Shown in pieces: positions 1 through 64,000 of a DNA stretch of 64,000 nt. Source of the DNA: a virus. The notes under the pieces were generated by a model. The model had not been told where the DNA came from, ran no database searches, and worked only from the letters and a program-made list of their open reading frames with translations. The position numbers and the translations under genes are program-made. Positions within the stretch are counted from its first letter, which is position 1. The number at the start of each line of letters is the position of its first letter. The stretch lies in the IMG/VR virus record IMGVR_UViG_3300025030_000039, positions 124,878 through 188,877 of that record. One strand, 5' to 3'.

Positions 1-10
1 TAAATTTTTT

Positions 11-616
11 ATGAAATATATTAAAGACTATAACGATTTTATTAATGAAGCTAAATTACCTGATGTAAATTTAAATCCATTATATTTAGAAGCTAAAGAA
101 AGTAAAAGATATAAAGAGTTAATTGAATTAGAAGTAAAAGATATATCTACATTACAACAATAAAAGAATGGTTCATTTCAATTTTCTCCATTATTTAGAA
201 TCAAAGAAGTTCAAACATTAAAAGATAATCCTTTGGTTAAAAAGCAACCTAAAGAAAAAATTTTAGATTATGATTTAATTTTAAATAATGAATTTAATAA
301 ATTTGAAATTTTTCAATGTCGTAAAAAAAGTGTTAGATTAAAACATGGATCTGGAACATATGCAGGTTTAAATATTGGAAAAATTGGAAAAAAATATACT
401 AACTATAATGATGCTTTGGAATTTATAATAAATACTATAAAAAAAGATAAAAAGAATGTTGAAGATATTGTAAAATATTGGAAACAAGAAATAAAAAATA
501 ATATGTCAGTTATTAGTATAGTTAGAAAAATATTTGAACTTGAATTTATTAAAAAATATTTTAATATACCAGATCATTTAATTAATGCTGATGATTTTGG
601 ATTCTTAGATAATTAA
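11..616 (+). pseudogene. MKYIK-N-terminal / ADDFGF-C-terminal family gene interrupted by a single in-frame TAA (161-163); N-part 11-163, C-part 164-616
   Basis: ATG at 11 encodes MKYIKDYNDFINE...STLQQ then TAA. The same frame stays open through the track ORF 233-616, which the track starts at an internal TTG. That ORF ends ...INADDFGFLDN, matching the C-terminus of the LRR paralogue at 9476-10165. Confidence 0.5.
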
Positions 617-631
617 AAATAAAATATTGAT

Positions 632-1015
632 ATGAAATACATAAAAGAGTATAGTGAATTTGTTAATGAATCAGTCGGAACTCCATTGACATTATATACA
701 GCAAGAGCTTCTAGTTATTTATCTCAACAATTAAAAATAGTTAAGGCTATTGAAGATAAAAAAACTCTTATGAATAAACCTAATACGGATAACGAAACAC
801 GAAAAACATTACAGGAGCATATAGCAGTCTTAAAAGAAAAGGAGGAAAAGATTAAACTGAATCTTGATAAGGCTATAGAAAAAGCTAGTGAAAAAGTTAA
901 AAAATTACCACAAGCTAAAAGAAATGCTTTAATGAAAATGGGAGAATCTGAAAAAGAAAAGGTTGATAAAATTAAAGAACAAATAATAGAGCTAAAACAA
1001 ATAAAGAGGAATTAA
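632..1015 (+). CDS. MKYIK-N-terminal family protein, Lys/Glu-rich and probably coiled-coil
   Basis: N-terminus MKYIKEYSEFVNES is shared with the ORFs at 11, 9476-10165(-), 47133 and 47553. Confidence 0.55.
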   Translation: MKYIKEYSEFVNESVGTPLTLYTARASSYLSQQLKIVKAIEDKKTLMNKPNTDNETRKTLQEHIAVLKEKEEKIKLNLDKAIEKASEKVKKLPQAKRNALMKMGESEKEKVDKIKEQIIELKQIKRN

Positions 1016-1029
1016 TTCCTCTTTATTTT

Positions 1030-1227
1030 TTAATTTTGTGACTCATCTTTAAATACAGGCCATTGAGCTCCATCTATTCGCATTTTTAAATAAGTAATAT
1101 GTTCCTTTAACATTTGATTAATTAATTCTAATTCTTGAAATTTATTACTTAAATGTTCATAGCCTTTTTCAACAACTAATAAACGCATTTCTAATCCTTT
1201 AATATGTTTAATATCCATTTCACTCAT
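1030..1227 (-). CDS. hypothetical small protein (65 aa)
   Basis: ORF abuts the S1-like gene on the same strand. Confidence 0.3.
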   Translation of the reverse strand: MSEMDIKHIKGLEMRLLVVEKGYEHLSNKFQELELINQMLKEHITYLKMRIDGAQWPVFKDESQN

Positions 1228-1229
1228 AA

Positions 1230-2399
1230 TTAAACTTTTTTAAATTCTATTTTTTTATTATCTATATCTATTTTAGAAATAATTACTTCTATTTCTTCAT
1301 TTTCTTTTAATTCAATACCTTCAAATTCTGATATATGAAGTAAACCTACAATGCTTTTTTCTAATTCGATAAATGCACCATAGTTTTTAATTGATGTTAT
1401 TCTACCTTTTGCTTTGCTTAAAGGTGGATATTTTTTATCTATATCTACCCATAAATCTTTTTGTAATTGAGTTAAAATTATTTTATTTTCATTTATAATA
1501 TCTTTAACTAAAAATTTAACTTTATCTCCAGCTTTAATACTTCTATTATTGAATTTATTTAACCATTCATCATTTAATTCATTCATAGGAATTAAACCAG
1601 TTAAACAACCAAATTGCGCAAATATTCCAAATTTTGTAGTTCCAGTAATAAATCCTTCATATTCATCATTAATATTATCTCTAATTTTATCTAAATTATT
1701 TCCAACTTGTGTTTTTAGATATTCTCTATGAGATACTACTATAGTACCTTTTTCTTTAGAATAATTTATAGGCATTACAATTAATTCTTTTCCTATAAGA
1801 GAATTAAAATCAATTAATTTATTCATTCCACCTAAAGATCCTGGCATAAATACTTCTATACTGTCAATTTTTAAAAGATAACCACCGTGAATTAATTCTT
1901 TTACTATTGCTTTATATGCAACAGGTTTTCCTACTGAATCTAAAATTTCTTGGAATTTATTATCTTTAATAGCATCTGAAAATGATGCTCTAAAATCATT
2001 ACTATTATTTTTTGAAATTTTTACTTTAATTTCATTACCTACTTGTAAAAGATCAGAATATTTTTTATCTTCTTTTTTAAGGTTTAACGTTACTGTATGT
2101 TTACTGTCTACTTCTAAGCAAGCATCTTCTTTATTAATTGAAACTATCTTTGCTGTTATCGTACTTCCATTTTGCAATTCAGTATATTCAAAGTCATTAT
2201 TAGGACCATTTGTATATAACTCATATGCTTCTTTTACATAAGATTCATCACTAAAGATTTTTGTTTTTCTTGGGATTTCTAATTCTACGAATTCTTCTTC
2301 GAATGGATTGTGTACGTTAGTTTTAATTTTTACTTTTGTTAACATTTTAAAAATAATTAAGGGTTGATAATGGATTAATCTAGGTGCATTTGGATGCAT
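1230..2399 (-). CDS. ribosomal protein S1-like protein with about four S1 RNA-binding domains
   Basis: S1 signatures GRITSIKNYGAFIELEKSIVGLLHISEF and GFITGTTKFGIFAQFGCLTGLIPMNEL. The segment GGYLLKIDSIEVFMPGSL...GKELIVMPINYSKEKGTIVVSHREYL aligns with Firmicute-type 4-domain RpsA. Confidence 0.65.
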   Translation of the reverse strand: MHPNAPRLIHYQPLIIFKMLTKVKIKTNVHNPFEEEFVELEIPRKTKIFSDESYVKEAYELYTNGPNNDFEYTELQNGSTITAKIVSINKEDACLEVDSKHTVTLNLKKEDKKYSDLLQVGNEIKVKISKNNSNDFRASFSDAIKDNKFQEILDSVGKPVAYKAIVKELIHGGYLLKIDSIEVFMPGSLGGMNKLIDFNSLIGKELIVMPINYSKEKGTIVVSHREYLKTQVGNNLDKIRDNINDEYEGFITGTTKFGIFAQFGCLTGLIPMNELNDEWLNKFNNRSIKAGDKVKFLVKDIINENKIILTQLQKDLWVDIDKKYPPLSKAKGRITSIKNYGAFIELEKSIVGLLHISEFEGIELKENEEIEVIISKIDIDNKKIEFKKV

Positions 2400-2542
2400 C
2401 CTATTAAATCTAATTTATTAATATAATAGGTACTATTATTTGCAATATGCGTTAAATAAGAGTGTACGTTTAATTTCGTTGTAACATTCATTAATGTTTA
2501 AATTAAAGGATTAAAAAATATATATCATAGGGACTTTTAAAA

Positions 2543-3817
2543 TTATTTAGCTTCACCTTCTCCAGTTTCATCGTCAGTACCATTAGATGGATCAGTTTTA
2601 AGTATTATAGTATCTCCAGAAGCAGATAATATTTCAGCTGTTAATTTTGTTCCTAAATCAGCATGAAAAAATTCTATTTGATTTCCAACTTTAAATGCCT
2701 TAGAAGGATCTGCTTTTTCATTATCTAATTTTAATGCTTTACTAGATGCTACATATCCTAAAACTTTAAATGGTGGTTGAGATGGAACACCAGCTGGAAA
2801 AAATAAACCTAAAATAGTTTCAGGTTTCAATAATCCAATCATCCATTTTATTATACATTGAACTAACAATAAAAAAGATATTATTTTATCAAATCCTGGA
2901 TATGATACTGCCATATCCATTAATTCATCTATTGTTAATTTAGGTGCTCCTATTTTAAATATTCTATCAAAAAATGCTTGAACACCTGCTGCTATACCAC
3001 TTATATCTACAACAGGAGGTGCAAATGATTTAGCTATTTCAGCTATAACGGGACCTAATATATCACCAATCATTCCTAATACAAATCCAACAGGGTCAGA
3101 TGCAATTTCAGTTAATTTATTTACTGCTGCTATAATATCAGTAGTTAAATCTTTTACAATATCTACTACAGCTTTAATAAGTCCTATTGCAAATTTAATA
3201 GGTAAAAATATTATTCCAATTATCTTAACATAAGGTATAAGATCAGTTAATAATTTACCAAATCCATCTATAGGAATATTCAATAATTGCATTACTTGAT
3301 CAATAATTTCTTGACCTAATGCTTGCAATGTATCTGGTATTAAAAGCTTAGCCTCATCTAACCATTTTTTCCAATCTATATCTGTTAATGTTAATGTATT
3401 TACTATTATATCTATTATAGCATCACCACTTGGAATAGGAACCATTAAAAAATCAAAAGGTTTTAATAATTTTGAAATTATAAATTCAACAACACTCATT
3501 GGTAAATTTGCTAATAAATCACTAATAGCACTTACAAGAGCAGCTACTTTACCGGCAAATTCAGCAGGAGCTTCTATACCAGCTTTTAATGCTTCTGTTA
3601 CAGCAGAAACTAAACCTATTAAAGGTTCATACGGAGTAGTAATACCTTTTTCAAAACTTCTTATTATAGTTTTTACTAAAGCACCCATACCTGGCTTTTC
3701 TGTATTCATATCTATTTCTAAACCTGAATCTTTTAAACAACTACCCAAGTCATCTATCATTTGTTGTAATTGTGAATCTTGTATCAATACTGGGTTTAAA
3801 CCAAAATCTGCTGCCAT
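2543..3817 (-). CDS. hydrophobic alpha-helical protein immediately downstream of the spike gene (tape-measure-like or membrane-active; function unknown)
   Basis: 424 aa rich in I/L/A/G/V with amphipathic stretches such as LIPYVKIIGIIFLPIKFAIGLIKAVVDIVKDL; sits 3 nt after the spike ORF. Confidence 0.4.
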   Translation of the reverse strand: MAADFGLNPVLIQDSQLQQMIDDLGSCLKDSGLEIDMNTEKPGMGALVKTIIRSFEKGITTPYEPLIGLVSAVTEALKAGIEAPAEFAGKVAALVSAISDLLANLPMSVVEFIISKLLKPFDFLMVPIPSGDAIIDIIVNTLTLTDIDWKKWLDEAKLLIPDTLQALGQEIIDQVMQLLNIPIDGFGKLLTDLIPYVKIIGIIFLPIKFAIGLIKAVVDIVKDLTTDIIAAVNKLTEIASDPVGFVLGMIGDILGPVIAEIAKSFAPPVVDISGIAAGVQAFFDRIFKIGAPKLTIDELMDMAVSYPGFDKIISFLLLVQCIIKWMIGLLKPETILGLFFPAGVPSQPPFKVLGYVASSKALKLDNEKADPSKAFKVGNQIEFFHADLGTKLTAEILSASGDTIILKTDPSNGTDDETGEGEAK

Positions 3818-3820
3818 AAT

Positions 3821-4603
3821 TTATTCTGTAAAAGATTTAGTACTTAATGGTGTTTCAAAGCCCATAGATATAGGGGTACCTGTGGGCGAACCTAAATTTC
3901 CGATGTGACAGTGCCCGTCAAATATAGGTTTAAAGCTCGTTCCTTGTACAAGAGCTTCTGCTGCAGCTGCCCCTAATTTTATTTTAGTTGCTTCTACTTC
4001 AGCTGTTCCAGATACTGTTAATGTTGCATCACCAGAACATTCACCTACTATGTTAACGCATTTAACGTTTATGTCAGCAGCTACTTCTAAGTTAACTGTG
4101 CCATCTGCTAATATTTCAAATAAATCTCCATTAGGATTTGTAATATGAAAGTTATTGTCAGGATCTAAATTAATTATAGTTTCTTTATAATCTATACTTA
4201 ATCCTTTTCCTTGTGTAAAATAAATTTTTAAAGCTTCATCTGTATCAAATATTAAAGAATGAAAATTTATAGGATCTGTTTTAATTTCTTCTTTTAATTC
4301 ATCAGAAATTCTTTGATGAAAAAAGTATTCAGGATGATAAATATTACCATTATCAAATTTAATTGATACTATAGATCCAACTCTTGGAACTGAATAATAA
4401 CCACCACCTGTTATTGATCCAGCTGTAGTATTATTAGCAGGATAAGCCCATGGAATATGTTCATTCGATAAATTATCAAATTTACCATATACTTTTACTT
4501 TTATTCTTCCTTCATATTGAGGATCTTCATTAACAACTACTTCACCTAACCAAGTAGATGTTGTTAAATTGTCACTATAATATTCTTCTTGTGTTAGTCT
4601 CAT
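3821..4603 (-). CDS. baseplate central spike, gpV/gp5(VgrG)-type N-terminal OB-fold with a C-terminal beta-helix and HxH apex
   Basis: LGEVVVNEDPQYEGRIKVKV...IPWAYP...TAGSITGGGYYSVPRVGSIVSIKFDNGNIYHPEYF matches the conserved gpV / phage baseplate assembly V pattern. The C-terminal GHCHIGNLGSPTGTP resembles the metal-binding HxH tip of P2 gpV-type spikes. Confidence 0.7.
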   Translation of the reverse strand: MRLTQEEYYSDNLTTSTWLGEVVVNEDPQYEGRIKVKVYGKFDNLSNEHIPWAYPANNTTAGSITGGGYYSVPRVGSIVSIKFDNGNIYHPEYFFHQRISDELKEEIKTDPINFHSLIFDTDEALKIYFTQGKGLSIDYKETIINLDPDNNFHITNPNGDLFEILADGTVNLEVAADINVKCVNIVGECSGDATLTVSGTAEVEATKIKLGAAAAEALVQGTSFKPIFDGHCHIGNLGSPTGTPISMGFETPLSTKSFTE

Positions 4604-4605
4604 AA

Positions 4606-6285
4606 TTAATTGTATACATTTTCATTATTAATTGAACCATGATTTAATGTTCCATCTGGAAATATAACTATTTTGTTTATAATTAAATCTTTATTTAAAG
4701 TATTATCGGGCAAAATATCTATATTTCCTAAATTTAAAGAAATAGGTCTATGTTGAAAAATATTCATAGGGTTAAAATTATCATTGGTAGCTAAATGTTT
4801 ACCTGAAAATATATTATCAGTATCTGCAGGTTTATAACTTTCAGTTCCATCTGGTAAAATAGATAATTTAAATGGCCTATTTGTATTAATACTATTAGGA
4901 AAAATATTATCTTTATCTACAGCATTATAGCTTTTAGTTCCAACTGGTAATAAAGGTTCTGTATTAGATTTAATATAACTAGCAGTTCCATCTTTAAGTA
5001 TAGGTTCTTCATTTAAATCAAATGTTCCGTGTGTTATATTTTGATATATTTTAACTTGGTTCATTTTAAATTTAGACACATCTATACCATGAAGTCCTTT
5101 ATAAATATTATCACTCATTCCAAATAAACCTTTAGCAAATTTAGTAACTCCACTTTCAATTGCACCACTTACTTTATCAATAGCTCCATTAATAACAGCC
5201 ATTCCTTTTCTTAAATATTTATTACTAGGCATATGAATGCCTGAATCCATTTGTATAAATCTTTTTCTTTTAGATTTATCTATAGTACCTTCTATTTTAT
5301 CTTTAGGTGTACCATTTTTAAGCATAGGATGATCTGTAATAATACTAGAATACCAAAGTGGAGCAGAATCTATTTCAAGTACTTGATATTCAAAAACTAA
5401 TTGTTGTTTAGTAGGTTCTGGTCTAACATTAGTAATATTTTCCCAGAATGCAGTACTCTCCATAGTATTGAATTCGCATTTTTTCGCAATAATAACATAT
5501 TGAGTTAAATTTTTCATTAATCTTCTAGCTGGATTATCACTATTATCACTACCTACATTATGACTTCTTGGTGCTAAATCTAAACCACTTAAAAGAGGAG
5601 TTGTATTATCAGCTTTCTTTTCTTTTATAAAATCTGTTTTACTATGAAATGGTCTAATATCTTGTATAAGAATTGTTACATTAAATTTTACAAGATTAGC
5701 AGGTATTATTTCCCTAACGAATTTAGAATCATAAGTAGCTGCTCTATATAAATCAAGTAATCCTGTTATAGCAAAATCCATAGATTCTAAACAATCAATA
5801 GATATTTTAGCATCATCACCTCCAGCAAAAGTAGAAAAATGATTATTATAAGTTTGCCATAATCTATCTAATCCAGTAATTCCTTGCCAATACCAAGGTT
5901 GATTTTGATTAATATATTGTAATCTGTTATAAAATTCTTGTAAATATTCTAATCTTATAGTTTCATTTTGTCTATATAAATATCCAGCTGCGCTATCTGC
6001 TGGATATGAAGGCTGTCCACTGCCTCCACTTCCACCCTGAAGACCTTTAAATAATGGGCTATCATACCAATCAAATAATAATTTAAATCCAAGATATGTA
6101 GGTTCACTGTATCTGCTATAGTCATGTGCAGTTCCTTTTTTAAATGCATTAACATCTGCAGACCAAAAAGTAGTACCTTTATTATCTATATCAGCATGAT
6201 ACATGATAGTTTTAGGATAATTACCTTTCAATAATCCTCCAACTGCGCCTTTTGCGGCATTCATTCCATCTTCTACTAATCCCAT
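4606..6285 (-). CDS. large tail/baseplate-associated protein (559 aa; hub- or wedge-like, unassigned)
   Basis: Lies directly upstream, in transcription order, of the spike. C-terminal repeats have the form [IL]P[DV]GTxSYxxxDxDNIF. Confidence 0.35.
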   Translation of the reverse strand: MGLVEDGMNAAKGAVGGLLKGNYPKTIMYHADIDNKGTTFWSADVNAFKKGTAHDYSRYSEPTYLGFKLLFDWYDSPLFKGLQGGSGGSGQPSYPADSAAGYLYRQNETIRLEYLQEFYNRLQYINQNQPWYWQGITGLDRLWQTYNNHFSTFAGGDDAKISIDCLESMDFAITGLLDLYRAATYDSKFVREIIPANLVKFNVTILIQDIRPFHSKTDFIKEKKADNTTPLLSGLDLAPRSHNVGSDNSDNPARRLMKNLTQYVIIAKKCEFNTMESTAFWENITNVRPEPTKQQLVFEYQVLEIDSAPLWYSSIITDHPMLKNGTPKDKIEGTIDKSKRKRFIQMDSGIHMPSNKYLRKGMAVINGAIDKVSGAIESGVTKFAKGLFGMSDNIYKGLHGIDVSKFKMNQVKIYQNITHGTFDLNEEPILKDGTASYIKSNTEPLLPVGTKSYNAVDKDNIFPNSINTNRPFKLSILPDGTESYKPADTDNIFSGKHLATNDNFNPMNIFQHRPISLNLGNIDILPDNTLNKDLIINKIVIFPDGTLNHGSINNENVYN

Positions 6286-6289
6286 TTTC

Positions 6290-7556
6290 TATATTTTATT
6301 TTGATGCGATGTAGTTTAATTTAAAATTAGAGGGACCACATACTCCTCTATGTAAAATATTCACTGCTGCATTATAATCTGCATCAATCTCTATTTTACA
6401 GCTTGAACATAAATAAACTTCACCTTTACGACTCTCTTTATCTATATTCGCGCATTTTGAACAAGTCTGGCTAGTATACGCTGGATTCACCTGCTTAATA
6501 AAGAAACCTTCTTCCTCGGCCAATAAATTTAATCTAGCATACACCTTTGGATAACTCCATCGCTGTATCTTATTCATTATTTTGTTATTTATATATTTGT
6601 TTGAATTATATTTAACATTTTTTAATTCTTCAATAATCAATTGATCGGGACTTTCATTTCTTATAAACTCTTTAACAGTTACATTAATTAACTCATCTCT
6701 TTCAATCAATGCTCTTTTAAATGATTTACTACCTTGCTCTTTTCTAGCTATCTTATAATAAATATTAAATAATTCTTTTCCATAATGTTCTCCTGAACTA
6801 GAAGATATTAATTTTTTATATCCTGTATCTATTCCTATAGACTTAATTATTTCTTTCTTTTTAGGTTCTTTCTTTTCCCATATTAAATCTATAAAAAATT
6901 TATCATCTTTTTTTCTTAATATTATTGTATTCTTTCTGTTCCAATTTTCGTTTATAAACCTATTACTTTGTCTATAATGCTTAATAGGAATATTAATTTT
7001 AACTGATAAATGTTTATTATCTTGAAAATAAGGAGTTTTAATTCTAATAAATTCATCAAATATATTTCCTTTTTTAATATCAAATAATCTATTATCAATA
7101 TACAATGAAACATTTTTAATTTGAATTTTTGGAATTCTTTTGATATAATTTATGTTTAATTCACTAAATCTTTTAGATGTAAAGTTTTGATGAATATTAT
7201 TTTTTATACATTTAGAATAAAGATATTTATATTTTTTATAAACTTTATTTTTAGATTTTTCTGTAGTACTTTTAATTATTTCAATTGCTTGTTTATATAT
7301 AATATGTTTCCATTGAGAGTGTTTAAAAATATAATTTGGTAAAATTTTAGATGATATAAATTTTTCAAAAGGTAAAGTTTTGTTTAAAATTAGATCGATA
7401 TAATATTGAAGCATTAGTTTATAATCATTATAGAATTGATCTATAATATTTAATTTTTCTTTATTTGAAAAACTTAAAACATGCTTACTCGTTCTTATCA
7501 TAATATATTTTCTTTAATAAATAAAAATTTTAATCAAATTGATGCGATGTACTCTC
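6290..7556 (-). mobile_element. IS1341-type (tnpB-only) insertion sequence, copy A, flanked by the 13-bp direct repeat TTGATGCGATGTA (6304-6316 and 7542-7554)
   Basis: About 90% aa identity to copy B. DNA identity to copy B ends right after GGTCCCTCTAATT at the 3' end on the minus strand. Confidence 0.55.
6296..7501 (-). CDS. tnpB: TnpB (IS200/IS605-family OrfB, RuvC-like nuclease with Zn finger), copy A
   Basis: RuvC-I SIGIDTGY, RuvC-II IIEELKNV, Zn finger CSKCANIDKESRKGEVYLCSSC, RuvC-III EIDADYNAAVNILHRG. Confidence 0.85.
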   Translation of the reverse strand: MIRTSKHVLSFSNKEKLNIIDQFYNDYKLMLQYYIDLILNKTLPFEKFISSKILPNYIFKHSQWKHIIYKQAIEIIKSTTEKSKNKVYKKYKYLYSKCIKNNIHQNFTSKRFSELNINYIKRIPKIQIKNVSLYIDNRLFDIKKGNIFDEFIRIKTPYFQDNKHLSVKINIPIKHYRQSNRFINENWNRKNTIILRKKDDKFFIDLIWEKKEPKKKEIIKSIGIDTGYKKLISSSSGEHYGKELFNIYYKIARKEQGSKSFKRALIERDELINVTVKEFIRNESPDQLIIEELKNVKYNSNKYINNKIMNKIQRWSYPKVYARLNLLAEEEGFFIKQVNPAYTSQTCSKCANIDKESRKGEVYLCSSCKIEIDADYNAAVNILHRGVCGPSNFKLNYIASK

Positions 7557-8940
7557 TTTTAAGAAGAGTTAATCTTTGTTTAATTGGTCCTGGAAAATTA
7601 TAAAAATATGTTATATCCGCAATAACATAATCACCACTTAAAAAATCATTTTTTAAAGGTGTTTTATCTAATGAATTTACTGTCTCTTCTTTCTGTATAC
7701 TTTTAGCAGTTTCTTCATAATTAAAAATAAATATAGGAACACTCTGAAATTTAGTTAATGTCATATCTGCAGATTCTAAAACTATATTCATTCCCATTTT
7801 AAATATTTCAGTTTTGTTTTGAAAGTTTAATACTTCAGAATATTTAAAATTTTCATGAACATTACCATCTGTTCTAGAATCTTGTTTTCCTAAATATTTA
7901 TATTTAACATGAGTATCAGAAACACCTTCAGGTACAAAATTATCCCCTTGTTTAATTAATCTTCCTTTTAAATGAACCATATTTTCAGAACCTTCAGTTG
8001 TTAATGGATCAACAAATTCACTTACATATTGATCTCCATCTACTTCAAAAAATTGCGCGTATCTTTTATATCCATTCATAAGAAATATTGTTCCACTATT
8101 ATTAAACATTTGATAATCAGTAATATATTTAGAAGTCCCTTCGAATGTAACATGATTAGTTAACATTAAAGGAGCTTTTTGAATATCTTTTTTTAATTCA
8201 TCAGGTGATACAGTATATCTAGCATCATTAACTCTATAAATTTCTGATTCAGTTATTTCAGAATCAATAGAAAATTGTTTATTAATATTTATAAAACATA
8301 AATTATAATACGAGTCAATATATGATGTAAAAAAACTCGTATCATCTTTATATACATTTGATAAAGAATCCTTTAAAAACTTTATTGTTGTATCTAATGG
8401 ATTAATCCATTTCATTTTATCATTAGTATTTTCTTCATTAGTGGCAAATCCTAATTCTAATTTTTGAGAAATTTCTAAAAATAAATCATAACTACTCATG
8501 TCATAAGATTCACAAAATTCAGTTAATAGATTTGGTACTTTCATTTGACCATAAATAGTAAATAATGTAGGTAACTTAGAAGATTTATCTCTAAATTGTG
8601 GACTAACGGATAAAATATCAAAATCTATTCTTATTTGTTTAAATACTTCTTCATTATTAGATCTTATTAAAAAGTTAATAACATCACCATCTCTTGGAAA
8701 AAATCTGGACATAAAGTTCATACTTTTATCTTGAACATTAACTCTAATTGTTGGTAAAAATGATGTTAAATTTAATTCAAATGAACCTAATTCTTTTATA
8801 TCAAATTCATAACCATTTATTTTAATTAATGGGAGATGTATACCTCCAAAATCTGAAGCATCACTTTCAGGAATAGCCATTTCATCAATAGTTATGGTTT
8901 TTTCAGTTATATTTAATATTGTATTTTCTAAATTTGCCAT
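7534..8940 (-). CDS. tail/baseplate-associated hypothetical protein (468 aa)
   Basis: Lies between the LysM gene and the spike region; its C-terminus ...EYIASI shares the 13-bp repeat with the IS flank. Confidence 0.3.
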   Translation of the reverse strand: MANLENTILNITEKTITIDEMAIPESDASDFGGIHLPLIKINGYEFDIKELGSFELNLTSFLPTIRVNVQDKSMNFMSRFFPRDGDVINFLIRSNNEEVFKQIRIDFDILSVSPQFRDKSSKLPTLFTIYGQMKVPNLLTEFCESYDMSSYDLFLEISQKLELGFATNEENTNDKMKWINPLDTTIKFLKDSLSNVYKDDTSFFTSYIDSYYNLCFININKQFSIDSEITESEIYRVNDARYTVSPDELKKDIQKAPLMLTNHVTFEGTSKYITDYQMFNNSGTIFLMNGYKRYAQFFEVDGDQYVSEFVDPLTTEGSENMVHLKGRLIKQGDNFVPEGVSDTHVKYKYLGKQDSRTDGNVHENFKYSEVLNFQNKTEIFKMGMNIVLESADMTLTKFQSVPIFIFNYEETAKSIQKEETVNSLDKTPLKNDFLSGDYVIADITYFYNFPGPIKQRLTLLKREYIASI

Positions 8941-8943
8941 TTA

Positions 8944-9549
8944 TTATTGTTTAATAGTTTTAAAATTTGCATCAAATGTTATTTTACCGTTTTTTATAAT
9001 AGTTCCTTTTTCTCCAGGTTGTAAATAATTAGTTGGTAATACTTCTTTAACAGCTCCTTTTTTTCCTTTAGCTTTTTCTTTTAATCTATCTATTCTATTC
9101 TGATCTTTTTCTGTTAATCTATCTATATCAACATATTGAGATCTTAAATCTTTTGCAACAGGTTCACCTGGAGTTTCATATACATCAGAAGCATTATCTA
9201 CTTTTGGTATAACTAAAATATCTCCAACATTAATACTAAATGGATTATAAATCGCATTAGCTTTACAAATCAAATCAATATATTCAGTACTACCATAATA
9301 TGTTAATGCTATTAAATCCATTCTCATAGCAGTCTCTTCAGTAACATAATAAATAGCCATGGTTTTAAGATCAATATCATGCTTAATTGATTGAGATGAT
9401 AAATCTAAATATTTATCTCCATCTTCATCAGTAAGAGTTTTTTTATTTTGTAAAGATTTAATATTCATATTTATTTTATTTTTTAAATCCAAAAAATCCA
9501 AAATCATCTGCATTATACAAAAGATCATACTTCTTTCTAACCCAATCAC
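8944..9549 (-). CDS. LysM-domain tail protein (gpX-like); the true start is probably the internal Met at about 9468, which would remove the overlap with the LRR gene
   Basis: YYVTEETAMRMDLIALTYYGSTEYIDLICKANAIYNPFSINVGDILVIPK fits the LysM consensus. Confidence 0.55.
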   Translation of the reverse strand: MIGLERSMIFCIMQMILDFLDLKNKINMNIKSLQNKKTLTDEDGDKYLDLSSQSIKHDIDLKTMAIYYVTEETAMRMDLIALTYYGSTEYIDLICKANAIYNPFSINVGDILVIPKVDNASDVYETPGEPVAKDLRSQYVDIDRLTEKDQNRIDRLKEKAKGKKGAVKEVLPTNYLQPGEKGTIIKNGKITFDANFKTIKQ

Positions 9550-10165
9550 TCACCTTTAACTTTCTTATTAACTCATACTTTATATATAAACTAGAATCTT
9601 GACTTAACCAATTATCAACTATATAATCTATATTATTTATATTTAATATTTTTAAATTTAAATCTAATAATTCTATAGGTAATATTGATGATTCATTATT
9701 TTTAAAATTAATTGATATATCTAATATATTTAAATTTTTTAATTTTAGCAATATAGTTGGAAAAGTAATAAAATTATTTTTAGATAAATATAAACCTCCT
9801 AAATTTTTTAAATTACCTATTTCCTTCGGCAACTCAGTTAATTGATTATCATGCAAATATAAATCTTTTAATTTTTCTAATTTTCCTATTTCTTTAGGTA
9901 ACTCCTTTAAATTATTATTAAATGCAGTTAATATTTTTAAATTTTTTAAATTACCTATCTCTTTTGGTAATTGTGTTAATTTATTGTTATATAAAAATAA
10001 ACGTTCTAAATTTTTCAATTTACCTATTTCTTTAGGTAAGTCATTTATATTTTTATCATTTAATCCTAAATCTTTTATATTTAAATCTTTTAATATTAAA
10101 TTTAAAATTTTTTCACTTTGCTTTGATTCATTTAAAAAATCCTTATATTTTTTAATATATTTCAT
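9476..10165 (-). CDS. leucine-rich repeat protein with MKYIK-type N-terminus and ADDFGF C-terminus
   Basis: About six 23-aa repeats of the form LPKEIGxLKNLxxLxLxxNxLxx. N-terminus MKYIKKYKDFLNES; C-terminus LLYNADDFGFFGFKK. Confidence 0.8.
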   Translation of the reverse strand: MKYIKKYKDFLNESKQSEKILNLILKDLNIKDLGLNDKNINDLPKEIGKLKNLERLFLYNNKLTQLPKEIGNLKNLKILTAFNNNLKELPKEIGKLEKLKDLYLHDNQLTELPKEIGNLKNLGGLYLSKNNFITFPTILLKLKNLNILDISINFKNNESSILPIELLDLNLKILNINNIDYIVDNWLSQDSSLYIKYELIRKLKVSDWVRKKYDLLYNADDFGFFGFKK

Positions 10166-10173
10166 AGTTAATT

Positions 10174-11997
10174 TTATGTATGTATCATTCCTTCATTTGA
10201 TAAAATTAAATTTTTAACTTTATTTGTTGTCCACTTTGTAAAATGAACAGAATTTTGAGCTGCTTTTTCTTGATTTTCTTGACTTATACCTATATCAGTT
10301 GCTCCATATCTTAATGCAGTTTCTGCATCTCCAGGTGTAAGTATACTACCATCTTGCCCAGAACCTTTACTGCCAGATGCAGTATGACCGCCTTTACCTT
10401 GTATTGCACCATATACTTCAATATCTTTTCCTTCTAAATTTAATATATCTGGAAAACTATCAGCTGATGCATATAATCTACCCATACCGGCGTTAAAAGC
10501 ACTTTCAAAATCTGATTTATCTCTAGGTCTTGCATGACTTAAATTACATTTTAATTGTATAATACTAGGAAAATCATCATATCCTAAAGGACCTTTAAAA
10601 GATATATTAGAATCTTTTAATATTAAATTACCAAACATTGCAATTGGATTCATAGGATTACCAACAGTTAAATGCCAGTTACCAGTAGGTTCACCAGTTA
10701 TTAAAGCTTTAACTGCTTGATATGCTGGTGCAGCACCAATTTGAGAATTTAAAAATCCCCCTAACATATTTCCTAGAAATGTTCCTCCGACTTTTTCTAA
10801 TCCATCTAAAACAGAATCGAATGTAAATGTACCTCCAGCTGTTCCAAATGTATTTTTAAAACCTCCTGATAAATCTGTAACAACACTACCTAAATATCCT
10901 TTAAAATCTCCACTTATTAATTTTTGTATATCTCCGAACTGACTAGCAATATATCCATTTCCTCCATAAAATCTATTAGCACCCCCCCAGAAATTAGCAT
11001 TACTATAAGTAAGCACTAATAAATTAGCAAATATATCTAACATTGCAATTCTAGGATTTAAATCACTATATGCTCTTAATTCATATTCAAAGTTAACTTC
11101 AATATCATGAGTAAAATTTAAACCTATATCTCTGGTCTGCATTTTATTTATAACATTAACTGGACCAATAACAAAATTTTCATATGTTTCCATTAATGGA
11201 TCATGACCAGCCATTCTTTCTCTTCTATATTTTTCCCCTGGACTAATACCTTTCATAGTATCAAATACTGCTCTACTTATATTACCAAGTTTAGAATAAA
11301 ATGGTTGTGCAGTATATCCTTCATTTTGTGATTGATACGTATTTGTTTCGCCAGTTTGTTCTTTCCAATTATATCCATACCCAAATGATAATATATCTGT
11401 TAAATCATTACCTGTGATATCACTCATCCATGTTAAAGCTCTAGCTAAGTCAGGAACAGTTACATTTTGTATATCTCCTAGTTGATTTTCATTTTTAGAA
11501 GTTGTTCTTCTAACGTCATAAATATTATCTTCACATGGCATAGCAAATCTTCTTAATGTTAGCATATAGTTATTTGCTATTTTATCATTATATTTAGCCC
11601 ATAAAAAATCAGACCAAGCATATTCTATACCTCCATATCTTTCATTAAAAAATTCTATTATATTTTGTGGAGTAGGATCTCTAGAAAAAGCAGGAGCTGT
11701 TAATGGATTATAACTATTATTAACATCATCTCTATAATATTTATATACTTCACCTTTCGGCATTCCATGTAAACCAAACCATGTAAATAAAGAATATCTA
11801 TTAGCTAAAGATAATGGAGCAGTATCAGATAAACTGGTAGCTCTTAATGTTTTTTGAGCTACTGTATATGCATAATTTAAATAAGCTACTTTATCAGTAG
11901 GATCAATTGTCATTAATTTTCTAACTTGTTCATAATCTGCTTGATTGAAATCTTGCTGAACAGGGACATTTAATCCAGTTGTAGTTTTATCTCCCAT
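10174..11997 (-). CDS. large structural-module protein (607 aa, Gly-rich C-terminal half), function unknown
   Basis: Co-directional and tightly spaced within the tail-like module. Confidence 0.3.
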   Translation of the reverse strand: MGDKTTTGLNVPVQQDFNQADYEQVRKLMTIDPTDKVAYLNYAYTVAQKTLRATSLSDTAPLSLANRYSLFTWFGLHGMPKGEVYKYYRDDVNNSYNPLTAPAFSRDPTPQNIIEFFNERYGGIEYAWSDFLWAKYNDKIANNYMLTLRRFAMPCEDNIYDVRRTTSKNENQLGDIQNVTVPDLARALTWMSDITGNDLTDILSFGYGYNWKEQTGETNTYQSQNEGYTAQPFYSKLGNISRAVFDTMKGISPGEKYRRERMAGHDPLMETYENFVIGPVNVINKMQTRDIGLNFTHDIEVNFEYELRAYSDLNPRIAMLDIFANLLVLTYSNANFWGGANRFYGGNGYIASQFGDIQKLISGDFKGYLGSVVTDLSGGFKNTFGTAGGTFTFDSVLDGLEKVGGTFLGNMLGGFLNSQIGAAPAYQAVKALITGEPTGNWHLTVGNPMNPIAMFGNLILKDSNISFKGPLGYDDFPSIIQLKCNLSHARPRDKSDFESAFNAGMGRLYASADSFPDILNLEGKDIEVYGAIQGKGGHTASGSKGSGQDGSILTPGDAETALRYGATDIGISQENQEKAAQNSVHFTKWTTNKVKNLILSNEGMIHT

Positions 11998-12019
11998 AAA
12001 TTATATTACTTTTATTTAT

Positions 12020-13225
12020 ATAGTTATTTTTTAATTAGAGGGACCATATACTCCTCTATGTAAAATATTCACTGCTGCATTATAATCTGCATCAATCTCT
12101 ATTTTACAACTTGAACATAAATAAACTTCACCTTTACGACTCTCTTTATCTATATTCCCGCATTCTGAACAAGTCTGGCTAGTATACGCTGGATTCACCT
12201 GCTTAATAAAGAAACCTTCTTCCTCGGCCAATAAATTTAATCTAGCATACACCTTTGGATAACTCCATCGCTGTATCTTGCTCATTATTTTGTTATTTAT
12301 ATATTTGTTTGATTTATGCTTAACATTTTTTAATTCCTCAATAATCAACTGATCAGGACTTTCATTTTTTATAAACTCTTTAACAGTTACATTAATTAAT
12401 TCATCTCTTTCAATCAATGCTCTTTTAAATGATTTACTACCTTGCTCTTTTCTAGCTATCTTAGCATAAATTTCAAATAAATTTCTTCCATAATACTCTC
12501 CTGAACTAGAAGATATTAATTTTTTATATCCTGCATCTATTCCTACCGATTTAATTATTTCTTTCTTTTTAGGTTCTTTCTTTTCCCATATTAAATCTAT
12601 AAAAAATTTATTATCTTTTTTTCTTAATATTATTGTATTCTTTCTTTTCCAGTTTTCGTTTATAAACCTATTACTATACATATGATATTTAATTGGAATA
12701 TTAATTTTAACTGATCTATATTTATTATCTTGAAAATATGGAGTATATAATTTTATAAATTCATCAAATTTATATCCTTTTTCAATATTAAATAATCTAT
12801 TATCAATATGCAATGAAATATTTTTAATCTGAATTTTTGGAATTCTTTTTATATAATTAATATTTAATTCATTAAATCTTTTAGATGTAAAATTTTGATG
12901 AATATTGTTTTTTATGCATTTAGAATAAAGATATTTATATTTTTTATAAACTTTATTTTTAGATTTTTCTGTAGTACTTTTAATTATTTCAATTGCCTGT
13001 TTATATACTATTTGTTTCCATACAGAATGATTAAAAATATAATTTGGAAGTTCTTTAGATGACAGAAATTTTTCAAAAGATAAAGTTTTGTTTAAAATTA
13101 GATCGATATAATATTGAAGCATTAGTTTATAATCATTATAGAATTGATCTATAATATTTAATTTTTCTTTATTTGAAAAACTTAAAACATGCTTACTTGT
13201 TCTTATCATATAATATATATTTGAA
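12020..13225 (-). mobile_element. IS1341-type insertion sequence, copy B, intergenic
   Basis: Ends inferred from where similarity to copy A stops. Confidence 0.5.
12031..13209 (-). CDS. tnpB: TnpB (IS200/IS605-family OrfB), copy B
   Basis: The first 40 aa are identical to copy A. Zn finger CSECGNIDKESRKGEVYLCSSC and all three RuvC motifs are present. Confidence 0.85.
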   Translation of the reverse strand: MIRTSKHVLSFSNKEKLNIIDQFYNDYKLMLQYYIDLILNKTLSFEKFLSSKELPNYIFNHSVWKQIVYKQAIEIIKSTTEKSKNKVYKKYKYLYSKCIKNNIHQNFTSKRFNELNINYIKRIPKIQIKNISLHIDNRLFNIEKGYKFDEFIKLYTPYFQDNKYRSVKINIPIKYHMYSNRFINENWKRKNTIILRKKDNKFFIDLIWEKKEPKKKEIIKSVGIDAGYKKLISSSSGEYYGRNLFEIYAKIARKEQGSKSFKRALIERDELINVTVKEFIKNESPDQLIIEELKNVKHKSNKYINNKIMSKIQRWSYPKVYARLNLLAEEEGFFIKQVNPAYTSQTCSECGNIDKESRKGEVYLCSSCKIEIDADYNAAVNILHRGVYGPSN

Positions 13226-13259
13226 ATTAAAAGGTTTATAATTTATCCCTTTAAACATA

Positions 13260-13841
13260 TCAGAAGGTTTTTATAAATTGATTATAATCTTCTTTATATA
13301 AATCAAATTTATCTCCAATATATTTATGAAATCTTTTCTTAAATTCTAATTCAGAATCTAATCTAAATAAACCTTTATAGAATCCTCGTGTAGATAATTC
13401 TTGAAGCTCAGCTATTTTTCTTACTATTAAAAAGTATTGTATATTATTAAATAATATTTGAAGATCAGCCTTTGTTTTTGTAGCCATAATAGAATCAATA
13501 ATTAGATAAAATCTTGATTCATCTTCTTGATTTAATCTTTTTTCTAGATCATTTACATTTTTAATAATTTCTGATTTTAGGCTTATTTTTCTAGCAAGAC
13601 CATCATAAGTGTTACAAAAATTCATGTCAAAAAAATATTTTTTTAAAAAATTTATTTGATCATAAAATTTTAATATCTTAATTTTATATAAGGGATTAAT
13701 AGGATCCCATTTAGTTTCTTTAATAAGACACTTTATAGGTATCAATATATTAGGATGATTAAACGAGGAAAGGAGAGCATGACACTGTTCTCCCTTTGAA
13801 AAAATTCTATGCTTAGTAGAACCATATTTTTTATTTGTCAT
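13260..13841 (-). CDS. hypothetical protein (193 aa)
   Basis: ORF in a tight co-directional array (13841/13845 spacing). Confidence 0.4.
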   Translation of the reverse strand: MTNKKYGSTKHRIFSKGEQCHALLSSFNHPNILIPIKCLIKETKWDPINPLYKIKILKFYDQINFLKKYFFDMNFCNTYDGLARKISLKSEIIKNVNDLEKRLNQEDESRFYLIIDSIMATKTKADLQILFNNIQYFLIVRKIAELQELSTRGFYKGLFRLDSELEFKKRFHKYIGDKFDLYKEDYNQFIKTF

Positions 13842-13844
13842 ATC

Positions 13845-14222
13845 TTATATTAATTCAAAAACTTCATCAAATATAGAATGTACTTCATTATAACATTCTT
13901 TTTCTTTTATAATAGCATTAAATTTAAAATTATTCAACGATAATTTTTTAACGTATTTTTTAATATTATTTATTATAACAGGATCTAAACAACTAAGTAC
14001 ATAATAAATATTTACATTTTCTTTATCAACTATAGATTTTTCTAAATATTTTATTATATAGGAACCTATAATTACATCAGATGGTTCTTTAGAATATATA
14101 TCATTCTTTGTAAGCTTATTAGCTATATCCATATAATTTATAACATCATCATTATCAATATCCTTTAGATATTTTTTAACAACTAATGCTTCTTTTGCAA
14201 AAATACAATAAAAATTTACCAT
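13845..14222 (-). CDS. hypothetical protein (125 aa)
   Basis: ORF in array. Confidence 0.4.
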   Translation of the reverse strand: MVNFYCIFAKEALVVKKYLKDIDNDDVINYMDIANKLTKNDIYSKEPSDVIIGSYIIKYLEKSIVDKENVNIYYVLSCLDPVIINNIKKYVKKLSLNNFKFNAIIKEKECYNEVHSIFDEVFELI

Positions 14223-14225
14223 GAT

Positions 14226-14561
14226 TTATTTAATGTCGTCTAATAATTCTTCTAATATAATTAATTCATCTTTTAGGGAATTTATTTTATTTTCGATATC
14301 ATCTTTAGTCGGTTTAAAACTTATTCCCCAATCAGTTGAAATTTGTAAATTAATTTTAGAAAATTTATTACCAGTATATACTCCTAAATCTTTTAGAACA
14401 TCTTTAACAAAATTAATAGTATTTTTAAATTCGTTAATTTCATCATCTTCTAAAATATATGCTGTTTTTAATTCATATTTATCACCAGCGCCATTTGCAT
14501 TATTATCTAAAATTTTTTTAACAATACCGTTTGATACACATTCTAATTCAATACTTACCAT
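14226..14561 (-). CDS. hypothetical acidic protein (111 aa)
   Basis: Preferred over the antisense ORF 14221-14604 because it fits the array spacing (14222/14226 and 14561/14564) and has a protein-like composition. Confidence 0.45.
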   Translation of the reverse strand: MVSIELECVSNGIVKKILDNNANGAGDKYELKTAYILEDDEINEFKNTINFVKDVLKDLGVYTGNKFSKINLQISTDWGISFKPTKDDIENKINSLKDELIILEELLDDIK

Positions 14562-14563
14562 AA

Positions 14564-14956
14564 TTAAAGAACTTTATCATACCAATTTTCAATTAAATCA
14601 TTGATATATTTATCATCTTTACCTATTTTCTTAAATGTATCTCTTATATTTTTTTCTTTCCAATGAAAGAAATTTTCAGTATTTGTTCTCCATATTCTTT
14701 CATTATTAGTATGTAATTCTTTACCTTTTTCAATATTATCAGCAACTACATCTAGCCACGCAGGTAAAGATCTATTCATTAATGATCTTTTTTGTTTATG
14801 ATATTTGTGTCTATTTAAATGAGATCTTCTTTCTCTTCTATTAAATATTTTATCATTTGATCTATTAGAAAATTCATTATTGGTTATTGTTGTTGCTTCA
14901 TTATTTATTTCTTTATTCTCTGCTGCTTCTGCCGAATTTTTTAAAATGTCTTCCAT
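14564..14956 (-). CDS. hypothetical basic protein (130 aa), possibly nucleic-acid binding
   Basis: Arg/Lys/His-rich segment RRERRSHLNRHKYHKQKRS. Confidence 0.35.
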   Translation of the reverse strand: MEDILKNSAEAAENKEINNEATTITNNEFSNRSNDKIFNRRERRSHLNRHKYHKQKRSLMNRSLPAWLDVVADNIEKGKELHTNNERIWRTNTENFFHWKEKNIRDTFKKIGKDDKYINDLIENWYDKVL

Positions 14957-14978
14957 GTTATTTAAATTTAAATTGTAA

Positions 14979-15533
14979 TTATTCTGCGTAATATTTTTTA
15001 ATAGAATCTTTAATTGATTCTTCTAAATTCTTCTTGTCTATCGATTCTTCTAATACCATAGATATTAGTTCATCTTCTAATTCATCGGGAAATGAATCCT
15101 TTAATATATTAAATATTTCTTTTTTAGGTAATTCAACTATTATTCCAACTGATATAGCTTCTTTGGAATTAATTGATTGTTTTTCTAATAATATTCTAAT
15201 AGGAGATTTTTGTTTTTTTATAGTTTTATTTGAATTATTCTCATTAATTTGAGAATTTTGCTTAGTACTAATATCATCTTTGATATTTAAAATATCAGAA
15301 TCATCATAAATTCTGTATAAAAATTCGTTTAATAAATCTTTATTAACTCTATTTCCACTTTTAAAATAAATCCAATGTACTCCATTGATATCTTCTGTAT
15401 GATCTACTATCTCAACATTTCCTGCTTTTTCACCTTTAATCCATTGATATTGTTCGATAGGACTATTAGTAGAATCAGTAGTAGTTTTTTCTTCTATAAT
15501 TACTTCTTTTTCTTCTACTTTTTTATTTTTCAT
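14979..15533 (-). CDS. hypothetical protein (184 aa)
   Basis: ORF in array. Confidence 0.4.
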   Translation of the reverse strand: MKNKKVEEKEVIIEEKTTTDSTNSPIEQYQWIKGEKAGNVEIVDHTEDINGVHWIYFKSGNRVNKDLLNEFLYRIYDDSDILNIKDDISTKQNSQINENNSNKTIKKQKSPIRILLEKQSINSKEAISVGIIVELPKKEIFNILKDSFPDELEDELISMVLEESIDKKNLEESIKDSIKKYYAE

Positions 15534-15603
15534 TTTTGTATTGTTTAAAAATTGTATACAAACTTAAACATTGTTTTATGTTATATGTAAATAAAAAAAA
15601 ATG

Positions 15604-16299
15604 TTACGATTCTTTCTCAAAAATTTTATCAAGAGCTCCATTAAACGATTTAAAAGTCTTTTCAACAGATAACAAAGTTGCATCAAGTGCTGATTGATGT
15701 GTATTTAATATAGCCCATAATTTTTCAACATTATTATCATAAATAGAACTATTACAAATAGATTGAATTAAACTTTGTGAATATGTAATTGTTTGAATAT
15801 GCCATTGATTAAATCCTTTTTCTCCATCTATTACATATTCATAAATATCTTTAGAAAATTCTTCTTTAAAAGATTTATTATATAATCTTATCATAGTAGA
15901 AAGATTATTCATAACATAGGATTCAAATTCTTGCATTGACATTTTTTCTAAATCTTCTTTAGAAACTAAATCAATTGTTTTTTCTTTAATAATATCAAAT
16001 TTTATTGCAAGCATTTTTCTAAATAATGCATTTCTTCTAACGTCACCGAATTGTAAACTATATATTTTGGTTGTATTCCAATATTCAAATCTTGAAAATA
16101 TTTGATGATTTTTTAATTGTTCTTTTTTATTTAAAGAATTTTTATTTTTCTTTTCCAATAAGTGTTTAATTAGAGGCCAACCATATTTAACAGCTATAGA
16201 TAATAAAATTAATACTAGTGCACCTTCTATAAAATATCTTGCCCATACATCAAATTGTGACCATAATTCTTTAATTATCTCAAATAGGGTCTTCTCCAT
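15604..16299 (-). CDS. hypothetical membrane-anchored protein (231 aa, N-terminal transmembrane helix)
   Basis: Hydrophobic segment ALVLILLSIAVKYGWPLI near the N-terminus. Confidence 0.4.
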   Translation of the reverse strand: MEKTLFEIIKELWSQFDVWARYFIEGALVLILLSIAVKYGWPLIKHLLEKKNKNSLNKKEQLKNHQIFSRFEYWNTTKIYSLQFGDVRRNALFRKMLAIKFDIIKEKTIDLVSKEDLEKMSMQEFESYVMNNLSTMIRLYNKSFKEEFSKDIYEYVIDGEKGFNQWHIQTITYSQSLIQSICNSSIYDNNVEKLWAILNTHQSALDATLLSVEKTFKSFNGALDKIFEKES

Positions 16300-16378
16300 A
16301 TTAATACTTTTTTATATTTTATTATATATTTGTATCGTTTATAAAACAGAGGTATCTAATAACTTTTTTATAAAAAAT

Positions 16379-16420
16379 AAAGCACAAACATTATTAAAAG
16401 TTGTGCTTTGTTTTAAATTT
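16379..16420 (-). terminator. hairpin plus T-tract, candidate intrinsic terminator (folds on both strands)
   Basis: AAAGCACAA-13 nt loop-TTGTGCTTT, followed by T-runs on both strands; lies 3' of the gene 16438-16767. Confidence 0.5.
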
Positions 16421-16437
16421 ATTTATATTTAAATGAA

Positions 16438-16767
16438 TTAAGCTTCTATAATTAGATTAGCTTCTAACCAAGTTGGTTGTAGTTCTAATAATTTAGCTAC
16501 TAATGAATCGGAAATCTTTTGAAAAAGATCACCTTGATTAAAATCAGCAGTAAAATTAATATTCATTCCGCTAGGAATTTCATCAATTGTAATAGTCCAT
16601 CCTTCATTTAAATCATGTTTAGCTTTACTTTCATAAATATTTACAGCATAAAATGCTTGTAAATTAGAAATTTGATCTACTGCTACTCTTGTTATTTTTA
16701 AATAACAACTAGCTAAAGTTGAACCTTGAAAGGTAACTGATTCATTAATTTGTACGTTTTTATACAT
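16438..16767 (-). CDS. hypothetical protein (109 aa) preceding the fibre cassette
   Basis: ORF. Confidence 0.4.
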   Translation of the reverse strand: MYKNVQINESVTFQGSTLASCYLKITRVAVDQISNLQAFYAVNIYESKAKHDLNEGWTITIDEIPSGMNINFTADFNQGDLFQKISDSLVAKLLELQPTWLEANLIIEA

Positions 16768-16824
16768 AATATTCTTTTTATTTTATTTATTTATTTTTCT
16801 ATGAGAAATTATGAAATAGTTTCA

Positions 16825-17979
16825 TTAAATTCCTCCTGCATCATTTATTGTCCAATTTTTAGTTCCTATTAAATATGTTCTTGATGCTTCAGCATCACCT
16901 CCTAATGTATATGTTTTTCCATTAGCTCCTAATGTAACATTTGATTGAACTAATTTAGTAGGAGATCCTCCACTCCATCCTGTCCATCCTATTAATAATG
17001 CATCATAATTTGTAGTATTTATTCCAGAACTTACAAACATATTTATCATAGTAGTAACTAAAGATATATCCCAATTTCCTATATTTTGGTTGAATGCAAC
17101 ACAATTTTCAAACATATAATCCATATTAATAACAGATGATGTATCCCATGCTCCAATAGGTTGATTAAACGAAGTATTATTTTTAAACATATAATCCATA
17201 TTAATAACAGATGAAGTATCCCATATACTTATATTCTGATTAAAAGAAGTATTATAAAACATACTACGCATATCATTAACATTTAAAGTATTCCATATAC
17301 TTATGTTCTGATTAAATAATGTAGCTCCATAAAACATATTTTGCATACTAATAACACTTGAAGTATCCCATAAACTTATATCTTGATTAAAAGAAGAAGC
17401 ATTATAAAATAATTGTGACATAGTAGTAACATTTGAAGTATCCCATAAACTTATATCTTGATTAAAAGAAGAAGCTTCTCTAAACATTGCACTTATATTT
17501 GTAATATTTGAAATATTCCATAAACTTATATCTCCATTAAAAGAAGAAGCTCCCAAAAACATATTTGCTAAAATAGTAACACTTTCTAAATTTGGATTAT
17601 CTGTAAAATTACCTGTTAAATTACTACAACCATTAAAAGCAGATAAAAATGTTTTCCATTTAATGCTACCCCATTGTTCAATAGTTAATATTTTTAATCT
17701 ATCGCCAGTATTATTAAAATATATAGATTCACATATTCCAGTTATTTTAATAGTATATGTTCCTATACTAGAATATGTGTGAGTAGTTTCTGCTTGATTA
17801 TAAGCAGTAATTTTATTTCTAATACCATCACCCCAATCAACAATACATGAATAAATATATCCAGATATAAATGGTAATTTAAATTGATTATTTGATGAAG
17901 AACCCGTACTTAAATTATCAGTTTTAACTGTTATAATAAAAGGACTTCCTTTTTTTATTAATTTATAATAATAACTCAT
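16825..17979 (-). CDS. DUF285 / BspA-like repeat protein
   Basis: At least eight ~26-aa repeats of the form SFNQDISLWDTSNVTTMSQLFYNAS. Confidence 0.7.
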   Translation of the reverse strand: MSYYYKLIKKGSPFIITVKTDNLSTGSSSNNQFKLPFISGYIYSCIVDWGDGIRNKITAYNQAETTHTYSSIGTYTIKITGICESIYFNNTGDRLKILTIEQWGSIKWKTFLSAFNGCSNLTGNFTDNPNLESVTILANMFLGASSFNGDISLWNISNITNISAMFREASSFNQDISLWDTSNVTTMSQLFYNASSFNQDISLWDTSSVISMQNMFYGATLFNQNISIWNTLNVNDMRSMFYNTSFNQNISIWDTSSVINMDYMFKNNTSFNQPIGAWDTSSVINMDYMFENCVAFNQNIGNWDISLVTTMINMFVSSGINTTNYDALLIGWTGWSGGSPTKLVQSNVTLGANGKTYTLGGDAEASRTYLIGTKNWTINDAGGI

Positions 17980-17990
17980 TTAATTAAATT

Positions 17991-20876
17991 TTATTGTTCT
18001 TGTACTATCCAATATTCTACTCTTGTTCCAGATGTCCATTCTGCATAAATTATATTCAATACATTTATAACATAAACACCAGTTCCTAATAATACCCAGC
18101 CTGCTGGAACTGTAGGAGTACTTGAATCATTATGATATATTTTTTGTACAACACCTAATTTAGCACTCATTAAATTGTCTATGATATTTCCAGTAGCTGG
18201 AGATGTATCCGTATTAAATATTTGTCTAGATACAAAATTTACAACAGTTCCAGTATTAGGAGTAACTTTATCTAATTCATTTATACTAATAGGTACCCAC
18301 ATTGGATCAGTTGCTCCATTATAATAAAGAACATCACCTTCTTGTAATCCAGTTAAATCTACGTCTAATATATCTCCTATACTATTTACTGTTGAAGAAT
18401 CCGATCCCCATATTAAATCTCCACTAGCATCAACCTTAAGAATCTGATTAAGTGTTCCAGTAGTTGATGGAAAAGCGTATCCTGTTCCGCTTGGAATTCC
18501 TATTTGGAATGTTCCGTTTATTCTTAATATTGAATTATCAAACTCGCCATAAATTAATGGATTTGCTGTACTAGAATTAGAAATATAGAGTTTATTAGAA
18601 CTTGTTTCGTTGTAACCTGCTTCATATCCTATGCATACATTAGATGAACCAATTAAATTTAAGAATCCTGCTCTAGCACCACAATATGTATTATAATTGA
18701 CTGTTGTACTAGTAACACCTGCTTGTGAGCCAACAAAGGTATTATATTCACCAGTTGTTTTAGATAATCCTGCATTAGTACCTAAAGCCACATTCCAGTC
18801 ACCATTACTATTTGCTAATGAACCTGTCCCAACAGCTGTATTATAAAAACCTCCTATATTATTATATAAAGAACCCGAACCTATTGCTGTATTCTGGTTT
18901 CCTGTATTTAGTCTTAACGTGTTATTTCCAATTGCAGTATTATATTCGCCTGAGATATTAGAATATAATGATTCAGAACCAATAGCAGTATTATAACCAC
19001 CTGTTGTATTTGAATAGGCTGCCATATATCCTATTGCTATAATTTTATTAGCTGTAGTTAAATTATATCCTGCCTGATAACCTACTAAGAAATTATCTGT
19101 TCCTGTAGTTAAATTATAACCTGTTCTATAACCTAAACCAATATTATGATTTCCTGTTAAACCTAAAACATTATGACCTTTTAATGCATCTTCTCCAATT
19201 GCAATTGAATTTGATGCTGTTGATATATATTGCGCAGAATTTTTACCTATAAGAACATTATTTTGTCCTGTAGTTAAATTATATCCTGCCTGATAACCAA
19301 TACCAACATTATAACTAATATCTGTTGTTGATGCATCACCATTTAAACAAGCATATCCTAATGCAACATTATATGAACCAGCCAATGATTGACCCATAGG
19401 TTGTCTACCAATTGCAACATTTCTTGTACCTGAAACATGTAAACCCATTGAGAAATAACCTAATATTACATTATCGTTACTTGAAATTAATGACTTACCT
19501 GCTTCTCTACCTAAAATAACATTTGAAGTACCATCAGTTAAAGCATATCCAGATTGATAACCTTGTAAAATATTATAAACGCCTGTTGTTAAATTAAATC
19601 CAGCCAAATTTCCAATACCAATATTCTGACTACCTGTTAAACCTAAAACATTATGACCTTTTAATGCTTCTTCACCAATTGCAATTGAATTTGATGCTGT
19701 AGTTAAATTACCACCCGCTTGATAACCTGCCACATAATTATTAGAACCAGTAGTAATATTAGAACCAGCTTGATAACCAAAAATACTGTTGTAATTACCT
19801 GATGATAAACTATAACCAGCAGCAAAACCTATTAAAGCATTTCCTGTGCCATTTGTTAAACTAAAACCCGCACTATTACCTATACCTATGTTATTATTAG
19901 CAGTTAAAGAATTACTTCCTAAGGCATAATAACCTAATCCTATATTATAAGAACCTGTTGTCACTGTATATCCCGCAAAATGGCCATTAAAAGTGTTACC
20001 CACACCACTACTAATACTATTACCCGCATAATAACCTATTGAGTTATTAAAAGTTGTTTGACTTGCGTTTATTAATATAGCAGTAATATTACCATTGTCA
20101 TAAATTTTAAATATAGATTGTGATGTTGAACTTTGTAAATCAAGTGTAGTAGTAGCACCAGCAAAACCATCACCTTTAATAGACACTTTACCAGTTCTGA
20201 TAGTGTTTATCCCTATTAATACTTCACCATTACCTTCTACCTTAAATACTTGTTGATAAGCTGGTGTTGATAAAGTTTGAGTGTAAATGCTAAAAGCATT
20301 GTTATCTGAATTTTGATAACCTGTATATAAATAAAGTCCTTTACCATCAATATCAAAAATTAATTTTTGTTTTTTCTGTGTTGAATAATCTAATTCCCAA
20401 CTAGAGTATAATCCTAAATTACCTGTTTTTGCTACTAATGATACATTTTGGTCAAGTGAATGACCTAATGACCAACCTCTAAATACTCTAGTATAATCTA
20501 AGTAAGTTTCGGGGTCATCTCCTACAATTTTTAATATACCATTAGGATTAGCTATAGAAATAGTTTTACTTGTATTATTCCAAGTAAAATTAGCATTTCC
20601 AGTAATCGCTGAACTTGAATTACCAAAAGCAACTTGTGTATCTGCTATTGAACCAGCAATTCCTTCAATATCATTTTGCCAAGTAACATTACCGCTTCCA
20701 TCAGTTTTAAGAATTTGATTAATTGTACCTCTTGTATTAGGCAAAATATATCCAGTTAATATTGATCCTATATTTATAATTCCATTTATATAAATATCAT
20801 TAATATTAATTAAATTTTGACTATTAATATCGAAATTTTCACTAACTTCTATTTGTTTATTCTGAATTTTTGACAT
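17991..20876 (-). CDS. long tail-fibre-like protein (961 aa) with Gly-rich GYQAG..NLTTG repeats and the shared N-terminal anchor
   Basis: N-terminus MSKIQNKQIEVSENFDINSQNLININD; an internal repeat block is duplicated at about 19141-19215 and 19621-19695. Confidence 0.65.
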   Translation of the reverse strand: MSKIQNKQIEVSENFDINSQNLININDIYINGIINIGSILTGYILPNTRGTINQILKTDGSGNVTWQNDIEGIAGSIADTQVAFGNSSSAITGNANFTWNNTSKTISIANPNGILKIVGDDPETYLDYTRVFRGWSLGHSLDQNVSLVAKTGNLGLYSSWELDYSTQKKQKLIFDIDGKGLYLYTGYQNSDNNAFSIYTQTLSTPAYQQVFKVEGNGEVLIGINTIRTGKVSIKGDGFAGATTTLDLQSSTSQSIFKIYDNGNITAILINASQTTFNNSIGYYAGNSISSGVGNTFNGHFAGYTVTTGSYNIGLGYYALGSNSLTANNNIGIGNSAGFSLTNGTGNALIGFAAGYSLSSGNYNSIFGYQAGSNITTGSNNYVAGYQAGGNLTTASNSIAIGEEALKGHNVLGLTGSQNIGIGNLAGFNLTTGVYNILQGYQSGYALTDGTSNVILGREAGKSLISSNDNVILGYFSMGLHVSGTRNVAIGRQPMGQSLAGSYNVALGYACLNGDASTTDISYNVGIGYQAGYNLTTGQNNVLIGKNSAQYISTASNSIAIGEDALKGHNVLGLTGNHNIGLGYRTGYNLTTGTDNFLVGYQAGYNLTTANKIIAIGYMAAYSNTTGGYNTAIGSESLYSNISGEYNTAIGNNTLRLNTGNQNTAIGSGSLYNNIGGFYNTAVGTGSLANSNGDWNVALGTNAGLSKTTGEYNTFVGSQAGVTSTTVNYNTYCGARAGFLNLIGSSNVCIGYEAGYNETSSNKLYISNSSTANPLIYGEFDNSILRINGTFQIGIPSGTGYAFPSTTGTLNQILKVDASGDLIWGSDSSTVNSIGDILDVDLTGLQEGDVLYYNGATDPMWVPISINELDKVTPNTGTVVNFVSRQIFNTDTSPATGNIIDNLMSAKLGVVQKIYHNDSSTPTVPAGWVLLGTGVYVINVLNIIYAEWTSGTRVEYWIVQEQ

Positions 20877-20926
20877 TATTAACTATTTTTAAATATATAT
20901 CACGAACTGAATTAATTATAAAAATA

Positions 20927-20951
20927 AAGGTCTAATTTTTAGTTAGACCTT
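20927..20951 (-). terminator. hairpin AAGGTCTAA-loop-TTAGACCTT followed by a T-run on the minus strand
   Basis: Lies between the 296-aa gene stop and the 961-aa gene start. Confidence 0.4.
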
Positions 20952-20973
20952 CAATATTAAAATTTTTAATTTT

Positions 20974-21864
20974 TTATGTTGTTAGATATTCAAAATCTAA
21001 TCTATCATCAGTTTCTAATTGATATCCAGCAACTGAACCATTCCAATGTAAAGTATCTCCTTGTTGTTCATCGCCAGAAGTTCTTTCGTTAAAAGGAGTA
21101 GATCCATTTTTGAATACGCATTCTTTTCCAGGTCCTACATCTACTTCAACTCCATTTAAAATTACTTTTACTCTAGAATCTTGTACTGTAGCATCTGTTA
21201 TAGTTTGATTAGTAGCTAAATCACCGTCTAATACTGTTACTAAAGCGGTTAATTCTGTATCAGCTAATGATATTTTACCAGAAGCAGCTTCTAATTCAGT
21301 AATAGTATCTGTTAAATATTTACCAATATAAACATATAAAATTATACTAGCTGGGGTAGATCCTAATGCAGTTTCTTGTCTAAAATATACTCCAGGTTGA
21401 TATTGATATATCCATAAAGACGTATCACCAGGAGCAATTAAACTACCCGTACCACCAGCACCTGTATATGGTTTACTTTCAAATCCTGCACCATATGCTG
21501 AAGATATAGAATTTCTAACTCTATCACCAGCAACTATTCCAACTAATGATCCAGCTCCATAAGCAAAAGCTGCTAATGTTTGTGGATCAGTTCCTGTTGG
21601 CGGAGTTACTGGCCATTCTGCGAAGTATGCGTGACTGTTTGATGTATTATCTAATGTCATATCAGCTATTACTTGAACAGCAACTCCATCACTTACAGCA
21701 GTAACAGGATTTGAATTTATAGATTCCGTAAAAATTGTAGTTTTATCGACATTAAAAAATGAACCTTCTGCTTCATTACCTAATTCTTTAAGACTATCTG
21801 TCATCGCTTTATTAAGAAGATTCTTAAAAGCGGTTATTGCTTTATTATCTGTACTAAATGCCAT
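20974..21864 (-). CDS. hypothetical fibre-associated protein (296 aa)
   Basis: ORF within the fibre cassette. Confidence 0.4.
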   Translation of the reverse strand: MAFSTDNKAITAFKNLLNKAMTDSLKELGNEAEGSFFNVDKTTIFTESINSNPVTAVSDGVAVQVIADMTLDNTSNSHAYFAEWPVTPPTGTDPQTLAAFAYGAGSLVGIVAGDRVRNSISSAYGAGFESKPYTGAGGTGSLIAPGDTSLWIYQYQPGVYFRQETALGSTPASIILYVYIGKYLTDTITELEAASGKISLADTELTALVTVLDGDLATNQTITDATVQDSRVKVILNGVEVDVGPGKECVFKNGSTPFNERTSGDEQQGDTLHWNGSVAGYQLETDDRLDFEYLTT

Positions 21865-21890
21865 TGTTTATTTTTATTTTTATTTATCTA

Positions 21891-23813
21891 TTATCCAAAA
21901 CTAAATGTTATTCCTGTAAGTATACCGGCAAATGAATCACCTACACTAACTCTTACTAAAATATATCCATTAGTATTAGCAGTACTTTTTGTACCTATAG
22001 TTAATCCCCATGCTGTACCAAAGGCTCTACCTACACCGCCTGCTGCATTTCTAGCTCCATCTCCATCAGCCCATTGTCCTGTTGCAAAATCTTGATATGC
22101 ATCCATCCAACCTGTTTCAGCTGCTGCTAAACCAGGAGCTTTAATATGAACATGAATATTATTACCTGTTAATGCAGTAAGATCTGATACAAATGTTCCA
22201 GTTGATCCTGCTATGTTTAATACAAAGTTTCCAACTGTTGGAGCAACTTGTCTAAACCATCTATAGTAGTATCTAGTACCTGTACAGTTAGCTCCTGAAT
22301 AATCTGGATTACCTCCAGGTCCATTTGTTATACCAGCAAAGTTTGCAGGATAAGCAGTATTACCAGGATAAACTAATTCACTACCTATTACTTGTAAGCC
22401 ATCATTATAACCAGCAGATCCTGCATCTGCTATTGTATTTGTAGATGTCCACATTCCAGTACCTAAAGATCCATAAGTATTATATGAACTATTAGAAGGC
22501 ATTCTATATGTTTCTGCATGATTAAAATCTTCAAATACTAATGATGAAGCTGTACCTACATCATCCATCAAAATATTAGCAATACTACTAGATGAGCTAG
22601 TTTGAGTTCCTTGTAATGTTCTAAGTACTCTAGTGTTAACTGTTATTGATTCATCCAATAATCTAATGCCACTTGTTATTGTTGCAGTCTTAAGACCTAA
22701 TTGAGAAGCTGTATATTGAATACTGCTTGTATAATCTACTAAAGATGCATGAGATCCTATTGCTGGAATACTAACTGAAGGTATTGCACAGTTAGAAGCA
22801 CCTGGATGACTAATTGCAGAACCAGAAGAACTATAAGTATTTAAATAAGCATTATTAATTGTTATTTGATATTTAGCAGTTCCTCCTGTATAGTATTGAA
22901 CTCCTGAAAGATATTTAGATCCAGTCATTGCTAAAGTATCTAAAACTGGAGCAGTAAATGTAGTTATTGTTGTATCATGATCTACTATAAATTGAAATCT
23001 AGCTAAAGTAGTATCAACTGCATTTAAAGTTCTAATTGCATGTACCCAGTTATATCCTCTTTGTATATTAGTATCATCATATTTTACTAACCAAGTTCCT
23101 GTTCTATGTTTAAATACATCTAAAGGAGTTAAATCTGGAAAATGAGCATCATCTGCTGCACTTAAAATAAAACCACTTACAGTATTTCCTGATGTATTAT
23201 CAATAGCAGCAGTTGTTGATGATAATGTTACAGTAGATACTAATGTTCCATTAACATATAGTCTAATAGTTCCTTCAGTTGCATTACCAAATGAGTTTGC
23301 TGGATAATTTACACCATCTGCAACTACATCATCGTTTAAAACACCTGTAATATCATTAGTTGCGGCTTCTGCTATAATACCAAAGCCCATAGCAATACCA
23401 TTTACTCCTATTCCGGGATTATAACCACCTTGAGATACATCGGCTAATGCATATCCTCCTATTGTATATCCAGTACCAAAACTTAATTTACCAGCAGTTG
23501 CTGATAATGCACCAGTCCATTGATCTAATAAAGGAGCTGGTCCAGGAGCTAAAGCTTTTAATATTTCATTAAATCTATCAATTGCTGTTCCTGTTGGAGT
23601 TAAAGGATTAAAGTCTGTAAATAATCCATCAACATAACCTGCAGTATCTTCTGCAGCTCCAATTACACCACCAGTTGTAGATATTTGACTATCAACATAA
23701 ATTTTTGTGGCTGCGTCCTGATCATCAATTGGATCATTAACATTTATTAAATTTTGACTATTTATATCAAAATTCTCGCTAACTTCTATTTGTTTATTTT
23801 GAATTCTTGGCAT
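21891..23813 (-). CDS. tail-fibre-like protein (640 aa) with the shared N-terminal anchor
   Basis: MPRIQNKQIEVSENFDINSQNLINVNDPIDDQDAATKIYVD. Confidence 0.65.
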   Translation of the reverse strand: MPRIQNKQIEVSENFDINSQNLINVNDPIDDQDAATKIYVDSQISTTGGVIGAAEDTAGYVDGLFTDFNPLTPTGTAIDRFNEILKALAPGPAPLLDQWTGALSATAGKLSFGTGYTIGGYALADVSQGGYNPGIGVNGIAMGFGIIAEAATNDITGVLNDDVVADGVNYPANSFGNATEGTIRLYVNGTLVSTVTLSSTTAAIDNTSGNTVSGFILSAADDAHFPDLTPLDVFKHRTGTWLVKYDDTNIQRGYNWVHAIRTLNAVDTTLARFQFIVDHDTTITTFTAPVLDTLAMTGSKYLSGVQYYTGGTAKYQITINNAYLNTYSSSGSAISHPGASNCAIPSVSIPAIGSHASLVDYTSSIQYTASQLGLKTATITSGIRLLDESITVNTRVLRTLQGTQTSSSSSIANILMDDVGTASSLVFEDFNHAETYRMPSNSSYNTYGSLGTGMWTSTNTIADAGSAGYNDGLQVIGSELVYPGNTAYPANFAGITNGPGGNPDYSGANCTGTRYYYRWFRQVAPTVGNFVLNIAGSTGTFVSDLTALTGNNIHVHIKAPGLAAAETGWMDAYQDFATGQWADGDGARNAAGGVGRAFGTAWGLTIGTKSTANTNGYILVRVSVGDSFAGILTGITFSFG

Positions 23814-23832
23814 AATTTATATTTTTATATTT

Positions 23833-24834
23833 TTATTTTATCGTTGAATATGTTAAACTTATAACATCAGTTAATCCTAAATTAAATTGTGCTATAGAAT
23901 AATTAAATATTAATTCACTTCCTGCAACTAAAGAAGCTCTTGATAAAACAGTAGCACCACTATCTGCACTAAAGTAAAATACTGATTCACTTATTGATGT
24001 ATATGAAATAGAATAAGATATACCATTTATATAAACTTCAATATCACTATCTCCAGCTGGAGTAAATGCTAATGTTATTCCAGTAGGTTCATTATCAATT
24101 GATATAGTAAATGCTGTATTAATATTTTCATTCATTTGTCTATATAATGTAGATGCTTTTAATCCTGATGCAGATACACTTACAGAATCACCATCTGGTA
24201 AAATTGTAACTGAATCATTATCTATTGTCATTCCAAATCCTGGAATAACATCTAATATATTACCGTCTTTATCTAATCCATCACCTGCAATAACTTGTCC
24301 TGCTCCAGAAAATTGAGCCCAATCTAAAGAAGTTGTTCCTAATACTATAGTACCATTAGTTGTTAAAACCCAACCACTATCACTAAATAATGTTCCTTCT
24401 TGTATAAATGTAAAATCTCCTCCTTTTACTTCACCATTAGGATTACCATCAAAATCTAAAGGTCTAATAAATTCATCTACACCTGCATCATATAACCAAA
24501 GTCCATTTCCAGGTTTGTCTAGGACATCAGCATCTGTAAATAAAACTCTTTCTTGATCTAATAATGTAACTCCATCAAAAATTGGATTTGGAGAAGTAGC
24601 AATACCTATCCATTTATCATTACCACTATCATATGAATAATCAAGTAACTCTATAAGACCATTAGTTTTAGCTCTACATGCATCTTTAACTATTAAACCT
24701 TCTCTATTATCATCAACATATTTTTTAGTAGCAACATCTTGAGGATTTTGAGGATCTACAACATTTATAATTTTATGCGTATTCATGTCAAAATTACTTG
24801 TGACAATAATTTGTTTATTTTTTATTCTTGGCAT
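23833..24834 (-). CDS. tail-fibre-like protein (333 aa) with the shared N-terminal anchor
   Basis: MPRIKNKQIIVTSNFDMNTHKIINVVDPQNPQDVATKKYVD. The distal part is paralogous to the 407-aa ORF (both have GDFTFIQEG...GW and IYVNGxxxxxSY). Confidence 0.65.
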   Translation of the reverse strand: MPRIKNKQIIVTSNFDMNTHKIINVVDPQNPQDVATKKYVDDNREGLIVKDACRAKTNGLIELLDYSYDSGNDKWIGIATSPNPIFDGVTLLDQERVLFTDADVLDKPGNGLWLYDAGVDEFIRPLDFDGNPNGEVKGGDFTFIQEGTLFSDSGWVLTTNGTIVLGTTSLDWAQFSGAGQVIAGDGLDKDGNILDVIPGFGMTIDNDSVTILPDGDSVSVSASGLKASTLYRQMNENINTAFTISIDNEPTGITLAFTPAGDSDIEVYINGISYSISYTSISESVFYFSADSGATVLSRASLVAGSELIFNYSIAQFNLGLTDVISLTYSTIK

Positions 24835-24867
24835 AATTTATTTTTATTTTTCTTTTATTTTATTTAT

Positions 24868-26040
24868 TTAGGAAAAGTACTGAAACTTTGTATATATTAA
24901 TGAAATTGAATCATCTACAGATAAATTATATTCTGCTGTAATAGAATTAAAAAATAATTCATCACCTGCAACTATATCTGCCTTCATTCTAGATGTTAAT
25001 CCTCCATCATTACTAAAGAAAAATACTCCATCAGTTGTTCCATAAGAAACTCCTTCTATTTTTCCATTAACATAAATTATAATATGAGTATCTGCTAAAG
25101 GATTTGTTCCTATAAATATTCCAGTAGAATATATTGATCCTGTTTCAGGATTTGGAGTTAAATTTTGTTCATCATATAATATACCACCACCATCTTGTCC
25201 ATTTGCAGTGAATTTAACCCATACAATATTATTTACTCCTACTATTCTTACTCCATCTCCAACTATAACCCATCCAGTACCTGCATTTTCTATTCCTTGT
25301 TCTATAAATGTAATATTACCTCCTGATATTTCAGAAGTAGGATTTCCATTATGATCAACAGCTCTACTCCATACTCCATTTAATCCAGTACCTACAAAAT
25401 TAACATAATATATTCCATTTTCTCTAGGATCAATTTGATCTTTTACTAATATTCTACTATGATATGTTACAGCAGTTGCATCAACATAATTAGGAGCATT
25501 AGTAAAATTAATATTTTGTCCAGTAGTAGCTAATCTACAAGATTCTTTATAATCACCACCGCCTGCTACTCTATCAACATATTCTTTATTAGTAACATCA
25601 CTGTTTAATGTAGGTTCTCCGGCATTTCTAATAACAAAACCATCCATTGAAATATCTGCTTCAGCAGGAGCAAATTCACTAATACTTATATTTAAAGGTT
25701 CAACTTTTAATCCAGAAGTACTTTTTACTAAACTATCTCCATCTAATACAAGAGTAAATTCATTACTAGTAGTAATTGTTAAACCTTCATTATCAGCAGT
25801 ATATTCAATACCATCATCTAAATTAACCCATACAAAACCATCGTAACCTTGAAAATGAGTTCCATTCCATTGTATTGTACCTGCATCTAAATCTAATGTT
25901 GCTTCTCCTAATCTTATTGCACCATCTACTTCTAATCTTTGCTTTAATCCGGAAAAAACGCCAATACCAGTATTTAATGAATCAATGAATAATTCATTTA
26001 ATTGTATACCGACATCATTTTGTATTTTGTAAACGGACAT
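24868..26040 (-). CDS. tail-fibre-like protein with an internal copy of the anchor motif (VIRNAGEPTLNSDVTNKEYVD); likely start is the Met at 26040 rather than 26091
   Basis: Paralogous to 23833-24834 over the distal domain. Confidence 0.55.
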   Translation of the reverse strand: MSVYKIQNDVGIQLNELFIDSLNTGIGVFSGLKQRLEVDGAIRLGEATLDLDAGTIQWNGTHFQGYDGFVWVNLDDGIEYTADNEGLTITTSNEFTLVLDGDSLVKSTSGLKVEPLNISISEFAPAEADISMDGFVIRNAGEPTLNSDVTNKEYVDRVAGGGDYKESCRLATTGQNINFTNAPNYVDATAVTYHSRILVKDQIDPRENGIYYVNFVGTGLNGVWSRAVDHNGNPTSEISGGNITFIEQGIENAGTGWVIVGDGVRIVGVNNIVWVKFTANGQDGGGILYDEQNLTPNPETGSIYSTGIFIGTNPLADTHIIIYVNGKIEGVSYGTTDGVFFFSNDGGLTSRMKADIVAGDELFFNSITAEYNLSVDDSISLIYTKFQYFS

Positions 26041-26149
26041 TATTATAATTCTTTTTTTTATATATTTGTGCAATATAGAACATTTAATCATTTTCAGGAA
26101 GTTTAGATGATATATAATTTATATAAAAAAATAATATAAAATTAAAACA

Positions 26150-27352
26150 CTTAAACTTAAAATAAAAAACCTTTCTAAACCTAACTATTCTAAACTTCTA
26201 GAACAATGCAACCATTCGAGAGCCCTTTATAATTCGGCTCTCTATATAGCAAATGAACATTACAAACAAACTCTTTCCTATATCGGCTACAACGACCTCT
26301 ATAAAGAACTTAAAGACAACATCCATTACAACTCACTCAACAAACCAACAGCTCAACAAATCATCAAGCTTGTAGACAAGAACTTTAAATCATTTTTCGC
26401 TCTACTTAAAAAGAAAAAATCCAACATTTCTCTAGGCCAAATTAATTCACCTCAATATAAAAAGTCCGATTCATTATTTAATTTGATTAAGCCAATTCAG
26501 AAAGAGAGTAATTCAATAAGAAAGGGATTTTTAAATATTTATAATTGGCTTAAGATACCATATACGCATGAAATAGACGGAAGCATTAAGCAATTTACAA
26601 TCAAACCTATAAACAATGGTCAGTTTTTTTATTTGTATATTGTTTATGAAGAAAATAAAAAAGAAGAAGTAAAAATAAGTAAAAATAAGTATTTAAGTAT
26701 AGATTTAGGCATTAATAATTTGATGGCTACATTCGATTCAACTGGACGTTCAATAATAATAAACGGTAAACCTCTTAAAGCATATAACAGTTGGTTCAAT
26801 ATAAAGAAATCAAGTATTCAATCCGAGCTAGAAATAAAAAATAAGAAGAAATGGAGTAAAAGATTACAGAATTTAAATGAAGATAGAAAGAATTTTATAA
26901 ATAATTATTTTAATCAGTCAGTAAATAAAATAATTAAGCATTGTATCGTTAATGATATTGGAACAGTAATTGTTGGATATAATAAGAAATGGAAACAGGA
27001 TACCAAAGAGTTAGGTAAAAAATTTAATCGTAAATTCCAACAAATTCCACATTTTATATTGAAAGAGAAGTTGAGTAATAAATGTAGTGATTATGGGATA
27101 GATTTAGTATTTCATGAAGAGAGTTATACTAGTAAGTGCGATGCATTAGCGATAGAGAAATTAAAGAAACAGGATGTTTATTTAGGTAAGAGAATTAAGA
27201 GAGGATTGTTTCAGTCAAGTGTAGGAAAGTTGATAAATGCTGATATAAATGGAGCGATGAATATAATGAGAAAAGTAGTCAGTGATTCTCTTTTTAAAGG
27301 GATAATTGATAACAGGTTAATAGTACAACCTTTAATGATTAACATCTTATAA
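26150..27352 (+). mobile_element. TnpB-like RuvC nuclease gene lacking the Zn finger; the reading frame is open from about 26150 with no ATG before the Met at 26483 (5'-truncated or non-canonical start)
   Basis: The upstream in-frame translation ...LEQCNHSRALYNSALYIANEHYKQ...AQQIIKLVDKNFKSFFALLKKKK is a TnpB N-domain. RuvC-I SIDLGINN, RuvC-II HEESYTSK, RuvC-III INADINGAMNIMRK. No CxxC...CxxC between RuvC-II and RuvC-III. Confidence 0.6.
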
Positions 27353-27371
27353 ATGTACTATATTTGCGGTT

Positions 27372-29783
27372 TTAAAAGTTAAATCTTACGGTTGTAAGTT
27401 CAATAAGTGCTCCCCATCTTATTTGTGTATCAGGAACACCTTGAACTTCTATTTTAATTTTATCATTTACATTATCTGCACTAATAAATGCATTCCATAA
27501 TAATGTATCAGTATCTCTTGCTATAGATATTTCAGTAACTTCAGTTCCCACTAATGAAGTAGTATTAGCAACATTCTTCATTGCACCTACAAATTCTTTT
27601 ACCCAAGAATCTCCAACTACTCCTGTAATACTATCTCCTCCAACTCTTATTCCAGTTATTTTTATTCTAAATGAAACAACACTATCTTCAGGAACATATA
27701 CTTCCTCAGTATTTCCATCTGGTCTAATTTCTACAATATCTCCATTTGAAGTGTATGCTATTCCACTTAACATTTCAACTTGAAAATCTCCAGGTGTTCC
27801 AAAATTAGCTTCATTTAAAATTATTTTATCAGTATCAAATTCACCTCTTAAATGAAGTTTATTTTTAATCATAGTTTCTTCAAATACAAATGTACTATTT
27901 GTATCTAACATTCCTGATCCATTTGAAAATATAACTTCCCCAACATTACCTGGTACTTCTATCATTTCACAAGGTTCCCATACTCCTTGAGATGTATATT
28001 GTAATACTTGTCCAACAGAAGCTCCTCCTGTTGGTATTTCTATTCCATCTATATCTTCTATACTTAAATATAAAGTATCACCTAAAGCTATTTGATGTCC
28101 ATTTAAATTTATCCAATCAAATTCTAAATTAGAATTTAATATTGTTCCAATACTTAATTGATTAGATATATTTTCTACTATTGTAATATCATCTATTTTA
28201 ATTGCAACTCCATTTGTATTAACACTTATAGATTTAGCTAAATTTAAACCTCCTACTATATCAGGCTGTACTCCTACTGTATGTGTTACATCTATACTAC
28301 CATTAAATAATGTTGTATAATTACCAACACTTATTCCGTTAGTACCTAATATTTCATGAGAAAATGGAACTTTTATAACTTCTAATTCATCACCTAATCC
28401 TCCATTATTTTTAATAGTAATATTATCAGCTTTCGCTGTAATAGTTGTATCAGCACTTTCACCAGTACCATTAGCTATTAAAATTCCATTACCTCCAGTA
28501 ATTGATTGTATATAATCTCCTGTTGTATTGGTACCTAAAGTTATAGATAATGAACTAGCAGATACATTTAATTGATAATTACTTGATGTCCAATCTATAG
28601 TAACTGAACCTGTTAAATCTCCAATTAATTCTAAGTCAAATGAATCGACAATAAAATTTAATTTTCCATTCATATCTGTATATGAAACAGATATACCAGT
28701 TTGAGTACTTAATCCTTGAACCATTTCACCTACAAAATCTTCAACTACTTCTTGACTTACTATAGCAGTTGTTAAAGAAACCCAACCTGAAGACATTCTA
28801 CCTTCAAAATCAGTTCCTGACCATCTAATAGAACCTATAGTATTATTATGAGCTGATCCTAATTTAATTGCACCATTAACAGTTAATAATTCTGAAAGTG
28901 TAGTTGTTCCAATACCTATTTTATTAGAATCTTGATATATTATAGAATCATTTAATGAACTTGAATCATTCCATTTTGAAATGTATTTAGCAGTTCCAGA
29001 TCCATATATCATTGATTGTGTAGTATTCCAAATTCCTATATTAGCTTCTCTTTTATCAATATAACCACTAGGATCTGTTATTAATATAAAATTTGTATTT
29101 AATGTGTTATTTAATGTTTCTATTACTAAATCTCCATTTATATGAAGTTTAGCACTAGGCGAGTTTGTTCCTATACCAACATTTTTAGAAAGATCTGCTG
29201 CATATAAATCGGTAGTATTTTCTTCCCAGTAACCTCCGACTAATGGACTTAAATCGACTATTTCATTTCCTAATGATAATTCAAATGATGATATACTTAA
29301 TGTTGGATTTAACAAGGTACTAAATTTAATTAAATTTTTAGAAACATCATGTTCTATTTGTATACCACTACCTTTAGCTATTTCAAATATATCTTCTCCA
29401 ATTGCATTTATAATTGTATTTGATGTTGTACTAAATGTTCCTATAGAAGTACTATTAACTAAAATTTTGTCAAATGCATTTGATATTAAACCAGAAGTAC
29501 TTATAGTTGCTCCTGTTCCAAATATTTCCCATTCATTATCAATAAATATTCCTTTTGTTGTAAATGTTTTTGCAATGAACCAAAATACACCAGTGGTACC
29601 ACCAGTAATAAAACCATTAGTATCTATTGCCTCTGTTTCATTATAAACTATTTCTCCCTTTCTATATGTTCTATTTGGTGACCAGGGATTAGCAACAAAC
29701 TTAAAATTATCATCAACTTCTTTATTTAAAAGTTCTCTATTAAGTTCAGTTCTAAATTTTATTTGTTCTGTAAAATTTATCAT
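27372..29783 (-). CDS. large fibre/receptor-binding-like protein (803 aa)
   Basis: Ser/Thr/Gly/Asn-rich beta-type composition; position in the fibre cassette. Confidence 0.45.
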   Translation of the reverse strand: MINFTEQIKFRTELNRELLNKEVDDNFKFVANPWSPNRTYRKGEIVYNETEAIDTNGFITGGTTGVFWFIAKTFTTKGIFIDNEWEIFGTGATISTSGLISNAFDKILVNSTSIGTFSTTSNTIINAIGEDIFEIAKGSGIQIEHDVSKNLIKFSTLLNPTLSISSFELSLGNEIVDLSPLVGGYWEENTTDLYAADLSKNVGIGTNSPSAKLHINGDLVIETLNNTLNTNFILITDPSGYIDKREANIGIWNTTQSMIYGSGTAKYISKWNDSSSLNDSIIYQDSNKIGIGTTTLSELLTVNGAIKLGSAHNNTIGSIRWSGTDFEGRMSSGWVSLTTAIVSQEVVEDFVGEMVQGLSTQTGISVSYTDMNGKLNFIVDSFDLELIGDLTGSVTIDWTSSNYQLNVSASSLSITLGTNTTGDYIQSITGGNGILIANGTGESADTTITAKADNITIKNNGGLGDELEVIKVPFSHEILGTNGISVGNYTTLFNGSIDVTHTVGVQPDIVGGLNLAKSISVNTNGVAIKIDDITIVENISNQLSIGTILNSNLEFDWINLNGHQIALGDTLYLSIEDIDGIEIPTGGASVGQVLQYTSQGVWEPCEMIEVPGNVGEVIFSNGSGMLDTNSTFVFEETMIKNKLHLRGEFDTDKIILNEANFGTPGDFQVEMLSGIAYTSNGDIVEIRPDGNTEEVYVPEDSVVSFRIKITGIRVGGDSITGVVGDSWVKEFVGAMKNVANTTSLVGTEVTEISIARDTDTLLWNAFISADNVNDKIKIEVQGVPDTQIRWGALIELTTVRFNF

Positions 29784-29789
29784 ATATCA

Positions 29790-30332
29790 TTATAATTTTA
29801 TGGTAAAGGTTTTGTCAGTGTTATAAAATGTATTTCTTAATTCTGCTAATCGTCCTGTTCCCTCACTCCATCCATTTTCTGCGTAACAAGGTGAGTATAC
29901 TCCTGTCGTAAAAATACCTCTTATTTCTGTTTGATAAGTACAATATTGACTTAATAGATCTGTTAATGTATTTTTTAATCTATTTTTTAAAGACTCTCTT
30001 AATAAATTTCTTTCATTATCATAGTCTTTACCTTCTCTAATTTGAGTATTCACACAAGTATTTGTAATCATAAAATTGATTCTAAAATTGTGTAAATTAC
30101 TTTCTGTCGTGAATGAAGATATACCTATAAAATTTCCAATTTTGCATGATTGAAAAATTTTATATTTTGTATTAAAATACGTTTCTAAGTCTTCGAATGT
30201 ATTATAAATGGTAAATGCATATCTTTTACCATTAAATTCTCCAATTTTTATTTTAGTAGGCTCAATCTTAAATTTTCTTAATACTTTAAAGAATTCAACT
30301 GCTAATTTAAATGTTATAGATTCTATTAACAA
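29790..30332 (-). CDS. hypothetical protein (180 aa), possibly fibre-associated
   Basis: Sits 6 nt after the 803-aa gene. Confidence 0.35.
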   Translation of the reverse strand: MLIESITFKLAVEFFKVLRKFKIEPTKIKIGEFNGKRYAFTIYNTFEDLETYFNTKYKIFQSCKIGNFIGISSFTTESNLHNFRINFMITNTCVNTQIREGKDYDNERNLLRESLKNRLKNTLTDLLSQYCTYQTEIRGIFTTGVYSPCYAENGWSEGTGRLAELRNTFYNTDKTFTIKL

Positions 30333-30442
30333 AACTTATACTTATTTTGTTATATATCCATATTACGGAATTAGTTTAAATGATTTTAATTTCCGATTTA
30401 GACCGCCTTAATTTACTTAAATACCATTTCAACGGCCCTTAA

Positions 30443-30468
30443 CTGTAAATTTTATATTGGATTTACAG
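30443..30468. repeat. inverted repeat CTGTAAAT-10 nt-ATTTACAG in a 174-nt non-coding gap
   Basis: Seen directly in the sequence. Confidence 0.4.
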
Positions 30469-30506
30469 TGTAAAGTTTCGATTTCAACTGATTATTTTTA
30501 AAATAT

Positions 30507-30701
30507 TTACTTAATAGTTTTTTTAAATTTTTCTAGTAATATAATACTTTTTTCATCAGAACTCTTTTTAAAGCTTTGTAATACTTCATGAGACATATTA
30601 TCTTCAACATGAAATTTTTTAGATGTAATTGTTTTTTTTAATTCAATAAAACCAACTTCTTCGTAAAGTCTTATTATTTTATAGATAGTTAAATAATCCA
30701 T
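30507..30701 (-). CDS. hypothetical small protein (64 aa)
   Basis: ORF. Confidence 0.3.
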   Translation of the reverse strand: MDYLTIYKIIRLYEEVGFIELKKTITSKKFHVEDNMSHEVLQSFKKSSDEKSIILLEKFKKTIK

Positions 30702-30720
30702 AGATTTATTCGGTTAATTA

Positions 30721-30790
30721 TTTTAATAGCTGTCACATAATAATATGGTATAATATATATTGAGGTTGCTATTAACAAGATTCACGGATT
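30721..30790. repeat. ~70-bp intergenic element, copy 1 (second copy at 51737-51803); contains TGGTATAATATA. A GCTGTCA/TGACAGC inverted pair (30729-30735 and 30842-30848) flanks the region, and TCACGGAT is directly repeated at 30782 and 30803
   Basis: Blocks shared with copy 2: TTTTAATAGCT, AATAATATGGTA(T/C)AATATA and CAAGATTCAC. Confidence 0.5.
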
Positions 30791-30873
30791 ATTAATCTCG
30801 GATCACGGATATAATATCCTAAATAAATATTTTTATTAGCCTGACAGCAAACAAAAATTTTTTAATTGTACAA

Positions 30874-31389
30874 TTAAAAGGTTGAATATTTATCATTTAA
30901 ATACTTTCTAAGATTTTTTCGCCAAGAATGATCCCATAAAAATTGTTTAGGAATTTTACAACTAAATTCTTTGGATTTACCTTTATCTAAATGCTTAGTA
31001 GATAAAATTATATGACTTTTAGTTGTACCTATATTTATATGTTCAGGATCATATATACTCATATCATATTGTTCAATATCATATTGAGATATTATTTTAG
31101 ACATTTTTTGAGATAATACAATTAATTTTCTATGATTATCTAATATATTTAATATTTCATCTTTCTTTAGATCTTTAAACAAAATTGTTCTAATTTTAAA
31201 GGTAACATTTTTTATGTTATCTTTCCAAACACTTAATCTATTATGTTTATCGTCTTTAAAGAAAAAATGAGTTTCTGTTTCTGCTATTACTATGAAATTT
31301 TGTGTATGAGAAGTTTTAAATGTTGTTGCTTCTCCTGCTTTAGATATTTCAGTATTTTTTTCTACTGTTATGATTTTTTGATTATCCAT
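30874..31389 (-). CDS. hypothetical protein (171 aa)
   Basis: ORF. Confidence 0.4.
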   Translation of the reverse strand: MDNQKIITVEKNTEISKAGEATTFKTSHTQNFIVIAETETHFFFKDDKHNRLSVWKDNIKNVTFKIRTILFKDLKKDEILNILDNHRKLIVLSQKMSKIISQYDIEQYDMSIYDPEHINIGTTKSHIILSTKHLDKGKSKEFSCKIPKQFLWDHSWRKNLRKYLNDKYSTF

Positions 31390-31394
31390 GTATT

Positions 31395-31685
31395 TTAAAC
31401 ACCTAAAAATGTTAATGCTTTATAAGGACTCATTCCATTTTCCCAGCATTCATGAAAATGAGTTAAATTTGAATTAATTTCTTCGTCTGTATATAAAAAT
31501 TCAATGTCTACATCAGATTTGAAATCTCTTCGTTCAAAAATGGCTTTCATATATTCATTAAATGATGTTACATTAATTGTAAAATCAGTAATTTTAAATC
31601 CATGTTCTAACATGATATCACATAATTGATTATATGTTTTATCTTTATTATCCGTTTTTATAATTATTCTTAATTTATTTGTCAT
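31395..31685 (-). CDS. hypothetical protein (96 aa)
   Basis: ORF. Confidence 0.4.
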   Translation of the reverse strand: MTNKLRIIIKTDNKDKTYNQLCDIMLEHGFKITDFTINVTSFNEYMKAIFERRDFKSDVDIEFLYTDEEINSNLTHFHECWENGMSPYKALTFLGV

Positions 31686-31922
31686 TTAATTTAATTTAAA
31701 AAAGATTGGGATTATTTAAATCCCAATGCTTTCATACGTCTTATAAGTTCTTCTGAAATTTTTTGTATTATATTATCCTTTGTTTTTTGTCTTTTTTGTA
31801 CGAGAGAATCTATTTGTACTTGAGAATTTATTTCTAGATCTTTATATATTGTTACTGGATCTTTAAAAACTCCTTCAATTGATGTATATGGTTCATATTG
31901 TGGTAATCTATGTGAACCATAA

Positions 31923-31944
31923 GTACCAAAATTAGAAGGGGCCC
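31923..31944 (-). terminator. GC-rich hairpin GAAGGGGC-CCGAAA-GCCCCTTC just 3' of the AAA ATPase gene; candidate terminator or structured RNA
   Basis: The only strongly GC-rich perfect stem-loop in the window; a weak T-run follows on the minus strand. Confidence 0.4.
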
Positions 31945-31974
31945 GAAAGCCCCTTCCAATAGATTCTCTCTTAA

Positions 31975-33453
31975 TTACAAATTTTTGACCTTATGTAAAA
32001 TTTCTTCAACTTTTTCTGGTCCAAATAATGTTATAAAGGTTTCTCCAGTTATTTCAGCTTTAGATTTCTCTTTTTTGCCTTCAGTTAAAGCAATATGTTG
32101 CTTAAATGATTCTGCTGCTACTTCAATATCCTCAGGGGTAAGTTTTGAACTTTTTCCTCCTTCACGATACATAGCATACATTTTAGCTTTGTTAATTACT
32201 TCTGTTGCAAAAGCTGGAACAATACCTGATAATGATTTTGCAGCTATTGAATAATCTTTATCTTGATAGATGATTGATTTACCTTCAGCATTTCTTGCGA
32301 ATTTTTTAATAAATTCTAAAGCTGTATCTTCATCAAGTGCACCCATTAAAATTAAACTGTCGATACGACCGGCACGTAAAAATGCTTTATTGATATTCTC
32401 AAGATGATTTGTTGTAAGAATAGTAATGATTGGTTTATCTTTAGTATCCATTCCATCAAGTGTATTAAGAATGTCATTGATAGCTGCTGTTCTTGTTCCT
32501 TCTGTTGCTTTATCGATATCTTCGGCAAATATTACAGCAGGAGCGTACATTTCAGCAAGTCTTAATGCATTTTTTAATTGAGAGCATTGTTCTAAATAAA
32601 TAAAAGTCCAATTATTTTCAACTGCAATTTTTGATGTTCCTCTTGCTAAGAAAGTTTTTCCGGTACCATAAGGTCCTGCAAGAAGACAACCATGTTTTAA
32701 TGGAATTTTATTTTTGATACATTCGTCAGTTCTTTGAATTCTCAATAATACAGATGAAAAATCTTTTCTTGCTGTTTTAGTTAAAAGAATATCTTCCCAT
32801 TTAACTTTAGATACATCAATAAAATTTGGATTTGGTGGAAAAACATTTGTATTCTCCATAAAACTTAAATCAACTTTAAAAGCTTTTCCTTTATAGATAC
32901 TTTCTTCAGCTAAAATTCTTTGAGTTTCGTCAGCAATTTTTTGAGTAACTTCTTCGAATTTTCTTTTAATTTTTCCGGAAATTTTAAATTCCATTGTTGC
33001 ATTATTGTATTTAGTTTCAAGATATGAATCGCTATCCATACCAGGAAATTGCATACGTCCCCAAGGAACTTTAATATGTGAACCATCAGGAAGTTTAATG
33101 TCAATCATTTCAGGTGGTTCAGCTCCTGAAGGACCATTAACTGAAGTTAAATCGGCAAATCCAAATAAGTTAGTAATTGCTTTGTACATAGCATACGCTC
33201 CATCAAATGGATATGCTTTCATAGAAGCATTAAAATTAACTTGCTGTTCTTCTGATTCTTCTTTTCTTTTCAACCATTTACGAGCATCGTCATATCCCAT
33301 GCCTTCTGGAAGAATAATTTTAGTACCAGAGCGAACAATGTCAACGGATTTAAACTCTACTTTTTTGCTTCCGCCTTTTCCTAAAATTTCATCATAAAGT
33401 TCTTGATGAACTCCAAAAGGTTTTTCTTTTGTTTTTTCGAGTGTGTCATTCAT
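31975..33453 (-). CDS. AAA+ ATPase (single AAA module, ~250-aa N-terminal extension)
   Basis: Walker A GPYGTGKTF, Walker B AVIFAEDIDKA, second region of homology TTNHLENINKAFLRAGRID. Confidence 0.8.
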   Translation of the reverse strand: MNDTLEKTKEKPFGVHQELYDEILGKGGSKKVEFKSVDIVRSGTKIILPEGMGYDDARKWLKRKEESEEQQVNFNASMKAYPFDGAYAMYKAITNLFGFADLTSVNGPSGAEPPEMIDIKLPDGSHIKVPWGRMQFPGMDSDSYLETKYNNATMEFKISGKIKRKFEEVTQKIADETQRILAEESIYKGKAFKVDLSFMENTNVFPPNPNFIDVSKVKWEDILLTKTARKDFSSVLLRIQRTDECIKNKIPLKHGCLLAGPYGTGKTFLARGTSKIAVENNWTFIYLEQCSQLKNALRLAEMYAPAVIFAEDIDKATEGTRTAAINDILNTLDGMDTKDKPIITILTTNHLENINKAFLRAGRIDSLILMGALDEDTALEFIKKFARNAEGKSIIYQDKDYSIAAKSLSGIVPAFATEVINKAKMYAMYREGGKSSKLTPEDIEVAAESFKQHIALTEGKKEKSKAEITGETFITLFGPEKVEEILHKVKNL

Positions 33454-33464
33454 AAAAATAAAAA

Positions 33465-33743
33465 TTAAGTGTTTAATAAAATACTACATTGTGTTATAAT
33501 TTGTTTTAATTCTTGTTCTGTTCCTTCTAAACATGCTATTTTAATTGTATTATTAATAGAATTAAGTATTTCGCATTTATCGCTTTGTTTTATTCCAAAA
33601 TAATATGTACAATAATTACCTTTGTCTTTATCTATCCAAGATTTAGCTTGTGAATATGTACCAATAACATTTTTGCAATGTATTAATACATCATTTTGTA
33701 TTTTTCGTAATTCAATAGGATATCCAGCAAATGTTAAATTCAT
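33465..33743 (-). CDS. hypothetical protein (92 aa)
   Basis: ORF. Confidence 0.35.
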   Translation of the reverse strand: MNLTFAGYPIELRKIQNDVLIHCKNVIGTYSQAKSWIDKDKGNYCTYYFGIKQSDKCEILNSINNTIKIACLEGTEQELKQIITQCSILLNT

Positions 33744-33744
33744 A

Positions 33745-34935
33745 TTAAAATAAACTTACTTGGTTATACTTAGTATTTGATTTTTCTTGCTGCTTAGTAT
33801 TAGATTGTTTTGTATTTGATTCATTATTAGAACCTCCCATTAATTTAATTAATGATGGATCTTTAATAACATTTTTTAGAAAATCTTCATATGTCATTAC
33901 CTGAATTTTACTTCCTTTCTTTTTAAGAGATTCAGCTTTAACCATTTTCGTTGAACCAGAATCCATAGATGCAGTTAATAAATATGCACTATTTTCATCT
34001 AATTTATCTTGTACATATCCATAACTTTTTAAGTAATCAAACCAATCGTTTTTATGCTTTAAATGTCCAATAACGGGAGGTGTTCCAGTCATTTCAATTG
34101 CAATAAGTGATCCATCTACTTCTTGCGGATATTCTACAGTAATGAAATTATCCTTTAATAAAGATAAAAATCTCATTACACGTTGATATTGATTTGAATT
34201 TTTATCAGTTAATTGTGAAATAGCTTCTTTATTTAAATGATTAAAATCATATTCTATACCTGCAATATAATTAGCTAATTGTTCCGAAACAGAAGAACCG
34301 GTATCCTTAAACTTTAGTGATTCAATCACTTGTTTAAGGGATACCGTATCGACTGAATTGACACCATCGATTATTACTTCTAATGCTCTTCCGTTTACGA
34401 ATTTTCCACTTCTTACTAATGATATTTTATTAAATTTCTTTTTATCGAAATAATCTTCAACTGTTTTAATTCCAGCTGCATATAAATCTTTAACAGCTGA
34501 CATTCCAACATCTTTAAAACCGAATATTTTAACAGCAGCTTCTATTTTCTTCAACACTTGTGCAGGACATTCAGGATTAATACACCATAAATGTTTATCA
34601 TCTTCTGTCAATAATTCTCCGCATGATGGACAATTTGTGGGTAGGTTTGTTTTTAAAGTCGATTTAATTACAACTTTATAAATTTGAGGAATAATATCTC
34701 CAGCTTTAGCTACTAACACTTGAGCTCCAGGCCATGCTCCCATTTTATCTATTCTGTCTTTATTAAATAAAGTTGCTCTCTGAACAGTTGTACCATCTAA
34801 TTCAATAGGTTTCATTATTGCTGTAGGTACAACTTCACCAGTAGTTCCAGTATTCCATTCTATATCTATAATTGTTGTTATAGCATCTTTTGGGGGAAAC
34901 TTTATTGCAATTGCCCAGAGTGCTGTTTTTTTCAT
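33745..34935 (-). CDS. ligA: NAD-dependent DNA ligase, C-terminal piece (OB-fold, Zn finger, HhH)
   Basis: Begins MKKTALWAIAIKFPP, equivalent to the RWAVAFKFPA motif of LigA. Zn finger CPSCGELL...CINPECPAQ. Confidence 0.75.
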   Translation of the reverse strand: MKKTALWAIAIKFPPKDAITTIIDIEWNTGTTGEVVPTAIMKPIELDGTTVQRATLFNKDRIDKMGAWPGAQVLVAKAGDIIPQIYKVVIKSTLKTNLPTNCPSCGELLTEDDKHLWCINPECPAQVLKKIEAAVKIFGFKDVGMSAVKDLYAAGIKTVEDYFDKKKFNKISLVRSGKFVNGRALEVIIDGVNSVDTVSLKQVIESLKFKDTGSSVSEQLANYIAGIEYDFNHLNKEAISQLTDKNSNQYQRVMRFLSLLKDNFITVEYPQEVDGSLIAIEMTGTPPVIGHLKHKNDWFDYLKSYGYVQDKLDENSAYLLTASMDSGSTKMVKAESLKKKGSKIQVMTYEDFLKNVIKDPSLIKLMGGSNNESNTKQSNTKQQEKSNTKYNQVSLF

Positions 34936-34936
34936 A

Positions 34937-35950
34937 TTAAAATATTAAAAATTCAAAATTTAAACCTTGTTTAATACATGCATCTCTTTTTAAATAAATA
35001 ACATCAGCATGTAATTTAATACTCCAATTAGATTTAACTTCTACTATTTTATTTTCAGATTTAATATAAATATCTGGAAAATAGCGATGTTTAGAACCAT
35101 CTAATTTATAATAATAAATTCTTCCTATTTCATTTTCTATATCTATTGCTTTTATACATATATCAGATTCTATATAACCATCTTTAAATAATTTATCTAA
35201 AGCTTTATTTTCATAACCTTGAATTTTAATAATACTTCCAGATGGTAAAGTATATGATTTATATTGTAGTGTTTTATTCATTACTTTCATATATTGATCA
35301 CTATTTTGCATTGGATGGTCTGTTCCATATTTTTCTTTCCATTTTTTAAGTATTTTAATTCTTACTTCTGGAATCCACATACCATTATTTACACCATATC
35401 TATTTAATAAAGTATTTTTAATTTTATTTTGTACTTCTGGTATTTGACTTGCATTTTCAACTCCATATAGTTTTAAATATGTATTTTTAATTTTGTCTCT
35501 AATTTCCTTTGATTTCCATTGATGATCTACATTATATAATTTTAAACATGTTTTACGTGATGATTCTAAAATTTTATTTTGTACAACTTTACTTTTTCTA
35601 GGATTATCAACTCCAAATTTTTTAATACAAGTATTTCTAACTGTTTCTCTAAATTCATATGAACTACTTGAACATTTTCTTGAACAAAATTTTCTATAAT
35701 TTCTATTTTTTAAACAAAAACTATTAACTGGTTTTTTACATTCTTTACATATAGGAATATCATAAATATTATTGATTATATGCCATACTCTATGATAAAT
35801 ACTTATTCTTTTAAATTTATCATTTAAAAAATTAGTTTCATTTAAAATAGAATTATACATATTTTTATATTTATTTTGTTTAGTTACTTTATCTAAAATA
35901 TTAGAATTAAACAATTCCATTATAATTATTAAATCTTCTTGTGTTATCAT
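34937..35950 (-). mobile_element. homing-endonuclease-like ORF inserted in ligA: Zn ribbon, three ~33-aa NUMOD-like DNA-binding repeats, and a C-terminal PD-(D/E)xK-like motif
   Basis: Zn ribbon CKECKK...CSRKC. Repeats KKFGVDNPRKSKVVQNKI / YGVENASQIPEVQNKIKNT / YGVNNGMWIPEVRIKI. C-terminal motif YFPDIYIKSENKIVEVKS. The ORF stop sits 1 nt from the ligA C-piece start. Confidence 0.5.
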
Positions 35951-36008
35951 GATATATTTTTATTTTATATATCATGAAAATTTTATAGTAATTACCCATA
36001 CCAATAAT

Positions 36009-36857
36009 TTATCTAAATCCTATAGTATTTCTATACTTTTCATCTCCTTTTATTACCATTCCATCTAATTGAAATGGTGAATATTTTTCTCTATATTCTT
36101 CAAATTCATCATAAATTTTCTTAAATTCTTTAATATCGTTAAAATATTTGACATAAATAGGATATTCTTTATTAAAACCTAAATTTGTTAAAATATCTAT
36201 AGTTTTATTTTTTAGTGGAAATTCAAAACTATTACCTTTATGAATTCTTAATTCGTAAGCAACAAAAACTAAATCTTTTATAATATCTTTATTAATTTCA
36301 TCTCTAGATAATATTCCAGCTACAAAATTTCTAGCATTTTTAAATTTTTTAGCATATTTTTTATCAAATATTTTTATAGGTATAACTACTTCTCCTCTAA
36401 CTTCAATTTTTTCTTGAATTGAAATTTTGTTAGGAACTATAAAAAGCATTTTACTTTTTTGATCAAATCCATTTTCACCGTCTCCTCTTGTTAAAGCATT
36501 TTCTAAAATTCCGTATTCATATACAAGATTCATAGAATTTCCATCAAATTTAGGAGTTACTTCAAATTCATAAACTCCTTTTGATTTAATATTTAATGAC
36601 CAGTTATCAAATTCAGATATTACTTTTTGCATGTCATTACTATCATAAACACTTAATTTACCTAAAGTTCCCATTGGAGATGGATGAAGAAATTTTCCAG
36701 CTTTAACTGATCCAACAATAAAAGGAACAGTTGAACCGGCTTCTTTTAATTTTTCTTCTAAAATATCAAACTCTGCATCAGTCATTATAGGATTACCTGC
36801 ATAGTAAGTATCTTTAGCTTTTAAATATAATGTTTCTTTATCTTTTAAATTAAGCAT
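36009..36857 (-). CDS. ligA: NAD-dependent DNA ligase, N-terminal adenylation piece
   Basis: Motif I KFDG, motif III TRGDG, motif IV IEVRGEV, motif V DGMVIK; the ORF ends ...IGFR exactly where the C-piece resumes. Confidence 0.75.
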   Translation of the reverse strand: MLNLKDKETLYLKAKDTYYAGNPIMTDAEFDILEEKLKEAGSTVPFIVGSVKAGKFLHPSPMGTLGKLSVYDSNDMQKVISEFDNWSLNIKSKGVYEFEVTPKFDGNSMNLVYEYGILENALTRGDGENGFDQKSKMLFIVPNKISIQEKIEVRGEVVIPIKIFDKKYAKKFKNARNFVAGILSRDEINKDIIKDLVFVAYELRIHKGNSFEFPLKNKTIDILTNLGFNKEYPIYVKYFNDIKEFKKIYDEFEEYREKYSPFQLDGMVIKGDEKYRNTIGFR

Positions 36858-36865
36858 ATTCTAAA

Positions 36866-37360
36866 TTATTGTTTAAACATTTTTATAATACTATCTGTAG
36901 GCATATTATAGATTAAATTTATTAAATAATCTTTTCTTGATTTTAAATCTTCAAAAATAAAATCTCCAAAATAAATTTGTATAAGTGTTATATCTTCGTT
37001 ACGATTTAAATCAATTAAAGAATTATTTTTAAATATTTCCATTTTAGAAGAGTTCAAATAATCTTTTAAATAAAAATTTGATTTATATGCATTTGAGTAT
37101 AATGATTCTTTAATAATCAATACAACATCATTTCCTGAATACAAAAAAGTATTATATTTTTTAATTGTATAAACAGCTTCAAATGGAATTTTTATTGTTG
37201 ATGCATCTTTACTTTTAATATTTAAAGTATCACTTATAATACCAAACATATAAATATTTTCTATTCTATTATTTACTGTTGTTTCATGCGAATATTCATA
37301 TATAAGTACTCCAACTATTATAAGAACTAATAAAATACATAAATATAAAAGATATTTCAT
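36866..37360 (-). CDS. hypothetical protein with N-terminal signal/anchor (164 aa)
   Basis: N-terminus MKYLLYLCILLVLIIVGVLIY. Confidence 0.4.
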   Translation of the reverse strand: MKYLLYLCILLVLIIVGVLIYEYSHETTVNNRIENIYMFGIISDTLNIKSKDASTIKIPFEAVYTIKKYNTFLYSGNDVVLIIKESLYSNAYKSNFYLKDYLNSSKMEIFKNNSLIDLNRNEDITLIQIYFGDFIFEDLKSRKDYLINLIYNMPTDSIIKMFKQ

Positions 37361-37375
37361 TTAATTAAAATTTAT

Positions 37376-37400
37376 ATGTAAATATAATAATAAAGGACCT
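37376..37400 (-). promoter_or_regulatory. conserved upstream motif, instance 1 (plus strand TGTAAATATAATAATAAAGG; coding strand ...TTTATTATTATATTTAC, 18 nt before the ATG)
   Basis: One of six near-identical motifs upstream of minus-strand start codons. Confidence 0.45.
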
Positions 37401-37430
37401 AAAATAAAACTATATAAACATTTATTTATG

Positions 37431-37868
37431 TTAGACATTATTTTCTATTAATTCATCTAATTTTTTACAATAATTATCATACCAAATCTTAACATCTTCT
37501 CTATGTTTGTTTACTAATTCATTATAAGCCTCTCTGCAATCATATTCACTCTTAAATAATTTAAGATCATATTCTGTTCTATGATTAAATGTTAATTGTT
37601 TACTAACTATTTTCCCTCTTTTACCAATTGCATTTAAATTTGAATTTTGACGTAATGCATGAAAATTATTAATAGATTTAAATCTAGCAAGATTAGTTTG
37701 CCAACTATCATTTTTAATTTTTATAATAACTTCAGTCGGTTTTATATGTGTATCTGCTGAAGATTTTTGTTGTCGTTTTGAATATTCGCAAATCCAACAA
37801 ATAAATTGACCATCAATATCGTTATTAAAAAAATCTTTAATTTCGTCAAAAGTAATTAATCCATTCAT
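37431..37868 (-). CDS. hypothetical protein (145 aa)
   Basis: ORF. Confidence 0.4.
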   Translation of the reverse strand: MNGLITFDEIKDFFNNDIDGQFICWICEYSKRQQKSSADTHIKPTEVIIKIKNDSWQTNLARFKSINNFHALRQNSNLNAIGKRGKIVSKQLTFNHRTEYDLKLFKSEYDCREAYNELVNKHREDVKIWYDNYCKKLDELIENNV

Positions 37869-37872
37869 ATTT

Positions 37873-38439
37873 TTAAATTTTATTTTTTAATCTTTTTTCT
37901 TCTCCTTTTAAAACATTTACAACTGATTCAAAATCATTAGTTCTTCTAATCTGAGTCTCTAATTTATTTTTAGCTAAGATAGTATCAACAGATAATGAGT
38001 CTGCAAGTCTTAAATAAGAATCTAACTGTTTAAATATTATAGATGGATTTTTTATAACTATGTTAGTTATATTAAAATCATATGTTTGTTTAAGTTCTTC
38101 AGATGATGATTTAATAAAATTATCAATAAAAGTTTTAAATGTTTCATCTGAAATTAAATCATTATATTTTAAGAATGATCCATAATAAATTAATCTATCA
38201 GAAAAAACTTTTTTAACTTTAATTATAGATAATGAATCTGAATCATAAGTAATATTTATGGAAATATTTTTAAATAATAATGAATCTCTAGTTACAAATC
38301 CTAAACTATCAATTAATAATGTTTTAGATTTATTTAATTCAATGTTTTTACTAGTATTATCATTCTTAAAAAAATATAAGTAAATAAGAAAAACCTGTAG
38401 AATTATAACAATAACTAATAATATTTTTATAGTTTTCAT
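37873..38439 (-). CDS. hypothetical membrane-anchored protein (188 aa)
   Basis: N-terminal transmembrane helix ILLVIVIILQVFLIYLYFF. Confidence 0.4.
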   Translation of the reverse strand: MKTIKILLVIVIILQVFLIYLYFFKNDNTSKNIELNKSKTLLIDSLGFVTRDSLLFKNISINITYDSDSLSIIKVKKVFSDRLIYYGSFLKYNDLISDETFKTFIDNFIKSSSEELKQTYDFNITNIVIKNPSIIFKQLDSYLRLADSLSVDTILAKNKLETQIRRTNDFESVVNVLKGEEKRLKNKI

Positions 38440-38709
38440 ATTTTTTCTCTTTCTAATTTTTCATTTATGGCTTCAGCAATCCAATTACCTACTTCATCTT
38501 GATATTTAGCAGCTGCATCCATATCAATATTTCCTTTTTTATCTTTAAACATATTTTGAATATGTCCCAACCTCTCATTTCAGCAAGCATCTGACTACCA
38601 CCTTTAGGCTCATTTATCCAAAAATATTGTCCACCATATTTATCATAAGTAACTTTTCCGTTAATTAAATCTTTTATTTGCATATTATCTAACAGTAATT
38701 TATTGTAAT

Positions 38710-39165
38710 TTATACTATTTCTGTTTCATGTTCTATACCATATTCATCTATGTAAAATAAATCAACGCCTTCAAATACTAAAAATGAATATTCAGTTTCT
38801 GCTTGTACACCTTCATAAAATTCATTTGCAAAATCTATATTATTTTTTCCTAGATATTCTTCTTTATCTTCATATTCAGATTCTTCAAACATTAGTATAG
38901 ATAAAAATTTACAATCATCCTCTGTTATTTGTTTAGCATCAATATGTTTTTTTATTCTATATTTTTCAAGACTTACTCCCCAATGTCCTGGAGTAGGTTG
39001 TAATTTATTCAATAATAAACAATATCGTTCTAAATAAGGATTATCTAAAGATACTATCACTTCTTTTGATGTATTACCATTAGAATCGCCAATCATATAA
39101 TTATATACTAACATATAATATGGATCATTTTTCTTTTTCTTATTTTTCTCTTTAATTTTTATCAT
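38710..39165 (-). CDS. hypothetical acidic protein (151 aa)
   Basis: ORF. Confidence 0.4.
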   Translation of the reverse strand: MIKIKEKNKKKKNDPYYMLVYNYMIGDSNGNTSKEVIVSLDNPYLERYCLLLNKLQPTPGHWGVSLEKYRIKKHIDAKQITEDDCKFLSILMFEESEYEDKEEYLGKNNIDFANEFYEGVQAETEYSFLVFEGVDLFYIDEYGIEHETEIV

Positions 39166-39166
39166 T

Positions 39167-39484
39167 TTATTTTGTGTTTTTTAATAGTTGTGATAATTTT
39201 ATTATTTCATTTTTAGTTTTTATAATTAGTAATTTTTTATTTTCAATTAAAGTTAAAATATCATTCTGATTATTCCATTCTTTAATTGCTGCTATTTTAC
39301 AAGCATTAATTTTTACTTTATTATCGCATTGTTTATTTTTACATTGTGCACTTGATATAAAACCATATTTATCTGCATATTCATAAATATGAATATCATC
39401 ATTTCCACATTTAATACATTTTGCTACATAATGTTCAACTATTTCTTCAGTCGATGGTATTAGTACATTTTGTTTGTATATCAT
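39167..39484 (-). CDS. hypothetical Zn-ribbon protein (105 aa)
   Basis: CIKCGN...CKNKQCDN. Confidence 0.4.
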   Translation of the reverse strand: MIYKQNVLIPSTEEIVEHYVAKCIKCGNDDIHIYEYADKYGFISSAQCKNKQCDNKVKINACKIAAIKEWNNQNDILTLIENKKLLIIKTKNEIIKLSQLLKNTK

Positions 39485-39497
39485 AACTCATTTTTAT

Positions 39498-40394
39498 TTA
39501 ATTTTCACTAATTTCTATAAATATTTCGTTAACTTGTGGAAAATCTTCTTTAATATGTAATTTGATGTGATCAACTGTATCTTCTATTTTGTATCCTCTT
39601 GTAAAATCTCCCACACTTATAGATAATAATAATAAATATTGATTTTTTCCCATAGTCATCGTTTTAATTCTATTAATACGATGAACCTCAACATTATCGT
39701 TAATTATTTCTTTAATTTTATTTCTATCTTCTCTTGGCATACTTTCACCTATTATTAGTTTTCTGAGTTCATTAGTTAGTGAAATAGCAACATAAGCTAA
39801 AATAAGTCCAATTATAATACTACCAATTGCATCAAATATAGGATTAAACAATGAAAGAATTGTACATATTAAAGCAACTATTAAACCAGTCAATGCTGCA
39901 GCATCTTCTAATAATATAACAATTAAATTTATATCTATTGATTTTTTAATTTCTTTAAATAAATTTCCCTTTGAAGTTTTTCTAAATTGATTATATGCAA
40001 CTAAAAAAGTTTTAGATTCAATAATAACTGAAATTCCTAATACTCCAATAGCCCACCAAAAAAATTCAATTGGTTGTGGATTAGCTAATTTATGAAATCC
40101 TTCATATACTGAAAATGTTGCTCCTACGAAGAATAACAAAATAGCTACCATAAAGGCCCAAAAATATTCTTCTCGACCATAACCAAAGGGATGTTGTTCA
40201 TCACTAGGCTTTTTTGATCTTTTACTTCCTATAAGAAGAAATATTTGATTTAAACAATCTGCAGTTGAATGTATTGCTTCGGCCAACATTGATGCACTTT
40301 TTGTAAAAAATGCTGCTACAAATTTGCATATTGCTATTGTTGTATTTCCGACAAGTGCAGTAATTACTGCTTTTGTTGAATTATCATGACTCAT
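39498..40394 (-). CDS. cation diffusion facilitator (CDF) family transporter
   Basis: HSTADCLNQIFLLIG...DEQHPFGYGREEYF signature; six predicted transmembrane segments plus a C-terminal cytoplasmic domain. Confidence 0.7.
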   Translation of the reverse strand: MSHDNSTKAVITALVGNTTIAICKFVAAFFTKSASMLAEAIHSTADCLNQIFLLIGSKRSKKPSDEQHPFGYGREEYFWAFMVAILLFFVGATFSVYEGFHKLANPQPIEFFWWAIGVLGISVIIESKTFLVAYNQFRKTSKGNLFKEIKKSIDINLIVILLEDAAALTGLIVALICTILSLFNPIFDAIGSIIIGLILAYVAISLTNELRKLIIGESMPREDRNKIKEIINDNVEVHRINRIKTMTMGKNQYLLLLSISVGDFTRGYKIEDTVDHIKLHIKEDFPQVNEIFIEISEN

Positions 40395-40404
40395 TTTTAT
40401 TTAA

Positions 40405-41754
40405 TTAAGAATTAGCATCATATTCAGGATTAATATATTTAACAGAAATAGTATTTTCATATTTACTACGAATTACAATACCTTCTATAATTTGATTCGT
40501 ATTCTCTTTTATTTCTTTAAAATAATTATTACATTTTGCAATTAAAGTATCATAATCAAAAATACCTTCAAATAATTCTGATGTATATTCAAAATTATAT
40601 TTTTCACAAAAGTCTTTTAAATTATGAGATTGTCCGTAATGAATTCTAGTTGAATGTCCAGATGATAAATCATCTATACCAAAGAAAATAACTTTAGATT
40701 CCGATAATTTTGCATCAATATTTAATTTATTTCCAGATCCTTTATTTCCAGCACCTATTAATTCTCCTCTAAGTGCTAATTGAACATTATTTTCTTTACA
40801 ATATTCTAAAAGTTTATCTAAATATCCATATTTTTTTGTTGTATCTACCCATGAATCTCTAACTTCTGTTAATATAGATTCAAATTTAATTGAAGCTTCA
40901 TCATTTGTAAAAAATTCATTTGTAATATCATTCATCCAACCTTTTGTAAATTTTTCTTTATCAAAGTGCTGTCTTAGTATAACTCCATCTTCTGTTTTAT
41001 ATCCAGTAACTATTTCTTGATCAAGTTTCTTTTCTTGATTTCTAGTGCATATACCTACTAAATATTCTTCCGGATTTATTGGATTTTTTCTACAATATAA
41101 AGTAATAGAAGATCCATCTCGTTTAATGGTTCCACTAACTATAACAGATTTTTCAAAGGATTTGTTAATATGTTCTTTTAACATTTCTAATCTTGATTCA
41201 TCAGTTTTATACATAAAAGAAGGAAAATCTCCCTTCTGCAATCCGCTATTTTGTGAACCTTCTAATGAATCATCAGCAACATATTTTGTTATATTTAGTT
41301 CTGTTTGTAAATCAAAATTTTCAGGTAATTCATTAATTAAATTAACTGGTAATACAATATGAATTGGTAAAATTATACCATTACTATATATCGGATCAGT
41401 ATTATTTTCAAATCTAAAATTGAATTTTAATGCTCTTATACGACCCTTTTTACCTAGACGAGATTTTTTTAAATCTCCACCTGGTCTCCAATATTCTTTA
41501 AATATATCGGTATCAGGAATACAATAATCAGGTTGAATATAAACAACTTTTTCACCTATTTCATAAAGTCCTTTTCCAACAATAATATTAAATTCACAAC
41601 TATTGCCGTCAGTATCTTTAACTCTAGCAACTTGTATCATATTTGCTTCAATTCCTTCTTTAAATATAGGAATTAATTTTTCAATAATAACAAAATCTAC
41701 AGGTTTCATAACATTTAAAATAAAAAATAGTAAATAAGAATAGGTATAATACAA
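40405..41754 (-). CDS. ATP-dependent nucleotidyltransferase, RNA/DNA-ligase-like (KxDG motif I)
   Basis: GTIKRDGSSITLY is a motif I candidate; GELIGAGNKGSGNK are motif IV/V candidates; assignment is tentative. Confidence 0.35.
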   Translation of the reverse strand: MYYTYSYLLFFILNVMKPVDFVIIEKLIPIFKEGIEANMIQVARVKDTDGNSCEFNIIVGKGLYEIGEKVVYIQPDYCIPDTDIFKEYWRPGGDLKKSRLGKKGRIRALKFNFRFENNTDPIYSNGIILPIHIVLPVNLINELPENFDLQTELNITKYVADDSLEGSQNSGLQKGDFPSFMYKTDESRLEMLKEHINKSFEKSVIVSGTIKRDGSSITLYCRKNPINPEEYLVGICTRNQEKKLDQEIVTGYKTEDGVILRQHFDKEKFTKGWMNDITNEFFTNDEASIKFESILTEVRDSWVDTTKKYGYLDKLLEYCKENNVQLALRGELIGAGNKGSGNKLNIDAKLSESKVIFFGIDDLSSGHSTRIHYGQSHNLKDFCEKYNFEYTSELFEGIFDYDTLIAKCNNYFKEIKENTNQIIEGIVIRSKYENTISVKYINPEYDANS

Positions 41755-42077
41755 CCAACAGTAACTCCAACTACTTCTACCATTAAATGAGTACTTGGTT
41801 TAACTGAAAAACATTTTTCAAAAAGTAATGCTACAAATATTCCAGCAAAAGCTCCAATAATATCTGAAAATGTATTTCCAATCATACTAGATAATAATGG
41901 ATTATCTTCAGGCTTAAGAAAAGGATTAATATCCATTCCTATAGCTAAAAATCCATTATCTATTATTCCAAAAACTGTCATAAATAACATTCCTGCTATA
42001 AAACTTACAACTTTATCTTTTGTAGTTAATCTTATTGTTTTTCTAGTCATATTTTTAAAATAAATAAATGAGCACAA
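41715..42077 (-). CDS. small integral membrane protein (120 aa)
   Basis: About three hydrophobic helices. Confidence 0.4.
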   Translation of the reverse strand: MCSFIYFKNMTRKTIRLTTKDKVVSFIAGMLFMTVFGIIDNGFLAIGMDINPFLKPEDNPLLSSMIGNTFSDIIGAFAGIFVALLFEKCFSVKPSTHLMVEVVGVTVGCIIPILIYYFLF

Positions 42078-42094
42078 ATATTTGTGCTCATTTA
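42067..42094 (-). terminator. perfect hairpin AAATGAGCACAAA-TAT-TTTGTGCTCATTT followed by a T-rich run on the minus strand
   Basis: 13-bp stem; lies 3' of the gene 42103-42474. Confidence 0.55.
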
Positions 42095-42102
42095 AATTTT
42101 GT

Positions 42103-42474
42103 TTATTTTCTCAATTTTTCAAGATCTTCAATTGACATCTCTTCAAGCTTTTTATCTTTTTTACTTGCAATTAAAGCATCAATTTTTTGATTATGAATTT
42201 TAGCTTCTGCTGCATCTCTTGATTCATCTGATTCTTTCTTTTTAGAAAGATAAACGTCTTTTAAAATATCAAAACGAAGTTGATTTTCAACATCTACAAC
42301 TTTTGCATCTTCTAAGAATGATAATTCATCATCATCAGTCTTCTTTAATACTTTTTTAACTGCTTTAATTGAATTTGATAATTCAGTCTGATTTAAATGC
42401 CATAATTGCTCAACACTTAATAGACCTTTACTTGTTTGGAATCTTAATCCTAATTTACTCGCTTGTTTGTACAT
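42103..42474 (-). CDS. hypothetical protein (123 aa)
   Basis: ORF. Confidence 0.4.
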   Translation of the reverse strand: MYKQASKLGLRFQTSKGLLSVEQLWHLNQTELSNSIKAVKKVLKKTDDDELSFLEDAKVVDVENQLRFDILKDVYLSKKKESDESRDAAEAKIHNQKIDALIASKKDKKLEEMSIEDLEKLRK

Positions 42475-42493
42475 AAAATTAATTATTAATCGT

Positions 42494-44617
42494 TTAAAAC
42501 TTTATTTTAATTACTCTTTTAAATGAGCCTTGTAATCTTACAATAAGTTCATCTCGAACTGTTGCATTAAAACCTAAGCCTGATAATTGTTTTTCAGATG
42601 GTTCAATCATTGTTGTATTTCCTAATACTTCAAGAACTTTTCGATGATTTGCTAATTCTGGAATTAAATTTTCTGTATGAAAACTTCTAATAGATGTAGG
42701 AGATTTACAACCATCTAACATGAAAAAGAAATGTTTATTTCCAACTTCATTACCGTCCCAGTGATTAGGACTTAAACATACTAAATTTACTTTATGGAAT
42801 TCATTTGTTTGTAAACCATATAGTTCTTTAGATACAGAATTACCTTCTATTACAGGTAATAAATGTTTAATAGTAAAATATCCATTCTTTAAAGTTACTT
42901 CGGCAATTTGAATTTTTCCTTGAGCGTTTCCTTTATACTCATAAATATAAGATTCTCCTTCAAATTCTATTTCAGCTTTAAATCCTGTATTCTTTCCGGC
43001 ATTAAAATTATGATTAAAGAATTTATAAACACCGTCTTTCATTTTAAATTTATCTATCCATGTAATATTTTCAACTCCTAATGTACGTGGACTGATCATA
43101 TCGATATCTAATTCACCAGACATGGTGGTTAAACCTCCACGTCCTTTTCTATATGAACCATAATATATTTCAGTTCCATTTGGTTCAATAGCATGAACAT
43201 CAAAATCACAAATACTCCTGCCATCTTCATTCCAAGATATAGAACATCTTAATACGGCATCAATTCGACCTCCAGCATCTTTAACAGCTTCTTTAATCAT
43301 AGATTTACCGGCTAAATTTCCATTAAATGTCCAACTATAATTATTTGACCATTTAAATATTGGTTTACTTTCTTTAATATTTGCTGTTGTAAGTGAAGAC
43401 ATATTTCCATTATGATCATTTGATAAATATGCTTCAACTGAAGTACAATTTGGAAGTATATCTTGCATAAATTTATCAATAGATACTTCTTCAATTCCAT
43501 CAAATTCACTTCTTTTATGTCTTGTGGAAGTTGATTTAACAGTATCAAATATAGATACTGCTTTTAATTTTCCATCTCCAACATTAATATGTTTGATTTC
43601 AGAAGCTTTAATATCATCGATATTAGCAAATCTTCTATCAAAAGATTCAGTATATCCATTTTCTTCAACAAAAATACGAGCTTCTTCAATTTGTTTTTTT
43701 GTAATTGGAGCCGTTGTTTTCATGTAATTAACTGGATCAACTCTTTTATTCCATGCTTGACATGCGTCATTTAATTCTTTGCCTTCTGCTAATTCGGAAC
43801 ATAATACACCAATAAGCTCATTTTTAAATTTAGCAAATGGTAATTTATAAGAAGCTGTCCAACACCAATTATTTCTTTTCCCTGAAGGTAATTCATCATA
43901 TTGTTTTTTCAATGGAATGAATTGTTCAATTTTGTATAAATGTGTTTGTCCATCAAGCAAGCTTCCTTGAATGATAAGATCTTTTACCAAATTTAATGTA
44001 TCAATGGAAATTTCTTCCATAGCACGTTGAAATACGTTTTTTGAATCTCGATATTCACCCATAATAGATTCAATAGATTTACTACCCATATCAACAAACT
44101 GCTTAGGTAAAAATAAATGAAAATGATTAAAGGTTCTTATTTCATTTTGTTTAACGACACCATATTTTTCTGCTTCTTCTTTGGTATATCGTTTTACGTT
44201 TTTATCAATACCTAATTTAAATAAAGTATTAGTTTTAGATATACTTTCGTAAGGAAGAGAATTTAATTCATTAAATGTTTCAAAAAATACTTCTGCAACA
44301 TTAGCATTTTTAAGTGCATCTGATATTGCTTTAGCTGATGCAGAATATTCTTCTGAAGCTTCAACATCAAACATTGTAATAATATTATAATCTTCATCGA
44401 TAGATACAATATTACCGTATCTACGAATAAAATTATTACATAAAGTACAATTATGATAAGTACTTTGAGGGTCTCTAAAAATTGGATTATGTTCTTTTGG
44501 GAATGCATTAATATATAAATCCCATACTTGTTGTCCAGATAAAGAACTTCTAAACAACTTTCCAGTAGAACACATTTTTTCAAATTGCTCCTGTATTAAT
44601 TTTTTAAATTCTATCAT
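42494..44617 (-). CDS. large hypothetical protein (707 aa)
   Basis: Long ORF with protein-like composition; no motif recognised. Confidence 0.5.
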   Translation of the reverse strand: MIEFKKLIQEQFEKMCSTGKLFRSSLSGQQVWDLYINAFPKEHNPIFRDPQSTYHNCTLCNNFIRRYGNIVSIDEDYNIITMFDVEASEEYSASAKAISDALKNANVAEVFFETFNELNSLPYESISKTNTLFKLGIDKNVKRYTKEEAEKYGVVKQNEIRTFNHFHLFLPKQFVDMGSKSIESIMGEYRDSKNVFQRAMEEISIDTLNLVKDLIIQGSLLDGQTHLYKIEQFIPLKKQYDELPSGKRNNWCWTASYKLPFAKFKNELIGVLCSELAEGKELNDACQAWNKRVDPVNYMKTTAPITKKQIEEARIFVEENGYTESFDRRFANIDDIKASEIKHINVGDGKLKAVSIFDTVKSTSTRHKRSEFDGIEEVSIDKFMQDILPNCTSVEAYLSNDHNGNMSSLTTANIKESKPIFKWSNNYSWTFNGNLAGKSMIKEAVKDAGGRIDAVLRCSISWNEDGRSICDFDVHAIEPNGTEIYYGSYRKGRGGLTTMSGELDIDMISPRTLGVENITWIDKFKMKDGVYKFFNHNFNAGKNTGFKAEIEFEGESYIYEYKGNAQGKIQIAEVTLKNGYFTIKHLLPVIEGNSVSKELYGLQTNEFHKVNLVCLSPNHWDGNEVGNKHFFFMLDGCKSPTSIRSFHTENLIPELANHRKVLEVLGNTTMIEPSEKQLSGLGFNATVRDELIVRLQGSFKRVIKIKF

Positions 44618-44641
44618 TTTTACTATATTTAATTAATTAAA

Positions 44642-44670
44642 GGTAAATATAATAAAAAAGTTTTAATTAT
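44642..44670 (-). promoter_or_regulatory. conserved upstream motif, instance 2 (GGTAAATATAATAAAAAAGTTTTAATTAT), about 23 nt before the ATG at 44617
   Basis: Motif family. Confidence 0.45.
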
Positions 44671-44969
44671 TATAATTTTTCGAAACATTTTAAAATAATA
44701 GAACATTTTTCATATTCTTCTATTTCAATATAATAGTTCTTTAGTTCTTCCAAAATTATATTCCAATTATTTCTATGACATTTTATTTGCATAAGTTTAG
44801 ATCCTTTTAATTCTAAATAAAAAATAGGCATTAATAAAATATCATTATTTATTCCATAGATAATAGCGTTATATAAATTATTATATAACAAATCTTTATT
44901 AGCAGTTAATTGGCCAAAAGCTTCATTAACTGTATTGCAGTTCATAAGTTTAAAAGTAGATAATTGCAT
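44670..44969 (-). CDS. hypothetical protein (99 aa)
   Basis: ORF. Confidence 0.35.
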   Translation of the reverse strand: MQLSTFKLMNCNTVNEAFGQLTANKDLLYNNLYNAIIYGINNDILLMPIFYLELKGSKLMQIKCHRNNWNIILEELKNYYIEIEEYEKCSIILKCFEKL

Positions 44970-45812
44970 TTATTTTTTTATTTTTTGTAGCTTTTCAAAT
45001 AAAATTCTTTCTTCTTTAGATATAGATTCTGGAATTATTATTTGTACATTTATTATTAAGTCTCCTGTTTGTAAAGGATTTTCCATTAATGGCATTCCTT
45101 TACCATGAATTCTAAATTTTTTATTATTTGGAGTACAAGATGGTATTTTAATTTTTAATTTATTTTCGAATGTTTCTATTTCAACATGGCCCCCTAGTAT
45201 TGCAGTATATAAATCTACCTCTAAATTATAATAAAGATCTAAATTATTAACATTAAAATTTTTATCACTTATAACATGAACTATTACAATTAAATCTCCA
45301 TTATTAGGTGTTCCTTTTCCACCATATCCTTTAAATCTCAATTTGGTATTATCTCTAACACCTTTCTTAATATTAACGGAGTGTTGTTCACCTCCTGCAT
45401 ATACATTTTTATATATACCATTAAAAGCTTCTTTAAGTGTTAAATATACATCTACATGATAATCTTGTCCCTGCCCATTCCAAGCACTAGCAAAAATACT
45501 ATCAAAAATATCAGATGCATTAATATTATCCCATGACTCACGATTATAGAAATCTTTCATGAAATCATCATAAACATAATATCTATTAGCACCTTCAAGA
45601 TCATATTTATTTCTTTTATCTGCATCACTTAATATAGAATATGCTGAAGTAATTTCTTTAAATTTATCTTCAGCTTCTTTATCTTTATTTTTATCGGGAT
45701 GCCATTTAAGAGCTAATTTTCTGTAAGCTTTTTTTATTTCATCTTGGGTTGCATTTTTATCTATCTCTAATATGTCATATAAACTTTTATCCACCCTTCC
45801 TTTATTTTTCAT
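44970..45812 (-). CDS. DnaJ-family co-chaperone, type II (J domain plus DnaJ C-terminal domain, no Zn-finger repeats)
   Basis: [31 protein letters not shown] with the HPD motif. Confidence 0.8.
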
Positions 45813-46080
45813 CGAAATAACATAAAAAATTGTTTCTTACATATACATACTGTATAAAACCTTCTAAATCACTAGCTATAATAAATATAGATTCTTCTAT
45901 TTCTCCGTTTGATTTTTCTTCGGCAACATTCATAAACCATTTATCAGAATTTTCCCACCACAAATGAACAGTATTTCTACCTTTATCTTTTTTGAGATAT
46001 CCTTTTTTAGATTTATTGCCTATATTATTTATGAATTCTCGTTGAGTTCCATTAAACTTTTTCAGATTCGTTAATTTCAT
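45802..46080 (-). CDS. hypothetical protein (92 aa)
   Basis: ORF. Confidence 0.3.
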
Positions 46081-46402
46081 CTTTTATTTCAGTTAGTTCG
46101 TTAATAGGTATAACTTGATTAATAAATTTACTTATTTCTTCTATATGATTTTTAACTTCTTGAATATCAACAAAAGTATATTTACCACTTTTAATATGAC
46201 TTTGAATTTCAGATATATTCATTCCTTCTTTTTTCATTTTTCTGAATTCTAATATATCCTTTTTCTTTTGTGATGTAACATCTTTTTCTTTAAATGCAAT
46301 ATCTTTTTCTAATGCACTAGCTATTCTTTCTAATGCTGTTACTGCTCTAGGGAAATCTGTGTTAAAAAACTTTTCTCCCATTCGTGTTTTGTGAAATTCC
46401 AT
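46052..46402 (-). CDS. hypothetical protein (116 aa)
   Basis: ORF. Confidence 0.35.
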   Translation of the reverse strand: MEFHKTRMGEKFFNTDFPRAVTALERIASALEKDIAFKEKDVTSQKKKDILEFRKMKKEGMNISEIQSHIKSGKYTFVDIQEVKNHIEEISKFINQVIPINELTEIKDEINESEKV

Positions 46403-46415
46403 ATTTTAGATATTT

Positions 46416-46447
46416 AAAATAAATATAATAATAATGTTTTTAAAAAA
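46416..46447. promoter_or_regulatory. conserved upstream motif, instance 3 (AAATAAATATAATAATAATGTTTTTAAAAAATT), in a divergent intergenic region
   Basis: Motif family; 10 nt from the minus-strand ATG at 46402. Confidence 0.4.
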
Positions 46448-46546
46448 TTAATTTTTATATATATCACGGCGAAACTATTTCTGTTTTTCTAATATAAAAT
46501 TTACAGCTTAAGAGTTGGAGTAATGTATATTTAAAGCGGATCTGTT

Positions 46547-47119
46547 ATGGCAATATTAACAAAATCGGAAATATTTAGACTAGGTTTTAAATCTGTTGGA
46601 GAGAATGTTTATATCTCAGACAAAGCTAGTTTTTACGGAACACGAAATATAGAACTAGGTAATAATGTAAGAATTGACGATTTCGTCGTTATCTCAGCTG
46701 GAGAAAAAGGAATTCAAATCGGTAATTATATTCATATAGGTGTTCAATCTTCTTTAATAGGACAAGAACATATTCTATTAAATGATTTTTCTAATATATC
46801 TTCTAAAGTAGCAATTTATAGTTCTAATGACGATTATAGTGGCCAGACTATGAGCAATCCTATGATACCGAACGAATATAAAAATGTTTATCATGCTGGA
46901 GTTTATATTGGAAAACATGTAATAATTGGATGTGGAAGTGTTATATTGCCAGGTTCATATATTGGCGATTCATCAGTTATTGGAGCATTATCTATAGTTA
47001 AAGTAAATAGTAGTATTCCTGATTTAGAAATATGGGCAGGTATTCCAGTTAAATATATTAAGCCTAGAGATAAAAATCATTTATTATTAGAAGAAAAATT
47101 TATGACTTCTAATATATAA
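46547..47119 (+). CDS. hexapeptide-repeat (left-handed beta-helix) acyl/acetyltransferase
   Basis: Isoleucine-patch repeats NVRIDDFVVISAGEKGIQIGNYIHIGVQSSLIG. Confidence 0.7.
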   Translation: MAILTKSEIFRLGFKSVGENVYISDKASFYGTRNIELGNNVRIDDFVVISAGEKGIQIGNYIHIGVQSSLIGQEHILLNDFSNISSKVAIYSSNDDYSGQTMSNPMIPNEYKNVYHAGVYIGKHVIIGCGSVILPGSYIGDSSVIGALSIVKVNSSIPDLEIWAGIPVKYIKPRDKNHLLLEEKFMTSNI

Positions 47120-47132
47120 ATAAAATGTTACA

Positions 47133-47549
47133 GTGAAACATATAAAGGAATATGAAGATTTTGTTTATGAATTTAGATCAACTAGATTAATAAGAAATAC
47201 AGGATCTAAATTTATAAACAAATTTAAAAATAATGTACCAAGTATTAGAGATTTTAATGGAATATCACTTGTTAAAAATCTTATTGATAATTATGAAACA
47301 CGAAATAAAATAACTAAAGTTTTATTAAAAACAGAAGATAAAGATAAAATAAAAGATTTAAAAGACGATTTAAATGATAATAAAGATGAACATACTAAAA
47401 TATCTGATAAAATTAAAACTAATACTGAAAAATTATCTTCATCTAATAAAAAAGTATCCGATAAGGATAAAGATAAAATTACAGAAATGAAAAAGAAAAT
47501 TCAAAAAATACAAGATGAATTTAAAAACATAAAATCTAAAAATAAATAA
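47133..47549 (+). CDS. MKYIK-N-terminal family protein (138 aa, Lys/Asp-rich)
   Basis: N-terminus MKHIKEYEDFVYEF. Confidence 0.5.
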   Translation: MKHIKEYEDFVYEFRSTRLIRNTGSKFINKFKNNVPSIRDFNGISLVKNLIDNYETRNKITKVLLKTEDKDKIKDLKDDLNDNKDEHTKISDKIKTNTEKLSSSNKKVSDKDKDKITEMKKKIQKIQDEFKNIKSKNK

Positions 47550-47552
47550 TAT

Positions 47553-48044
47553 ATGAAATACTTAACAGAGTTTTTTGATTTCATTAATAACGATATTAAT
47601 GAAAATGATATGTTATCTGAATATTTAAAGGAAGAATATTTAAATGAAGATTTTAGTTCTGAGTTTTATAATTTAGAAAATATAAATGAATCTAAAAAAT
47701 TATATGATACTGCTTTATGGAAAGAATATAGAAAAATAAAACCTTTACTAAAAGAAGGAAAACAATATAAAAAAGATACTAAAAGATATTTTGAATTACA
47801 AAAGGAATATATGTCAAAAGTATTAGAAGAAGATAAAGTTAATATTAAATATATGTCTGATCTTTTAATTGAAAAACTTAATTTATTAAATGAAGGAAGT
47901 AGAGATTATACTCTAAATGAAATGAGAAATAATAAAATTAAATTAATAGATAATTATAAGAAAAAACTTAATAGACAAATTAATAAAGACTTAAAAGAAA
48001 TGGAAGCGTTTTTTGATAGTAATCCTAAAATTTTATTGGTTTAA
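47553..48044 (+). CDS. MKYIK-N-terminal family protein (163 aa)
   Basis: N-terminus MKYLTEFFDFINNDINEN. Confidence 0.5.
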   Translation: MKYLTEFFDFINNDINENDMLSEYLKEEYLNEDFSSEFYNLENINESKKLYDTALWKEYRKIKPLLKEGKQYKKDTKRYFELQKEYMSKVLEEDKVNIKYMSDLLIEKLNLLNEGSRDYTLNEMRNNKIKLIDNYKKKLNRQINKDLKEMEAFFDSNPKILLV

Positions 48045-48371
48045 TTTCCATTTTATATAACTTTCACTATAATTTTTAGCAAGATCAAGAGCAAGATTTT
48101 CTATTATTTTTAATTCTTTTAATGAAAGATGTCTCATAAAGAAATCAATATTATTTTTAATTTTTATTTCTTGTGATTTTTCAAAGGTTAATATTTCTGC
48201 TTTCATTCTAATTTAGATAATTTACATTCAGCCTCATATAATAAGTCACGAAGCATTTTATTTTATTTTTCTATTTCAATTAATTCTAATTCGACAAGCC
48301 CAAATGTTCCCATACAAACTTCATCGTGAATAAGCTCCTTAATTTTTATCGTTTTTGCATTCATATTAATT

Positions 48372-48611
48372 TTATTCAGTTATTAATCCTTGTTGAATTG
48401 CCAGTTTCTTAGCTTCATATAATGGTTTAGATCTATTTTCAGTAGCAAACATTAATCCAGACATATAATCTGGACCATTACTACTATATCTTGCTATTAC
48501 AGTAGGTTCATTTTCACAAAAATATAAATCGTATTCTTCATACATACCTAAATATTTACAGATATCACAATCATGTTTAAATCTTGGAGTGTTCATTTTA
48601 TATTTATTCAT
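48372..48611 (-). CDS. hypothetical protein (79 aa)
   Basis: ORF. Confidence 0.35.
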   Translation of the reverse strand: MNKYKMNTPRFKHDCDICKYLGMYEEYDLYFCENEPTVIARYSSNGPDYMSGLMFATENRSKPLYEAKKLAIQQGLITE

Positions 48612-49358
48612 TTATTCAATATCATTTAAGTTATATCCTGAAAATAAACTAATATATTGAAGAACTGTTGTTCCATTTGCATCGCCAGATCCAGCTTCAG
48701 TTCCTTTTGAATCAAAAAAACAAATAGCGTCATCAGGCTTAAGATGAAATGCCATTAATATTCCGGATTCCGAAATATATTTTCCATTAATAGTTGTATT
48801 ATTATATTCATCAATATATTTTTTATAAGCCTTTCTATTTTCTCTTAATAATTGTTTGAATGCACCTATTTGTAATTCTTTATTTTTTAAAAAATCTTCT
48901 TTTGATACTGTTATACCAATTAATTTTAATGTAGATGGAGAAAATTGAAAATAACCCATCATTGTACCATTAGTAATAGTCCATTTATTACCAGATTCCA
49001 TTTTACCTACATCTAATATAAATTGATCAAAAGTTTTTAATTTTACTTTTTTGATATCAATATAAACAGTATCTTTAATTTGAACTTTTTGAACACTAAT
49101 AATAGGTTCAACTAATTTTGTGCTTAAAACATAAAGTAATATTACAACAGTTAAAATATAAAATACTTTAAGTAAAAATTTTTTATAACCATATTTAACA
49201 AATCTTTTAAATTTACCACTAACAATATCTTTTAATAAAGGATATGCAGCCTGAAGTATAAAATTGAATTGTTCTATTTTATTATCTAAATATCTGTTTG
49301 TTGGATAATTGCTATCCTCGGTTTTCTTAAGAGTAGGAATTTTAGTAAATATATTCAT
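48612..49358 (-). CDS. membrane-anchored lytic transglycosylase-like protein (SLT domain)
   Basis: Transmembrane helix FLLKVFYILTVVILLYVL followed by ESGNKWTITNGTMMGYFQFSPSTLKLIG, which resembles the catalytic E-S...GLMQ...TA block of SLT enzymes. Confidence 0.45.
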   Translation of the reverse strand: MNIFTKIPTLKKTEDSNYPTNRYLDNKIEQFNFILQAAYPLLKDIVSGKFKRFVKYGYKKFLLKVFYILTVVILLYVLSTKLVEPIISVQKVQIKDTVYIDIKKVKLKTFDQFILDVGKMESGNKWTITNGTMMGYFQFSPSTLKLIGITVSKEDFLKNKELQIGAFKQLLRENRKAYKKYIDEYNNTTINGKYISESGILMAFHLKPDDAICFFDSKGTEAGSGDANGTTVLQYISLFSGYNLNDIE

Positions 49359-49373
49359 TTAAAATATAATTTA

Positions 49374-49402
49374 AGTAAATATAATAATAAAGTTTTTATA
49401 AA
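49374..49402 (-). promoter_or_regulatory. conserved upstream motif, instance 4 (AGTAAATATAATAATAAAGTTTTTATA), about 17 nt before the ATG at 49358
   Basis: Motif family. Confidence 0.45.
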
Positions 49403-49410
49403 AATAATAT

Positions 49411-49596
49411 TTAAAAATGAAACATTCTAGCTAACTCTTCATGACCTATTGCTTCAAATCTAACTGCTGATACGCAATGACTATGGACGCTTGCCATTCC
49501 GGCTATTCCAAGTTTCAAATAACCTTTACTATTCTCTTTAAGACATAGATGTTTGCCTAATTTTATTTGAAGATTTTTTACTAACTTTTTATTCAT
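49411..49596 (-). CDS. hypothetical protein (61 aa)
   Basis: ORF. Confidence 0.25.
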   Translation of the reverse strand: MNKKLVKNLQIKLGKHLCLKENSKGYLKLGIAGMASVHSHCVSAVRFEAIGHEELARMFHF

Positions 49597-50185
49597 AATT
49601 CATCTTTATAATAATTTTATTTAAATCAATTACATTAGTAGTAGCTGCCTGTTCACAAGCATTAGCAGCAAGAGTAGCACTAGAGTAAGAATTATTAACA
49701 GCAGCAAGAGTAGCAAAATGAGCAGCAGAACTATAATGTTTGATATTAAAAACAACATTACGAATAGCATAATGAGCACTTTCTATTATTCGATCTTCGC
49801 CATTCAACCAATTATCTGCCCATTCATTCCAACGTTCATCTTTGTAAACTTCTTTAACACATAATATACCAAATGTAATTTTTTTTATTAAAGATATTTC
49901 AGGTAACTTTAATTCTTTGATTATTGTCATTATAGTACAACCACCTTTTAAACCATGGTCATCAAGATGAGTTCCTTCTGCTTTAACTTCAAATAGTTTA
50001 GGCATATTAAACCCAGCATGTATTGGATTTAGTAATACTGCAAGTTCAGGACTATGATAATAATGTAAATATCCTTGACTACAAAGTTGATTTGGCAAAC
50101 CTGATACAGTTTTCTTTATGCCTAGTTCCCACTGAAAACCCTTATGAGTTTGAAGATTTTGGTTAGTTAATTTATACTTTTTCAT
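49589..50185 (-). CDS. hypothetical protein (198 aa)
   Basis: ORF. Confidence 0.4.
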   Translation of the reverse strand: MKKYKLTNQNLQTHKGFQWELGIKKTVSGLPNQLCSQGYLHYYHSPELAVLLNPIHAGFNMPKLFEVKAEGTHLDDHGLKGGCTIMTIIKELKLPEISLIKKITFGILCVKEVYKDERWNEWADNWLNGEDRIIESAHYAIRNVVFNIKHYSSAAHFATLAAVNNSYSSATLAANACEQAATTNVIDLNKIIIKMNYE

Positions 50186-50189
50186 TATT

Positions 50190-50663
50190 TTATAATTCGT
50201 TTTTATATTTAGGAACCTTTATAATATCATTATACCATTTTAAATTATCTAAATCTTCATTTTTAAAATTATTTAGCATAATTTCATATTCCAGTCCCGA
50301 TTCATAATAATTTTGCATAAACCATAAAACACGATCTTCATATGATAATTCTTCTCTTATAAATATAGGATCTTCATGCCTTAATGTGGTAATTAATGGA
50401 ATTTGATTCTTTAACTTTTTAAATTCTTCTGATAAATATTTACCAAATTCTCTAATCATATTAATCTTTGTAAGAATATGTAAAATAGAATTAATATTAA
50501 AATCTTTTGTTAAAATATTCCAAGCAGTTCCTTTTGTTATACATTTATTTACTTTACTTATTTCTTTCCAATCAGTAATATTATTTTGTGCGTTAATTAA
50601 CATTTCTAATAATTCTTTATTAGTTATTTTTTCTGCAATTTTTTTAGCTAAAATTTTGTTCAT
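50190..50663 (-). CDS. hypothetical protein (157 aa)
   Basis: ORF. Confidence 0.4.
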   Translation of the reverse strand: MNKILAKKIAEKITNKELLEMLINAQNNITDWKEISKVNKCITKGTAWNILTKDFNINSILHILTKINMIREFGKYLSEEFKKLKNQIPLITTLRHEDPIFIREELSYEDRVLWFMQNYYESGLEYEIMLNNFKNEDLDNLKWYNDIIKVPKYKNEL

Positions 50664-50668
50664 AATAA

Positions 50669-51109
50669 TTATACTAAAGGTGATGATACTAATTTGGGAG
50701 AATAATCATTTATAAATTCAGATTTAGAAAAATATATTCCAAATAAATCGATAAGTTTATATTGATATTCAATTCCTTTCAATAAATTTTCACTATACAT
50801 AACCTTTGTAAAAGCAGTAGGCATGGGTAAATCTGTTTCAGATAAAGGTTTTCCTTTTAATAAACAATAGCATCTTGTTAATAATTCCAATAAAATAAAA
50901 TCTTTATCTAAACTCCAATAATCGCAATATAAACATATCTTCTGTTTCCAAACAGAAGATAAAATTATTTTAAAATCTTCAAATTCAATACAATGTTTAT
51001 TTATCATACCTATATGTTGTTCAATATACATTTTAGGTATAGATATTATTTCATTATTTTTCTTTTTTATAAGTGCTTGTAAATTTTTTAAAAAATCATT
51101 TTCATTCAT
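50669..51109 (-). CDS. hypothetical protein (146 aa)
   Basis: ORF. Confidence 0.4.
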   Translation of the reverse strand: MNENDFLKNLQALIKKKNNEIISIPKMYIEQHIGMINKHCIEFEDFKIILSSVWKQKICLYCDYWSLDKDFILLELLTRCYCLLKGKPLSETDLPMPTAFTKVMYSENLLKGIEYQYKLIDLFGIYFSKSEFINDYSPKLVSSPLV

Positions 51110-51329
51110 AAATATAAGGAATGTAATTAAGTAATTTTGTAACTATTCTATTTTTGTATTCTATAGCTTTATTTTTAGATATCACTCTTTCCGCTTCTGT
51201 TAAATCCCAATCTGAATCTATTTTAGATATGATAGCATTCATTTTATTTTTTAGAGTTTTTAATCGTTTTTCTGATAATTTATTTAATAAGTTATCAGAT
51301 AATTCCGTATAGTTTAAATTTGTTTTCAT
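51102..51329 (-). CDS. hypothetical protein (75 aa)
   Basis: ORF overlapping its neighbours by 4-8 nt (translational coupling). Confidence 0.35.
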   Translation of the reverse strand: MKTNLNYTELSDNLLNKLSEKRLKTLKNKMNAIISKIDSDWDLTEAERVISKNKAIEYKNRIVTKLLNYIPYIYE

Positions 51330-51709
51330 ATAAATTTGTACATATAGTTAATACCTTCCCAATAGTGTTCATATCCTTCTTTAACATAAATATCAATAAG
51401 TGTTTGTTGTCCTATTTCAGAATATGGATCAGGATTTAAAATTATCGTATCTGCCCCCTTTTCTTTCATTATATTTTGAGCTTTATTTATCAAAAGTTTA
51501 AAAATTCCTTTTCTTCTAAATTCAGGATTAACATATAAATTACAAATTATCCATGTATATTTTGTAAGATCATTAAATCCTAAATCTAAATTAGATATTA
51601 TAGTAGAATCAATAAGTCCAATTCTATTATTTAAATAGTTAGCTTTTAAAAAAATTCCTGTATTTGTGTTATATACATATTCTATTTTAACATCTAAAAC
51701 ATTAAACAT
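51326..51709 (-). CDS. GNAT-family N-acetyltransferase
   Basis: Motif A NPEFRRKGIFKLLINKAQNIMKEKGADTIILN. Confidence 0.6.
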   Translation of the reverse strand: MFNVLDVKIEYVYNTNTGIFLKANYLNNRIGLIDSTIISNLDLGFNDLTKYTWIICNLYVNPEFRRKGIFKLLINKAQNIMKEKGADTIILNPDPYSEIGQQTLIDIYVKEGYEHYWEGINYMYKFI

Positions 51710-51736
51710 ATTTAAAAGATTTATACGGTTATTTAT

Positions 51737-51803
51737 TTTAATAGCTAAATTTTAATAATATGGTACAATATAAAAATTAACCGCTAATACCAAGATTCAC
51801 AGT
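51737..51803. repeat. ~70-bp intergenic element, copy 2 (see 30721-30790)
   Basis: TTTTAATAGCT...AATAATATGGTACAATATA...CAAGATTCACAG. Confidence 0.5.
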
Positions 51804-51820
51804 TTATAATAAATAAGGAC

Positions 51821-52030
51821 TTAAGTGTTTAAAAATACCATGAAATTATATATTTTTTTATCGTCATAAAAGGGATCATTTTCAGTATTAGTTATTATGT
51901 CATATATCTCTGGTATCATATCATGTAATGCTAACATATAACTTTGACCTAAACGTAATTCAGTATGAGCATATTCTATAGTTTTTTCTGTTAATTCTAT
52001 CCACTCTGGATCTGTTAATTTTCCTTTCAT
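51821..52030 (-). CDS. hypothetical protein (69 aa)
   Basis: ORF. Confidence 0.3.
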   Translation of the reverse strand: MKGKLTDPEWIELTEKTIEYAHTELRLGQSYMLALHDMIPEIYDIITNTENDPFYDDKKIYNFMVFLNT

Positions 52031-52034
52031 TTAA

Positions 52035-52859
52035 CTAAGATTTTAGCATAACTTCCTTTAATTCATCTATTAAATTTAAATGTCTAGTATCAAATGGTTG
52101 CCATGCTAATCCCATTTCTTTAAGATCAAAATGTTTAACAATTGTACTATAATCTTTTACACCTTCAGGATGTCCTATTACATAAATGCTATCAGCTAAT
52201 TCAACTGCTAATTTAAGGTCATGTGTTGAAAAAATAACAGTATTTAATTCATTACTATTTTTAATTAAATTAAAAGATTCTTTAACATTCTCAATATTAC
52301 CAACGTCTAATCCAGAAAAAGGTTCATCAAAAATCATAAAATATTTTGATGTTAATAATTGTTCAATAATTGCTGTACGCTGACGTTGACCTCCAGATAA
52401 TTCACAAGGATATTTATCTTTATGATCTATAAGACCCCATTTAGATAATTGTTCATTAATAATTTTAATTTTTTCTTGTTTAGTAGATTTATTTTTCTTT
52501 AATGCATATATCATTATTTGCATTACTGTTTTATGTCTAAATAATGTATATTTTTGATCTACAAATCCTACATCTCCTTCTTCTACTTCTTTAGCATCTT
52601 CGACATTTTCTGTACTATTATTGGAAATTAATACCTGACCACTAATAGGTTTAACTAACCGTGTTAAAACTTTAAATAAAGTCGATTTTCCTCTGCCTGA
52701 TCTACCGACTACTGCAATAGTTTGGCCTGTAGCAATATATCCTTCTCTAACAACATCTTTTTCACATAATGTAATATCTTTAAGAATAACTTTATCACCA
52801 TAACCTGCACTAACTTTATCAATATATAATAGTGTTTGTTTTAATTCGTATTTGTTCAT
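52035..52859 (-). CDS. ABC transporter ATP-binding protein (NitT/TauT-like)
   Basis: Walker A GRSGRGKST, signature LSGGQRQR, Walker B MIFDEPFSGLD. Confidence 0.85.
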   Translation of the reverse strand: MNKYELKQTLLYIDKVSAGYGDKVILKDITLCEKDVVREGYIATGQTIAVVGRSGRGKSTLFKVLTRLVKPISGQVLISNNSTENVEDAKEVEEGDVGFVDQKYTLFRHKTVMQIMIYALKKNKSTKQEKIKIINEQLSKWGLIDHKDKYPCELSGGQRQRTAIIEQLLTSKYFMIFDEPFSGLDVGNIENVKESFNLIKNSNELNTVIFSTHDLKLAVELADSIYVIGHPEGVKDYSTIVKHFDLKEMGLAWQPFDTRHLNLIDELKEVMLKS

Positions 52860-52877
52860 AATTAAGGTGTTTAAAGA

Positions 52878-53648
52878 TTAAAATTTAGAATATCTGAATA
52901 ACAATTTACGACTTTTAGTTAATAAAAAGTCTATACATAAACCTATAAGTATAATTATAATTTGTACTGCAACTACTCGGCCCTGATTTCCAAGTTTATC
53001 AGAATTTTTTATAAGTACACCTAGACCACCACTTGCAATTAAAATACTTTCAACTGTAACTATAGATACCCATGCGATTGCTAAATTAGTTCGTATTGCT
53101 TCTATAATATAATCAAATCTTCCTTTAATAATAACTTCCCATAAAATCTCCCATCGTGTACAACCTAACGTTCTAGCATGATCAAATTCTTCACCTGGAA
53201 TATCTTTTAAAATTCCTAAAATTGAAGTTATAAGAAAAGTAGAAACAAAAACTATTAATACATTAATTTGTATAGCTCTTGCATCACTAACTAATATAGC
53301 CATATAAAAAGCTATTCCAGTAAGAGGTAAATATCTAAATTTAGAAATAGTATTAGCTATAGGAGATAATAACGGCAAAGGAGATAAATAACATATTGTT
53401 AACGAAATAATAATTGAAAAGAAAATAGATTGTCCAAATAAAGACAATGTACTAAATATATGAACCATTAATCCTTCTCTCCATAAATCAGATACTCCAA
53501 CTAATACTTGCGATGGAGTAGGAAAAAGATGTGTAGTACTTAATATTGAACTTAATATCCAAACAATAAATATAACAGCTATCCAACCAAATTGTATAAT
53601 ACTTTTTTTGATATTTGTAATCTCTTCAAAGGGTCTTATAATTTTCAT
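52878..53648 (-). CDS. ABC transporter permease (NitT/TauT/SsuC-like)
   Basis: Six transmembrane helices; EAA-like loop ARTLGCTRWEILWEVIIKGRFDYIIEAIRTNLAIAW. Confidence 0.7.
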   Translation of the reverse strand: MKIIRPFEEITNIKKSIIQFGWIAVIFIVWILSSILSTTHLFPTPSQVLVGVSDLWREGLMVHIFSTLSLFGQSIFFSIIISLTICYLSPLPLLSPIANTISKFRYLPLTGIAFYMAILVSDARAIQINVLIVFVSTFLITSILGILKDIPGEEFDHARTLGCTRWEILWEVIIKGRFDYIIEAIRTNLAIAWVSIVTVESILIASGGLGVLIKNSDKLGNQGRVVAVQIIIILIGLCIDFLLTKSRKLLFRYSKF

Positions 53649-53658
53649 AATATAAATT

Positions 53659-53934
53659 CTATTTTTTAATTTCTTCTAAATCATTTTTATCAGCATAAAA
53701 TTTAACGAATGGATCCATTTTAAATGATTTTACAAAATCAAATTGGTCTTTTTTAGGAATTTCATCTAAAATATTTCTTATTTGAGAAGTATCATTAATT
53801 ATAAAACCACCAGTCATAAATTTTTTTCCATCTTTTTCAATTAGAATTAAATTATTTGTTTTATCTATTGCATTTGATATTAATATTGCTTCTTCGTAGC
53901 CGTTTGTTGATGGAGTTATATGTAAAATTTTCAT
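53659..53934 (-). CDS. hypothetical protein (91 aa)
   Basis: ORF. Confidence 0.35.
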   Translation of the reverse strand: MKILHITPSTNGYEEAILISNAIDKTNNLILIEKDGKKFMTGGFIINDTSQIRNILDEIPKKDQFDFVKSFKMDPFVKFYADKNDLEEIKK

Positions 53935-53955
53935 ACGAATATATTTAAAGTTAAT

Positions 53956-53990
53956 TTGTAAAAGTGTCCTAAATTAGGACACTTTTACAA
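53956..53990. promoter_or_regulatory. perfect 15-bp-arm palindrome TTGTAAAAGTGTCCT-AAATT-AGGACACTTTTACAA between the OmpA-fusion gene and the downstream ABC genes; operator or terminator
   Basis: Seen directly in the sequence. Confidence 0.45.
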
Positions 53991-54003
53991 ATTCTTATTT
54001 ATA

Positions 54004-55818
54004 TTATTTTAAAAGTGTTATTTCACTTCTTCTATTTTTAGCTTTACCATTAGAAGTATTGTTATCTGCTATAGGTTCATTTTGACCTTTACCATCTACT
54101 AATTGAAAACGTGATACTGGAATACCTTTGTTCATTAAATAATTTTGTACTGCATTAGCTCTTCCTTTTGATAAAGTTAAGTTAGCATCTGCATTACCAG
54201 TATTATCAGTATGACCAATAATTTTAACTTTAGTATTTTCAGCTTGTATTAGTAAATTATAGATAGTTTCTAAATCTTTAGTTGACCCGGATATTGTTGA
54301 AGAACCTGTTTCAAAATTAATTGACCAATTACCACTAGCTAATACTTCAGTTTTAGTTTCTGTATAATCTGCTTTCTGAGTAACACCTGCATCAATATCA
54401 TTAATAGATTTTAAGAAATATAAATTAACAGCATCATCATAAGGTACTACACCTGTCTTAATCATATCATTAAAACCACAAGGATTAAGTTCTACTAAAT
54501 AAGATGAAATTTGATTATATACTGATTTATATCTATTTACTCCATCAGTAATACCATAGTATTGCATTGCATCTGCATAGTTAAAAACTTTAGAGCCACC
54601 AATATTAAAACTAACTCCTCCTTTTTCGCCCTTTTGACCTTTAAATAAATCATACCAATATTTTGGTGTTTCTAAATTATATGTTTTACATACAGCTTGT
54701 GATGCAAATACTGCCCACTGATCATATTGTTTAATTTGATTACATGCTATATAAGAATTTTTAAGTATGCCTGTAACAATTTTCTCATGTTGTAAAGCCC
54801 ATTCTTTGATAACTACAATAGTTGTTGCCATTTGATTATTAAATTCTTTTGTAGAAACAACATCTGTAAATCCAGTAAGAGCATCAAATGCCATTTTATC
54901 TCCAGGTGTCCATGTTGTAGCTCCATCAATTTTTTTATCAATTGTTTTACCAGTCAATTTTCCATTTTTAACTTCTTTTAAAGGAACTGTAAAACCACTT
55001 AATTGAGATTTAATTAATTCTTTAACAGATGCAATATAATCATCATTTTCAGAAGGAAAGAAATTTACAGCATCAGCATCATAAGTTTTAGGATCCGGAT
55101 TTACAGGTAATTTATTAGCAAATGCATAATTTAAAGCTACTACCCAATCTCCATCTCCAATTACGGATGATATTAAAGATCCAATCATTAATTTAGGATT
55201 ATCTTTCCATTCTTTTGGTCCAATTAATTTATCTTCTCCATTAGACATACCGATAGCACCAATTGCTTGTACATGATATTTTCCTTTACCGAATTTATCA
55301 TCTAATGCTTGTTGTGTTGTTGAAATATAAAATGGAACGCCATCACCCATAATAGATACCGCAAAAGCTCCTTTATCAGATTCTGGATATTCTTTTCCTT
55401 TATCATATTCTTCAACAAATTTAATATGCATATTTCTTAATTCTGAAACCCAATCTTGTCTTATAATTTCTAAATTTATACCAGATATTTCCATTAAAGA
55501 ACCTTTAGTAGGTCTAGGTCCACCATTTGCACTAATCATTCCACTGTTACAATTCCAAGCATATTCTGCGATACGAATTAATGGTTGACTAACTACTGCA
55601 GTTGAAGGCTCTTCTGTTGGAACTGCAAGCATTGTACCTGCTGTAATATTATTTATATTATCAGTGTTTAGTTCTAAACCTGCCAGCTGTTTAGATTCAT
55701 CAACTCTTAATCCAGGAGCAAACCAATATACTCCACCTAAAATTACGACTAAAATAATTGCGACAATAATAGCTTCAAAGCCGGTTGTCAAGTTTTTTGT
55801 TCTTAAAATTTTTCCCAT
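54004..55818 (-). CDS. membrane-anchored periplasmic solute-binding-like protein fused to a C-terminal OmpA-family peptidoglycan-binding domain
   Basis: N-terminal transmembrane helix. C-terminus IIGHTDNTGNADANLTLSKGRANAVQNYL...RRSEI carries the OmpA_C signature. Sits upstream of the ABC ATPase and permease. Confidence 0.6.
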   Translation of the reverse strand: MGKILRTKNLTTGFEAIIVAIILVVILGGVYWFAPGLRVDESKQLAGLELNTDNINNITAGTMLAVPTEEPSTAVVSQPLIRIAEYAWNCNSGMISANGGPRPTKGSLMEISGINLEIIRQDWVSELRNMHIKFVEEYDKGKEYPESDKGAFAVSIMGDGVPFYISTTQQALDDKFGKGKYHVQAIGAIGMSNGEDKLIGPKEWKDNPKLMIGSLISSVIGDGDWVVALNYAFANKLPVNPDPKTYDADAVNFFPSENDDYIASVKELIKSQLSGFTVPLKEVKNGKLTGKTIDKKIDGATTWTPGDKMAFDALTGFTDVVSTKEFNNQMATTIVVIKEWALQHEKIVTGILKNSYIACNQIKQYDQWAVFASQAVCKTYNLETPKYWYDLFKGQKGEKGGVSFNIGGSKVFNYADAMQYYGITDGVNRYKSVYNQISSYLVELNPCGFNDMIKTGVVPYDDAVNLYFLKSINDIDAGVTQKADYTETKTEVLASGNWSINFETGSSTISGSTKDLETIYNLLIQAENTKVKIIGHTDNTGNADANLTLSKGRANAVQNYLMNKGIPVSRFQLVDGKGQNEPIADNNTSNGKAKNRRSEITLLK

Positions 55819-55851
55819 TGTTAATAGAATTTAAAATTAATAAATAAAAGT

Positions 55852-56958
55852 TTAAAATATATCATTAAATCCACCGCTTTTTAATTTATCTTGGTGTGTC
55901 AATTGATATTCAGGATTACTGTATTGTTTAGCATCAGGTAACTCATAACTACCAGTTTTGATATCATTAGCTAAAACATCTAAGTTTGCATATAAAGTAT
56001 CGCTATCTCCATTTAATGCATATTGTGCAGTTAATGAATCAATATCATTAAGATTTCCGGATGTTATAGCAATATCTTGTGCAATAGTAGAAGTAACTAC
56101 ATCTAATGCATATTCAAGTTCCCATGTTTTAGTAAACATCATAGCAGATTTAGCACTTTCAGTAGCTTGTCGGGATTTTTGTGCAAAGTCATAATCTTTT
56201 TTCAAAATTTCAATAGTTGCATCAAAATCAGATACTTTAATATCCATTGTTGTTTCAACCATTATAAGTTTATGACTAAATTTTTTCATAATATTAGCTC
56301 TTGTTCCATATTTTTGAATAAATTCAGTTTCTTGTGTAAGCTTATTACTTATACGAGCACTATCAGATAATAATTTACGAAATTCTGAATCAGTATTAAC
56401 ATATTCATCAGTTCCTTTTGCTGCAGGACCTCCGGTTTTTACCATATCATCTAATTGATCTTTTAATTTTTGTGCTTTTGCTTGTATAGATACAACATCT
56501 GTTTGTAATTTTTTAGCTGTCTTCTCGGACTTATCAGCTTCTATTTCCATTTCATTTTTTAAATTCAAAATCTTTCCTTTTGCTTGTTGAAATTTTTGTT
56601 TATTTTGATACATTAAATCTCTTTGATGATATAATTCTGCAAATGGATCGTGTTTTATAATTGCTTTATGCAAATTTCGAGTTAATACTCTTATTCCTTT
56701 AAGAATAACTGGCATTGCAATTATAAGTCCAAGTAATAATATTCCTGTTGTTGCTACAGCAAGAAATTGACCGATTGCTTGAAAAACTACAGGCAATACA
56801 TATACCCATAAACCATAACCAACAGCTCCTGCTGCTGCTAATTTAATAAAGAAATTTAATCCTTTTTCTCCTTTTCTCCAACTTGTTATATTTTTAGATA
56901 TATCGCTATCTTCAAAATGTTTAAAAATTGGTAAACTTTTTAAATTGCTATTGTCCAT
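55852..56958 (-). CDS. membrane protein with two N-terminal transmembrane helices and a long coiled-coil domain
   Basis: Transmembrane segment LAAAGAVGYGLWVYVLPVVFQAIGQFLAVATTGILLLGLIIAMPVIL, followed by a helical Lys/Glu/Gln-rich region. Confidence 0.45.
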   Translation of the reverse strand: MDNSNLKSLPIFKHFEDSDISKNITSWRKGEKGLNFFIKLAAAGAVGYGLWVYVLPVVFQAIGQFLAVATTGILLLGLIIAMPVILKGIRVLTRNLHKAIIKHDPFAELYHQRDLMYQNKQKFQQAKGKILNLKNEMEIEADKSEKTAKKLQTDVVSIQAKAQKLKDQLDDMVKTGGPAAKGTDEYVNTDSEFRKLLSDSARISNKLTQETEFIQKYGTRANIMKKFSHKLIMVETTMDIKVSDFDATIEILKKDYDFAQKSRQATESAKSAMMFTKTWELEYALDVVTSTIAQDIAITSGNLNDIDSLTAQYALNGDSDTLYANLDVLANDIKTGSYELPDAKQYSNPEYQLTHQDKLKSGGFNDIF

Positions 56959-56962
56959 AATT

Positions 56963-57724
56963 CTATTTTAAATTGTTAATAATTCCATTTTTAACTTTAG
57001 TTATTGATCCCAATATTACATCTTTAGCGTGATCATTTGCCATTAATTTACAATCAATTTCAGTTAATTGAGTTGAATATTTAGAATCAATTTGTGATAA
57101 TAAACTTTCTTTTGACTGTATTTGATTTTTAATACTTTCTAATTGCATTTTTAAATTATCTAATTCTGCAACTAAATTTTTATTTTCATTTTCTTTTTGA
57201 TTAGTTACTTCATTTCTTTTTGTTTGACCTTTATCAACATAAGTTTTATATACTTTATTAATTTCAGTTATATAAAAATCTGATTGTGATAATAATGATT
57301 CTTTAGAAACTGTTTTATCAATTCCTTTAGCCATCATTAAAGCCATATTATAGATTTGTGGATTATCAATACCTGCACTAATAATAGATTGATAATATTC
57401 GAAAAAATCATATCCTGTCATATTTAATCCTTCAAATCCTTGCTCATACATCTTCATTACTGAATCAATATGAGGTTGACATACAGGATTAACTTCAGTT
57501 AGATTAGTATTTATAACAATTTTTTCAATATTAACAGTATTAGGAAAAGTAGTTTTTTGTTGTGTATTAGCAGTATTTGGAAAAGTAGAAGTACTTTTAT
57601 TTGGTTCAATTTTTTTAGATTGTTCCTCTACTTTATCATTAACGAAAAAAAGATCTTTAAAACCCATATTACTATTTTTAAAATTTATAATGTTGAGCAC
57701 GTTTAAACTTAAAACATTTATCAT
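56963..57724 (-). CDS. coiled-coil protein (253 aa)
   Basis: ORF with heptad-like Lys/Glu/Leu/Gln composition in its C-terminal half. Confidence 0.4.
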   Translation of the reverse strand: MINVLSLNVLNIINFKNSNMGFKDLFFVNDKVEEQSKKIEPNKSTSTFPNTANTQQKTTFPNTVNIEKIVINTNLTEVNPVCQPHIDSVMKMYEQGFEGLNMTGYDFFEYYQSIISAGIDNPQIYNMALMMAKGIDKTVSKESLLSQSDFYITEINKVYKTYVDKGQTKRNEVTNQKENENKNLVAELDNLKMQLESIKNQIQSKESLLSQIDSKYSTQLTEIDCKLMANDHAKDVILGSITKVKNGIINNLK

Positions 57725-57899
57725 CTATATCTAAATGATATTCTAATTGATCTAATGAATTTATAAAATTATTAGATATAAAAGTATTAGATAATCTTGC
57801 AATAATATAATCTTTTTTAACATTAAGAGTATAAAATTTATCGCATCCTATAAGAAAATCTAAAAATTCTTTTTCTATATGTTCTATTTTTTCAGCCAT
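57678..57899 (-). CDS. hypothetical protein (73 aa)
   Basis: ORF. Confidence 0.3.
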   Translation of the reverse strand: MAEKIEHIEKEFLDFLIGCDKFYTLNVKKDYIIARLSNTFISNNFINSLDQLEYHLDIDDKCFKFKRAQHYKF

Positions 57900-58069
57900 A
57901 ATATAAATTTAGCGATTAATATTCCAACAACAATAAATATAGCAGCAAGTATAAACATCGAAATACCTATAACAAATTTAAAGATAGTCATTCCAATTAT
58001 ATATGCGCATATAATAATAATAATTATTACTACCGAATATAAAATTAATTTTATTTTATTTTTTATCAT
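57884..58069 (-). CDS. small two-transmembrane membrane protein (61 aa), holin-like topology
   Basis: Two hydrophobic helices and a basic C-terminus KFILWLKK. Preferred over the antisense ORF 57879-58124 because the upstream motif sits at 58120-58150. Confidence 0.35.
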   Translation of the reverse strand: MIKNKIKLILYSVVIIIIIICAYIIGMTIFKFVIGISMFILAAIFIVVGILIAKFILWLKK

Positions 58070-58119
58070 CTTATCTTTTATTAATCGGTTTCTGACGTAT
58101 CCTAATTATTTTAATTATT

Positions 58120-58150
58120 GGTAAATATAATAAAAAAGTTTTTAATTAAA
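58120..58150 (-). promoter_or_regulatory. conserved upstream motif, instance 5 (GGTAAATATAATAAAAAAGTTTTTAATTAAA)
   Basis: Motif family. Confidence 0.45.
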
Positions 58151-58164
58151 ATTTAAAGTTTAAT

Positions 58165-58479
58165 TTATTTCCAGTCGGCATTTGGCTTATTAAATTCTTC
58201 ACTATAATCAGGATCGGGATGAGCTATTTGATCTTTATATTCTTCTTTTAATTTATCTTGTTGTTCTAATAAAGCATTCCAATTATACATTACACCTGAT
58301 CGTTCTTTTATACCAACTTCTGTATAATTAAAATGATCTTTAGATAAAAAATCATTATGCTTAATTTTATTAATGATAGCTTTGCCTCCAGCAAAATCGT
58401 CTTCTCCTCTATATACATAACATGCGCCTGGAACATAAATTTCTTGTCCTTCTATTGGTTCAATTTTTTTATTTTTCAT
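58165..58479 (-). CDS. hypothetical protein (104 aa)
   Basis: ORF. Confidence 0.4.
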   Translation of the reverse strand: MKNKKIEPIEGQEIYVPGACYVYRGEDDFAGGKAIINKIKHNDFLSKDHFNYTEVGIKERSGVMYNWNALLEQQDKLKEEYKDQIAHPDPDYSEEFNKPNADWK

Positions 58480-58589
58480 AATCTAATATTTCTTTTAAAT
58501 TAATTTTTATACCTTCTTTTTGACCATTTAGATGTTCGACGTATAAATTATTACTGTCTAACAGTAATTTGTTATAAATTTAATAATTA

Positions 58590-58620
58590 AAATAAATATA
58601 ATAATAAAGATTTTAATTTA
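58590..58620. promoter_or_regulatory. conserved upstream motif, instance 6 (AAATAAATATAATAATAAAGATTTTAATTTA)
   Basis: Motif family. Confidence 0.4.
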
Positions 58621-58690
58621 AAAATATTACTAAATTTTATATAAAACTATAAAGGCTTAATGATATATAAATAAATTAATATTTTAAACA

Positions 58691-59104
58691 ATGGAAGATT
58701 TTAAGTTACTAAAACTGTCAAGAGCGTGTAAAGAGTTTAATGTTACTAGACAGACTTTATATAATTGGAAGGAAAAGGGTGTGTTGAATTTTGTAAAAAT
58801 CGGTGGTTTGAATTTTATAAAAGAAGAAGATATAAAAGCATTAATTAATAAATAATTGAAGACAATTAAGTTGTCATATAAAACTTATAAAGATAGATTA
58901 AGTAGAATAGGTTTTGATTTTTTAAAAACACTTTTTGAGAAATTTACATGTGAGATAGAAGTTATATCTGAAGTAGGTTCTGCTAAACTTGATTCTGAAG
59001 AAATTTTTGAGGAAATAGTTCATTTACTTCATTGTTATAGTATGAAATTGTACTCAAGCAGACGTAATAAAAATATAGAAGACATATGCAAAGTGGAGAA
59101 CTAA
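58691..59104 (+). pseudogene. tnpA: IS607 TnpA serine recombinase remnant: HTH (58691-58855), in-frame TAA, then a C-terminal fragment (58856-59104); the catalytic core is deleted
   Basis: HTH LKLSRACKEFNVTRQTLYNWKEKGVLNFVKIGG. C-terminal fragment DRLSRIGFDFLKTLFEKFTCEIEVI...EEIVHLLHCYSMKLYSSRRNK matches resolvase C-terminal conservation. There is no YARVSS catalytic Ser region. Confidence 0.55.
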
Positions 59105-60327
59105 CTCAAGTAGAGAAACATATACTTACTTCATCTGAACTTTATGACTTAACATTTAAAGCAAAAAATCTTTATAATGCTGCTTTATGGATCATAAGAC
59201 AATCGTTCTGCAAAACTAAAGAATTAAGACACGAGTCTAAAATGATCTTCTATAACGAACTTTACACTTTGATGAAAGATCATGAAGCATATAAAGCATT
59301 ACCTGCTGTGGCTGCTTAACAAATCTTAAGAACTCTAGACAAGAACTTCAAATCTTATTTCATGTTCATTAAAGATTGGAAGAAAAATCCATCTAAATAT
59401 TTAGGTATGCCAAAGCTTCCTAACTACATGAAGAAAGATGGTCATGCAACTTTTGCAATTCCAGGACAAACTTTTAGAACATTAAAAAATGGATTAACAA
59501 TACCAAAAACTAAAGAAAAGTCATCTAACATAAAAACTAAAGTAACTAAAGAAAAATTAAAAGAAGTAAGAATCATACCACTTTCACAAAAAAATAAAGT
59601 AAAAGTAGAAGTAATATATTCTAAAGAAAAACAAAATCTTAATTTAAATAAAGAAAATGCAATAGGAATTGACATTGGTGTAAATAACTTAATGGCTATA
59701 ACTTCAAATCAGATAGATCCTCTAGTATGTCTAATAAATGGTAGACCATTAAAGTCAATAAATCAATATTTTAACAAAAAATCTACAAAACTTAAGTCAG
59801 CTTTAGAAAAATGTCAAGGAAGAAAAACATCAAGAAAACTTGAGAAATTAAATCAAAAAAGACAAAACAAAATTGATGATTATCTTCATAAAGCAAGTAA
59901 GAAAGTTATTGATTTATGTAAAGAAAATAACATCGGGACTATAGTTATAGGTCATAATAAAGAATGGAAGCAAGAATGCAACTTAGGAAAAGTTAACAAC
60001 CAAAACTTTATTCAGTTGCCTTTCAATAAGTTAATTGGTATGATAACTTACAAAGCAGATTTAATTTCTAATGATGTTAAAGTTTCTGAAGAGTCTTACA
60101 CAAGTAAAATTGATCATCTTGCTAATGAAGAAATGAAAAAACAAGAAACGTATAAAGGCAAAAGAATAAAGAGAGGATTGTTCTTAAGCAGCATTTGTAA
60201 AGTACTTAATGCAGACACAAATGGAAGCATCGGTATCTTAAGAAAAAAGAAAGCAGTTTCTAAAGAGTGGCTTGCCACTGTAGGAAATAGAGGTTGTGTG
60301 TATCAGCCATTTAAAATAAGTTTATAA
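59086..60327 (+). pseudogene. tnpB: IS607-type TnpB with an in-frame TAA (59317-59319) at a conserved Gln position
   Basis: ...YKALPAVAA*QILRTLDKNFKSYF is continuous in a single frame. RuvC-I GIDIGVNN, RuvC-II SEESYTSK, RuvC-III LNADTNGSIGI; no Zn finger. Confidence 0.6.
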
Positions 60328-60416
60328 TTTAAGTAGAACTAAAATAATAGTTTGAATATAAATTTAAAACAAATTTTAATAAAGTTTAACAAAAACGATA
60401 CATAATATTTTCATAA

Positions 60417-60860
60417 TTATCTGTTATACCAAATTATTGTATCAAATTCTTTTCTAATATTTCCTTTTTTAATATCAGATGGATAAATTTCAATATTAGT
60501 TTCTTGATTATCTTTTACGTAATGTCCATATCCGTCATAATTTATAAATCCACCACCTTTACAACAACCTATAAATTTTTTAAGAGACATAACATCACCA
60601 TATGTTGGAAGTTCAGATAATTCAATAGGTCTATTCATGCGTTCAACAATACTTAATTTTCTTAATTCTATTAAAGCATCTCCACATGCAGCATCTTTTT
60701 GTTTATTATATTCTTCGAAATTTTTTAACATATCATTTGGTGCTGCTATATTTAAATTAGCTCCAAACCAATATGAATCAAATTCTTGAATTAACACATC
60801 ACATTTATCATCTAATTCTTCAATGTGTTCTTTAAGTTTTTTGTATTCTTCTATTTCCAT
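60417..60860 (-). CDS. hypothetical protein (147 aa)
   Basis: ORF. Confidence 0.4.
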   Translation of the reverse strand: MEIEEYKKLKEHIEELDDKCDVLIQEFDSYWFGANLNIAAPNDMLKNFEEYNKQKDAACGDALIELRKLSIVERMNRPIELSELPTYGDVMSLKKFIGCCKGGGFINYDGYGHYVKDNQETNIEIYPSDIKKGNIRKEFDTIIWYNR

Positions 60861-60862
60861 TT

Positions 60863-61258
60863 TTATTTTAATTCTTCTATTGTAAAATATTTTTCATCTA
60901 ATAAATAATCTCTTAGTTTCATTAATTCTTTTTTATCCCAAGGTTCATTTTGTTTTTTAAAATGTAATAAACTAAAATTAATAAAATTATCGTCAAATTT
61001 ATAATTACATTGTTTTTCTACATTATCTATAGTATCTATTAAAAATTTCATATGACCATACGATATCATATATTTTAGTCTTGTAAAAATAGCAGTTTTA
61101 GCAGAACCTATATTTTTATATACTTGTGCTCCACCTATATCGAAACGTCTACCTTTTCTATCTTTAATGATATACATTGGAACTCTTCCATACATCATAA
61201 GTTCTACTAAATCATTTAAGAAAATTTTATTTTTTTCTTCTAATAGTTTATGTTTCAT
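60863..61258 (-). CDS. hypothetical protein (131 aa)
   Basis: ORF. Confidence 0.4.
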   Translation of the reverse strand: MKHKLLEEKNKIFLNDLVELMMYGRVPMYIIKDRKGRRFDIGGAQVYKNIGSAKTAIFTRLKYMISYGHMKFLIDTIDNVEKQCNYKFDDNFINFSLLHFKKQNEPWDKKELMKLRDYLLDEKYFTIEELK

Positions 61259-61719
61259 TACTTTATTATTTTATTAATAAGTTTTAAATTTTTACAAATT
61301 TTATAATTTAAACCATTCATTTTTAATACTTTAATATCAATATCGCTTAAATAAAAAGCTCTAAATGCCATAATGAAATATATCAAAATTAAAAATTGTC
61401 CAGTTATACTTAATATTATAACAGCAATAATCCAACCAATCAGTGGCATAATTGATATAATTGATCCTAAATAAGAATTAGCACTATATGATATTTGCAT
61501 ATTATATGTAGTTAGTGTATTTCCCTCTATTTTTAAGAAACATAAATTTTTAATTTTAATATCATTTGCTAAAAATATGAATAATAAATGCATGCACTCA
61601 TGAAATATAAAAGCTGGAATTTCATAAATAGCTCTAATTATTTCAAGTGTTACCACTATTCTAGTTCTAATATCAACGCCTGATTTTATAAATAATATAA
61701 GTTCTTTTAATTTAGTCAT
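61258..61719 (-). CDS. small polytopic membrane protein with an HExxH motif (candidate intramembrane metalloprotease)
   Basis: FHECMHLLF lies in or beside a hydrophobic helix; three more transmembrane helices follow. Confidence 0.4.
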   Translation of the reverse strand: MTKLKELILFIKSGVDIRTRIVVTLEIIRAIYEIPAFIFHECMHLLFIFLANDIKIKNLCFLKIEGNTLTTYNMQISYSANSYLGSIISIMPLIGWIIAVIILSITGQFLILIYFIMAFRAFYLSDIDIKVLKMNGLNYKICKNLKLINKIIK

Positions 61720-62533
61720 GATAATTAAACCCTCTTATACAAGATGCACAATTTGAAATAAATGTATTATAAAAAACTTTATTAAATTCTTTAAATCGTT
61801 CGTTGAATCCTCCATTTAAATGATTTTTAATGTTATCGTAATCCCATACTCCAAATCCACATTTATATATTTTTCCTAATTCATCTATAAGAAAACTATA
61901 TTTACGATCAGGTTTATGACAATAGCAAGAAAACGATGAATAAACATTATATTCAAATTTTGCTCTACCAATAGGAACAATAGATTCATCATTGACAATA
62001 TTTTCGTCATCTATATAATAAATAATATTATGATCAGTTAAAATATGTTGAGCATCTTCTATATATCTATTTGTATGAAATTTATCATTAGATAATGCAA
62101 GGTGAATATTTTTAAACTGTGAAATAAATTCAGCGAAAGATTTATCATGTTTAACCCAATCGGAATTAGTTACAATTCTTGTATGTTTTACAGTTGGAAT
62201 TAATTCAGATAAAATTTCTTTATAGCTTGGATTACAAAATATTTCACCACCCATTAAATTAATTTTAGTGATTGATTGATTATTTTTTATGAATATTGCA
62301 ATATTTTTAGCAGTTTCTATAGTCATCATATCATTGCTAATAGGTGAACAACTAAAACAACAATGATTACAACTCTGTGTACATTTAGTTGTTATTCTTA
62401 TAGTAGCAGAAAGACCGGCTCTTTTAGGACATTCATCTTTTAATTTACATATTTCACAATTACATTCACATTCATCATGTTCTGATTTACATTTACATTC
62501 TAAACAAATATCACAAGGTTTAAAGTTACTCAT
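61712..62533 (-). CDS. radical SAM enzyme with an N-terminal Cys-rich extension
   Basis: CTQSCNHC is the CxxxCxxC cluster, and MGGEIFCNP is GGE-type. Eleven further Cys residues lie in the first 35 aa (CDICLECKCKSEHDECECNCEICKLKDEC). Confidence 0.65.
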   Translation of the reverse strand: MSNFKPCDICLECKCKSEHDECECNCEICKLKDECPKRAGLSATIRITTKCTQSCNHCCFSCSPISNDMMTIETAKNIAIFIKNNQSITKINLMGGEIFCNPSYKEILSELIPTVKHTRIVTNSDWVKHDKSFAEFISQFKNIHLALSNDKFHTNRYIEDAQHILTDHNIIYYIDDENIVNDESIVPIGRAKFEYNVYSSFSCYCHKPDRKYSFLIDELGKIYKCGFGVWDYDNIKNHLNGGFNERFKEFNKVFYNTFISNCASCIRGFNYHD

Positions 62534-62599
62534 AATAATTCTTTTAAAGATTCAATATCATTTATAAATAAAGATATTTCATATTTATTTAAAATAATA

Positions 62600-63160
62600 T
62601 TATTTTTTATTTTTTTCTTTCATATATTCCTTTAAATGTTTATGCCTTTTTAACCATTCAGGAGTATCTTCTTCTAACATATTATCTTTATGCTCTTCAC
62701 AATACCATTTATCATTAATATCTTGTGTATAGCATGTTGGTTTATCACATATACAACACTTAGTTGTAGGATCAAATGCTTTTGAATTAAAAAGATTACA
62801 ATGTTTACAAATACCAGCACCGTTTCTATAATGTCTTCTTTCAAATTCATGATTAGTGCAAGACTTTATTTTAATAAATTCATTCCATGCTTGTTCTTCG
62901 GCTTCTTCAATAGATGACCCTTCTCCTCTTATAAATGTTGATGGATCATTTGGAAATGCTTCAAAAAATGCGGTGATATAAGATTTTTTATCAGCTACAG
63001 CTTTTCCTAATTCAGTTAAAGGATCTTCTGATGTTATTGTTTTTTCAAATGATCCACTTGCTAAAACTATTCCATGACCTCCACATTGTACTCCACAATC
63101 TTCAGGCCAATCTTTTTTACAATCGTATTCTTTTCCAAATGATCTTCTTGCTTTTTTCAT
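62600..63160 (-). CDS. Cys-rich hypothetical protein (186 aa)
   Basis: CGVQCGG...CTNHEF...CKHCN...CCICDKPTCY...CEEH. Confidence 0.4.
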   Translation of the reverse strand: MKKARRSFGKEYDCKKDWPEDCGVQCGGHGIVLASGSFEKTITSEDPLTELGKAVADKKSYITAFFEAFPNDPSTFIRGEGSSIEEAEEQAWNEFIKIKSCTNHEFERRHYRNGAGICKHCNLFNSKAFDPTTKCCICDKPTCYTQDINDKWYCEEHKDNMLEEDTPEWLKRHKHLKEYMKEKNKK

Positions 63161-63345
63161 AATATTCCTAATTCTATAAGTATTGAACTAAATCCATGTT
63201 CGCAATGTCCATCAGGTTCTATTCTACAACCATCACTACATACAGAAGGAACTACAGATTGCATTATATATAATTCCATTAATTCATGAGTAGTTTCTAC
63301 ACCTTCGTTTAAAGCCACTTGTTCTATTGCTAATTTTTTCGACAT
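63157..63345 (-). CDS. small Cys/His-rich protein (62 aa), candidate metal-binding protein or peptide
   Basis: CSDGCRIEPDGHCEHG; overlaps the upstream gene by 4 nt. Confidence 0.35.
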   Translation of the reverse strand: MSKKLAIEQVALNEGVETTHELMELYIMQSVVPSVCSDGCRIEPDGHCEHGFSSILIELGIL

Positions 63346-63348
63346 ATT

Positions 63349-64000
63349 TTAAATTTTTTCTTCTAATTCTCGATGTATAAATCTAGTTACTCCTATAAAT
63401 TCTTCAAGATCATCTAAGTCTTCTCCAAATATTAAAAAGCCATGATTCTTTAAATTTATACAAAATAATCCAAGTTCAAGTTCGATATCTTCAAGCCAAG
63501 GTCCTATAATTTCAAATACTGCATCAACTTCGCGTAAATCACCACATGGATAATATTGTTTAGTCATCCATGCACCTTCTATATATGCATGACCATGAAT
63601 AATATATCTCATTGATGGAAATCTTTTATAAAGTTCTATTTGAACAGGAGTATCCACACTTGGCTTTAAATTGCTATCAGTATATAAAATTTCATTATTA
63701 CCTTCATAAGCATATACAAAATCTTCAGGCTTAATAAAATCTTTAGGCATATTTCGTCCAGATACTAAAATTCCATCATCTAACTTTTTAGAAGGAAATG
63801 TAAATGAACATCTAGTAGAAGCATTTCCAAAATATCTTCCACCTCTTTCTTTTTCTATTTTTTGAGCTACTATTTTTACTATATCACAAAATTTTTGTTC
63901 AGGTTTTAAATCTTGATTAAGAAATTTTAGTTTTTCTTGGTCTGATACACTATCAAGCCAATCTACAACATCTCTATTTGGTTTTTTAGTATGAAACCAA
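63349..64000 (-). CDS. class II aldolase/adducin-like protein, partial (the frame is open to the window end, so the true N-terminus lies beyond 64000)
   Basis: YIIHGHAYIEGAW is an HxH metal-site-like motif. The in-frame translation continues upstream of the track start (…GRNMPKDFIKPEDF…). Confidence 0.4.
   Translation of the reverse strand, partial: WFHTKKPNRDVVDWLDSVSDQEKLKFLNQDLKPEQKFCDIVKIVAQKIEKERGGRYFGNASTRCSFTFPSKKLDDGILVSGRNMPKDFIKPEDFVYAYEGNNEILYTDSNLKPSVDTPVQIELYKRFPSMRYIIHGHAYIEGAWMTKQYYPCGDLREVDAVFEIIGPWLEDIELELGLFCINLKNHGFLIFGEDLDDLEEFIGVTRFIHRELEEKI

Follow-up and report, generated by a model that had tools for sequence, protein, structure and literature searches.

A 13-residue N-terminal peptide shared by unrelated proteins of a huge phage is a candidate capsid-targeting leader of the T4 type

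Proteins of an uncultured huge phage that are otherwise unrelated begin with nearly the same 13 residues (consensus M-K-[YH]-I-K-x-[FY]-E-[DE]-F-[ILV]-N-E), and by analogy with the internal proteins of phage T4 we consider it likely that this N-terminal tag is a capsid-targeting leader of their type, which is cut after Glu13. Docking, cleavage, packaging and ejection of the tagged proteins, as we infer them, would proceed as follows: the tag, a short amphipathic helix, would dock the new protein on the scaffold or core of the assembling prohead, a prohead protease of the T4 gp21 type (Peptidase S77) would cut after Glu13 at the [ILV]-x-Glu site, and the mature protein would remain in the capsid and be delivered together with the DNA. 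The tagged genes, five in the stretch of 64,000 nucleotides analysed here (the window) and about 31 in the genome (LR756500.1, a 462-kb uncultured phage record that matches the window and on which all genome-wide counts are based), would then encode head-internal or ejected proteins.

The first-pass annotation of the window had described five genes in which a near-identical N-terminus of 13-14 residues precedes differing cores, and on both points our analysis agrees with it. When the six-frame translation was searched by regular expression with a strict form of the motif (MK[YH]I-K-x-[YF]-x-[DE]-F-[ILV]-x-[EN]), exactly five matches were returned, all of them ORF starts, at 11(+), 632(+), 10165(-), 47133(+, a GTG start) and 47553(+), and the same motif was found in none of 200 first-order-Markov simulated windows. 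A position-weight scan over every possible start in the window scored these sites at 22.8-38.8 bits and the runner-up at -0.3. Outside the tags no similarity was detectable among the five proteins. The first member (11..616, plus strand) starts with MKYIKDYNDFINE at 11..49 (36.3 bits), and the predicted cut after Glu13 falls behind the codon at 47-49. This member had been taken for one gene that ends in NADDFGF; the N-tag and the C-terminal motif are indeed present, but not in a single intact ORF, as an in-frame TAA at 161-163 separates a tagged part of 50 residues (11-163) from a same-frame remainder that runs to 616 and carries the C-terminal motif (NADDFGFLDN, 584..613, stop at 614-616). 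It is probably a pseudogene or a split gene. The second member (632..1015, plus strand) joins the tag MKYIKEYSEFVNE (632-670, 38.8 bits) to a Lys/Glu-rich helical core of 114 residues and has neither the C-terminal motif nor a Pfam match. The fourth (47133..47549, plus strand), which is Lys-rich and 138 residues long, begins with (M)KHIKEYEDFVYE at 47133-47171 (37.9 bits), and the fifth (47553..48044, plus strand), an acidic protein of 163 residues, with the degenerate tag MKYLTEFFDFINN at 47553-47591 (22.8 bits), in which position 13 is Asn in place of Glu.

Is it the peptide or the underlying DNA that these genes share? The annotation had left room for the view that the shared codons merely reflect recently duplicated 5' DNA. 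The upstream DNA, however, differs among tagged genes, homologues in other phages are tagged too, and orthologous enzymes in relatives retain the tag at a core identity of 31-40%. The synonymous codons within the tag vary at or above background (Tyr3 is TAC in 41% as compared to 17%, Phe7 is TTC in 32% as compared to 16%, and Leu6 uses six codons), and it is therefore the protein that is under selection. A recent duplication of DNA does not account for the N-tag. That the 5' codons are nonetheless a relic or a tool of recombination, left by duplication or kept as a homology handle for core shuffling, with a peptide devoid of function, would fit the frequent tandem arrangement of the tagged genes and the fact that 39 conserved nucleotides could allow short-homology exchange. 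We regard this as very improbable in view of the unconserved upstream DNA, the free synonymous sites beneath amino acids that are kept, the tag on diverged orthologues and the focus of conservation on specific residues. The recombination handle that had been proposed may exist as a side effect, yet it cannot explain amino-acid conservation across phages at about 30-60% protein identity. More improbable still is an element at the level of the mRNA, such as a translation-initiation enhancer or the operator of a translational regulator. The very A/T-rich sequence of the initiation region and the A-rich upstream regions, which lack a Shine-Dalgarno sequence, would suit such an element, but codon choice at the conserved residues is at least as variable as the background, substitutions are conservative at the amino-acid level, and prokaryote genomes almost completely lack the motif.

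The third member in the window (9476..10165, minus strand; 229 residues) combines the tag MKYIKKYKDFLNE at 10165-10127 with a leucine-rich repeat (LRR) core at about residues 30-160 and with the C-terminal motif NADDFGFF at 9514-9491, which is followed by GFKK and the stop. Its annotation as an LRR protein is borne out by matches to Pfam LRR_14 (8.1e-25) and LRR_8 (4.3e-13) and by tandem LxxLxLxxNxL repeats. The AF2 model predicts a solenoid with pLDDT >93 over residues 30-160, an N-tag whose residues 2-11 form a helix of their own, followed by a break at 12-14, and a C-terminal motif located in a disordered tail. The gene lies inside the tail module, as had been stated, among tail and baseplate genes (tape-measure-like, baseplate hub, LysM/baseplate wedge and tail spike); this module also carries two TnpB-type insertions. 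No LRR homologue found elsewhere has the N-tag, and when synteny with the Tenacibaculum phage PTm1 was analysed, a single neighbouring gene of the LRR gene was detectably conserved.

The ADDFGF motif occurs twice in the window, at 587-604(+) and 9511-9494(-), 3 and 5 codons ahead of the respective stops; the two members that had been reported to end in NADDFGF thus do so. In the whole phage genome 15 ORFs carry this C-tag. Degenerate DNA patterns for it gave 87 matches in IMG/VR, which was scanned twice, and 6 in metagenome contigs, all of them chance matches within ORFs or in non-coding frames, and a profile of the last 60 residues (14 sequences), run against 5.8 billion proteins, returned no match with E<=10. 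Since these scans of public DNA and proteins gave no true match, the C-tag is limited to a single known genome. A subset of the N-tagged proteins thus ends in NADDFG[FL][FLI], a further short linear motif, for which the simplest guess would be another peptide for docking or sorting. A clamp or SSB-partner motif was rejected, as it would need a polymerase or SSB with the same ending and no large ORF has it.

The genome encodes a T4-type portal (Portal_T4, 2.3e-70), a Peptidase_S77 that is fused to a coiled-coil (6.3e-11; genome 228623-226728) and a Gp23 capsid protein (8e-34), whose genes lie next to each other in the T4 gene order at 225-230 kb of the genome, outside the window. Relatives of the capsid protein were confirmed by tblastn (E<=1e-3) on at least 590 IMG/VR contigs, and linkage was studied in the best 80 of these at least 590 loci, whose capsid proteins are 56-75% identical. 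The N-termini of the capsid protein and of its relatives read ...LINE|[AS]EV (68 of the 80 loci), and those of the prohead proteases ...LLI[LI]E|R, which resembles LLIE-9 of T4 gp21 (PMC9026906). At the best 80 loci 55 of 56 same-strand tagged ORFs are found at most 3.5 kb from the capsid gene, with 38 starting no more than 300 nt past its stop. The gene order in these relatives is portal, protease, none to three tagged genes, capsid and one to three further tagged genes, the number and identity of the tagged genes varying from one relative to another; the post-capsid gene product is a charged, scaffold-like coiled-coil protein of 320-590 residues.

This arrangement bears on the view that the contractile tail is where the tag sends its cargo, with proteins loaded into the tail tube or baseplate. 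The LRR gene does lie between baseplate genes and on their strand, and the cargo of extracellular contractile injection systems (eCIS) carries N-terminal packaging signals. But we are dealing with a phage that encodes a portal, a capsid protein and a prohead protease, its relatives have their tagged genes at the capsid gene and not at the tail genes, and the tag, a helix of 13 residues that ends like a protease site, is no disordered domain of about 50 residues; given the two TnpB-type insertions in the tail module, the position of the LRR gene may moreover be incidental. We therefore think tail loading quite improbable. The original proposal that the conserved termini are a shared targeting or packaging signal is favoured by the likeness to the T4 capsid targeting sequence (CTS) and by the clustering at the capsid gene, while the eCIS that had been named as its model does not fit a genome with T4-type head genes.

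The match to T4 extends to residues whose function has been mapped. The T4 CTS comprises 10 residues and is removed by a single cleavage (PMC8442874), residues 4 and 7 serving targeting and residues 8 and 10 processing (PMC9026906). In the T4 genome IPII and IPIII start with MKTYQEFIAE|A and IPI with MKTFKEF. Aligned from the cut site, T4 Y4-Q-E-F7-I8-A-E10 corresponds to [FY]7-E-[DE]-F10-[ILV]11-N-E13 of the tag, and the T4-equivalent residues are found in 108 ([FY]7, a count shaped by regular-expression selection), 105 ([ILV]11) and 103 (E13) of 110 tagged ORFs, F10 being present in all as every motif definition used required it. Among ORFs selected without constraint on positions 11-13, 19 of 28 have [ILV]-x-E as compared to 1.5% expected. 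Position 13 is Asp or Asn in 5 of the 28 members, a change that in T4 blocks cleavage, and the likeness as a whole rests on about 7 residues. A literature search on the motif strings returned the T4 CTS alone.

The family is much larger than the window suggests. The five genes reported there exist, but the scale had been understated, since about 31 ORFs in the genome (about 5% of its genes) are N-tagged and 15 are C-tagged. In the whole genome 29 of 38 core-motif matches lie at ORF starts. The N-tagged set includes seven LRR proteins and several enzymes or enzyme domains, namely a PNK 3'-phosphatase (PNK3P), ATP-grasp, GNAT and a DUF2201 metallopeptidase/VWA, as well as a ligase-like protein in which a K-x-D-G motif was seen by eye and which has no Pfam match. 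The tagged genes frequently form tandem arrays. They are scattered across the huge-phage genome and do not lie beside its capsid gene. The 110 tagged ORFs, which encode 50 to 491 residues, fall into 75 unrelated core clusters. A DNA pattern for the N-tag found 35 loci in IMG/VR, 33 of them at starts of ORFs of annotated length and the other two an internal Met (L126) and a duplicate locus, and 12 matches, mostly spurious, in 596 Gb of prokaryote genomes. The N-tag is confined to one phage clade, a large clade of uncultured phages across which it is in use, and is almost absent from prokaryote genomes. PHROG and Pfam scans of the 110 tagged proteins yielded almost nothing and no family that names head components, the "structural" matches all stemming from the false positive L126 with its motif at an internal Met; nor did the tagged head-module proteins of relatives match any PHROG. 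We found no cultured carrier: the cultured relative PTm1 has no tag in its first 50 kb, and blastn of tag DNA against a phage collection gave mostly noise, the matches in pT24 (gene-internal) and Serratia phage CHI14 (intergenic) being rejected. LR756504.1 contains one tag-like ORF in 40 kb. A TATATAA box, which precedes 88 of 618 genes by 15-34 nt, among them those for capsid, protease and portal and 7 of the 29 genes in the family, lacks specificity for the family, and a late-promoter link was dismissed. Neither are the tagged proteins enriched for the basic isoelectric points expected from T4 internal proteins (median 7.1 as compared to a background of 6.5, with 41-44% above 8 as compared to 37%).

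Could the tag instead dock the proteins on another shared partner in the infected cell, such as a chaperone, a degron protease, a replication or transcription hub or a phage compartment, so that they act where they are made and are never packaged? Tags on typical cytoplasmic enzymes, isoelectric points that are not shifted to basic and the dispersal of the genes are all in line with this, and the C-tag may be compared with the acidic-aromatic C-terminal tails by which SSB and clamp-binding proteins bind hub proteins. We nevertheless judge it unlikely, as it leaves unexplained the match to functionally mapped CTS residues, the conserved [ILV]-x-E ending that the tag has in common with the N-termini of capsid protein and protease, and the concentration of tagged genes in the head module of relatives. 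The same enzymes, isoelectric points and gene dispersal speak against a capsid-targeting leader, as do the LRR member in the tail module, the untagged first 50 kb of PTm1, the members with Asp or Asn at position 13, the absence of matches to any PHROG or Pfam family that names head components, and a likeness to T4 of about 7 residues.

More tentatively, and with clear reservations, we put forward a wider proposal: at least 31 proteins, including the seven LRR proteins, the PNK-type 3'-phosphatase, ATP-grasp and the metallopeptidase/VWA, may be loaded into the capsid by a T4-like leader and injected, NADDFGFFDN may be a previously undescribed second sorting or cargo-loading peptide that marks a sub-class of this cargo, and the leader may mark the injected proteome throughout the clade. 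Should the tag prove to be a capsid-targeting leader, sequence alone would suffice to list the proteins that an abundant clade of uncultivated large phages packages and injects. These phages would carry a large and fast-changing protein arsenal with LRR proteins, which are rare in phages, and distant, Bacteroidota-type huge phages would share a mechanism that is otherwise known from no phages but T4 and those closely related to it. The compact 13-residue tag would be usable for protein loading in new phage chassis, and with the C-terminal tail a new sorting motif would become available for study.

How, then, does this system compare with known ones? Like the cargo of eCIS/PVC, tagged proteins would be diverse and sent by an N-terminal signal into a phage-derived particle; unlike there, the element is a complete phage, the genes associate with the capsid gene, and the signal is much shorter and has a protease-type ending. 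For the C-tag, encapsulins offer a comparison in their cargo-loading peptides, and T4 Alt and gp21 are processed at both ends (PMC9026906). By analogy only, they set a precedent for a short C-terminal peptide that takes part in sorting to a capsid-like shell; in sequence the NADDFGFFDN tail resembles none of them, and no obvious [LI]-x-E site lies ahead of it. The giant phages phiKZ, 201phi2-1 and SPN3US also have a gp21-like protease, which recognises a short motif and cleaves behind its Glu, along with many internal head proteins whose N-terminal propeptides are thought to direct incorporation and whose paralogues can have identical N-termini (PMC5694885, PMC9026906). In this other lineage, however, the propeptides are mostly of at least 100 residues with an S/A/G-x-E or A-x-E site, whereas the tag is a 13-residue helix with a T4-like [ILV]-x-E. 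From T4 itself the tagged phage differs in that its tag is 13 and not 10 residues long, with three extra residues after Met-Lys, that the copy number is far higher (about 31 genes in one genome and 75 unrelated cores sampled), that the putative cargo shows no preference for basic proteins and extends to LRR proteins and enzymes where the T4 internal proteins are small and highly basic, and that part of the family bears an extra C-terminal motif. Then again, in both the peptide forms the very N-terminus of proteins that evolve fast and are otherwise unrelated, and it presents aromatic residues three apart followed by aliphatic-x-Glu; both phages have a prohead protease of the gp21 family (S77) together with a portal and capsid protein of the T4 type and with head proteins that have [LI]-x-E near their N-termini.

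Scanning the six-frame translation of the window with the strict motif [MVL]K[YHF][ILV][KT][EDK][YF]x[DE]F[ILV]x[EN] gave five matches, all at ORF starts (11(+), 632(+), 10165(-), 47133(+) with a GTG start, and 47553(+)), which bears out the claim of the first-pass annotation that five genes begin almost identically. The motif occurred in none of 200 Markov-simulated windows, and among 22,230 candidate positions in the window a position-weight matrix scored the five sites at 22.8-38.8 bits and the runner-up at -0.3. Once this 13-residue peptide (N-tag) and the C-terminal NADDFG[FL][FLI] tail (C-tag) are set aside, the five proteins are unrelated. ORF 9476-10165(-) is an LRR protein (Pfam LRR_14 8e-25) with tape-measure-like, baseplate-hub, LysM/baseplate and tail-spike neighbours, so that its earlier placement in a tail module holds; its 3' end overlaps the longest (GTG-start) version of the downstream LysM/baseplate ORF 8944-9549 by 74 nt (9476-9549), the real start of which probably lies further downstream. 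The ADDFGF ending noted for two members was found at 587-604(+) and 9511-9494(-), in both cases a few codons short of the stop. The former lies in 11-616(+), which indeed carries both tags but is not the single intact ORF it was taken for: a TAA codon interrupts the frame at 161-163, in the public record LR756500.1 just as here, and leaves the N-tag on a 50-aa ORF and the C-tag on the next ORF of the same frame; the gene may be a pseudogene, a split gene or subject to read-through. A hexapeptide-repeat acyltransferase gene (46547-47119(+)) directly precedes the members 47133-47549(+) and 47553-48044(+).

Over its first 25 kb the window matches LR756500.1, an uncultured huge phage of 462,018 bp and 24% GC, from position 322381 with 100% identity. 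One additional segment of about 1.7 kb in that record (367255-368992, corresponding to window 44875-44918) is missing here and the junction differs by a few bases; the window is therefore a variant of LR756500.1 without this insertion. The 440-aa ORF of the segment has no Pfam match and, by eye, RuvC-like GIDLN, VEDL and NPAYSS motifs. By capsid and baseplate proteins the relatives are the 634-735-kb uncultured phages LR756501-04 and LR745206, the Tenacibaculum phages pT24/PTm1/PTm5, Sphingomonas phage PAU, Chryseobacterium and Flavobacterium jumbo phages and Prevotella Lak phages. Two TnpB/Cas12f-like ORFs, 6296-7501(-) and 12031-13209(-) (Pfam Cas12f1-like_TNB 4.5e-17 and 5.1e-18; PHROG transposase), flank the LRR gene and its neighbours inside the tail/baseplate module. 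ORF 1230-2399(-) (389 aa) contains several S1 RNA-binding domains (Pfam S1 2e-24), and ORF 44970-45812(-) encodes a DnaJ-type co-chaperone (DnaJ 1e-27, DnaJ_C 6e-36).

In the whole genome about 31 ORFs start with M[KE][YFH][ILMV]xx[YF]xxF and 15 end in (KYEHLx)NADDFG[FL][FLI](DN), at the extreme C-terminus; 13 of these 15 are N-tagged too. Tagged genes cluster at 11.7-17, 197.8-201.8, 265-271 and 312.9-323.4 kb. The genome has seven LRR ORFs, every one of them with the C-tag and six with the N-tag; the latter is also found on a PNK 3'-phosphatase, an R2K ATP-grasp enzyme, a DUF2201 metallopeptidase/VWA protein and a GNAT-like protein. Neither tag occurs in the best 120 of 1,985 LRR matches elsewhere. 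Very few deposited phage genomes encode LRR proteins of this type: tblastn of the phage collection with window 9479-10165 matched only the huge phage (22 places), two Leptospira phages and some Listeria phage records. AF2 modelled the LRR protein of the window with a mean pLDDT of 82.6: the solenoid is of high confidence, the N-tag is a helix of its own (residues 2-11, pLDDT ~60) followed by a break at 12-14, and the last 11 residues, NADDFGFFGFKK, fall below 50, so that both tags are predicted to be appended peptides outside the fold.

Could the N-tag be a relic of recombination or an mRNA element? A recently duplicated 5' DNA segment, which the first-pass annotation named as grounds for refutation, does not explain the N-tag, since the upstream DNA is not conserved among the five window members, codons vary and homologues in other phages are tagged. 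Synonymous codon diversity at conserved residues equals or exceeds background in 110 non-redundant tagged ORFs, with TAC for Tyr3 in 41% (background 17%), TTC for Phe7 in 32% (background 16%) and six codons in use for Leu6; without their first 15 residues these 110 proteins fall into 75 unrelated clusters. The tag DNA pattern was found at 35 IMG/VR loci, 33 of them real ORF starts and one a duplicate locus; the remaining one (L126) was rejected as a false positive, the motif beginning at an internal Met. Adjacent genes at such loci often begin MKHIK[LT]FE[EQD]F[IV]NE, several in a row, and the tagged contigs have many genes in common with the huge phage at 30-60% identity. Prokaryote genomes totalling 596 Gb yielded only 12 matches to the pattern, most of which were not genuine starts of ORFs. 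A degenerate form of the tag persists on the orthologues that tagged enzymes have in relatives (MKTRILNFNRFITE, MIPIKLFEEFVYE, MRLLSLNEFLLE). Taken together, upstream sequence, codon usage, clusters, orthologues and database distribution argue that selection acts on the N-tag at the amino acid level and that it is a modular peptide confined to one phage clade.

Upstream of the 110 tagged ORFs (window and loci L107-L140) the sequence is A-rich, with A peaks at -9 to -17 and -3, and lacks a Shine-Dalgarno-like G-rich element, which fits a Bacteroidota-type host. Of 618 predicted genes, 88 have a TATATAA box 15-34 nt upstream (expected 3.8%), among them capsid, protease, portal, one baseplate gene and the genes that open several tagged-family clusters; examples lie before window 11 and 11997(-). 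The box is promoter-like and recalls the T4 late promoter TATAAATA.

Beyond the window, at genome 225-230 kb, genes for a T4-type portal (Portal_T4 2e-70), a prohead protease fused to a long coiled-coil (Peptidase_S77 6e-11, the gp21-type family) and a gp23-type capsid protein (8e-34) lie adjacent in T4 order. The N-termini read MIKLINE/AEI for the capsid protein and ...SLLIIE/RS for the protease (slash, putative cut); LLIE-9 of T4 gp21 is a candidate for autocleavage (PMC9026906). At least 590 IMG/VR contigs encode relatives of the capsid protein (tblastn-confirmed, E<=1e-3), and the best 80, 56-75% identical, were analysed (1.15 Mb). These hold 57 tagged ORFs spread over 44 loci; 55 of the 56 on the same strand as the capsid gene lie within 3.5 kb of it and 38 start within 300 nt past its stop. 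Portal and protease-scaffold genes come first, followed by 0-3 tagged genes, the capsid gene, another 1-3 tagged genes and finally conserved genes, the tagged ones differing in count and identity from contig to contig. LINE[AS]EV is present at the capsid N-terminus in 68 of the 80 loci, and proteases carry LLI[LI]E/R. The usual post-capsid gene encodes a coiled-coil protein of 320-590 aa, rich in Lys/Glu/Ala and starting MKR[VL]KSYN[QE]FI[AT]E/S, which in composition and position is scaffold-like; orthologues of the huge-phage family members g265937m and g302083m occur in this slot. Three scaffold-like tagged proteins of relatives (L160, L170, L162) have, close to the C-terminus, an F-K-D-F-[VLF]-x-E motif that is similar to the tag (SFKDFVTEKNKS is an example); the sequences of such proteins suggest protease-type sites at both ends.

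The capsid targeting sequence (CTS) of T4 comprises 10 residues, sends proteins to the prohead core and is removed by gp21 in a single cut (PMC8442874, PMC3012670), residues 4 and 7 being needed for targeting and 8 and 10 for processing, with Asp10 blocking cleavage while targeting is kept (PMC9026906). IPII and IPIII begin MKTYQEFIAE/A and IPI begins MKTFKEF. Aligned at the cut, Y4-Q-E-F7-I8-A-E10 corresponds to [FY]7-E-[DE]-F10-[ILV]11-N-E13 of the N-tag, whose positions 7, 10, 11 and 13 are the best conserved, although the invariance of F10, demanded by every motif definition, adds no independent evidence. Of 28 ORFs picked without constraint on positions 11-13, 19 have [ILV]-x-E (expected 1.5%). 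We consider it moderately probable that the N-tag acts as a capsid-targeting leader of the T4 type, with cleavage by the S77 protease after Glu13, in which case the tagged proteins would be head-internal or ejected. Against this stand the enzymes among the cargo, the dispersal of tagged genes in the huge phage, the member in the tail module, the lack of an N-tag in the first 50 kb of PTm1, the non-basic pI of the tagged proteins and a similarity to the CTS confined to about seven residues. The tag might instead dock its bearers to a non-capsid partner or mark them as tail cargo; however, neither reading, nor a recombination relic or an mRNA element, accounts for head linkage and protease-type ending together, and a capsid-targeting leader is the reading that we prefer.

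The C-tag is absent from IMG/VR, metagenome contigs and 5.8 billion proteins, and no [LI]-x-E site precedes it. Encapsulin cargo carries its loading peptides at the C-terminus. In T4, both termini of Alt and of gp21 undergo processing (PMC9026906). By analogy with these systems a role of the C-tag as a second sorting peptide is plausible.

A literature search for the motif strings of either tag found no paper describing them. T-even internal proteins form a highly diverse set with the CTS as their sole common part (PMC3012670), and the tagged proteins, with one short N-terminal peptide on diverse cores, have the same architecture. The mechanism class is already known from T4; the variant described here, which is present in a widespread clade of uncultured phages, is new in having a consensus of its own, a very large number of tagged genes, unusual cargo and, at the C-terminus, a partner motif specific to the lineage.

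What the first reader, a model, noticed from the sequence alone, without database searches (positions are those of the whole stretch)
161..59319. Three disrupted genes are all interrupted by in-frame TAA rather than by frameshifts
Three in-frame TAA codons interrupt genes here. The first is at 161-163, inside the MKYIK-family gene (...TLQQ*KNG...). The second is at 58853-58855, between the IS607 TnpA HTH and the rest of the protein. The third is at 59317-59319 in the IS607 tnpB, where a conserved Gln (CAA) is expected (ALPAVAA*QILRTLDKNFKSYF). In each case the downstream sequence continues in the same frame with recognisable homology. The most economical reading is recent pseudogenisation by C-to-T or A-to-T changes under strong AT mutational bias. 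Occasional TAA readthrough or recoding cannot be excluded from sequence alone.
Basis: seen in the sequence. Interest (0 to 1): 0.5.

Follow-up and report, generated by a model that had tools for sequence, protein, structure and literature searches.

The report
Two nonsense mutations, one normal stop
The three TAA codons are real, but they are two ordinary nonsense mutations (in a virion-tag gene and a transposon nuclease gene) and one normal stop codon of a small conserved gene, all in a very AT-rich huge phage, so nothing points to recoding.

Summary
The window is part of the 462-kb uncultured huge phage LR756500.1 (24% GC). All three TAA codons sit where stated, but they are not one phenomenon.

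- **TAA 161-163** is a real premature stop. It separates the 13-residue MKYIK N-terminal tag from a C-terminal NADDFGFLDN motif. Six paralogues carry both in one uninterrupted ORF.
- **TAA 59317-59319** is a real CAA-to-TAA nonsense change. It hits a Gln conserved in 27 of 31 homologues and both paralogues of a TnpB nuclease gene.
- **TAA 58853-58855** is not a lesion. It is the native stop of a 54-residue HTH gene present in three IS copies, under strong purifying selection (dN/dS 0.01-0.09). The next gene starts at the adjacent TTG, and in one copy it lies in another frame. What inactivated the IS607 TnpA is loss of its catalytic core (profile positions 46-124).

TAA ends 395 of 486 long ORFs, and there is no UUA-anticodon tRNA. 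A random nonsense change gives TAA with probability 0.49-0.64. Elsewhere the genome shows a TAG-interrupted gene and a truncated, frameshifted TnpB relic. This is ordinary decay with no sign of recoding.

The parts
11..616 (+). Gene of 201 codons split by a premature stop. It has the N-terminal tag MKYIKDYNDFINE and the C-terminal motif NADDFGFLDN.
   Evidence: Translation. The coding score is 0.42-0.55 bits per codon in this frame on both sides of the stop. Six paralogues carry the tag and the C-terminal motif in one ORF. There are no homologues outside this phage.
161..163 (+). TAA no. 1: a premature stop (nonsense mutation) after codon 50.
   Evidence: The same 50-residue ORF is called on 5 contigs.
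58548..58690 (+). Left end of IS copy A. It is shared at 86-89% identity with IS copies B (record 367255) and C (record 429.9 kb, minus strand).
   Evidence: blastn of the three copies. Homology runs over window 58548/58557-58894.
58691..58855 (+). A 54-residue HTH gene (Pfam HTH_17, excisionase-type) including its own stop codon.
   Evidence: Pfam E=2.2e-7 and TIGR01764 E=4e-6. There are three copies, all ending at the same TAA, with dN/dS 0.01-0.09.
58853..58855 (+). TAA no. 2: the native stop of the HTH gene, abutting the TTG start of the next gene.
   Evidence: Copies A and B read TAA|TTG. Copy C reads TAA-GA-TTG, so its downstream gene is in another frame yet is intact at 440 residues. 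TnpB2 homologues elsewhere start at this same residue (MITIKLPYKT, MKTIKMPYTT) with no HTH gene upstream.
58856..59104 (+). Chimeric 82-codon relic. The first roughly 9-13 codons are the N-terminus of TnpB2. From 58883 onwards it is the C-terminal third of an IS607 serine-recombinase TnpA.
   Evidence: Residues 10-73 match NF033518 profile positions 125-186 of 187 (E=3.9e-16), and the HTH matches positions 2-45, so positions 46-124 with the catalytic Ser are missing. The remnant is 73% identical to the intact 197-residue TnpA of L011.
59086..60330 (+). TnpB (RNA-guided endonuclease family) pseudogene of 414 codons.
   Evidence: NF040570 scores 158.6 bits against a cut-off of 100, over residues 17-387. 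Pfam finds OrfB_IS605 and the TNB domain. The 31 homologues at 33-46% identity over the matching stretch have no stop.
59317..59319 (+). TAA no. 3: a nonsense mutation at a conserved Gln codon (CAA to TAA).
   Evidence: The aligned residue is Q in 27 of 31 homologues and N in 4. Both genomic paralogues read TAQQII. An independent assembly is identical here.

Best explanation
The three codons have three separate histories in a 24% GC huge phage that uses the standard code.

(1) The gene at 11-616 belongs to a phage-specific set of proteins. They share a 13-residue N-terminal tag (MKYIKEYEEFIxE, resembling the T4 capsid-targeting sequence) and a C-terminal NADDFGF motif. A single substitution created TAA at codon 51. 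It cuts the tag off from the body, so this is a young pseudogene: shown as a split gene, inferred as non-functional.

(2) IS copy A (58548 to about 60400) is a decaying composite element. Its left end, the 54-residue HTH gene and the first codons of a TnpB-like gene come from an 'HTH + TnpB2' element that has two intact copies elsewhere in the genome. This part is joined directly to the last third of an IS607 tnpA gene and to its tnpB gene. TAA 58853 is simply the HTH gene's own stop. It is followed by the TTG start of the next gene, so translational coupling is likely (inferred). TnpA lost its catalytic core by rearrangement or deletion.

(3) The tnpB gene of this defunct element then took a C-to-T change that turned a conserved Gln codon into TAA. 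The 336 codons after it are still open, so the change is recent.

That both real nonsense codons are TAA follows from codon usage rich in CAA, AAA, GAA, TTA and TAT. It needs no special mechanism.
For: - **Source and code.** The window is identical to LR756500.1 except at one locus. The genome is 24.3% GC. ORFs of at least 100 residues cover 82% of the genome under the standard code, and 395 of 486 end in TAA.
- **tRNAs.** There are 25 tRNAs. The only suppressor has anticodon CUA, and none has UUA.
- **Site 1.** Coding scores are high on both sides of the stop. All six other ORFs with the NADDFGF end also carry the tag in the same uninterrupted ORF. One paralogue aligns at both termini.
- **Site 2.** All three HTH copies end at the same TAA, with dN/dS 0.01-0.09 and dS up to 0.95. 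TnpB2 in copies B and C is intact, with dN/dS 0.12, and lies out of frame with the HTH gene in copy C. TIGR01765 matches TnpB2 from residue 4. External TnpB2 homologues start at that residue. The TnpA remnant covers only profile positions 125-186.
- **Site 3.** Q in 27 of 31 homologues, none of which has a stop.
- **Chance.** P(TAA | nonsense) is 0.49-0.64.
- **Other decay in the genome.** A DUF6794 gene carries an in-frame TAG inside the domain. A TnpB relic is truncated and frameshifted.
Against: - The site 1 gene has no homologue outside this phage, so the single-gene reading rests on paralogues and coding statistics.
- No reads were examined, so population polymorphism at the sites is unknown.
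- No expression data exist, so low-level readthrough cannot be excluded formally.
- The order of events that produced the chimeric copy A is inferred, not shown.
- With only two real events, no statement about nonsense versus frameshift bias is possible.
Confidence: 0.82

Rival explanations
1. TAA is partly or conditionally decoded, for example as Gln by a suppressor tRNA or by readthrough, so the interrupted genes still give full-length proteins.
For: Site 3 replaces a Gln and site 1 follows Gln-Gln. The phage does carry a suppressor tRNA, but for TAG. The downstream frames are still fully open.
Against: TAA terminates 81% of long ORFs. No tRNA has a UUA anticodon, and a CUA anticodon does not read UAA. 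The genome scan found no further coding region that continues in frame across a TAA without its own start, beyond site 1; site 3 fell outside that scan's criteria. Both affected genes are dispensable: an ORFan paralogue and the nuclease of a dead IS.
Confidence: 0.03
2. Site 1 is not a lesion. The 50-residue tagged ORF is complete, and 233-616 is an independent gene that starts at TTG.
For: Gene callers annotate 50-residue and 127-residue ORFs. A TTG lies at 233.
Against: Codons 164-232 score as coding in the same frame (0.42 bits per codon) with no start codon. In 6 of 6 other cases the tag and the NADDFGF end are in one ORF. The shortest intact tagged protein found is 107 residues.
Confidence: 0.1
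3. The stops are sequencing or assembly errors.
For: The source is a metagenome-assembled genome, and no reads were inspected.
Against: The same ORF structure occurs on 5-6 contigs from different assemblies. A Logan assembly of SRR1658462 is 100% identical over 4.56 kb covering sites 2 and 3. Substitution errors are rare in a consensus sequence.
Confidence: 0.02
4. At site 2 a programmed readthrough produces an HTH-TnpB (or HTH-TnpA) fusion protein.
For: In copies A and B the downstream ORF is in frame and directly abuts the TAA.
Against: In copy C the intact downstream gene is shifted by 2 nt into another frame. External TnpB2 homologues start at the same residue with ATG or TTG and have no HTH gene upstream. 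In-frame neighbours are common in this genome, with 50 such pairs.
Confidence: 0.03

Closest known systems
IS607-family insertion sequences (serine-recombinase TnpA plus TnpB)
   Same: The gene order tnpA then tnpB, with overlapping ends. The TnpA remnant matches NF033518 and is 73% identical to an intact phage-borne TnpA (L011). The TnpB matches the guided_TnpB family.
   Different: The TnpA catalytic core (profile positions 46-124) is absent. The left end and HTH come from another element. The tnpB gene carries a nonsense codon. No intact IS607 TnpA exists anywhere in the phage genome. This is a dead, chimeric copy.
Stop-codon-recoded phages (TAG or TGA read as an amino acid; from general knowledge of the literature on recoded phages)
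   Same: A huge phage with its own tRNA set, including a suppressor tRNA (CUA), and one in-frame TAG inside a DUF6794 domain.
   Different: The codon in question here is TAA, which is the dominant terminator. There is no cognate tRNA. Gene density is high under the standard code: 82% of the genome lies in ORFs of at least 100 residues.
Phage T4 capsid-targeting sequence on internal proteins (MKTYQEFIAE; PMC8442874, PMC9026906)
   Same: About 18 unrelated proteins of this phage begin with MKYIKEYEEFIxE. This shares Y-x-E-F-I-x-E with the T4 tag, including the positions reported as important for targeting (4 and 7) and processing (8 and 10).
   Different: The tag is three residues longer. Seven of these proteins also share a C-terminal NADDFGF motif, which is not part of the T4 capsid-targeting sequence as described in the papers read here. 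Packaging and cleavage are untested.
Nonsense pseudogenes in AT-rich genomes
   Same: A single substitution towards A/T creates TAA while the rest of the frame stays intact.
   Different: Nothing notable.

Membership tests
Genetic-code reassignment of TAA | The reassigned codon is rare or absent as a terminator. | tested here: not met
   395 of 486 ORFs of at least 100 residues end in TAA.
Genetic-code reassignment of TAA | A cognate suppressor tRNA (anticodon UUA) is present. | tested here: not met
   ARAGORN on the whole 462-kb genome finds 25 tRNAs. The only suppressor has anticodon CUA. Host tRNAs are unknown.
Genetic-code reassignment of TAA | Many in-frame occurrences at conserved positions across genes. 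| tested here: not met
   A codon-score scan of the genome finds one clear TAA-split coding region (site 1). Site 3 was found through homology instead.
Programmed readthrough or fusion at site 2 | The frame relation between the two ORFs is conserved among copies. | tested here: not met
   Copy C has a 2-nt spacer, so TnpB2 is in another frame, yet it is intact.
IS607-family element (intact) | A TnpA with an N-terminal HTH and a complete serine-recombinase catalytic domain. | tested here: not met
   Only NF033518 profile positions 2-45 and 125-186 are present. The score is 73.7 bits against a cut-off of 110.
IS607-family element (intact) | A TnpB gene downstream of tnpA. | tested here: met
   guided_TnpB scores 158.6 bits. 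The start overlaps the end of the tnpA relic by 19 nt.
IS607-family element (intact) | Defined element ends and insertion without target duplication. | tested here: inconclusive
   The left end is defined by homology to copies B and C. The right end was not defined, and the repeat scan was uninformative.
TnpB RNA-guided endonuclease | A family profile match above the curated cut-off. | tested here: met
   NF040570 scores 158.6 against 100. Pfam OrfB_IS605 has E=2.9e-23.
TnpB RNA-guided endonuclease | The RuvC Asp-Glu-Asp motifs are present. | tested here: met
   GIDIG, EESYTS and NADTNG line up with SIDLG, EESYTS and NADVNG of the intact L011 homologue. This was read from the sequences, not from a formal alignment.
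TnpB RNA-guided endonuclease | An uninterrupted reading frame. | tested here: not met
   TAA at codon 78.
TnpB RNA-guided endonuclease | An associated guide RNA at the 3' end. | tested here: inconclusive
   No Rfam family reaches its gathering score in the window. No specific model was built.
T4-type capsid-targeting-sequence proteins | A short conserved N-terminal tag ending in (I/L)-x-E. | tested here: met
   Consensus of 18 tags against MKTYQEFIAE.
T4-type capsid-targeting-sequence proteins | Cleavage by the prohead protease and packaging into the capsid. | not testable with these tools
   This needs virion proteomics.

The most novel reading that the evidence does not exclude
The two real nonsense TAA codons are read through at a low level (as Gln), so that the tagged protein and the TnpB are still made in small amounts.

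A separate and more likely reading concerns the 'HTH + TnpB2' unit. It may be a recombinase-less mobile element that is active in this phage population, with a small HTH protein translationally coupled to a TnpB-like nuclease. Copy A would then be a fossil of its origin inside an IS607 tnpA gene.
Probability: 0.04. Interest if true: 0.5.

Novelty: already known. Interest (0 to 1): 0.15.

Why it matters
It matters little for genetic-code biology. The shared-TAA pattern comes from codon usage and from reading a normal stop as a lesion.

The check has two practical uses. It shows that in-frame continuation after TAA is common in tightly packed AT-rich phage genomes, so it should not be taken as evidence of disruption. 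It also sorts out the IS content of this huge phage: one dead chimeric IS607 copy, two intact HTH+TnpB2 copies, and other TnpB genes.

The by-products may deserve their own look. These are the capsid-targeting-like tag family with a conserved C-terminal motif, an insertion-polymorphic TnpB element without a recombinase, and an amber suppressor tRNA alongside a TAG-interrupted gene.

Tried and rejected
- **External homologues of the site 1 protein.** The word-indexed search of 5.8 billion proteins and full HMMER against 1.84 billion representatives found only the ORF itself, plus a weak hit to a repeat protein. No orthologue comparison was possible.
- **Homologues of the HTH protein.** Only the protein itself was found.
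- **Rfam scan of the window.** No family reached its threshold, so no guide RNA was identified.
- **Repeat and promoter/terminator scans of IS copy A.** These were uninformative for the element's ends.
- **First genome scan for in-frame stops.** It was dominated by antisense shadow ORFs and was replaced by a codon-score-filtered scan.
- **A flagged 92-codon open frame after the ATPase gene (window 31715-31990, minus strand).** It was rejected as a frameshift candidate because it starts with an intrinsic terminator hairpin.
- **Comparing coding density with TAA read as sense.** This was uninformative, because removing the commonest stop merges everything.
- **Exact-product look-up of the empty-site ORF (44670-44969).** Nothing was found. 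The allele was instead supported through a Logan contig.
Full report
**Source and background**

The window is 100% identical by megablast to LR756500.1, an unannotated 462,018-bp 'uncultured phage' genome. I fetched the whole record. It has 24.3% GC. The window equals record 322381-388073 except at one locus, described below.

Under the standard code, ORFs of at least 100 residues cover 82% of the genome. Of 486 such ORFs, 395 end in TAA, 66 in TGA and 25 in TAG. The phage encodes 25 tRNAs and a tmRNA. The only suppressor tRNA has anticodon CUA (amber), and none has UUA. TAA is therefore the normal and dominant terminator.

**Observation**

TAA codons lie at 161-163, 58853-58855 and 59317-59319, each with open sequence in the same frame on both sides. 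A Logan assembly of SRR1658462 is 100% identical to window 58768-63327, covering sites 2 and 3. The 50-residue ORF ending at site 1 is called on five contigs. Assembly error is unlikely. The assemblies may share reads, so this is not independent sequencing.

**Site 1 (161-163)**

The upstream 50 codons, the 23 codons between the stop and the first possible start (TTG at 233), and the remaining 127 codons all score as coding in this frame (0.55, 0.42 and 0.50 bits per codon). The other two frames score negative and are full of stops. A run of 150 open codons has a probability of about 5e-6 at this base composition.

No homologue exists outside the phage. The 'MKYIK family' is not one protein family. 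It is about 18 otherwise unrelated ORFs that share a 13-residue N-terminal tag, with consensus MKYIKEYEEFIxE.

Seven ORFs end in NADDFGF(L/F). In the six others, the tag and this C-terminal motif lie in one uninterrupted ORF. Only the window gene has them on opposite sides of a stop. So 11-616 was one gene of 201 codons, and TAA 161-163 is a premature stop. The original codon is unknown; it follows CAA CAA.

**Site 2 (58853-58855)**

The 54-residue ORF 58691-58855 is a complete HTH_17 (excisionase-type) domain. It occurs three times in the genome:
- copy A, in the window;
- copy B, at record 367386;
- copy C, at record 429913 on the minus strand.

All three end at the same TAA. Substitutions between copies are mostly synonymous (16 to 5, 8 to 4 and 14 to 1). 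That gives dN/dS of 0.01-0.09 with dS up to 0.95. The gene is therefore old and under selection, and the stop is old too.

In copies B and C the next gene is an intact 440-residue TnpB-like protein, which I call TnpB2. It matches TIGR01765 from residue 4 and also TIGR01766. B against C gives dN/dS of 0.12. Its TTG start abuts the TAA in copies A and B. In copy C a 2-nt spacer follows the TAA and puts TnpB2 in another frame. TnpB2 homologues in two other viral contigs start at the same residue (MITIKLPYKT with ATG, MKTIKMPYTT with TTG) and have no HTH gene upstream. The in-frame continuation is therefore incidental. Genome-wide, 50 neighbouring coding segments are separated by a single in-frame stop.

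Copy A shares only its left 345 bp or so with B and C (window 58548-58894, 86-89% identity). It then switches to other sequence. The 82-codon ORF after the TAA starts with the TnpB2 N-terminus (LKTIKLSYKT). It continues as the last third of an IS607 TnpA:
- residues 10-73 match NF033518 profile positions 125-186 of 187 (E=3.9e-16);
- the HTH matches positions 2-45;
- positions 46-124, which include the catalytic serine, are missing.

The remnant is 73% identical to the C-terminus of an intact 197-residue TnpA that sits next to a TnpB homologue in viral contig L011. No intact IS607 TnpA exists anywhere in this phage genome. The tnpA gene was thus destroyed by a rearrangement or deletion, not by a stop codon. 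The order of events is inferred. Either TnpB2 inserted into tnpA and a deletion followed, or two elements recombined.

**Site 3 (59317-59319)**

The 414-codon frame 59086-60330 matches the guided_TnpB family at 158.6 bits (cut-off 100) over residues 17-387, across the stop. Thirty-one homologues in viral contigs have no stop in the aligned stretch. The residue aligned to the TAA is Q in 27 and N in 4. Two paralogues in the same genome read TAQQII at this point. This is a CAA-to-TAA (C-to-T) nonsense change. The RuvC motifs and the 336 downstream codons are intact, so the change is recent.

**Is the pattern more than chance?**

I used the codon usage of the phage's long ORFs to find which stop codon a single-base nonsense change would create. 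The fraction giving TAA is 0.56 with uniform mutation, 0.49 with transitions only, and 0.64 with GC-to-AT changes only. Two out of two therefore has a probability of 0.24-0.41.

A codon-score scan of the genome for coding regions without a start recovered site 1. It also recovered a DUF6794 gene whose domain (E=1.6e-26) is interrupted by an in-frame TAG at a Trp position, at record 394894-394896 on the minus strand. In addition, a TnpB relic at record 432718-432992 is truncated at its 5' end and frameshifted.

**Comparison with what is known**

The closest known kinds are decaying IS607/TnpB elements and plain nonsense pseudogenes in AT-rich genomes. Reassignment of TAA fails every defining test made here: terminator usage, cognate tRNA and recurrence. 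Programmed readthrough at site 2 fails the test of frame conservation.

The N-terminal tag resembles the T4 capsid-targeting sequence MKTYQEFIAE (PMC8442874; PMC9026906) at the Y, F, I and E positions. That is a lead, not a tested membership.

**Verdict**

The codons are real, but the unifying pattern is not. Two are ordinary nonsense mutations in dispensable genes. The third is a normal stop codon next to a rearranged transposase gene. Interest is low, and several side observations are listed separately.

Noticed in passing
window 11-49, 632-670, 10127-10165 (minus strand); about 15 more across LR756500.1: About 18 otherwise unrelated ORFs begin with the same 13-residue tag, MKYIKEYEEFIxE. 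It resembles the T4 capsid-targeting sequence MKTYQEFIAE. Seven of them also end in NADDFGF(L/F)DN. Several are leucine-rich-repeat-like proteins. These may be proteins packaged into the capsid and ejected into the host.
   Followed up: partly
window 44875-44881, inside ORF 44670-44969 (minus strand); record 367255-368954: The GenBank record carries a 1.7-kb IS (copy B: HTH plus an intact 440-residue TnpB2) that the window lacks. The window has 7 nt (AAATTAT) in its place, plus two SNPs at 44914 and 44919. A Logan contig from SRR1658462 carries the window's SNPs and ends exactly at the junction. The element is therefore insertion-polymorphic in the population, although the phage encodes no intact serine recombinase.
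   Followed up: partly
LR756500.1 110652-110720 (minus strand) and 394894-396 (minus strand), outside the window: There is an amber suppressor tRNA (anticodon CUA). A DUF6794 gene has an in-frame TAG at a position where the flanking sequence (RNN-x-GLW) suggests Trp. TAG is the rarest terminator, ending 25 of 486 long ORFs. This may be a case of suppressor-dependent expression.
   Followed up: partly
window 26135-27352 (+) and record 221.7-222.9 kb: Two nearly identical TnpB paralogues (36% identical to the site 3 TnpB) have no ATG, GTG or TTG at their N-terminus. The frame opens as TAA TAT AAA ATT AAA ACA, so an ATT start is possible.
   Followed up: no
window 6296-7501 (minus strand) and 12031-13209 (minus strand): Two intact TnpB genes of the type carrying C-x-x-C pairs, 90% identical in protein sequence, sit among large, apparently structural genes. 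The structural assignment is judged by eye from the translations and was not tested. A truncated and frameshifted relic of the same type lies at record 432718-432992.
   Followed up: no
window about 31945-31966 (minus strand): A GC-rich hairpin, AAGGGGC-TTTCGG-GCCCCTT, followed by a T-rich run lies directly after the AAA-ATPase gene (31975-33453). It is probably an intrinsic terminator. It lies inside an open frame that my scan had flagged.
   Followed up: partly
window 58853-58858; record copies B and C: The HTH stop and the TTG start of the next gene abut in copies A and B (TAATTG) and are 2 nt apart in copy C (TAAGATTG). This suggests translational coupling between the small HTH protein and TnpB2.
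   Followed up: no

What the first reader, a model, noticed from the sequence alone, without database searches (positions are those of the whole stretch)
2543..11997. Tail/baseplate-like module disrupted by two near-identical TnpB insertion sequences and a leucine-rich-repeat gene
Genes on one strand encode a LysM gpX-like protein, several large unassigned proteins, a clear gpV/gp5-type OB-fold spike with an HxH apex, and then a hydrophobic 424-aa protein. This reads like the hub-and-spike end of a myovirus tail or an extracellular contractile injection system. Sheath and tube genes are not recognisable in the window. Two ~90% identical IS1341-type tnpB genes and an LRR gene are inserted between structural genes, so the module may be partly decayed or undergoing remodelling.
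Basis: partly seen in the sequence, partly recalled or inferred. Interest (0 to 1): 0.6.

Follow-up and report, generated by a model that had tools for sequence, protein, structure and literature searches.

The report
Phage baseplate hub genes with TnpB inserts
This is the intact central hub-and-spike gene set of the contractile tail of a 462-kb phage; two copies of a transposase-less RNA-guided nuclease gene (tnpB with its guide-RNA scaffold) and one leucine-rich-repeat gene sit in the short gaps between its genes, which is fairly ordinary for large phages.

Summary
The window is part of LR756500.1, an uncultured 462-kb phage. Genes 2543-11997 (minus strand) form the inner-baseplate module. 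In order they are a tube-initiator-like 607-aa protein, a LysM-like protein (true start 9468), a gp27/gpD-type hub (AF2 pLDDT 87; Foldseek E 4e-16), a conserved 559-aa unknown, a gpV/gp5 OB-fold spike and a hydrophobic 424-aa protein.

Two relatives carry the same genes in the same order without the three extra genes. The extras are therefore lineage-specific insertions into intergenic spacers that are 11-60 nt long in those relatives. Every structural ORF is intact, so the module is not decayed. Sheath and terminase lie about 135 kb away, so this is a myophage, not an eCIS.

The tnpB copies are 90% identical in protein and 93.6% in DNA. They belong to an IS607 lineage, because the closest relatives carry a serine-recombinase TnpA, but these copies lack TnpA. 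Catalytic residues are intact and dN/dS is 0.35. The last ~200 nt plus a short tail encode a covariation-supported ωRNA-like structure. A third, non-coding 3' remnant elsewhere in the genome ends at the same conserved sequence as the two copies.

I read them as homing-endonuclease-like selfish cassettes. An exact 13-bp direct repeat brackets copy 1 and is unexplained.

The parts
10174..11997 (-). 607-aa conserved virion-module protein, tentatively a baseplate tube initiator or tube cap (gp48/gp54, Afp7, 'ripcord' type)
9476..10165 (-). Inserted LRR gene (229 aa), one member of a family of at least 7 in this genome with shared N-terminal (MKYIKxYxxF) and C-terminal (NADDFGF) motifs
   Evidence: Pfam LRR_14 8e-25 and LRR_8 4e-13. 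Absent between the 607 and LysM homologues in L004 and L007, where the spacer is 11-13 nt. Six paralogues at 36-44% identity lie elsewhere in LR756500.1. Terminal motifs.
8944..9468 (-). LysM-like baseplate protein (gpX/gp53-like), 174 aa, with corrected start
   Evidence: PHROG 15542, 7145 and 46 (tail and baseplate families), E 5e-7 to 6e-3. Pfam LysM is only E 0.032. Homologues of 173 and 175 aa lie directly upstream of the hub in L004 and L007, and the alignment starts at residue 28 of the listed ORF. Gene callers also give 174 aa.
7534..8940 (-). Baseplate central hub, gp27 / gpD / Mu gp44 / VgrG-N fold (468 aa)
   Evidence: AF2 pLDDT 87.1, pTM 0.87. Foldseek against PDB gave 47 hits at E <= 1e-3, all of them hub, VgrG or tail-tip proteins. 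Some homologues carry a C-terminal lysozyme or M23 peptidase domain (P0010, P0071).
7539..7551 (-). Upstream copy of the 13-bp direct repeat TACATCGCATCAA (last codons YIAS of the hub gene)
   Evidence: Only two occurrences in the window, against an expected 0.04. Sequence shown.
6314..7538 (-). tnpB-1 insert (1225 nt): about 37 nt of left-end remnant, the tnpB ORF (6296-7501, 401 aa; its last 6 codons and stop run out of the insert into duplicated target) and the ωRNA-like scaffold
   Evidence: PF07282 4.5e-17 and PHROG 506. Copy-to-copy alignment. Residues GID(225), IIEE(291-292), CxxC…CxxC (347-368) and IDAD (373-375) are intact. Absent between the hub and 559 homologues in L004 and L007.
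6314..6605 (-). ωRNA-like structured region of copy 1, overlapping the 3' end of tnpB-1
   Evidence: MFE -65.6 kcal/mol, z = -3.29. On 13 sequences, 96.8% of cells pair and 8 pairs carry compensatory changes. None of 500 shuffles reached four of the five measures and 1 of 500 reached the fifth. Slid controls pair at 31-47%. dS is 0.055 in the last 100 codons against 0.19 upstream.
6301..6313 (-). Downstream copy of the 13-bp direct repeat. It continues AAATAA ('K*'), which is probably the ancestral end of the hub gene
   Evidence: The closest hub homologue ends KREFIAPK*.
4606..6285 (-). 559-aa protein of unknown fold, a conserved partner encoded immediately upstream of the spike
   Evidence: Homologues sit directly before the spike gene in L004, L007 and PTm1 (ORF235-ORF234). 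No Pfam, PHROG or PDB-level assignment.
3821..4603 (-). Central spike, gpV/gp5-type OB-fold plus C-terminal β-structure and an HxH motif. No lysozyme domain
   Evidence: PF04717 above its cut-off. PHROG 37871 and 430. Weak PDB sequence hits to VgrG and P1 Gp5. The L004 homologue has a weak Gp5_trimer_C hit.
2543..3817 (-). Hydrophobic 424-aa protein with tape-measure-like segments. Candidate tape-measure or membrane-insertion component
   Evidence: PHROG 305, 991 and 1535 (tape measure), E 6e-7 to 8e-3. GRAVY +0.5 with 3 TM-like segments. 26% identity to the 291-aa protein that follows the spike in L004.
12003..13265 (-). tnpB-2 element: about 50 nt of left-end remnant starting at the stop codon of the upstream gene, the tnpB ORF (12031-13209, 392 aa) and the ωRNA-like scaffold with tail …AAAAGTAATAT, ending 5 nt before the ATG of the 607-aa gene
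   Evidence: PF07282 5e-18. Alignments. The RE tail is homologous to the relatives' …TAGTAATTAT terminus. L007 has only a 60-nt spacer at this position.
1230..2399 (-). S1-domain protein that closes the conserved gene block in all relatives
   Evidence: Pfam S1 2e-24. 45% identity to the L007 homologue in the same position.

Best explanation
The region is the inner-baseplate sub-module (central hub, spike and tube initiator) of the contractile tail of a 462-kb phage. The phage is related to Lak, PAU and the Tenacibaculum jumbo phages, and its host is probably a member of the Bacteroidota (inferred).

Transcription runs from high to low coordinates. The order is tube-initiator-like 607 aa, LysM-like 174 aa, gp27/gpD hub, conserved 559-aa unknown, gpV-type spike, hydrophobic tape-measure-like 424 aa, then an S1-domain protein. 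All of these are intact and presumably functional.

Three lineage-specific cassettes sit in the very short spacers between these genes. Two are diverged copies of a non-autonomous element derived from an IS607-lineage transposon. Each copy keeps tnpB and the guide-RNA (ωRNA) scaffold, which is encoded in the last ~200-280 nt of tnpB plus a short tail. Each has lost the serine-recombinase tnpA. The third cassette is an LRR gene from a multi-copy family of this genome.

Shown: the gene identities, the insertion status, the intact TnpB catalytic motifs, purifying selection on TnpB, and the conserved RNA structure.

Inferred: TnpB-ωRNA is an active RNA-guided nuclease. Its guide would be read from the ~16-20 nt following the right end, that is, the start region of the next structural gene. 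The cassette would then behave like the free-standing homing endonuclease genes of T4-type phages. It would cut insert-free alleles in sister or co-infecting genomes and be copied in by recombination, while staying harmless to tail gene expression because it sits between ORFs.
For: Source and relatives:
- Window identity.
- Synteny without the inserts in L004 and L007.

Structural genes:
- Hub fold.
- Tube-initiator-like fold of the 607-aa protein.
- Spike.
- LysM-like protein.
- Tape-measure-like hydrophobic protein.
- The rest of the tail lies elsewhere. Neck, gp6-like wedge and homing endonuclease genes are just beyond coordinate 1. Sheath, a further baseplate subunit and terminase lie at 184-198 kb.

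TnpB:
- PF07282 matches and PDB sequence hits to TnpB, Cas12f and CasΦ.
- Catalytic D-E-D and zinc finger intact in both copies.
- dN/dS 0.35, with dS 3.5-fold lower in the last 100 codons.
- The closest relatives (~60% identity) have a Resolvase-type TnpA overlapping the tnpB start by 8 nt, in phage-like contigs.
- Full, TnpA-less, internally deleted and 3'-only copies occur in several viral contigs.
- A third copy in this genome (432718-432993) is non-coding but ~90% identical in DNA. It carries the same …CCCTCTAATT sequence at its 3' end as the two copies.

RNA structure:
- z = -3.29 for copy 1.
- Covariation on 13 sequences.

Assembly:
- An independent Logan contig spans 607 to hub and breaks at both tnpB copies.

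Concept:
- TnpB-driven homing, including homing into co-infecting phages, is described in PMC10690162 and PMC13565253.
Against: - No insert-free near-identical strain was found. Neither a TAM nor guide-target complementarity could therefore be tested.
- Left ends are short and diverged. The right-end tail of copy 1 differs from copy 2, copy 3 and the relatives. The ωRNA of copy 1 may be impaired.
- No Rfam family matches.
- dN/dS of 0.35 is only moderate constraint.
- The 607-aa assignment rests on a low-confidence model (pLDDT 55).
- The 559-aa and 424-aa proteins have no fold evidence.
- The 13-bp direct repeat around copy 1 is not expected from either IS607 transposition or clean homologous homing.
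Confidence: 0.7

Rival explanations
1. The tnpB copies are inert relics. An IS607-type element entered the phage, lost tnpA and its ends, and is drifting towards the state of the third, non-coding remnant. The RNA structure and ORF are conserved only because the duplication is recent.
For: There is no TnpA next to either copy, only fragments elsewhere. Left ends are short and diverged. Copy 3 and many viral-contig copies are truncated or frameshifted. The tail of copy 1 is aberrant.
Against: dN/dS is 0.35 over 79 substitutions, and all catalytic and zinc-finger residues are kept in both copies. Compensatory base-pair changes extend across relatives of ~70-78% nucleotide identity, so the RNA structure is old and maintained. 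Internally deleted copies keep both ends, which is typical of elements still being mobilised or selected.
Confidence: 0.2
2. The TnpB-ωRNA units have been domesticated by the phage. They would act either as a multi-guide weapon against competing phages or host DNA, with the stand-alone 3' remnant serving as an extra guide gene, or as an RNA-guided regulator of the tail operon. The regulator version would use the 13-nt match between the flank of copy 1 and the end of the hub gene.
For: The units sit inside a conserved late structural operon. A non-coding remnant retains the whole scaffold and the same …CCCTCTAATT sequence at its 3' end, and is followed by a different flank. Similar 3'-only remnants recur in related viral contigs. 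If the right end of copy 1 ends at …TTAAAC, the guide would match 13 nt at the hub gene's 3' end.
Against: The catalytic residues are intact, unlike the nuclease-dead TldR regulators (PMC10705468). No target for any candidate guide was found elsewhere in the phage genome. Retention of 3' ends is equally explained by deletion bias, or by the right end supplying expression signals for the downstream gene. No host sequence is available.
Confidence: 0.08
3. The locus belongs to an extracellular contractile injection system or tailocin, or to a degraded prophage tail, rather than to a functional phage tail.
For: The top Foldseek hits for the hub include eCIS baseplates. No sheath or tube gene was recognised among the window ORFs scanned.
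Against: The window is 100% identical to a 462-kb phage genome record. That genome has terminase, sheath, neck and wedge genes. The same module occurs in cultured jumbo myophages PTm1, pT24, PAU and MA9V. All ORFs are intact.
Confidence: 0.02

Closest known systems
Central hub-spike complex of contractile tails (T4 gp27-gp5, P2 gpD-gpV with gpX, Mu gp43-gp44-gp45)
   Same: There is a gp27/gpD-fold hub, a gpV-type OB-fold spike with an HxH tip motif, a LysM-like protein immediately before the hub as in Mu and P2-type orders, and a tube-fold initiator-like protein nearby.
   Different: The spike has no lysozyme domain, unlike T4 gp5. An extra conserved 559-aa gene lies between hub and spike. A hydrophobic tape-measure-like protein follows the spike instead of preceding the hub. 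Sheath and tube genes are ~135 kb away.
IS607-family transposons carrying tnpB and ωRNA (for example the CboIStron/IS607 elements of PMC10690162, ISFba1 of PMC11061315)
   Same: The TnpB is about the same size (392-401 aa against an average of 390). The closest relatives have a serine-recombinase TnpA overlapping the tnpB start. A structured RNA overlaps the right end and is followed by variable flank.
   Different: The window copies have no tnpA. The ends are AT-rich (…GTAATTAT) rather than GG. The RNA overlaps the coding sequence and is not RAGATH-18 (no Rfam hit), unlike ISFba1. There is no group I intron. Copy 1 is bracketed by a 13-bp direct repeat, although IS607 elements make no target-site duplication.
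Free-standing homing endonuclease genes of T4-like phages (Seg, Mob)
   Same: They are single nuclease genes inserted between conserved, intact genes, absent from close relatives, and present in several copies or types per genome. This genome also has PHROG-annotated homing endonuclease genes in the same structural region.
   Different: Target recognition would be RNA-guided rather than protein-based. Homing activity is inferred here, not shown.
TnpB-only 'IS1341-type' elements of the IS200/IS605 family
   Same: tnpB stands alone without a transposase gene.
   Different: The nearest relatives are linked to a serine recombinase, not to a Y1 HUH transposase. No subterminal hairpin ends were seen.

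Membership tests
gp27/gpD/VgrG-N baseplate hub | Hub fold (tandem tube-like β-barrel domains) matching solved hubs | tested here: met
   AF2 pLDDT 87, pTM 0.87. Foldseek E from 4e-16 to 1e-8 against eCIS, T4 gp27, Mu gp44, P1 and pyocin hubs and VgrG.
gp27/gpD/VgrG-N baseplate hub | Encoded next to a spike and a LysM-type baseplate protein in a tail module | tested here: met
   Gene order LysM-hub-(559)-spike is conserved in L004 and L007.
gp27/gpD/VgrG-N baseplate hub | Trimer that seats the spike in the virion | not testable with these tools
   Needs a complex model or cryo-EM.
gpV/gp5 central spike | N-terminal OB-fold domain (PF04717) | tested here: met
   E 7.2e-7, 29.9 bits against a cut-off of 23.8.
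gpV/gp5 central spike | C-terminal trimeric β-helix and metal-binding HxH apex | tested here: inconclusive
   The HCH motif was read directly. The β-helical domain hit is sub-threshold (PF21930, E 0.059). The L004 homologue has a weak Gp5_trimer_C hit.
LysM baseplate protein (P2 gpX / T4 gp53 type) | LysM domain | tested here: inconclusive
   Pfam LysM E 0.032, 14.6 bits against a cut-off of 20.9. PHROG tail and baseplate families at E 5e-7.
Tube initiator / baseplate tube cap (T4 gp48/gp54, Afp7, ripcord) | Tail-tube fold domain matching baseplate tube-initiator proteins | tested here: inconclusive
TnpB (OMEGA RNA-guided nuclease) | RuvC D-E-D triad and zinc-finger/TNB domain | tested here: met
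   GID225, IIEE291-292, CxxC…CxxC 347-368 and IDAD373-375 are present in both copies. PF07282 is above its cut-off. PDB sequence hits to TnpB and Cas12f.
TnpB (OMEGA RNA-guided nuclease) | Conserved structured ωRNA overlapping the 3' end and right end | tested here: met
   z = -3.29. 96.8% of cells pair and 8 pairs are compensatory; controls fail. dS drops in the last 100 codons. The non-coding remnant keeps the region.
TnpB (OMEGA RNA-guided nuclease) | Guide taken from the flank, TAM-dependent DNA cleavage | not testable with these tools
   No empty-site allele was found. Needs biochemistry.
IS607 family transposon | Adjacent serine-recombinase tnpA | tested here: not met
   Absent at both window copies. 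Present in the closest relatives L017 and L020-L024. Only TnpA fragments occur elsewhere in the genome.
IS607 family transposon | No target-site duplication; GG at the ends | tested here: not met
   A 13-bp direct repeat brackets copy 1. The relatives' right ends finish …GTAATTAT. The rule is taken from PMC13565253 and PMC6188088.
IS200/IS605 (IS1341-type) | Y1 HUH TnpA in relatives and subterminal hairpin ends | tested here: not met
   The relatives carry Resolvase-type TnpA. Ends were compared, and no hairpin ends were seen.
IStron | Group I intron at the 5' part of the element | tested here: not met
   No Rfam hit in the window at gathering threshold, or at E <= 10 on 6200-6700. Only 32-50 nt lie upstream of tnpB.
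eCIS / tailocin | Tail module without capsid and packaging genes | tested here: not met
   Terminase and sheath homologues are in the same 462-kb record. Neck genes are adjacent.
Leucine-rich repeat protein | Tandem LRR units | tested here: met
   LRR_14 8e-25, LRR_8 4e-13. 69-nt periodic repeats at 9702-10115.

The most novel reading that the evidence does not exclude
TnpA-less tnpB-ωRNA units may move in phage genomes by a transposase-independent route that leaves 13-14-bp target duplications, seen at copy 1 here and at an independent copy in IMG/VR contig L026. Together with stand-alone ωRNA remnants, they might form a proto-CRISPR-like multi-guide system that huge phages use against insert-free competitors.
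Probability: 0.1. Interest if true: 0.75.

Novelty: new member of a known kind. Interest (0 to 1): 0.4.

Why it matters
For annotation, six previously unlabelled genes of the Lak/PAU/PTm1-type huge-phage clade now have evidence-graded baseplate roles. The hub is firmly assigned, the spike is supported by Pfam and PHROG matches (no model was made), the tube-initiator and LysM roles are tentative, and two genes remain open.

For mobile-element biology, the locus is a clear natural example of tnpB-ωRNA cassettes placed like free-standing homing endonuclease genes inside an essential late operon without damaging it. It also offers a solo ωRNA remnant and an unexpected 13-bp flanking repeat, which are concrete handles for testing how transposase-less TnpB units persist and spread in phages.

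None of this overturns current views. TnpB in phages and IS607-linked homing are already described.

Tried and rejected
- Rfam scans of the whole window and of the tnpB-1 3' region gave nothing. There is no RAGATH-18, no ωRNA family and no group I intron, so this is not an ISFba1-type reRNA or an IStron.
- No tRNAs were found.
- Sequence profiles of the hub and 607-aa families against PDB gave nothing meaningful. Only fold comparison worked.
- A peptide-pattern search for TnpB relatives in viral contigs found none. A DNA-motif scan succeeded instead.
- A test for paralogy between the 607 and 559-aa proteins was negative (hhalign probability 0.5%).
- A search of the whole phage genome for targets of four candidate guides found only the flanks themselves.
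- A look-up of contigs encoding the identical 607 and 468-aa proteins, to find insert-free strains, returned only the same arrangement. One was a 4.6-kb contig that breaks at both tnpB copies.
- A search for flanking direct repeats at other TnpA-less copies found one further case, L026 with 14 bp. None was found at copy 2, L018, L019, L029 or in the metagenome loci.
- I could not settle where the right end of copy 1 stops, either …TTAAAC or …AAAATAT, and left both readings open.

Full report
**Source and layout**

The 10.7-kb stretch 2543-13209 is 100% identical to LR756500.1, an unannotated 462,018-bp 'uncultured phage' record. Window position 1 corresponds to record position 322,381. G+C is 22-33% and nearly all genes lie on the minus strand.

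In transcription order the ORFs are:
- tnpB-2, 12031-13209
- 607 aa, 10174-11997
- LRR, 9476-10165
- LysM-like, listed as 8944-9549
- 468 aa, 7534-8940
- tnpB-1, 6296-7501
- 559 aa, 4606-6285
- 260 aa, 3821-4603
- 424 aa, 2543-3817
- an S1-domain protein, 1230-2399

**Checking the observation**

- Pfam and PHROGs confirm the spike (PF04717 above its cut-off, plus PHROG baseplate and gp5 families).
- They confirm both TnpBs (PF07282) and the LRR protein (LRR_14, LRR_8).
- The two TnpBs are 90.05% identical in protein and 93.6% in DNA.
- The 424-aa protein is hydrophobic, with GRAVY +0.5 and three TM-strength segments. It has weak tape-measure PHROG hits.
- The LysM call is weak by Pfam (E 0.032) but supported by PHROG tail and baseplate families.
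- Alignment to homologues moves the LysM start to M28, giving gene 8944-9468. The apparent overlap with the LRR gene then disappears.

**What the structural genes are**

I collected 77 homologues of the 468-aa protein, none with a Pfam domain covering the core. The alignment-based AlphaFold model is confident (pLDDT 87, pTM 0.87). Foldseek against PDB returns only baseplate hubs and related proteins. These include eCIS spikes and hubs, P1, T4 gp27, Mu gp44, the pyocin R2 hub and VgrG, with E from 4e-16 to 1e-8. This protein is the gp27/gpD hub.

- pyocin 'ripcord'
- several annotated tube initiators
- Mu protein N

I treat it as a tentative tube initiator or tube cap.

The 559-aa protein has no assignable fold. 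Its homologues always sit immediately before the spike gene in L004, L007 and PTm1 (ORF235-ORF234).

**Is it a phage tail?**

Just beyond coordinate 1 the same strand carries a gp13-like adaptor, a gp6-like wedge protein and two homing endonuclease genes. Homologues of the PTm1 sheath, a baseplate subunit and the terminase lie at 184-198 kb of the record. The module therefore belongs to a myophage whose tail genes are dispersed, as in its cultured relatives. It is not an eCIS.

**Are the extra genes insertions, and is the module damaged?**

Two metagenomic relatives have collinear modules. L004 is 54-59% identical and L007 is 45-55% identical.
- L007 reads w184-w130-w111-w125-w193-607-LysM-hub-559-spike-…-S1, with spacers of 11-60 nt and none of the three extra genes.
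- L004 lacks them too, but has a different 274-aa gene at the tnpB-2 position.

All structural ORFs in the window are full length relative to these homologues. The module is intact. The extras are intergenic, lineage-specific insertions.

**What the TnpB elements are**

The homology between the two copies starts about 10-15 nt before the ATG and is unambiguous up to …GGTCCCTCTAATT.

tblastn over the reassembled genome found a third copy at 432718-432993. It covers only the last ~275 nt. Two frameshifts and a 12-nt deletion make it non-coding. It is ~90% identical in DNA and carries the same …CCCTCTAATT sequence at its 3' end as the two copies.

The closest TnpB proteins (~60% identity) lie in phage-like contigs. 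A Resolvase-family TnpA sits immediately upstream and overlaps the tnpB start by 8 nt, which is the IS607 arrangement.

A DNA-motif scan recovered further copies in viral contigs. These are full, TnpA-less, internally deleted with both ends kept, or 3'-only. They define a right end, …TAGTAATTAT, followed by unrelated flank. They also define a left-end consensus. Copies 2 and 3 have recognisable versions of the right-end tail. The tail of copy 1 is aberrant.

Both window ORFs keep the RuvC D-E-D residues and the zinc finger. dN/dS between them is 0.35. Synonymous divergence falls from 0.19 to 0.055 in the last 100 codons. That is expected if this stretch also encodes RNA.

The 3' 281 nt fold better than shuffles (z = -3.29). 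On 13 sequences the consensus structure is 96.8% paired, with 8 compensatory pairs. None of 500 shuffles reached four of the five measures, and 1 of 500 reached the fifth. Slid controls pair at 31-47%. The 12-nt deletion in the remnant removes only a hairpin tip.

No Rfam family matches, including RAGATH-18 and group I introns. This is therefore an IS607-lineage TnpB whose ωRNA overlaps the coding sequence. It is not the ISFba1 type (PMC11061315) and not an IStron (PMC10690162).

**How it most likely works**

TnpB-ωRNA complexes of IS605 and IS607 elements cut the transposon-free allele and are copied back by recombination (PMC10690162). The same logic applied to co-infecting phages is discussed as non-restorative homing (PMC13565253).

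Here the right ends stop a few nucleotides before the start codons of the 607-aa and 559-aa genes. The guides would therefore read into those gene starts. The cassettes sit exactly where T4-type free-standing homing endonuclease genes sit, and the genome carries several protein homing endonuclease genes in the same region.

I infer homing-endonuclease-like selfish persistence. I could not test TAM or target because no insert-free near-identical strain turned up.

**Unexplained**

The exact 13-mer TACATCGCATCAA occurs only twice in the window (expected 0.04), at 7551-7539 and 6313-6301. These two copies bracket tnpB-1.

The upstream copy encodes the last residues of the hub. The downstream copy continues 'K*', which matches the C-terminus KREFIAPK* of the closest homologue. 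It therefore looks like a target-site duplication. IS607 elements are not supposed to make one (PMC6188088, PMC13565253).

One independent TnpA-less copy (L026) has an analogous 14-bp repeat that covers the upstream gene's stop codon. Other copies do not.

**The LRR gene**

It is one of at least seven LRR paralogues, 36-44% identical, scattered in the genome. These share an N-terminal MKYIKxYxxF motif and a C-terminal NADDFGF motif with non-LRR ORFs, including window 233-616 and 632-1015. Its function and mode of spread are unknown.

**Verdict**

This is a real, intact hub-spike module of a huge myophage, colonised but not degraded by selfish cassettes. The components are new members of known kinds. 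The flanking repeat and the solo ωRNA remnant are the only features that go beyond the expected.

Noticed in passing
window 33745-36857 (-): The NAD-dependent DNA ligase is split into an N-terminal ORF (36009-36857) and a C-terminal ORF (33745-34935). A homing-endonuclease-like ORF (34937-35950) lies between them.
   Followed up: no
window 58706-60327 (+): A third, unrelated TnpB gene is present (59362-60327; PF01385 2.5e-23). Fragments of an IS607-type TnpA, interrupted by a stop, lie just upstream (58706-59071).
   Followed up: partly
LR756500.1 432718-432993 (L015:46338-46613, +): A non-coding 3' remnant of the same tnpB retains the whole ωRNA-like region and the same …CCCTCTAATT sequence at its 3' end. 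It sits in an intergenic gap between same-strand genes and could be a stand-alone guide RNA gene.
   Followed up: partly
LR756500.1 428715-429898 (-) and 235599-236240 (-): Two further TnpB-like ORFs lie in the same genome. The first (275 aa) is next to a 48-aa N-terminal TnpA fragment. The second is 26% identical to the window copies.
   Followed up: no
window 233-616, 632-1015, 9476-10165; 11 more ORFs in LR756500.1: A multi-gene family is defined by an N-terminal MKYIKxYxxF motif and/or a C-terminal NADDFGF(F/L)DN motif. It is shared by LRR and non-LRR proteins, and an ORF in viral contig L028 has a similar N-terminus.
   Followed up: partly
L026 (IMGVR_UViG_3300035698_012980), around 9437-10700: A frameshifted TnpA-less tnpB copy is bracketed by a 14-bp direct repeat, TATATAAATAACAA, that covers the stop codon of the upstream gene. 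This parallels the 13-bp repeat at window copy 1.
   Followed up: partly
window 16825-26091 (-): There is a tail-fibre-like cluster. It contains a DUF285/BspA-like repeat protein (16825-17979), a 961-aa tail-spike-like protein, and three genes (starts near 20876, 23813, 24834) that share a ~94-nt 5' segment, presumably a common N-terminal attachment domain.
   Followed up: no
window 1230-2399 (-) and homologues in L004, L007: A ~380-aa protein with several S1 RNA-binding domains is conserved at the downstream end of the hub-spike gene block in all relatives. This is an odd partner for tail genes.
   Followed up: no
L014 (record 300001-322380): 18059-19264 and 4177-5403 (-): Two more homing-endonuclease-like genes are interspersed with neck (19433-20191) and gp6-like wedge (9349-11115) genes just beyond window coordinate 1.
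   Followed up: no
LR756500.1 193347-197773 (-): The large-terminase homologue matches in three separate pieces spread over 4.4 kb. This suggests intervening introns, inteins or homing endonuclease genes.
   Followed up: no
window 44625, 46401, 49357, 58574: A 62-nt AT-rich intergenic motif recurs (core AAATAAATATAATAATAAAGTTTTTA). It may be a phage promoter.
   Followed up: no
L004 1304-2128: The relative L004 has an unrelated 274-aa gene with no Pfam hit at exactly the position occupied by tnpB-2 in the window. The w193|607 junction may be an insertion hot spot.
   Followed up: partly

Follow-up and report, generated by a model that had tools for sequence, protein, structure and literature searches.

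The window, that is the whole 64-kb stretch of DNA analysed here, derives from the genome of an uncultured huge phage (LR756500.1, 462,018 bp) and contains two co-oriented tnpB genes, copies A and B, both on the minus strand within a phage baseplate gene cluster. TnpB is a small RNA-guided nuclease and the ancestor of Cas12. The genes of the locus are as follows:

4606–6285, minus strand: 559-aa gene, directly downstream of copy A (orthologous modules)
6296–7501, minus strand: tnpB copy A, 401 aa (ORF call)
7534–8940, minus strand: 468-aa baseplate-module gene, whose 3′ end is the target of insertion A (ORF and orthologous modules)
10174–11997, minus strand: 607-aa gene, directly downstream of copy B (orthologous modules)
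12031–13209, minus strand: tnpB copy B, 392 aa (ORF call)

The preliminary description of two co-oriented copies of about 90% identity some 4.5 kb apart is accurate: A and B share 93% nucleotide identity over 1,199 nt and 90% amino acid identity, the A-to-B offset is constant at 5,708 nt and 4,529 nt separate the two ORFs. As judged by profile and alignment comparisons, both are TnpB with intact catalytic residues. They score 62–65 bits (copy A 62) against Pfam PF07282 (Cas12f1-like_TNB, cut-off 26.3) and 87–89 bits against NCBIfam NF040570 (guided_TnpB), which is under the cut-off of 100; they also match a PHROG transposase family, and their nearest solved relatives are Cas12f and TnpB. The RuvC residues D225, E291 and D375 and the cysteines of the CxxC..CxxC zinc ribbon (C347, C350, C365 and C368) are invariant in an alignment of 30 sequences including A and B. 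Comparison of the two coding sequences shows purifying selection on both genes (dN/dS of A versus B 0.35). The tnpB-like family is frequent in viral contigs, often with several copies per contig. A genome-wide scan for a CRISPR array or other guide source found none, returning only 69-nt leucine-rich-repeat coding repeats, and type V CRISPR-Cas (Cas12f-like) was ruled against because the scan revealed no adjacent array.

The insertion site of copy A and its 13-bp repeat

Orthologous modules in relatives (L226–L229) are free of tnpB and have the gene order 616/584 aa, 173/175 aa, 474/477 aa and 501/388 aa. Their junctions agree with the joined flanks of the window at both insertion sites. The orthologue of the 559-aa gene comes straight after that of the 468-aa gene, and the region upstream of the 607-aa gene orthologue is a ~60-nt intergenic region without tnpB.

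Copy A is bracketed by an exact 13-mer, which reads TTGATGCGATGTA on the plus strand:

6301–6313, minus strand: downstream repeat copy, TACATCGCATCAA on the tnpB strand (genome-wide uniqueness, orthologous junctions, pairing)
7502–7538, minus strand: 37-nt AT-rich leader from the upstream repeat to the tnpB-A ATG, within the 1,238-bp insertion (shuffle test)
7539–7551, minus strand: upstream repeat copy (ORF and repeat search)

The repeat had been noticed before, at coordinates 3 nt too high, and these two occurrences are the only ones in the window and in the 462,018-bp genome. It is not a chance match, because only 1 of 593 mismatched upstream/downstream flank pairs from 58 family loci shares a word of at least 13 nt. 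According to the orthologous junctions, the 468-aa gene originally ended with the downstream 13-mer and the AATAA next to it, the orthologue ending ...aga gaa ttc ata gca cca aaa taa and the reconstructed gene ...aga gag TAC ATC GCA TCA AAA TAA. Since the downstream 13-mer is ancestral in the tnpB-free modules, copy A represents an insertion of 1,238 bp accompanied by duplication of 13 bp of its target. Thus, the orthologue junctions support the earlier proposal that the element landed within the final codons of the 468-aa gene, the C-terminus of which is regenerated by the duplicated 13 nt. The upstream 13-mer now codes for the final Y I A S of this gene, which ends ATT TGA at 7534–7539. Comparison with B indicates that copy A has lost its own stop codon, so that TnpB-A continues for nine more codons (FKLNYIASK) up to the original stop codon of the 468-aa gene, which now terminates TnpB-A. 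The YIAS residues common to both C-termini, which the preliminary description had pointed out, lie in ...REYIASI (468-aa gene) and ...NYIASK (TnpB-A), each directly before the stop.

The 37-nt leader shows no significant similarity to the upstream region of B or to the left ends and tnpA 3′ ends of relatives (shuffle P 0.08–0.86). The site of copy B shows at most a 5–6-nt AT repeat, TATAT(A). Reconstructed empty sites join GAGTACAT to CGCATCAAAATAAAATATAG (A) and ...CAAATATAT to AAATAAAAGTAATATAATTT (B), the orthologues used being ~45–54% identical.

Element limits and the predicted guide RNA

The similarity between A and B begins ~8 nt ahead of the ATG and is clean as far as GGTCCCTCTAATT, where the preliminary description had the copies diverge; a degenerate likeness, however, goes on for another 14–15 nt to ...AAACTAC(AT) in A and ...TAACTAT(AT) in B. 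From these comparisons, the unit is best explained as starting a few nucleotides ahead of the ATG and closing with a short right end 14–20 nt beyond the GPSN codons. No left end is detectable at A or B, where the upstream sequences resemble neither each other nor the left ends of relatives. For the right ends, we predict the following RNA features:

6289–6308, minus strand: predicted guide of copy A, CGCATCAAAATAAAATATAG (from the right-end position; start uncertain by 2 nt)
6309–6400, minus strand: predicted omega-RNA scaffold core of copy A (fold z-score, covariation in 33–67 relatives, compensatory change versus B)
11998–12017, minus strand: predicted guide of copy B, AAATAAAAGTAATATAATTT, reaching the ATG of the 607-aa gene (from the right-end position)
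12018–12108, minus strand: predicted omega-RNA scaffold core of copy B (fold, covariation, compensatory change)

The predicted scaffold of copy A has two helices, H3 and H4 (AGAGG/CCUCU), and the H4 loop AUGUGG would form a pseudoknot with the terminus CUACAU, placing the right end at 6311 or 6309; in copy B, the H4 loop AUAUGG would pair with CUAUAU, with the right end at 12020 or 12018. The first 3–5 nt of the downstream 13-mer are also the 3′ strand of the predicted pseudoknot, and pairing to the element terminus means that the start of guide A falls inside the 13-mer. This guide would span the ancestral end of the 468-aa gene and the spacer just ahead of the ATG of the 559-aa gene. A motif resembling a T4 late promoter, TATAAATA, spans the border of copy B (12013–12020).

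Several lines of evidence support the view that the last ~90 nt of the ORF and the tail encode a conserved guide-RNA scaffold ending at the element border, and hence the earlier expectation of a guide in the 3′ flanks; the covariation supports a structure in the final ~75 nt of the ORF. Fold z-scores are −2.8 (A) and −3.1 (B). In an alignment of 33 relatives, 80.5% of the cells are paired versus 40–55% with slid partners, and 12 two-sided pair changes compare with 6.5 in shuffles, none of 500 shuffles being as high; the covariation analysis was also run in a 67-sequence version. The pseudoknot shows compensatory changes between A (AUGUGG/CUACAU) and B (AUAUGG/CUAUAU) as well as between the family loci L100/101 (ATAGTT/AACTAT) and L102/104 (ACAGTT/AACTGT), and in phage contigs with multiple copies the likeness of the copies ends immediately after the 3′ strand of the pseudoknot. 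Rfam gave no RAGATH-18 or other match.

A guide RNA is further supported by the synonymous divergence between A and B, which drops to 0.027 in the final 186 nt versus 0.14–0.22 elsewhere, although recent gene conversion rather than RNA constraint could partly account for this. Such an exchange is seen in a sister strain (L144), which differs from this phage at 42 positions over 15.4 kb, all within tnpB-B, and has the A sequence at 42 of the 42; by this sequence comparison, the event is gene conversion between A and B. Recombination between the copies, as envisaged in the preliminary description, has therefore occurred in the form of gene conversion, but no strain lacking the interval, or lacking A or B, was found in the collections searched.

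Lineage of the elements

Relatives of ~60% identity carry a gene for a 197–198-aa serine recombinase upstream, the stop codon of which overlaps the tnpB ATG and the product of which scores 181 bits on NCBIfam transpos_IS607 (cut-off 110). Such a tnpA is present with 14 of the 67 full-length family members. No serine-recombinase tnpA adjoins A or B, and whole-genome tblastn yielded fragments only; among the relatives examined, which carry Resolvase-type TnpA, there is no Y1 transposase. On this sequence evidence, A and B are best explained as members of a TnpB lineage that is AT-rich and in many cases associated with IS607-type transposases.

IS607 elements such as the Clostridium botulinum IStron resemble this group in that tnpA and the tnpB start overlap in the closest relatives, the guide-RNA scaffold shares sequence with the 3′ end of tnpB and has the adjoining flank as guide, and the scaffold terminus mirrors the final bases of the left flank, the TAM (PMC10690162). 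In IS607 elements the donor joint consists of TAM and target and is cleaved by TnpB (PMC10690162). A and B were nevertheless not assigned to IS607 elements proper: they have neither tnpA nor the defined left end with TnpA binding sites, their ends and presumed TAM are AT-rich (...CTAYAT) instead of GG or G-rich, they score 27 bits on NCBIfam IS607_TnpB (cut-off 350), and no RAGATH-18 match was obtained. IS607 elements moreover make no duplication, their left flank and right end having just a core dinucleotide in common, from which copy A differs by its 13-bp repeat while copy B is compatible.

It had also been suggested that A and B are IS1341-type elements and that TTGAT, with which the 13-mer starts on the plus strand, is a target and TAM as in ISDra2. 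To act as a TAM, a motif has to be located 5′ of the element and on the sense strand of tnpB. The repeat carries its TTGAT on the antisense strand, and the proposed link thereby fails. A second TTGAT does occur on the sense strand at 7533–7537, because ATCAATTTGAT is palindromic, and both copies carry tnpB only, as in the IS1341 group, although this name fits no more than loosely. Insertion of ISDra2-like IS200/IS605 elements 3′ of a TTGAT TAM is nonetheless extremely unlikely, given that copy B has no TTGAT upstream, that the closest relatives have IS607-type serine recombinases and not Y1 transposases, that NCBIfam IS200_TnpB scores only 45–56 bits (cut-off 425), that there is neither a left-end hairpin nor a shared left end, and that the few left borders known from relatives terminate with motifs resembling AATAT. 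ISDra2 TnpB (PMC8612924) is comparable as a ~400-aa protein with RuvC and zinc ribbon whose guide RNA derives from the 3′ end of the gene and the flank, with a predicted role in homing and retention; the sequence relation to A and B is distant, however, and these lack the subterminal hairpin ends and have TTGAT outside the TAM position.

Units without transposase and left end are found at three loci in this genome. Clearly decayed pieces are present as well, namely a frameshifted 3′ fragment with a deleted DAD motif (432,718–432,999 of the record) and a broken tnpA with a split tnpB (58,691–60,327 of the window). Together with the missing tnpA and left ends, these pieces would fit A and B being functionless relics of two full IS607 insertions that decayed in place, the 13-bp repeat being an accident of decay. 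We regard this as unlikely, since both ORFs are intact with all catalytic residues and zinc ligands, dN/dS is low at 0.35, the RNA structure is maintained including the compensatory pseudoknot change, two or three independent deletions would hardly stop at the same nucleotide before the ATG, and the family repeatedly contains solo copies that begin at the same 5′ position.

Proposed homing and a possible origin of the repeat

Apart from the 13-bp target duplication of copy A, both copies are ordinary for their kind. Most probably, A and B are non-autonomous modules of tnpB and omega-RNA that are kept by RNA-guided homing, a proposal in which RNA expression, TAM, cleavage and homing are all predicted from sequence. 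Some 16–20 nt of phage DNA past the right end would be transcribed as guide, and the TnpB–RNA complex would cut DNA with a TAM directly beside the guide-matching flank. Such targets would be alleles free of the insertion, either in a relative infecting the same cell or in a genome from which the element has been lost, and repair from the occupied genome would restore or spread tnpB plus neighbouring baseplate genes. Homing from one phage to another during co-infection has been anticipated (PMC13565253). The free-standing homing endonuclease genes of T4-like phages (seg, mob; PMC13565253) are similar small co-oriented nuclease genes wedged among conserved, packed phage genes, for which cleavage of the gene-less allele and co-conversion of flanks are likewise expected; unlike them, A and B are kin of transposon nucleases and would recognize their targets by RNA instead of protein, homing here being a proposal. 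The TAM is probably AT-rich, of the form TAYAT, and mirrored by the element terminus, as guessed from few left borders.

The homing model may offer an origin for the repeat. TnpB cleaves at a site remote from the TAM, which leaves the TAM and the first target nucleotides on the left DNA end; this end would be joined without homology, while the right end would copy the element from the donor. Exactly as expected of such a scar, the 13-bp repeat combines TACAT, the pentamer of TAM and terminus, with the initial 8 nt of the guide, CGCATCAA. We therefore prefer to read the duplication as a repair scar, an unproven reading that rests on one case. Flank repeats are not general in the family (58 loci); one other above controls (L084/L085) is located ~30 nt beyond the right end, where the scar model would not place it.

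An ordinary target-site duplication by some other transposase or integrase moving a tnpB cassette, or Campbell-type integration of a circle via 13-nt microhomology, would also give an exact 13-bp repeat around a 1,238-bp insert with an ancestral downstream copy, and IS607 and IS605 transposition produce no such duplication (PMC6188088, PMC13565253). Terminal inverted repeats and a candidate enzyme are missing, however, copy B has at most its 5–6-nt AT repeat, flank repeats are not a family trait, and a generic duplication would not be expected to start exactly at the pentamer of the RNA-scaffold end, so that this origin has a slim chance at best. A further extension of the scar reading, which we consider distinctly unlikely, is that units without transposase and left end colonise new phage sites by their own RNA-guided cut and one-sided, partly non-homologous repair, the 13-bp repeat being the first recognisable scar. 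In addition, the TAM-plus-seed sequence at the left junction may be a non-cleavable binding site, by way of which the TnpB-A RNA complex would regulate its own or the upstream baseplate gene.

Regulation also figures in a domesticated instead of a selfish function, in which TnpB would act as a regulator or roadblock at partial matches (TldR-like) or as a weapon, aimed at rival phages or at the host. Where the 468-aa gene ends, 37 nt ahead of the start codon of tnpB-A, the upstream 13-mer indeed combines a TAM-like TACAT with 8–10 nt of seed match to guide A; viral contigs frequently contain the family, in many cases as several copies, and exapted TnpB repressors are known (PMC10705468). Such a function is hardly probable, because copy B has no such partial site, the guides are plain adjoining flanks as with selfish elements, and the genome contains no CRISPR array or other guide source. 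The nuclease-dead TldR repressors (PMC10705468) share with copy A the short partial guide match upstream and with both copies a TnpB-derived protein outside a functional transposon; in contrast to TldR, A and B keep the D-E-D triad, on which ground TldR membership was ruled against, and their predicted guides are native flanks.

Two tnpB genes in a phage baseplate module

The window corresponds to bases 322,381-386,380 of LR756500.1, an unannotated ‘uncultured phage’ assembly of 462,018 bp, and has a GC content of 26% (whole genome, 24%); a literature search for this accession gave no match. The preliminary description had reported two ~90%-identical, co-oriented tnpB genes, copies A and B, and both open reading frames (ORFs) were recovered, offset by 5,708 nt in register and sharing 93% nucleotide and 90% amino acid identity. 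They are embedded in a tightly packed baseplate/tail module on the minus strand, which encodes a gp5-like hub protein (Phage_base_V), a T4 gp13-like protein and a baseplate-wedge-like 174-aa protein.

tnpB genes in the window
6296..7501, minus strand: tnpB copy A, ORF of 401 aa
12031..13209, minus strand: tnpB copy B, ORF of 392 aa

Both proteins, TnpB-A and TnpB-B, match a Cas12f1-like TNB domain and a PHROG transposase family, and align with Cas12f and TnpB structures across the RuvC and zinc-ribbon part. In an alignment of A and B with 28 homologues, the RuvC residues (D225 of GIDxG, E291 and D375 of DAD) and the four zinc cysteines are invariant, and a dN/dS of 0.35 between the copies indicates that the proteins are under purifying selection. 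The generic NCBIfam TnpB model gives them 87-89 bits, just below its cut-off of 100, their scores with the IS200- and IS607-specific TnpB models lie far under the cut-offs, and we regard them as a divergent TnpB lineage. Homologues number in the hundreds, the nearest being ~60% identical; a metagenome scan returned only relatives of at most 46% identity, and single-protein scans of viral contigs found little.

In the three closest homologues whose contigs were analysed, a gene for a 197-198-aa serine recombinase lies directly upstream, its stop codon overlapping the tnpB ATG. With 181 bits in the NCBIfam IS607 transposase model (cut-off 110), this recombinase reads as a bona fide IS607 transposase. 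A serine-recombinase gene adjoins tnpB in 14 of 67 non-redundant full-length family members, distributed across the diversity of the family, the others being solo. Because of these recombinases, the label ‘IS1341-type’ initially given to A and B holds only loosely, and the tnpA genes of the relatives place them in an IS607-linked lineage. Members of the family turn up frequently in viral contigs of IMG/VR, commonly as two or three copies per contig. As TnpB has already been reported from phages, huge phages included (PMC12607003), and its genes are common there, mere presence here is not news.

Several neighbouring genes deserve mention. Between A and B lies a 229-aa leucine-rich-repeat gene (9476-10165, minus strand) that has no counterpart in the orthologous modules L226-L229, where a 173/175-aa gene directly follows the 616/584-aa gene; it has the appearance of a further insertion within the baseplate cluster, and a similar gene with a 69-nt period occurs at ~261.6 kb of the record. 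A mechanically called 201-aa ORF with a GTG start (8944-9549, minus strand) overlaps the end of the leucine-rich-repeat gene between A and B; public gene calls instead give a 174-aa product from 9468, in agreement with the 173-175-aa orthologues. Some orthologues of the 468-aa protein encoded upstream of A (7534-8940; P0010 and P0071) are fused to phage lysozyme (PF00959) or peptidase M23 (PF01551), which hints at a baseplate or tail-tip component tied to cell-wall lysis.

A predicted guide RNA at the 3′ end

The last ~190 nt of A and B fold better than shuffled sequences (z = -2.8 and -3.1). When the predicted pairs were mapped onto aligned codons of 67 relatives, canonical pairs made up 66.6% of the cells, compared with 32-47% when the 3′ partners are slid. 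For the two 3′-most helices, pair counting in 33 relatives gave 80.5% paired (40-55% when slid) and 12 pairs changed on both sides as against 6.5 in shuffles, a covariation reached by none of 500 shuffles. One helix, H4 (AGAGG/CCUCU), is 99% paired and switches between G-C and U-A, A-U and G-C, and G-C and A-U. Its loop is predicted to form a pseudoknot with the extreme end of the element, supported by two independent compensatory changes: AUGUGG/CUACAU in A versus AUAUGG/CUAUAU in B, and ATAGTT/AACTAT in the family loci L100/101 versus ACAGTT/AACTGT in L102/104. The last 186 nt show a synonymous divergence of only 0.027 between A and B, as against 0.14-0.22 elsewhere, which fits an overlapping RNA; gene conversion could contribute.

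In multi-copy contigs, the likeness of copies ends right after the 3′ strand of the pseudoknot (...GACTGT, ...AACTAT). From this strand and the point where likeness stops, we place the right end of A at 6311/6309, inside a 13-bp repeat as TAC(AT)/...CGCATCAA (slash, border), and that of B at 12020/12018. The similarity of the two copies does end at their 3′ ends as first described, but the right end lies later than the point then chosen. The predicted guides would be as follows.

Predicted guides
Copy A, minus strand: CGCATCAAAATAAAATATAG
Copy B, minus strand: AAATAAAAGTAATATAATTT

A longer element, reaching ...AAGTAATAT and thus almost the next ATG in B and by analogy in A, had been considered because IS607 relatives terminate in ...AAGTAATTAT; it is ruled out by the orthologous junctions, which identify TATATAAATAAAAG at site B and GCATCAAAATAA at site A as ancestral sequence of the phage. 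The guide-RNA tail, measured from H4 as far as the right end, spans 41-42 nt in A and B versus 56-72 nt in relatives, a compactness that may interest genome editing. Rfam returned no family match in the region.

The motif TATAAATA, the T4 late-promoter consensus, straddles the border between right end and flank of B (12013-12020, minus strand), ~20 nt before the ATG of the downstream 607-aa gene. It also occurs twice within each tnpB ORF (minus-strand motif starts 6586, 7224, 12294 and 12932), one internal site lying ~270 nt before the right end, where a decayed third copy starts. This site may serve as a guide-RNA promoter.

Insertion sites and the 13-bp repeat

Copy A is bracketed by the exact direct repeat TTGATGCGATGTA at 6301-6313 and 7539-7551, 3 nt lower than first reported; these are its only two occurrences in window and genome. 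In a comparison of flanks at 58 non-redundant loci of the family, a shared word of at least 13 nt occurred in just 1 of 593 mismatched upstream/downstream pairs, which argues that the repeat did not arise by chance. As the preliminary description had noted, the 468-aa gene (...REYIASI*) and TnpB-A (...NYIASK*) have the YIAS ending in common.

Orthologues of the 468-aa protein, at most 54% identical, lie in modules of the order 616/584 aa, 173/175 aa, 474/477 aa, 501/388 aa and gp5-like, with no tnpB. Across their 474-to-501 junction, the sequence is aga gaa ttc ata gca cca aaa taa, 13 nt, atg; in L229, the upstream stop overlaps the next start codon. When the upstream gene of the window is joined to the downstream 13-mer, the result is aga gag TAC ATC GCA TCA AAA TAA, 10 nt, ATG, matching the orthologue at 20 of 24 nt (...REYIASK* versus ...REFIAPK*), so that the downstream repeat copy represents the original end of the 468-aa gene. 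The proposal that the element landed in the 3′ end of this gene is thereby borne out, and copy A is a 1,238-bp insertion with a 13-bp target duplication. TnpB-A no longer has a stop codon of its own, with TTT in place of the TAA of B, and terminates instead at what was ancestrally the stop of the 468-aa gene. A 56-nt ancestral spacer at site A that already held the repeat and received tnpB directly behind AATATAT is ruled out by the 13-nt or overlapping junction in relatives and by the gene-end match.

At site B, relatives have a ~60-nt spacer, and L226 (...TTTCTAATATATAAAATAAAAATAC ATG) matches the joined flanks of the window, ...TTTCAAATATAT(AT)/(TAT)ATAAATAAAAG...; B sits in or beside the TATAAATA motif with an AT repeat of 5-6 nt at most. 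Both repeats start with TAYAT, the end sequence of the RNA scaffold. In IS607 elements that have been characterised, the terminus of the scaffold mirrors the TAM (the motif next to the target) end and transposition proceeds without duplication (PMC10690162, PMC6188088, PMC13565253), so the pentamer is expected; the further 8 nt at A's left junction, CGCATCAA, are not. The suggested analogy with the TTGAT TAM of ISDra2 is not supported by the sequences: the TTGAT of the repeat lies on the strand opposite to tnpB, and B lacks one. In a multi-copy group of relatives, left borders end in AATAT.

Flank repeats are not a family trait; the only ones above the controls are those of A, with 13 nt, and of L084/L085, with 17 nt made up entirely of A/T. 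The latter (IMG/VR UViG_3300042276_000188 and 3300042278_000126) carry a solo tnpB of the same family with an imperfect ~30-nt flanking duplication, 17 nt of it exact (ATATAAATAGTTAAAAA), of a promoter-like region, at about -73 and +62 relative to tnpB, the downstream copy lying ~30 nt beyond the right end. The IMG/VR contigs L084-L091, L115 and L121 have in-frame TGA codons at conserved tryptophan positions of tnpB (e.g. DAD-TGA-NAS), which suggests that these phages read TGA as a sense codon.

Absence of an intact transposase, recombination and proposed homing

The likeness of A and B begins ~8 nt ahead of the ATG, and neither copy has a detectable left end. No significant similarity links the 37-nt leader of A to the 50 nt upstream of B, neither sequence resembles left ends or tnpA 3′ ends of relatives, and the leader has no significant similarity anywhere else in the genome. 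tblastn of the assembled genome detected no intact tnpA, only fragments at window 58,691-59,104 and record 429,755-429,898, and the entire genome contains no CRISPR array.

Other tnpB and tnpA pieces in the genome
LR756500.1 432,718-432,999 (L248 46338-46619), outside the window, plus strand: decayed third tnpB copy, C (tblastn)
LR756500.1 235,599-236,240 (L245), minus strand: distant TnpB-like coding region, 26% identity over 218 aa to TnpB-A (tblastn)
Window 58691-60327, plus strand: second, unrelated IS607-like remnant, broken tnpA and split tnpB

Copy C retains only the 3′ ~287 nt, beginning at an internal ATATATAAATAA motif, with 88.5% identity to the tnpB of A and B, two 1-nt insertions that shift the frame, and a 12-nt deletion through which the DAD motif and the inner stem of helix H3 are lost. 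In the remnant, a 54-aa helix-turn-helix ORF (HTH_17/excisionase-like) and an 82-aa piece match the N- and C-terminal regions of an IS607 TnpA, and its catalytic middle is absent; its different tnpB, split into 59086-59319 and 59362-60327, scores 83 bits with Pfam OrfB_IS605 and 121 bits with NCBIfam guided_TnpB.

A near-identical strain (L144; ENA ERZ28564339, ANAN16-1 scaffold_63) has both copies in the same places and differs from the window over 15.4 kb at only 42 positions, all in two tracts of tnpB-B. As its B copy carries the A sequence at all 42, the tracts point directly to gene conversion between the copies. Recombination between A and B, as anticipated, is thus evident, but no deletion of the intervening baseplate-module genes was seen. 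Pattern scans of viral contigs found no insertion-free alleles, and a 4,598-nt Logan contig contains just the stretch that separates A from B, breaking off at the repeats.

The evidence best supports a reading of A and B as non-autonomous TnpB-guide-RNA modules. The analysis shows what the genes are, that they are intact and under selection, and it shows the RNA structure, the insertion status, the recombination and the lack of a transposase. We infer that they are expressed, recognise a TAM, cleave and home: cuts guided by RNA in alleles that lack the insertion, then repaired by recombination, would maintain them, and the same process probably spread them among related phages. This would be the phage counterpart of the homing demonstrated for IS605 and IS607 TnpB in bacteria (PMC10055086, PMC10690162), with a parallel in T4-like phages and their free-standing homing endonuclease genes (PMC13565253). 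Nothing favours an RNA intermediate in the copying of the unit, given that neither a donor-guide remnant nor a shared leader was found. For the 13-bp repeat, we prefer the hypothesis, drawn from this single case, of a repair scar: after a TAM-distal cut, the left end would keep the TAM and the first target bases and be joined without homology, so that the repeat would consist of the pentamer at the scaffold end followed by the 8 nt with which the guide starts.

Homing and solo tnpB genes are both well known already, and it is the unusual flank repeat that distinguishes this locus. The copies offer a clean natural example of RNA-guided nuclease genes placed, in the manner of free-standing homing endonuclease genes, among essential baseplate genes, with reconstructable empty sites and a predicted guide for each. 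An IS607-linked family with AT-rich ends that is often solo and multi-copy in viral contigs raises the question of how copies lacking a left end spread; if the repeat is indeed the scar of a repaired RNA-guided cut, it would indicate transposase-independent movement of tnpB genes.

Complete IS607-type relatives, with tnpA and tnpB, occur in phage-like contexts on L230 and L238 (the contigs of homologues P0098 and P0089), where they adjoin intein-bearing ribonucleotide reductase and family-B DNA polymerase genes, so that several kinds of selfish element are clustered there.
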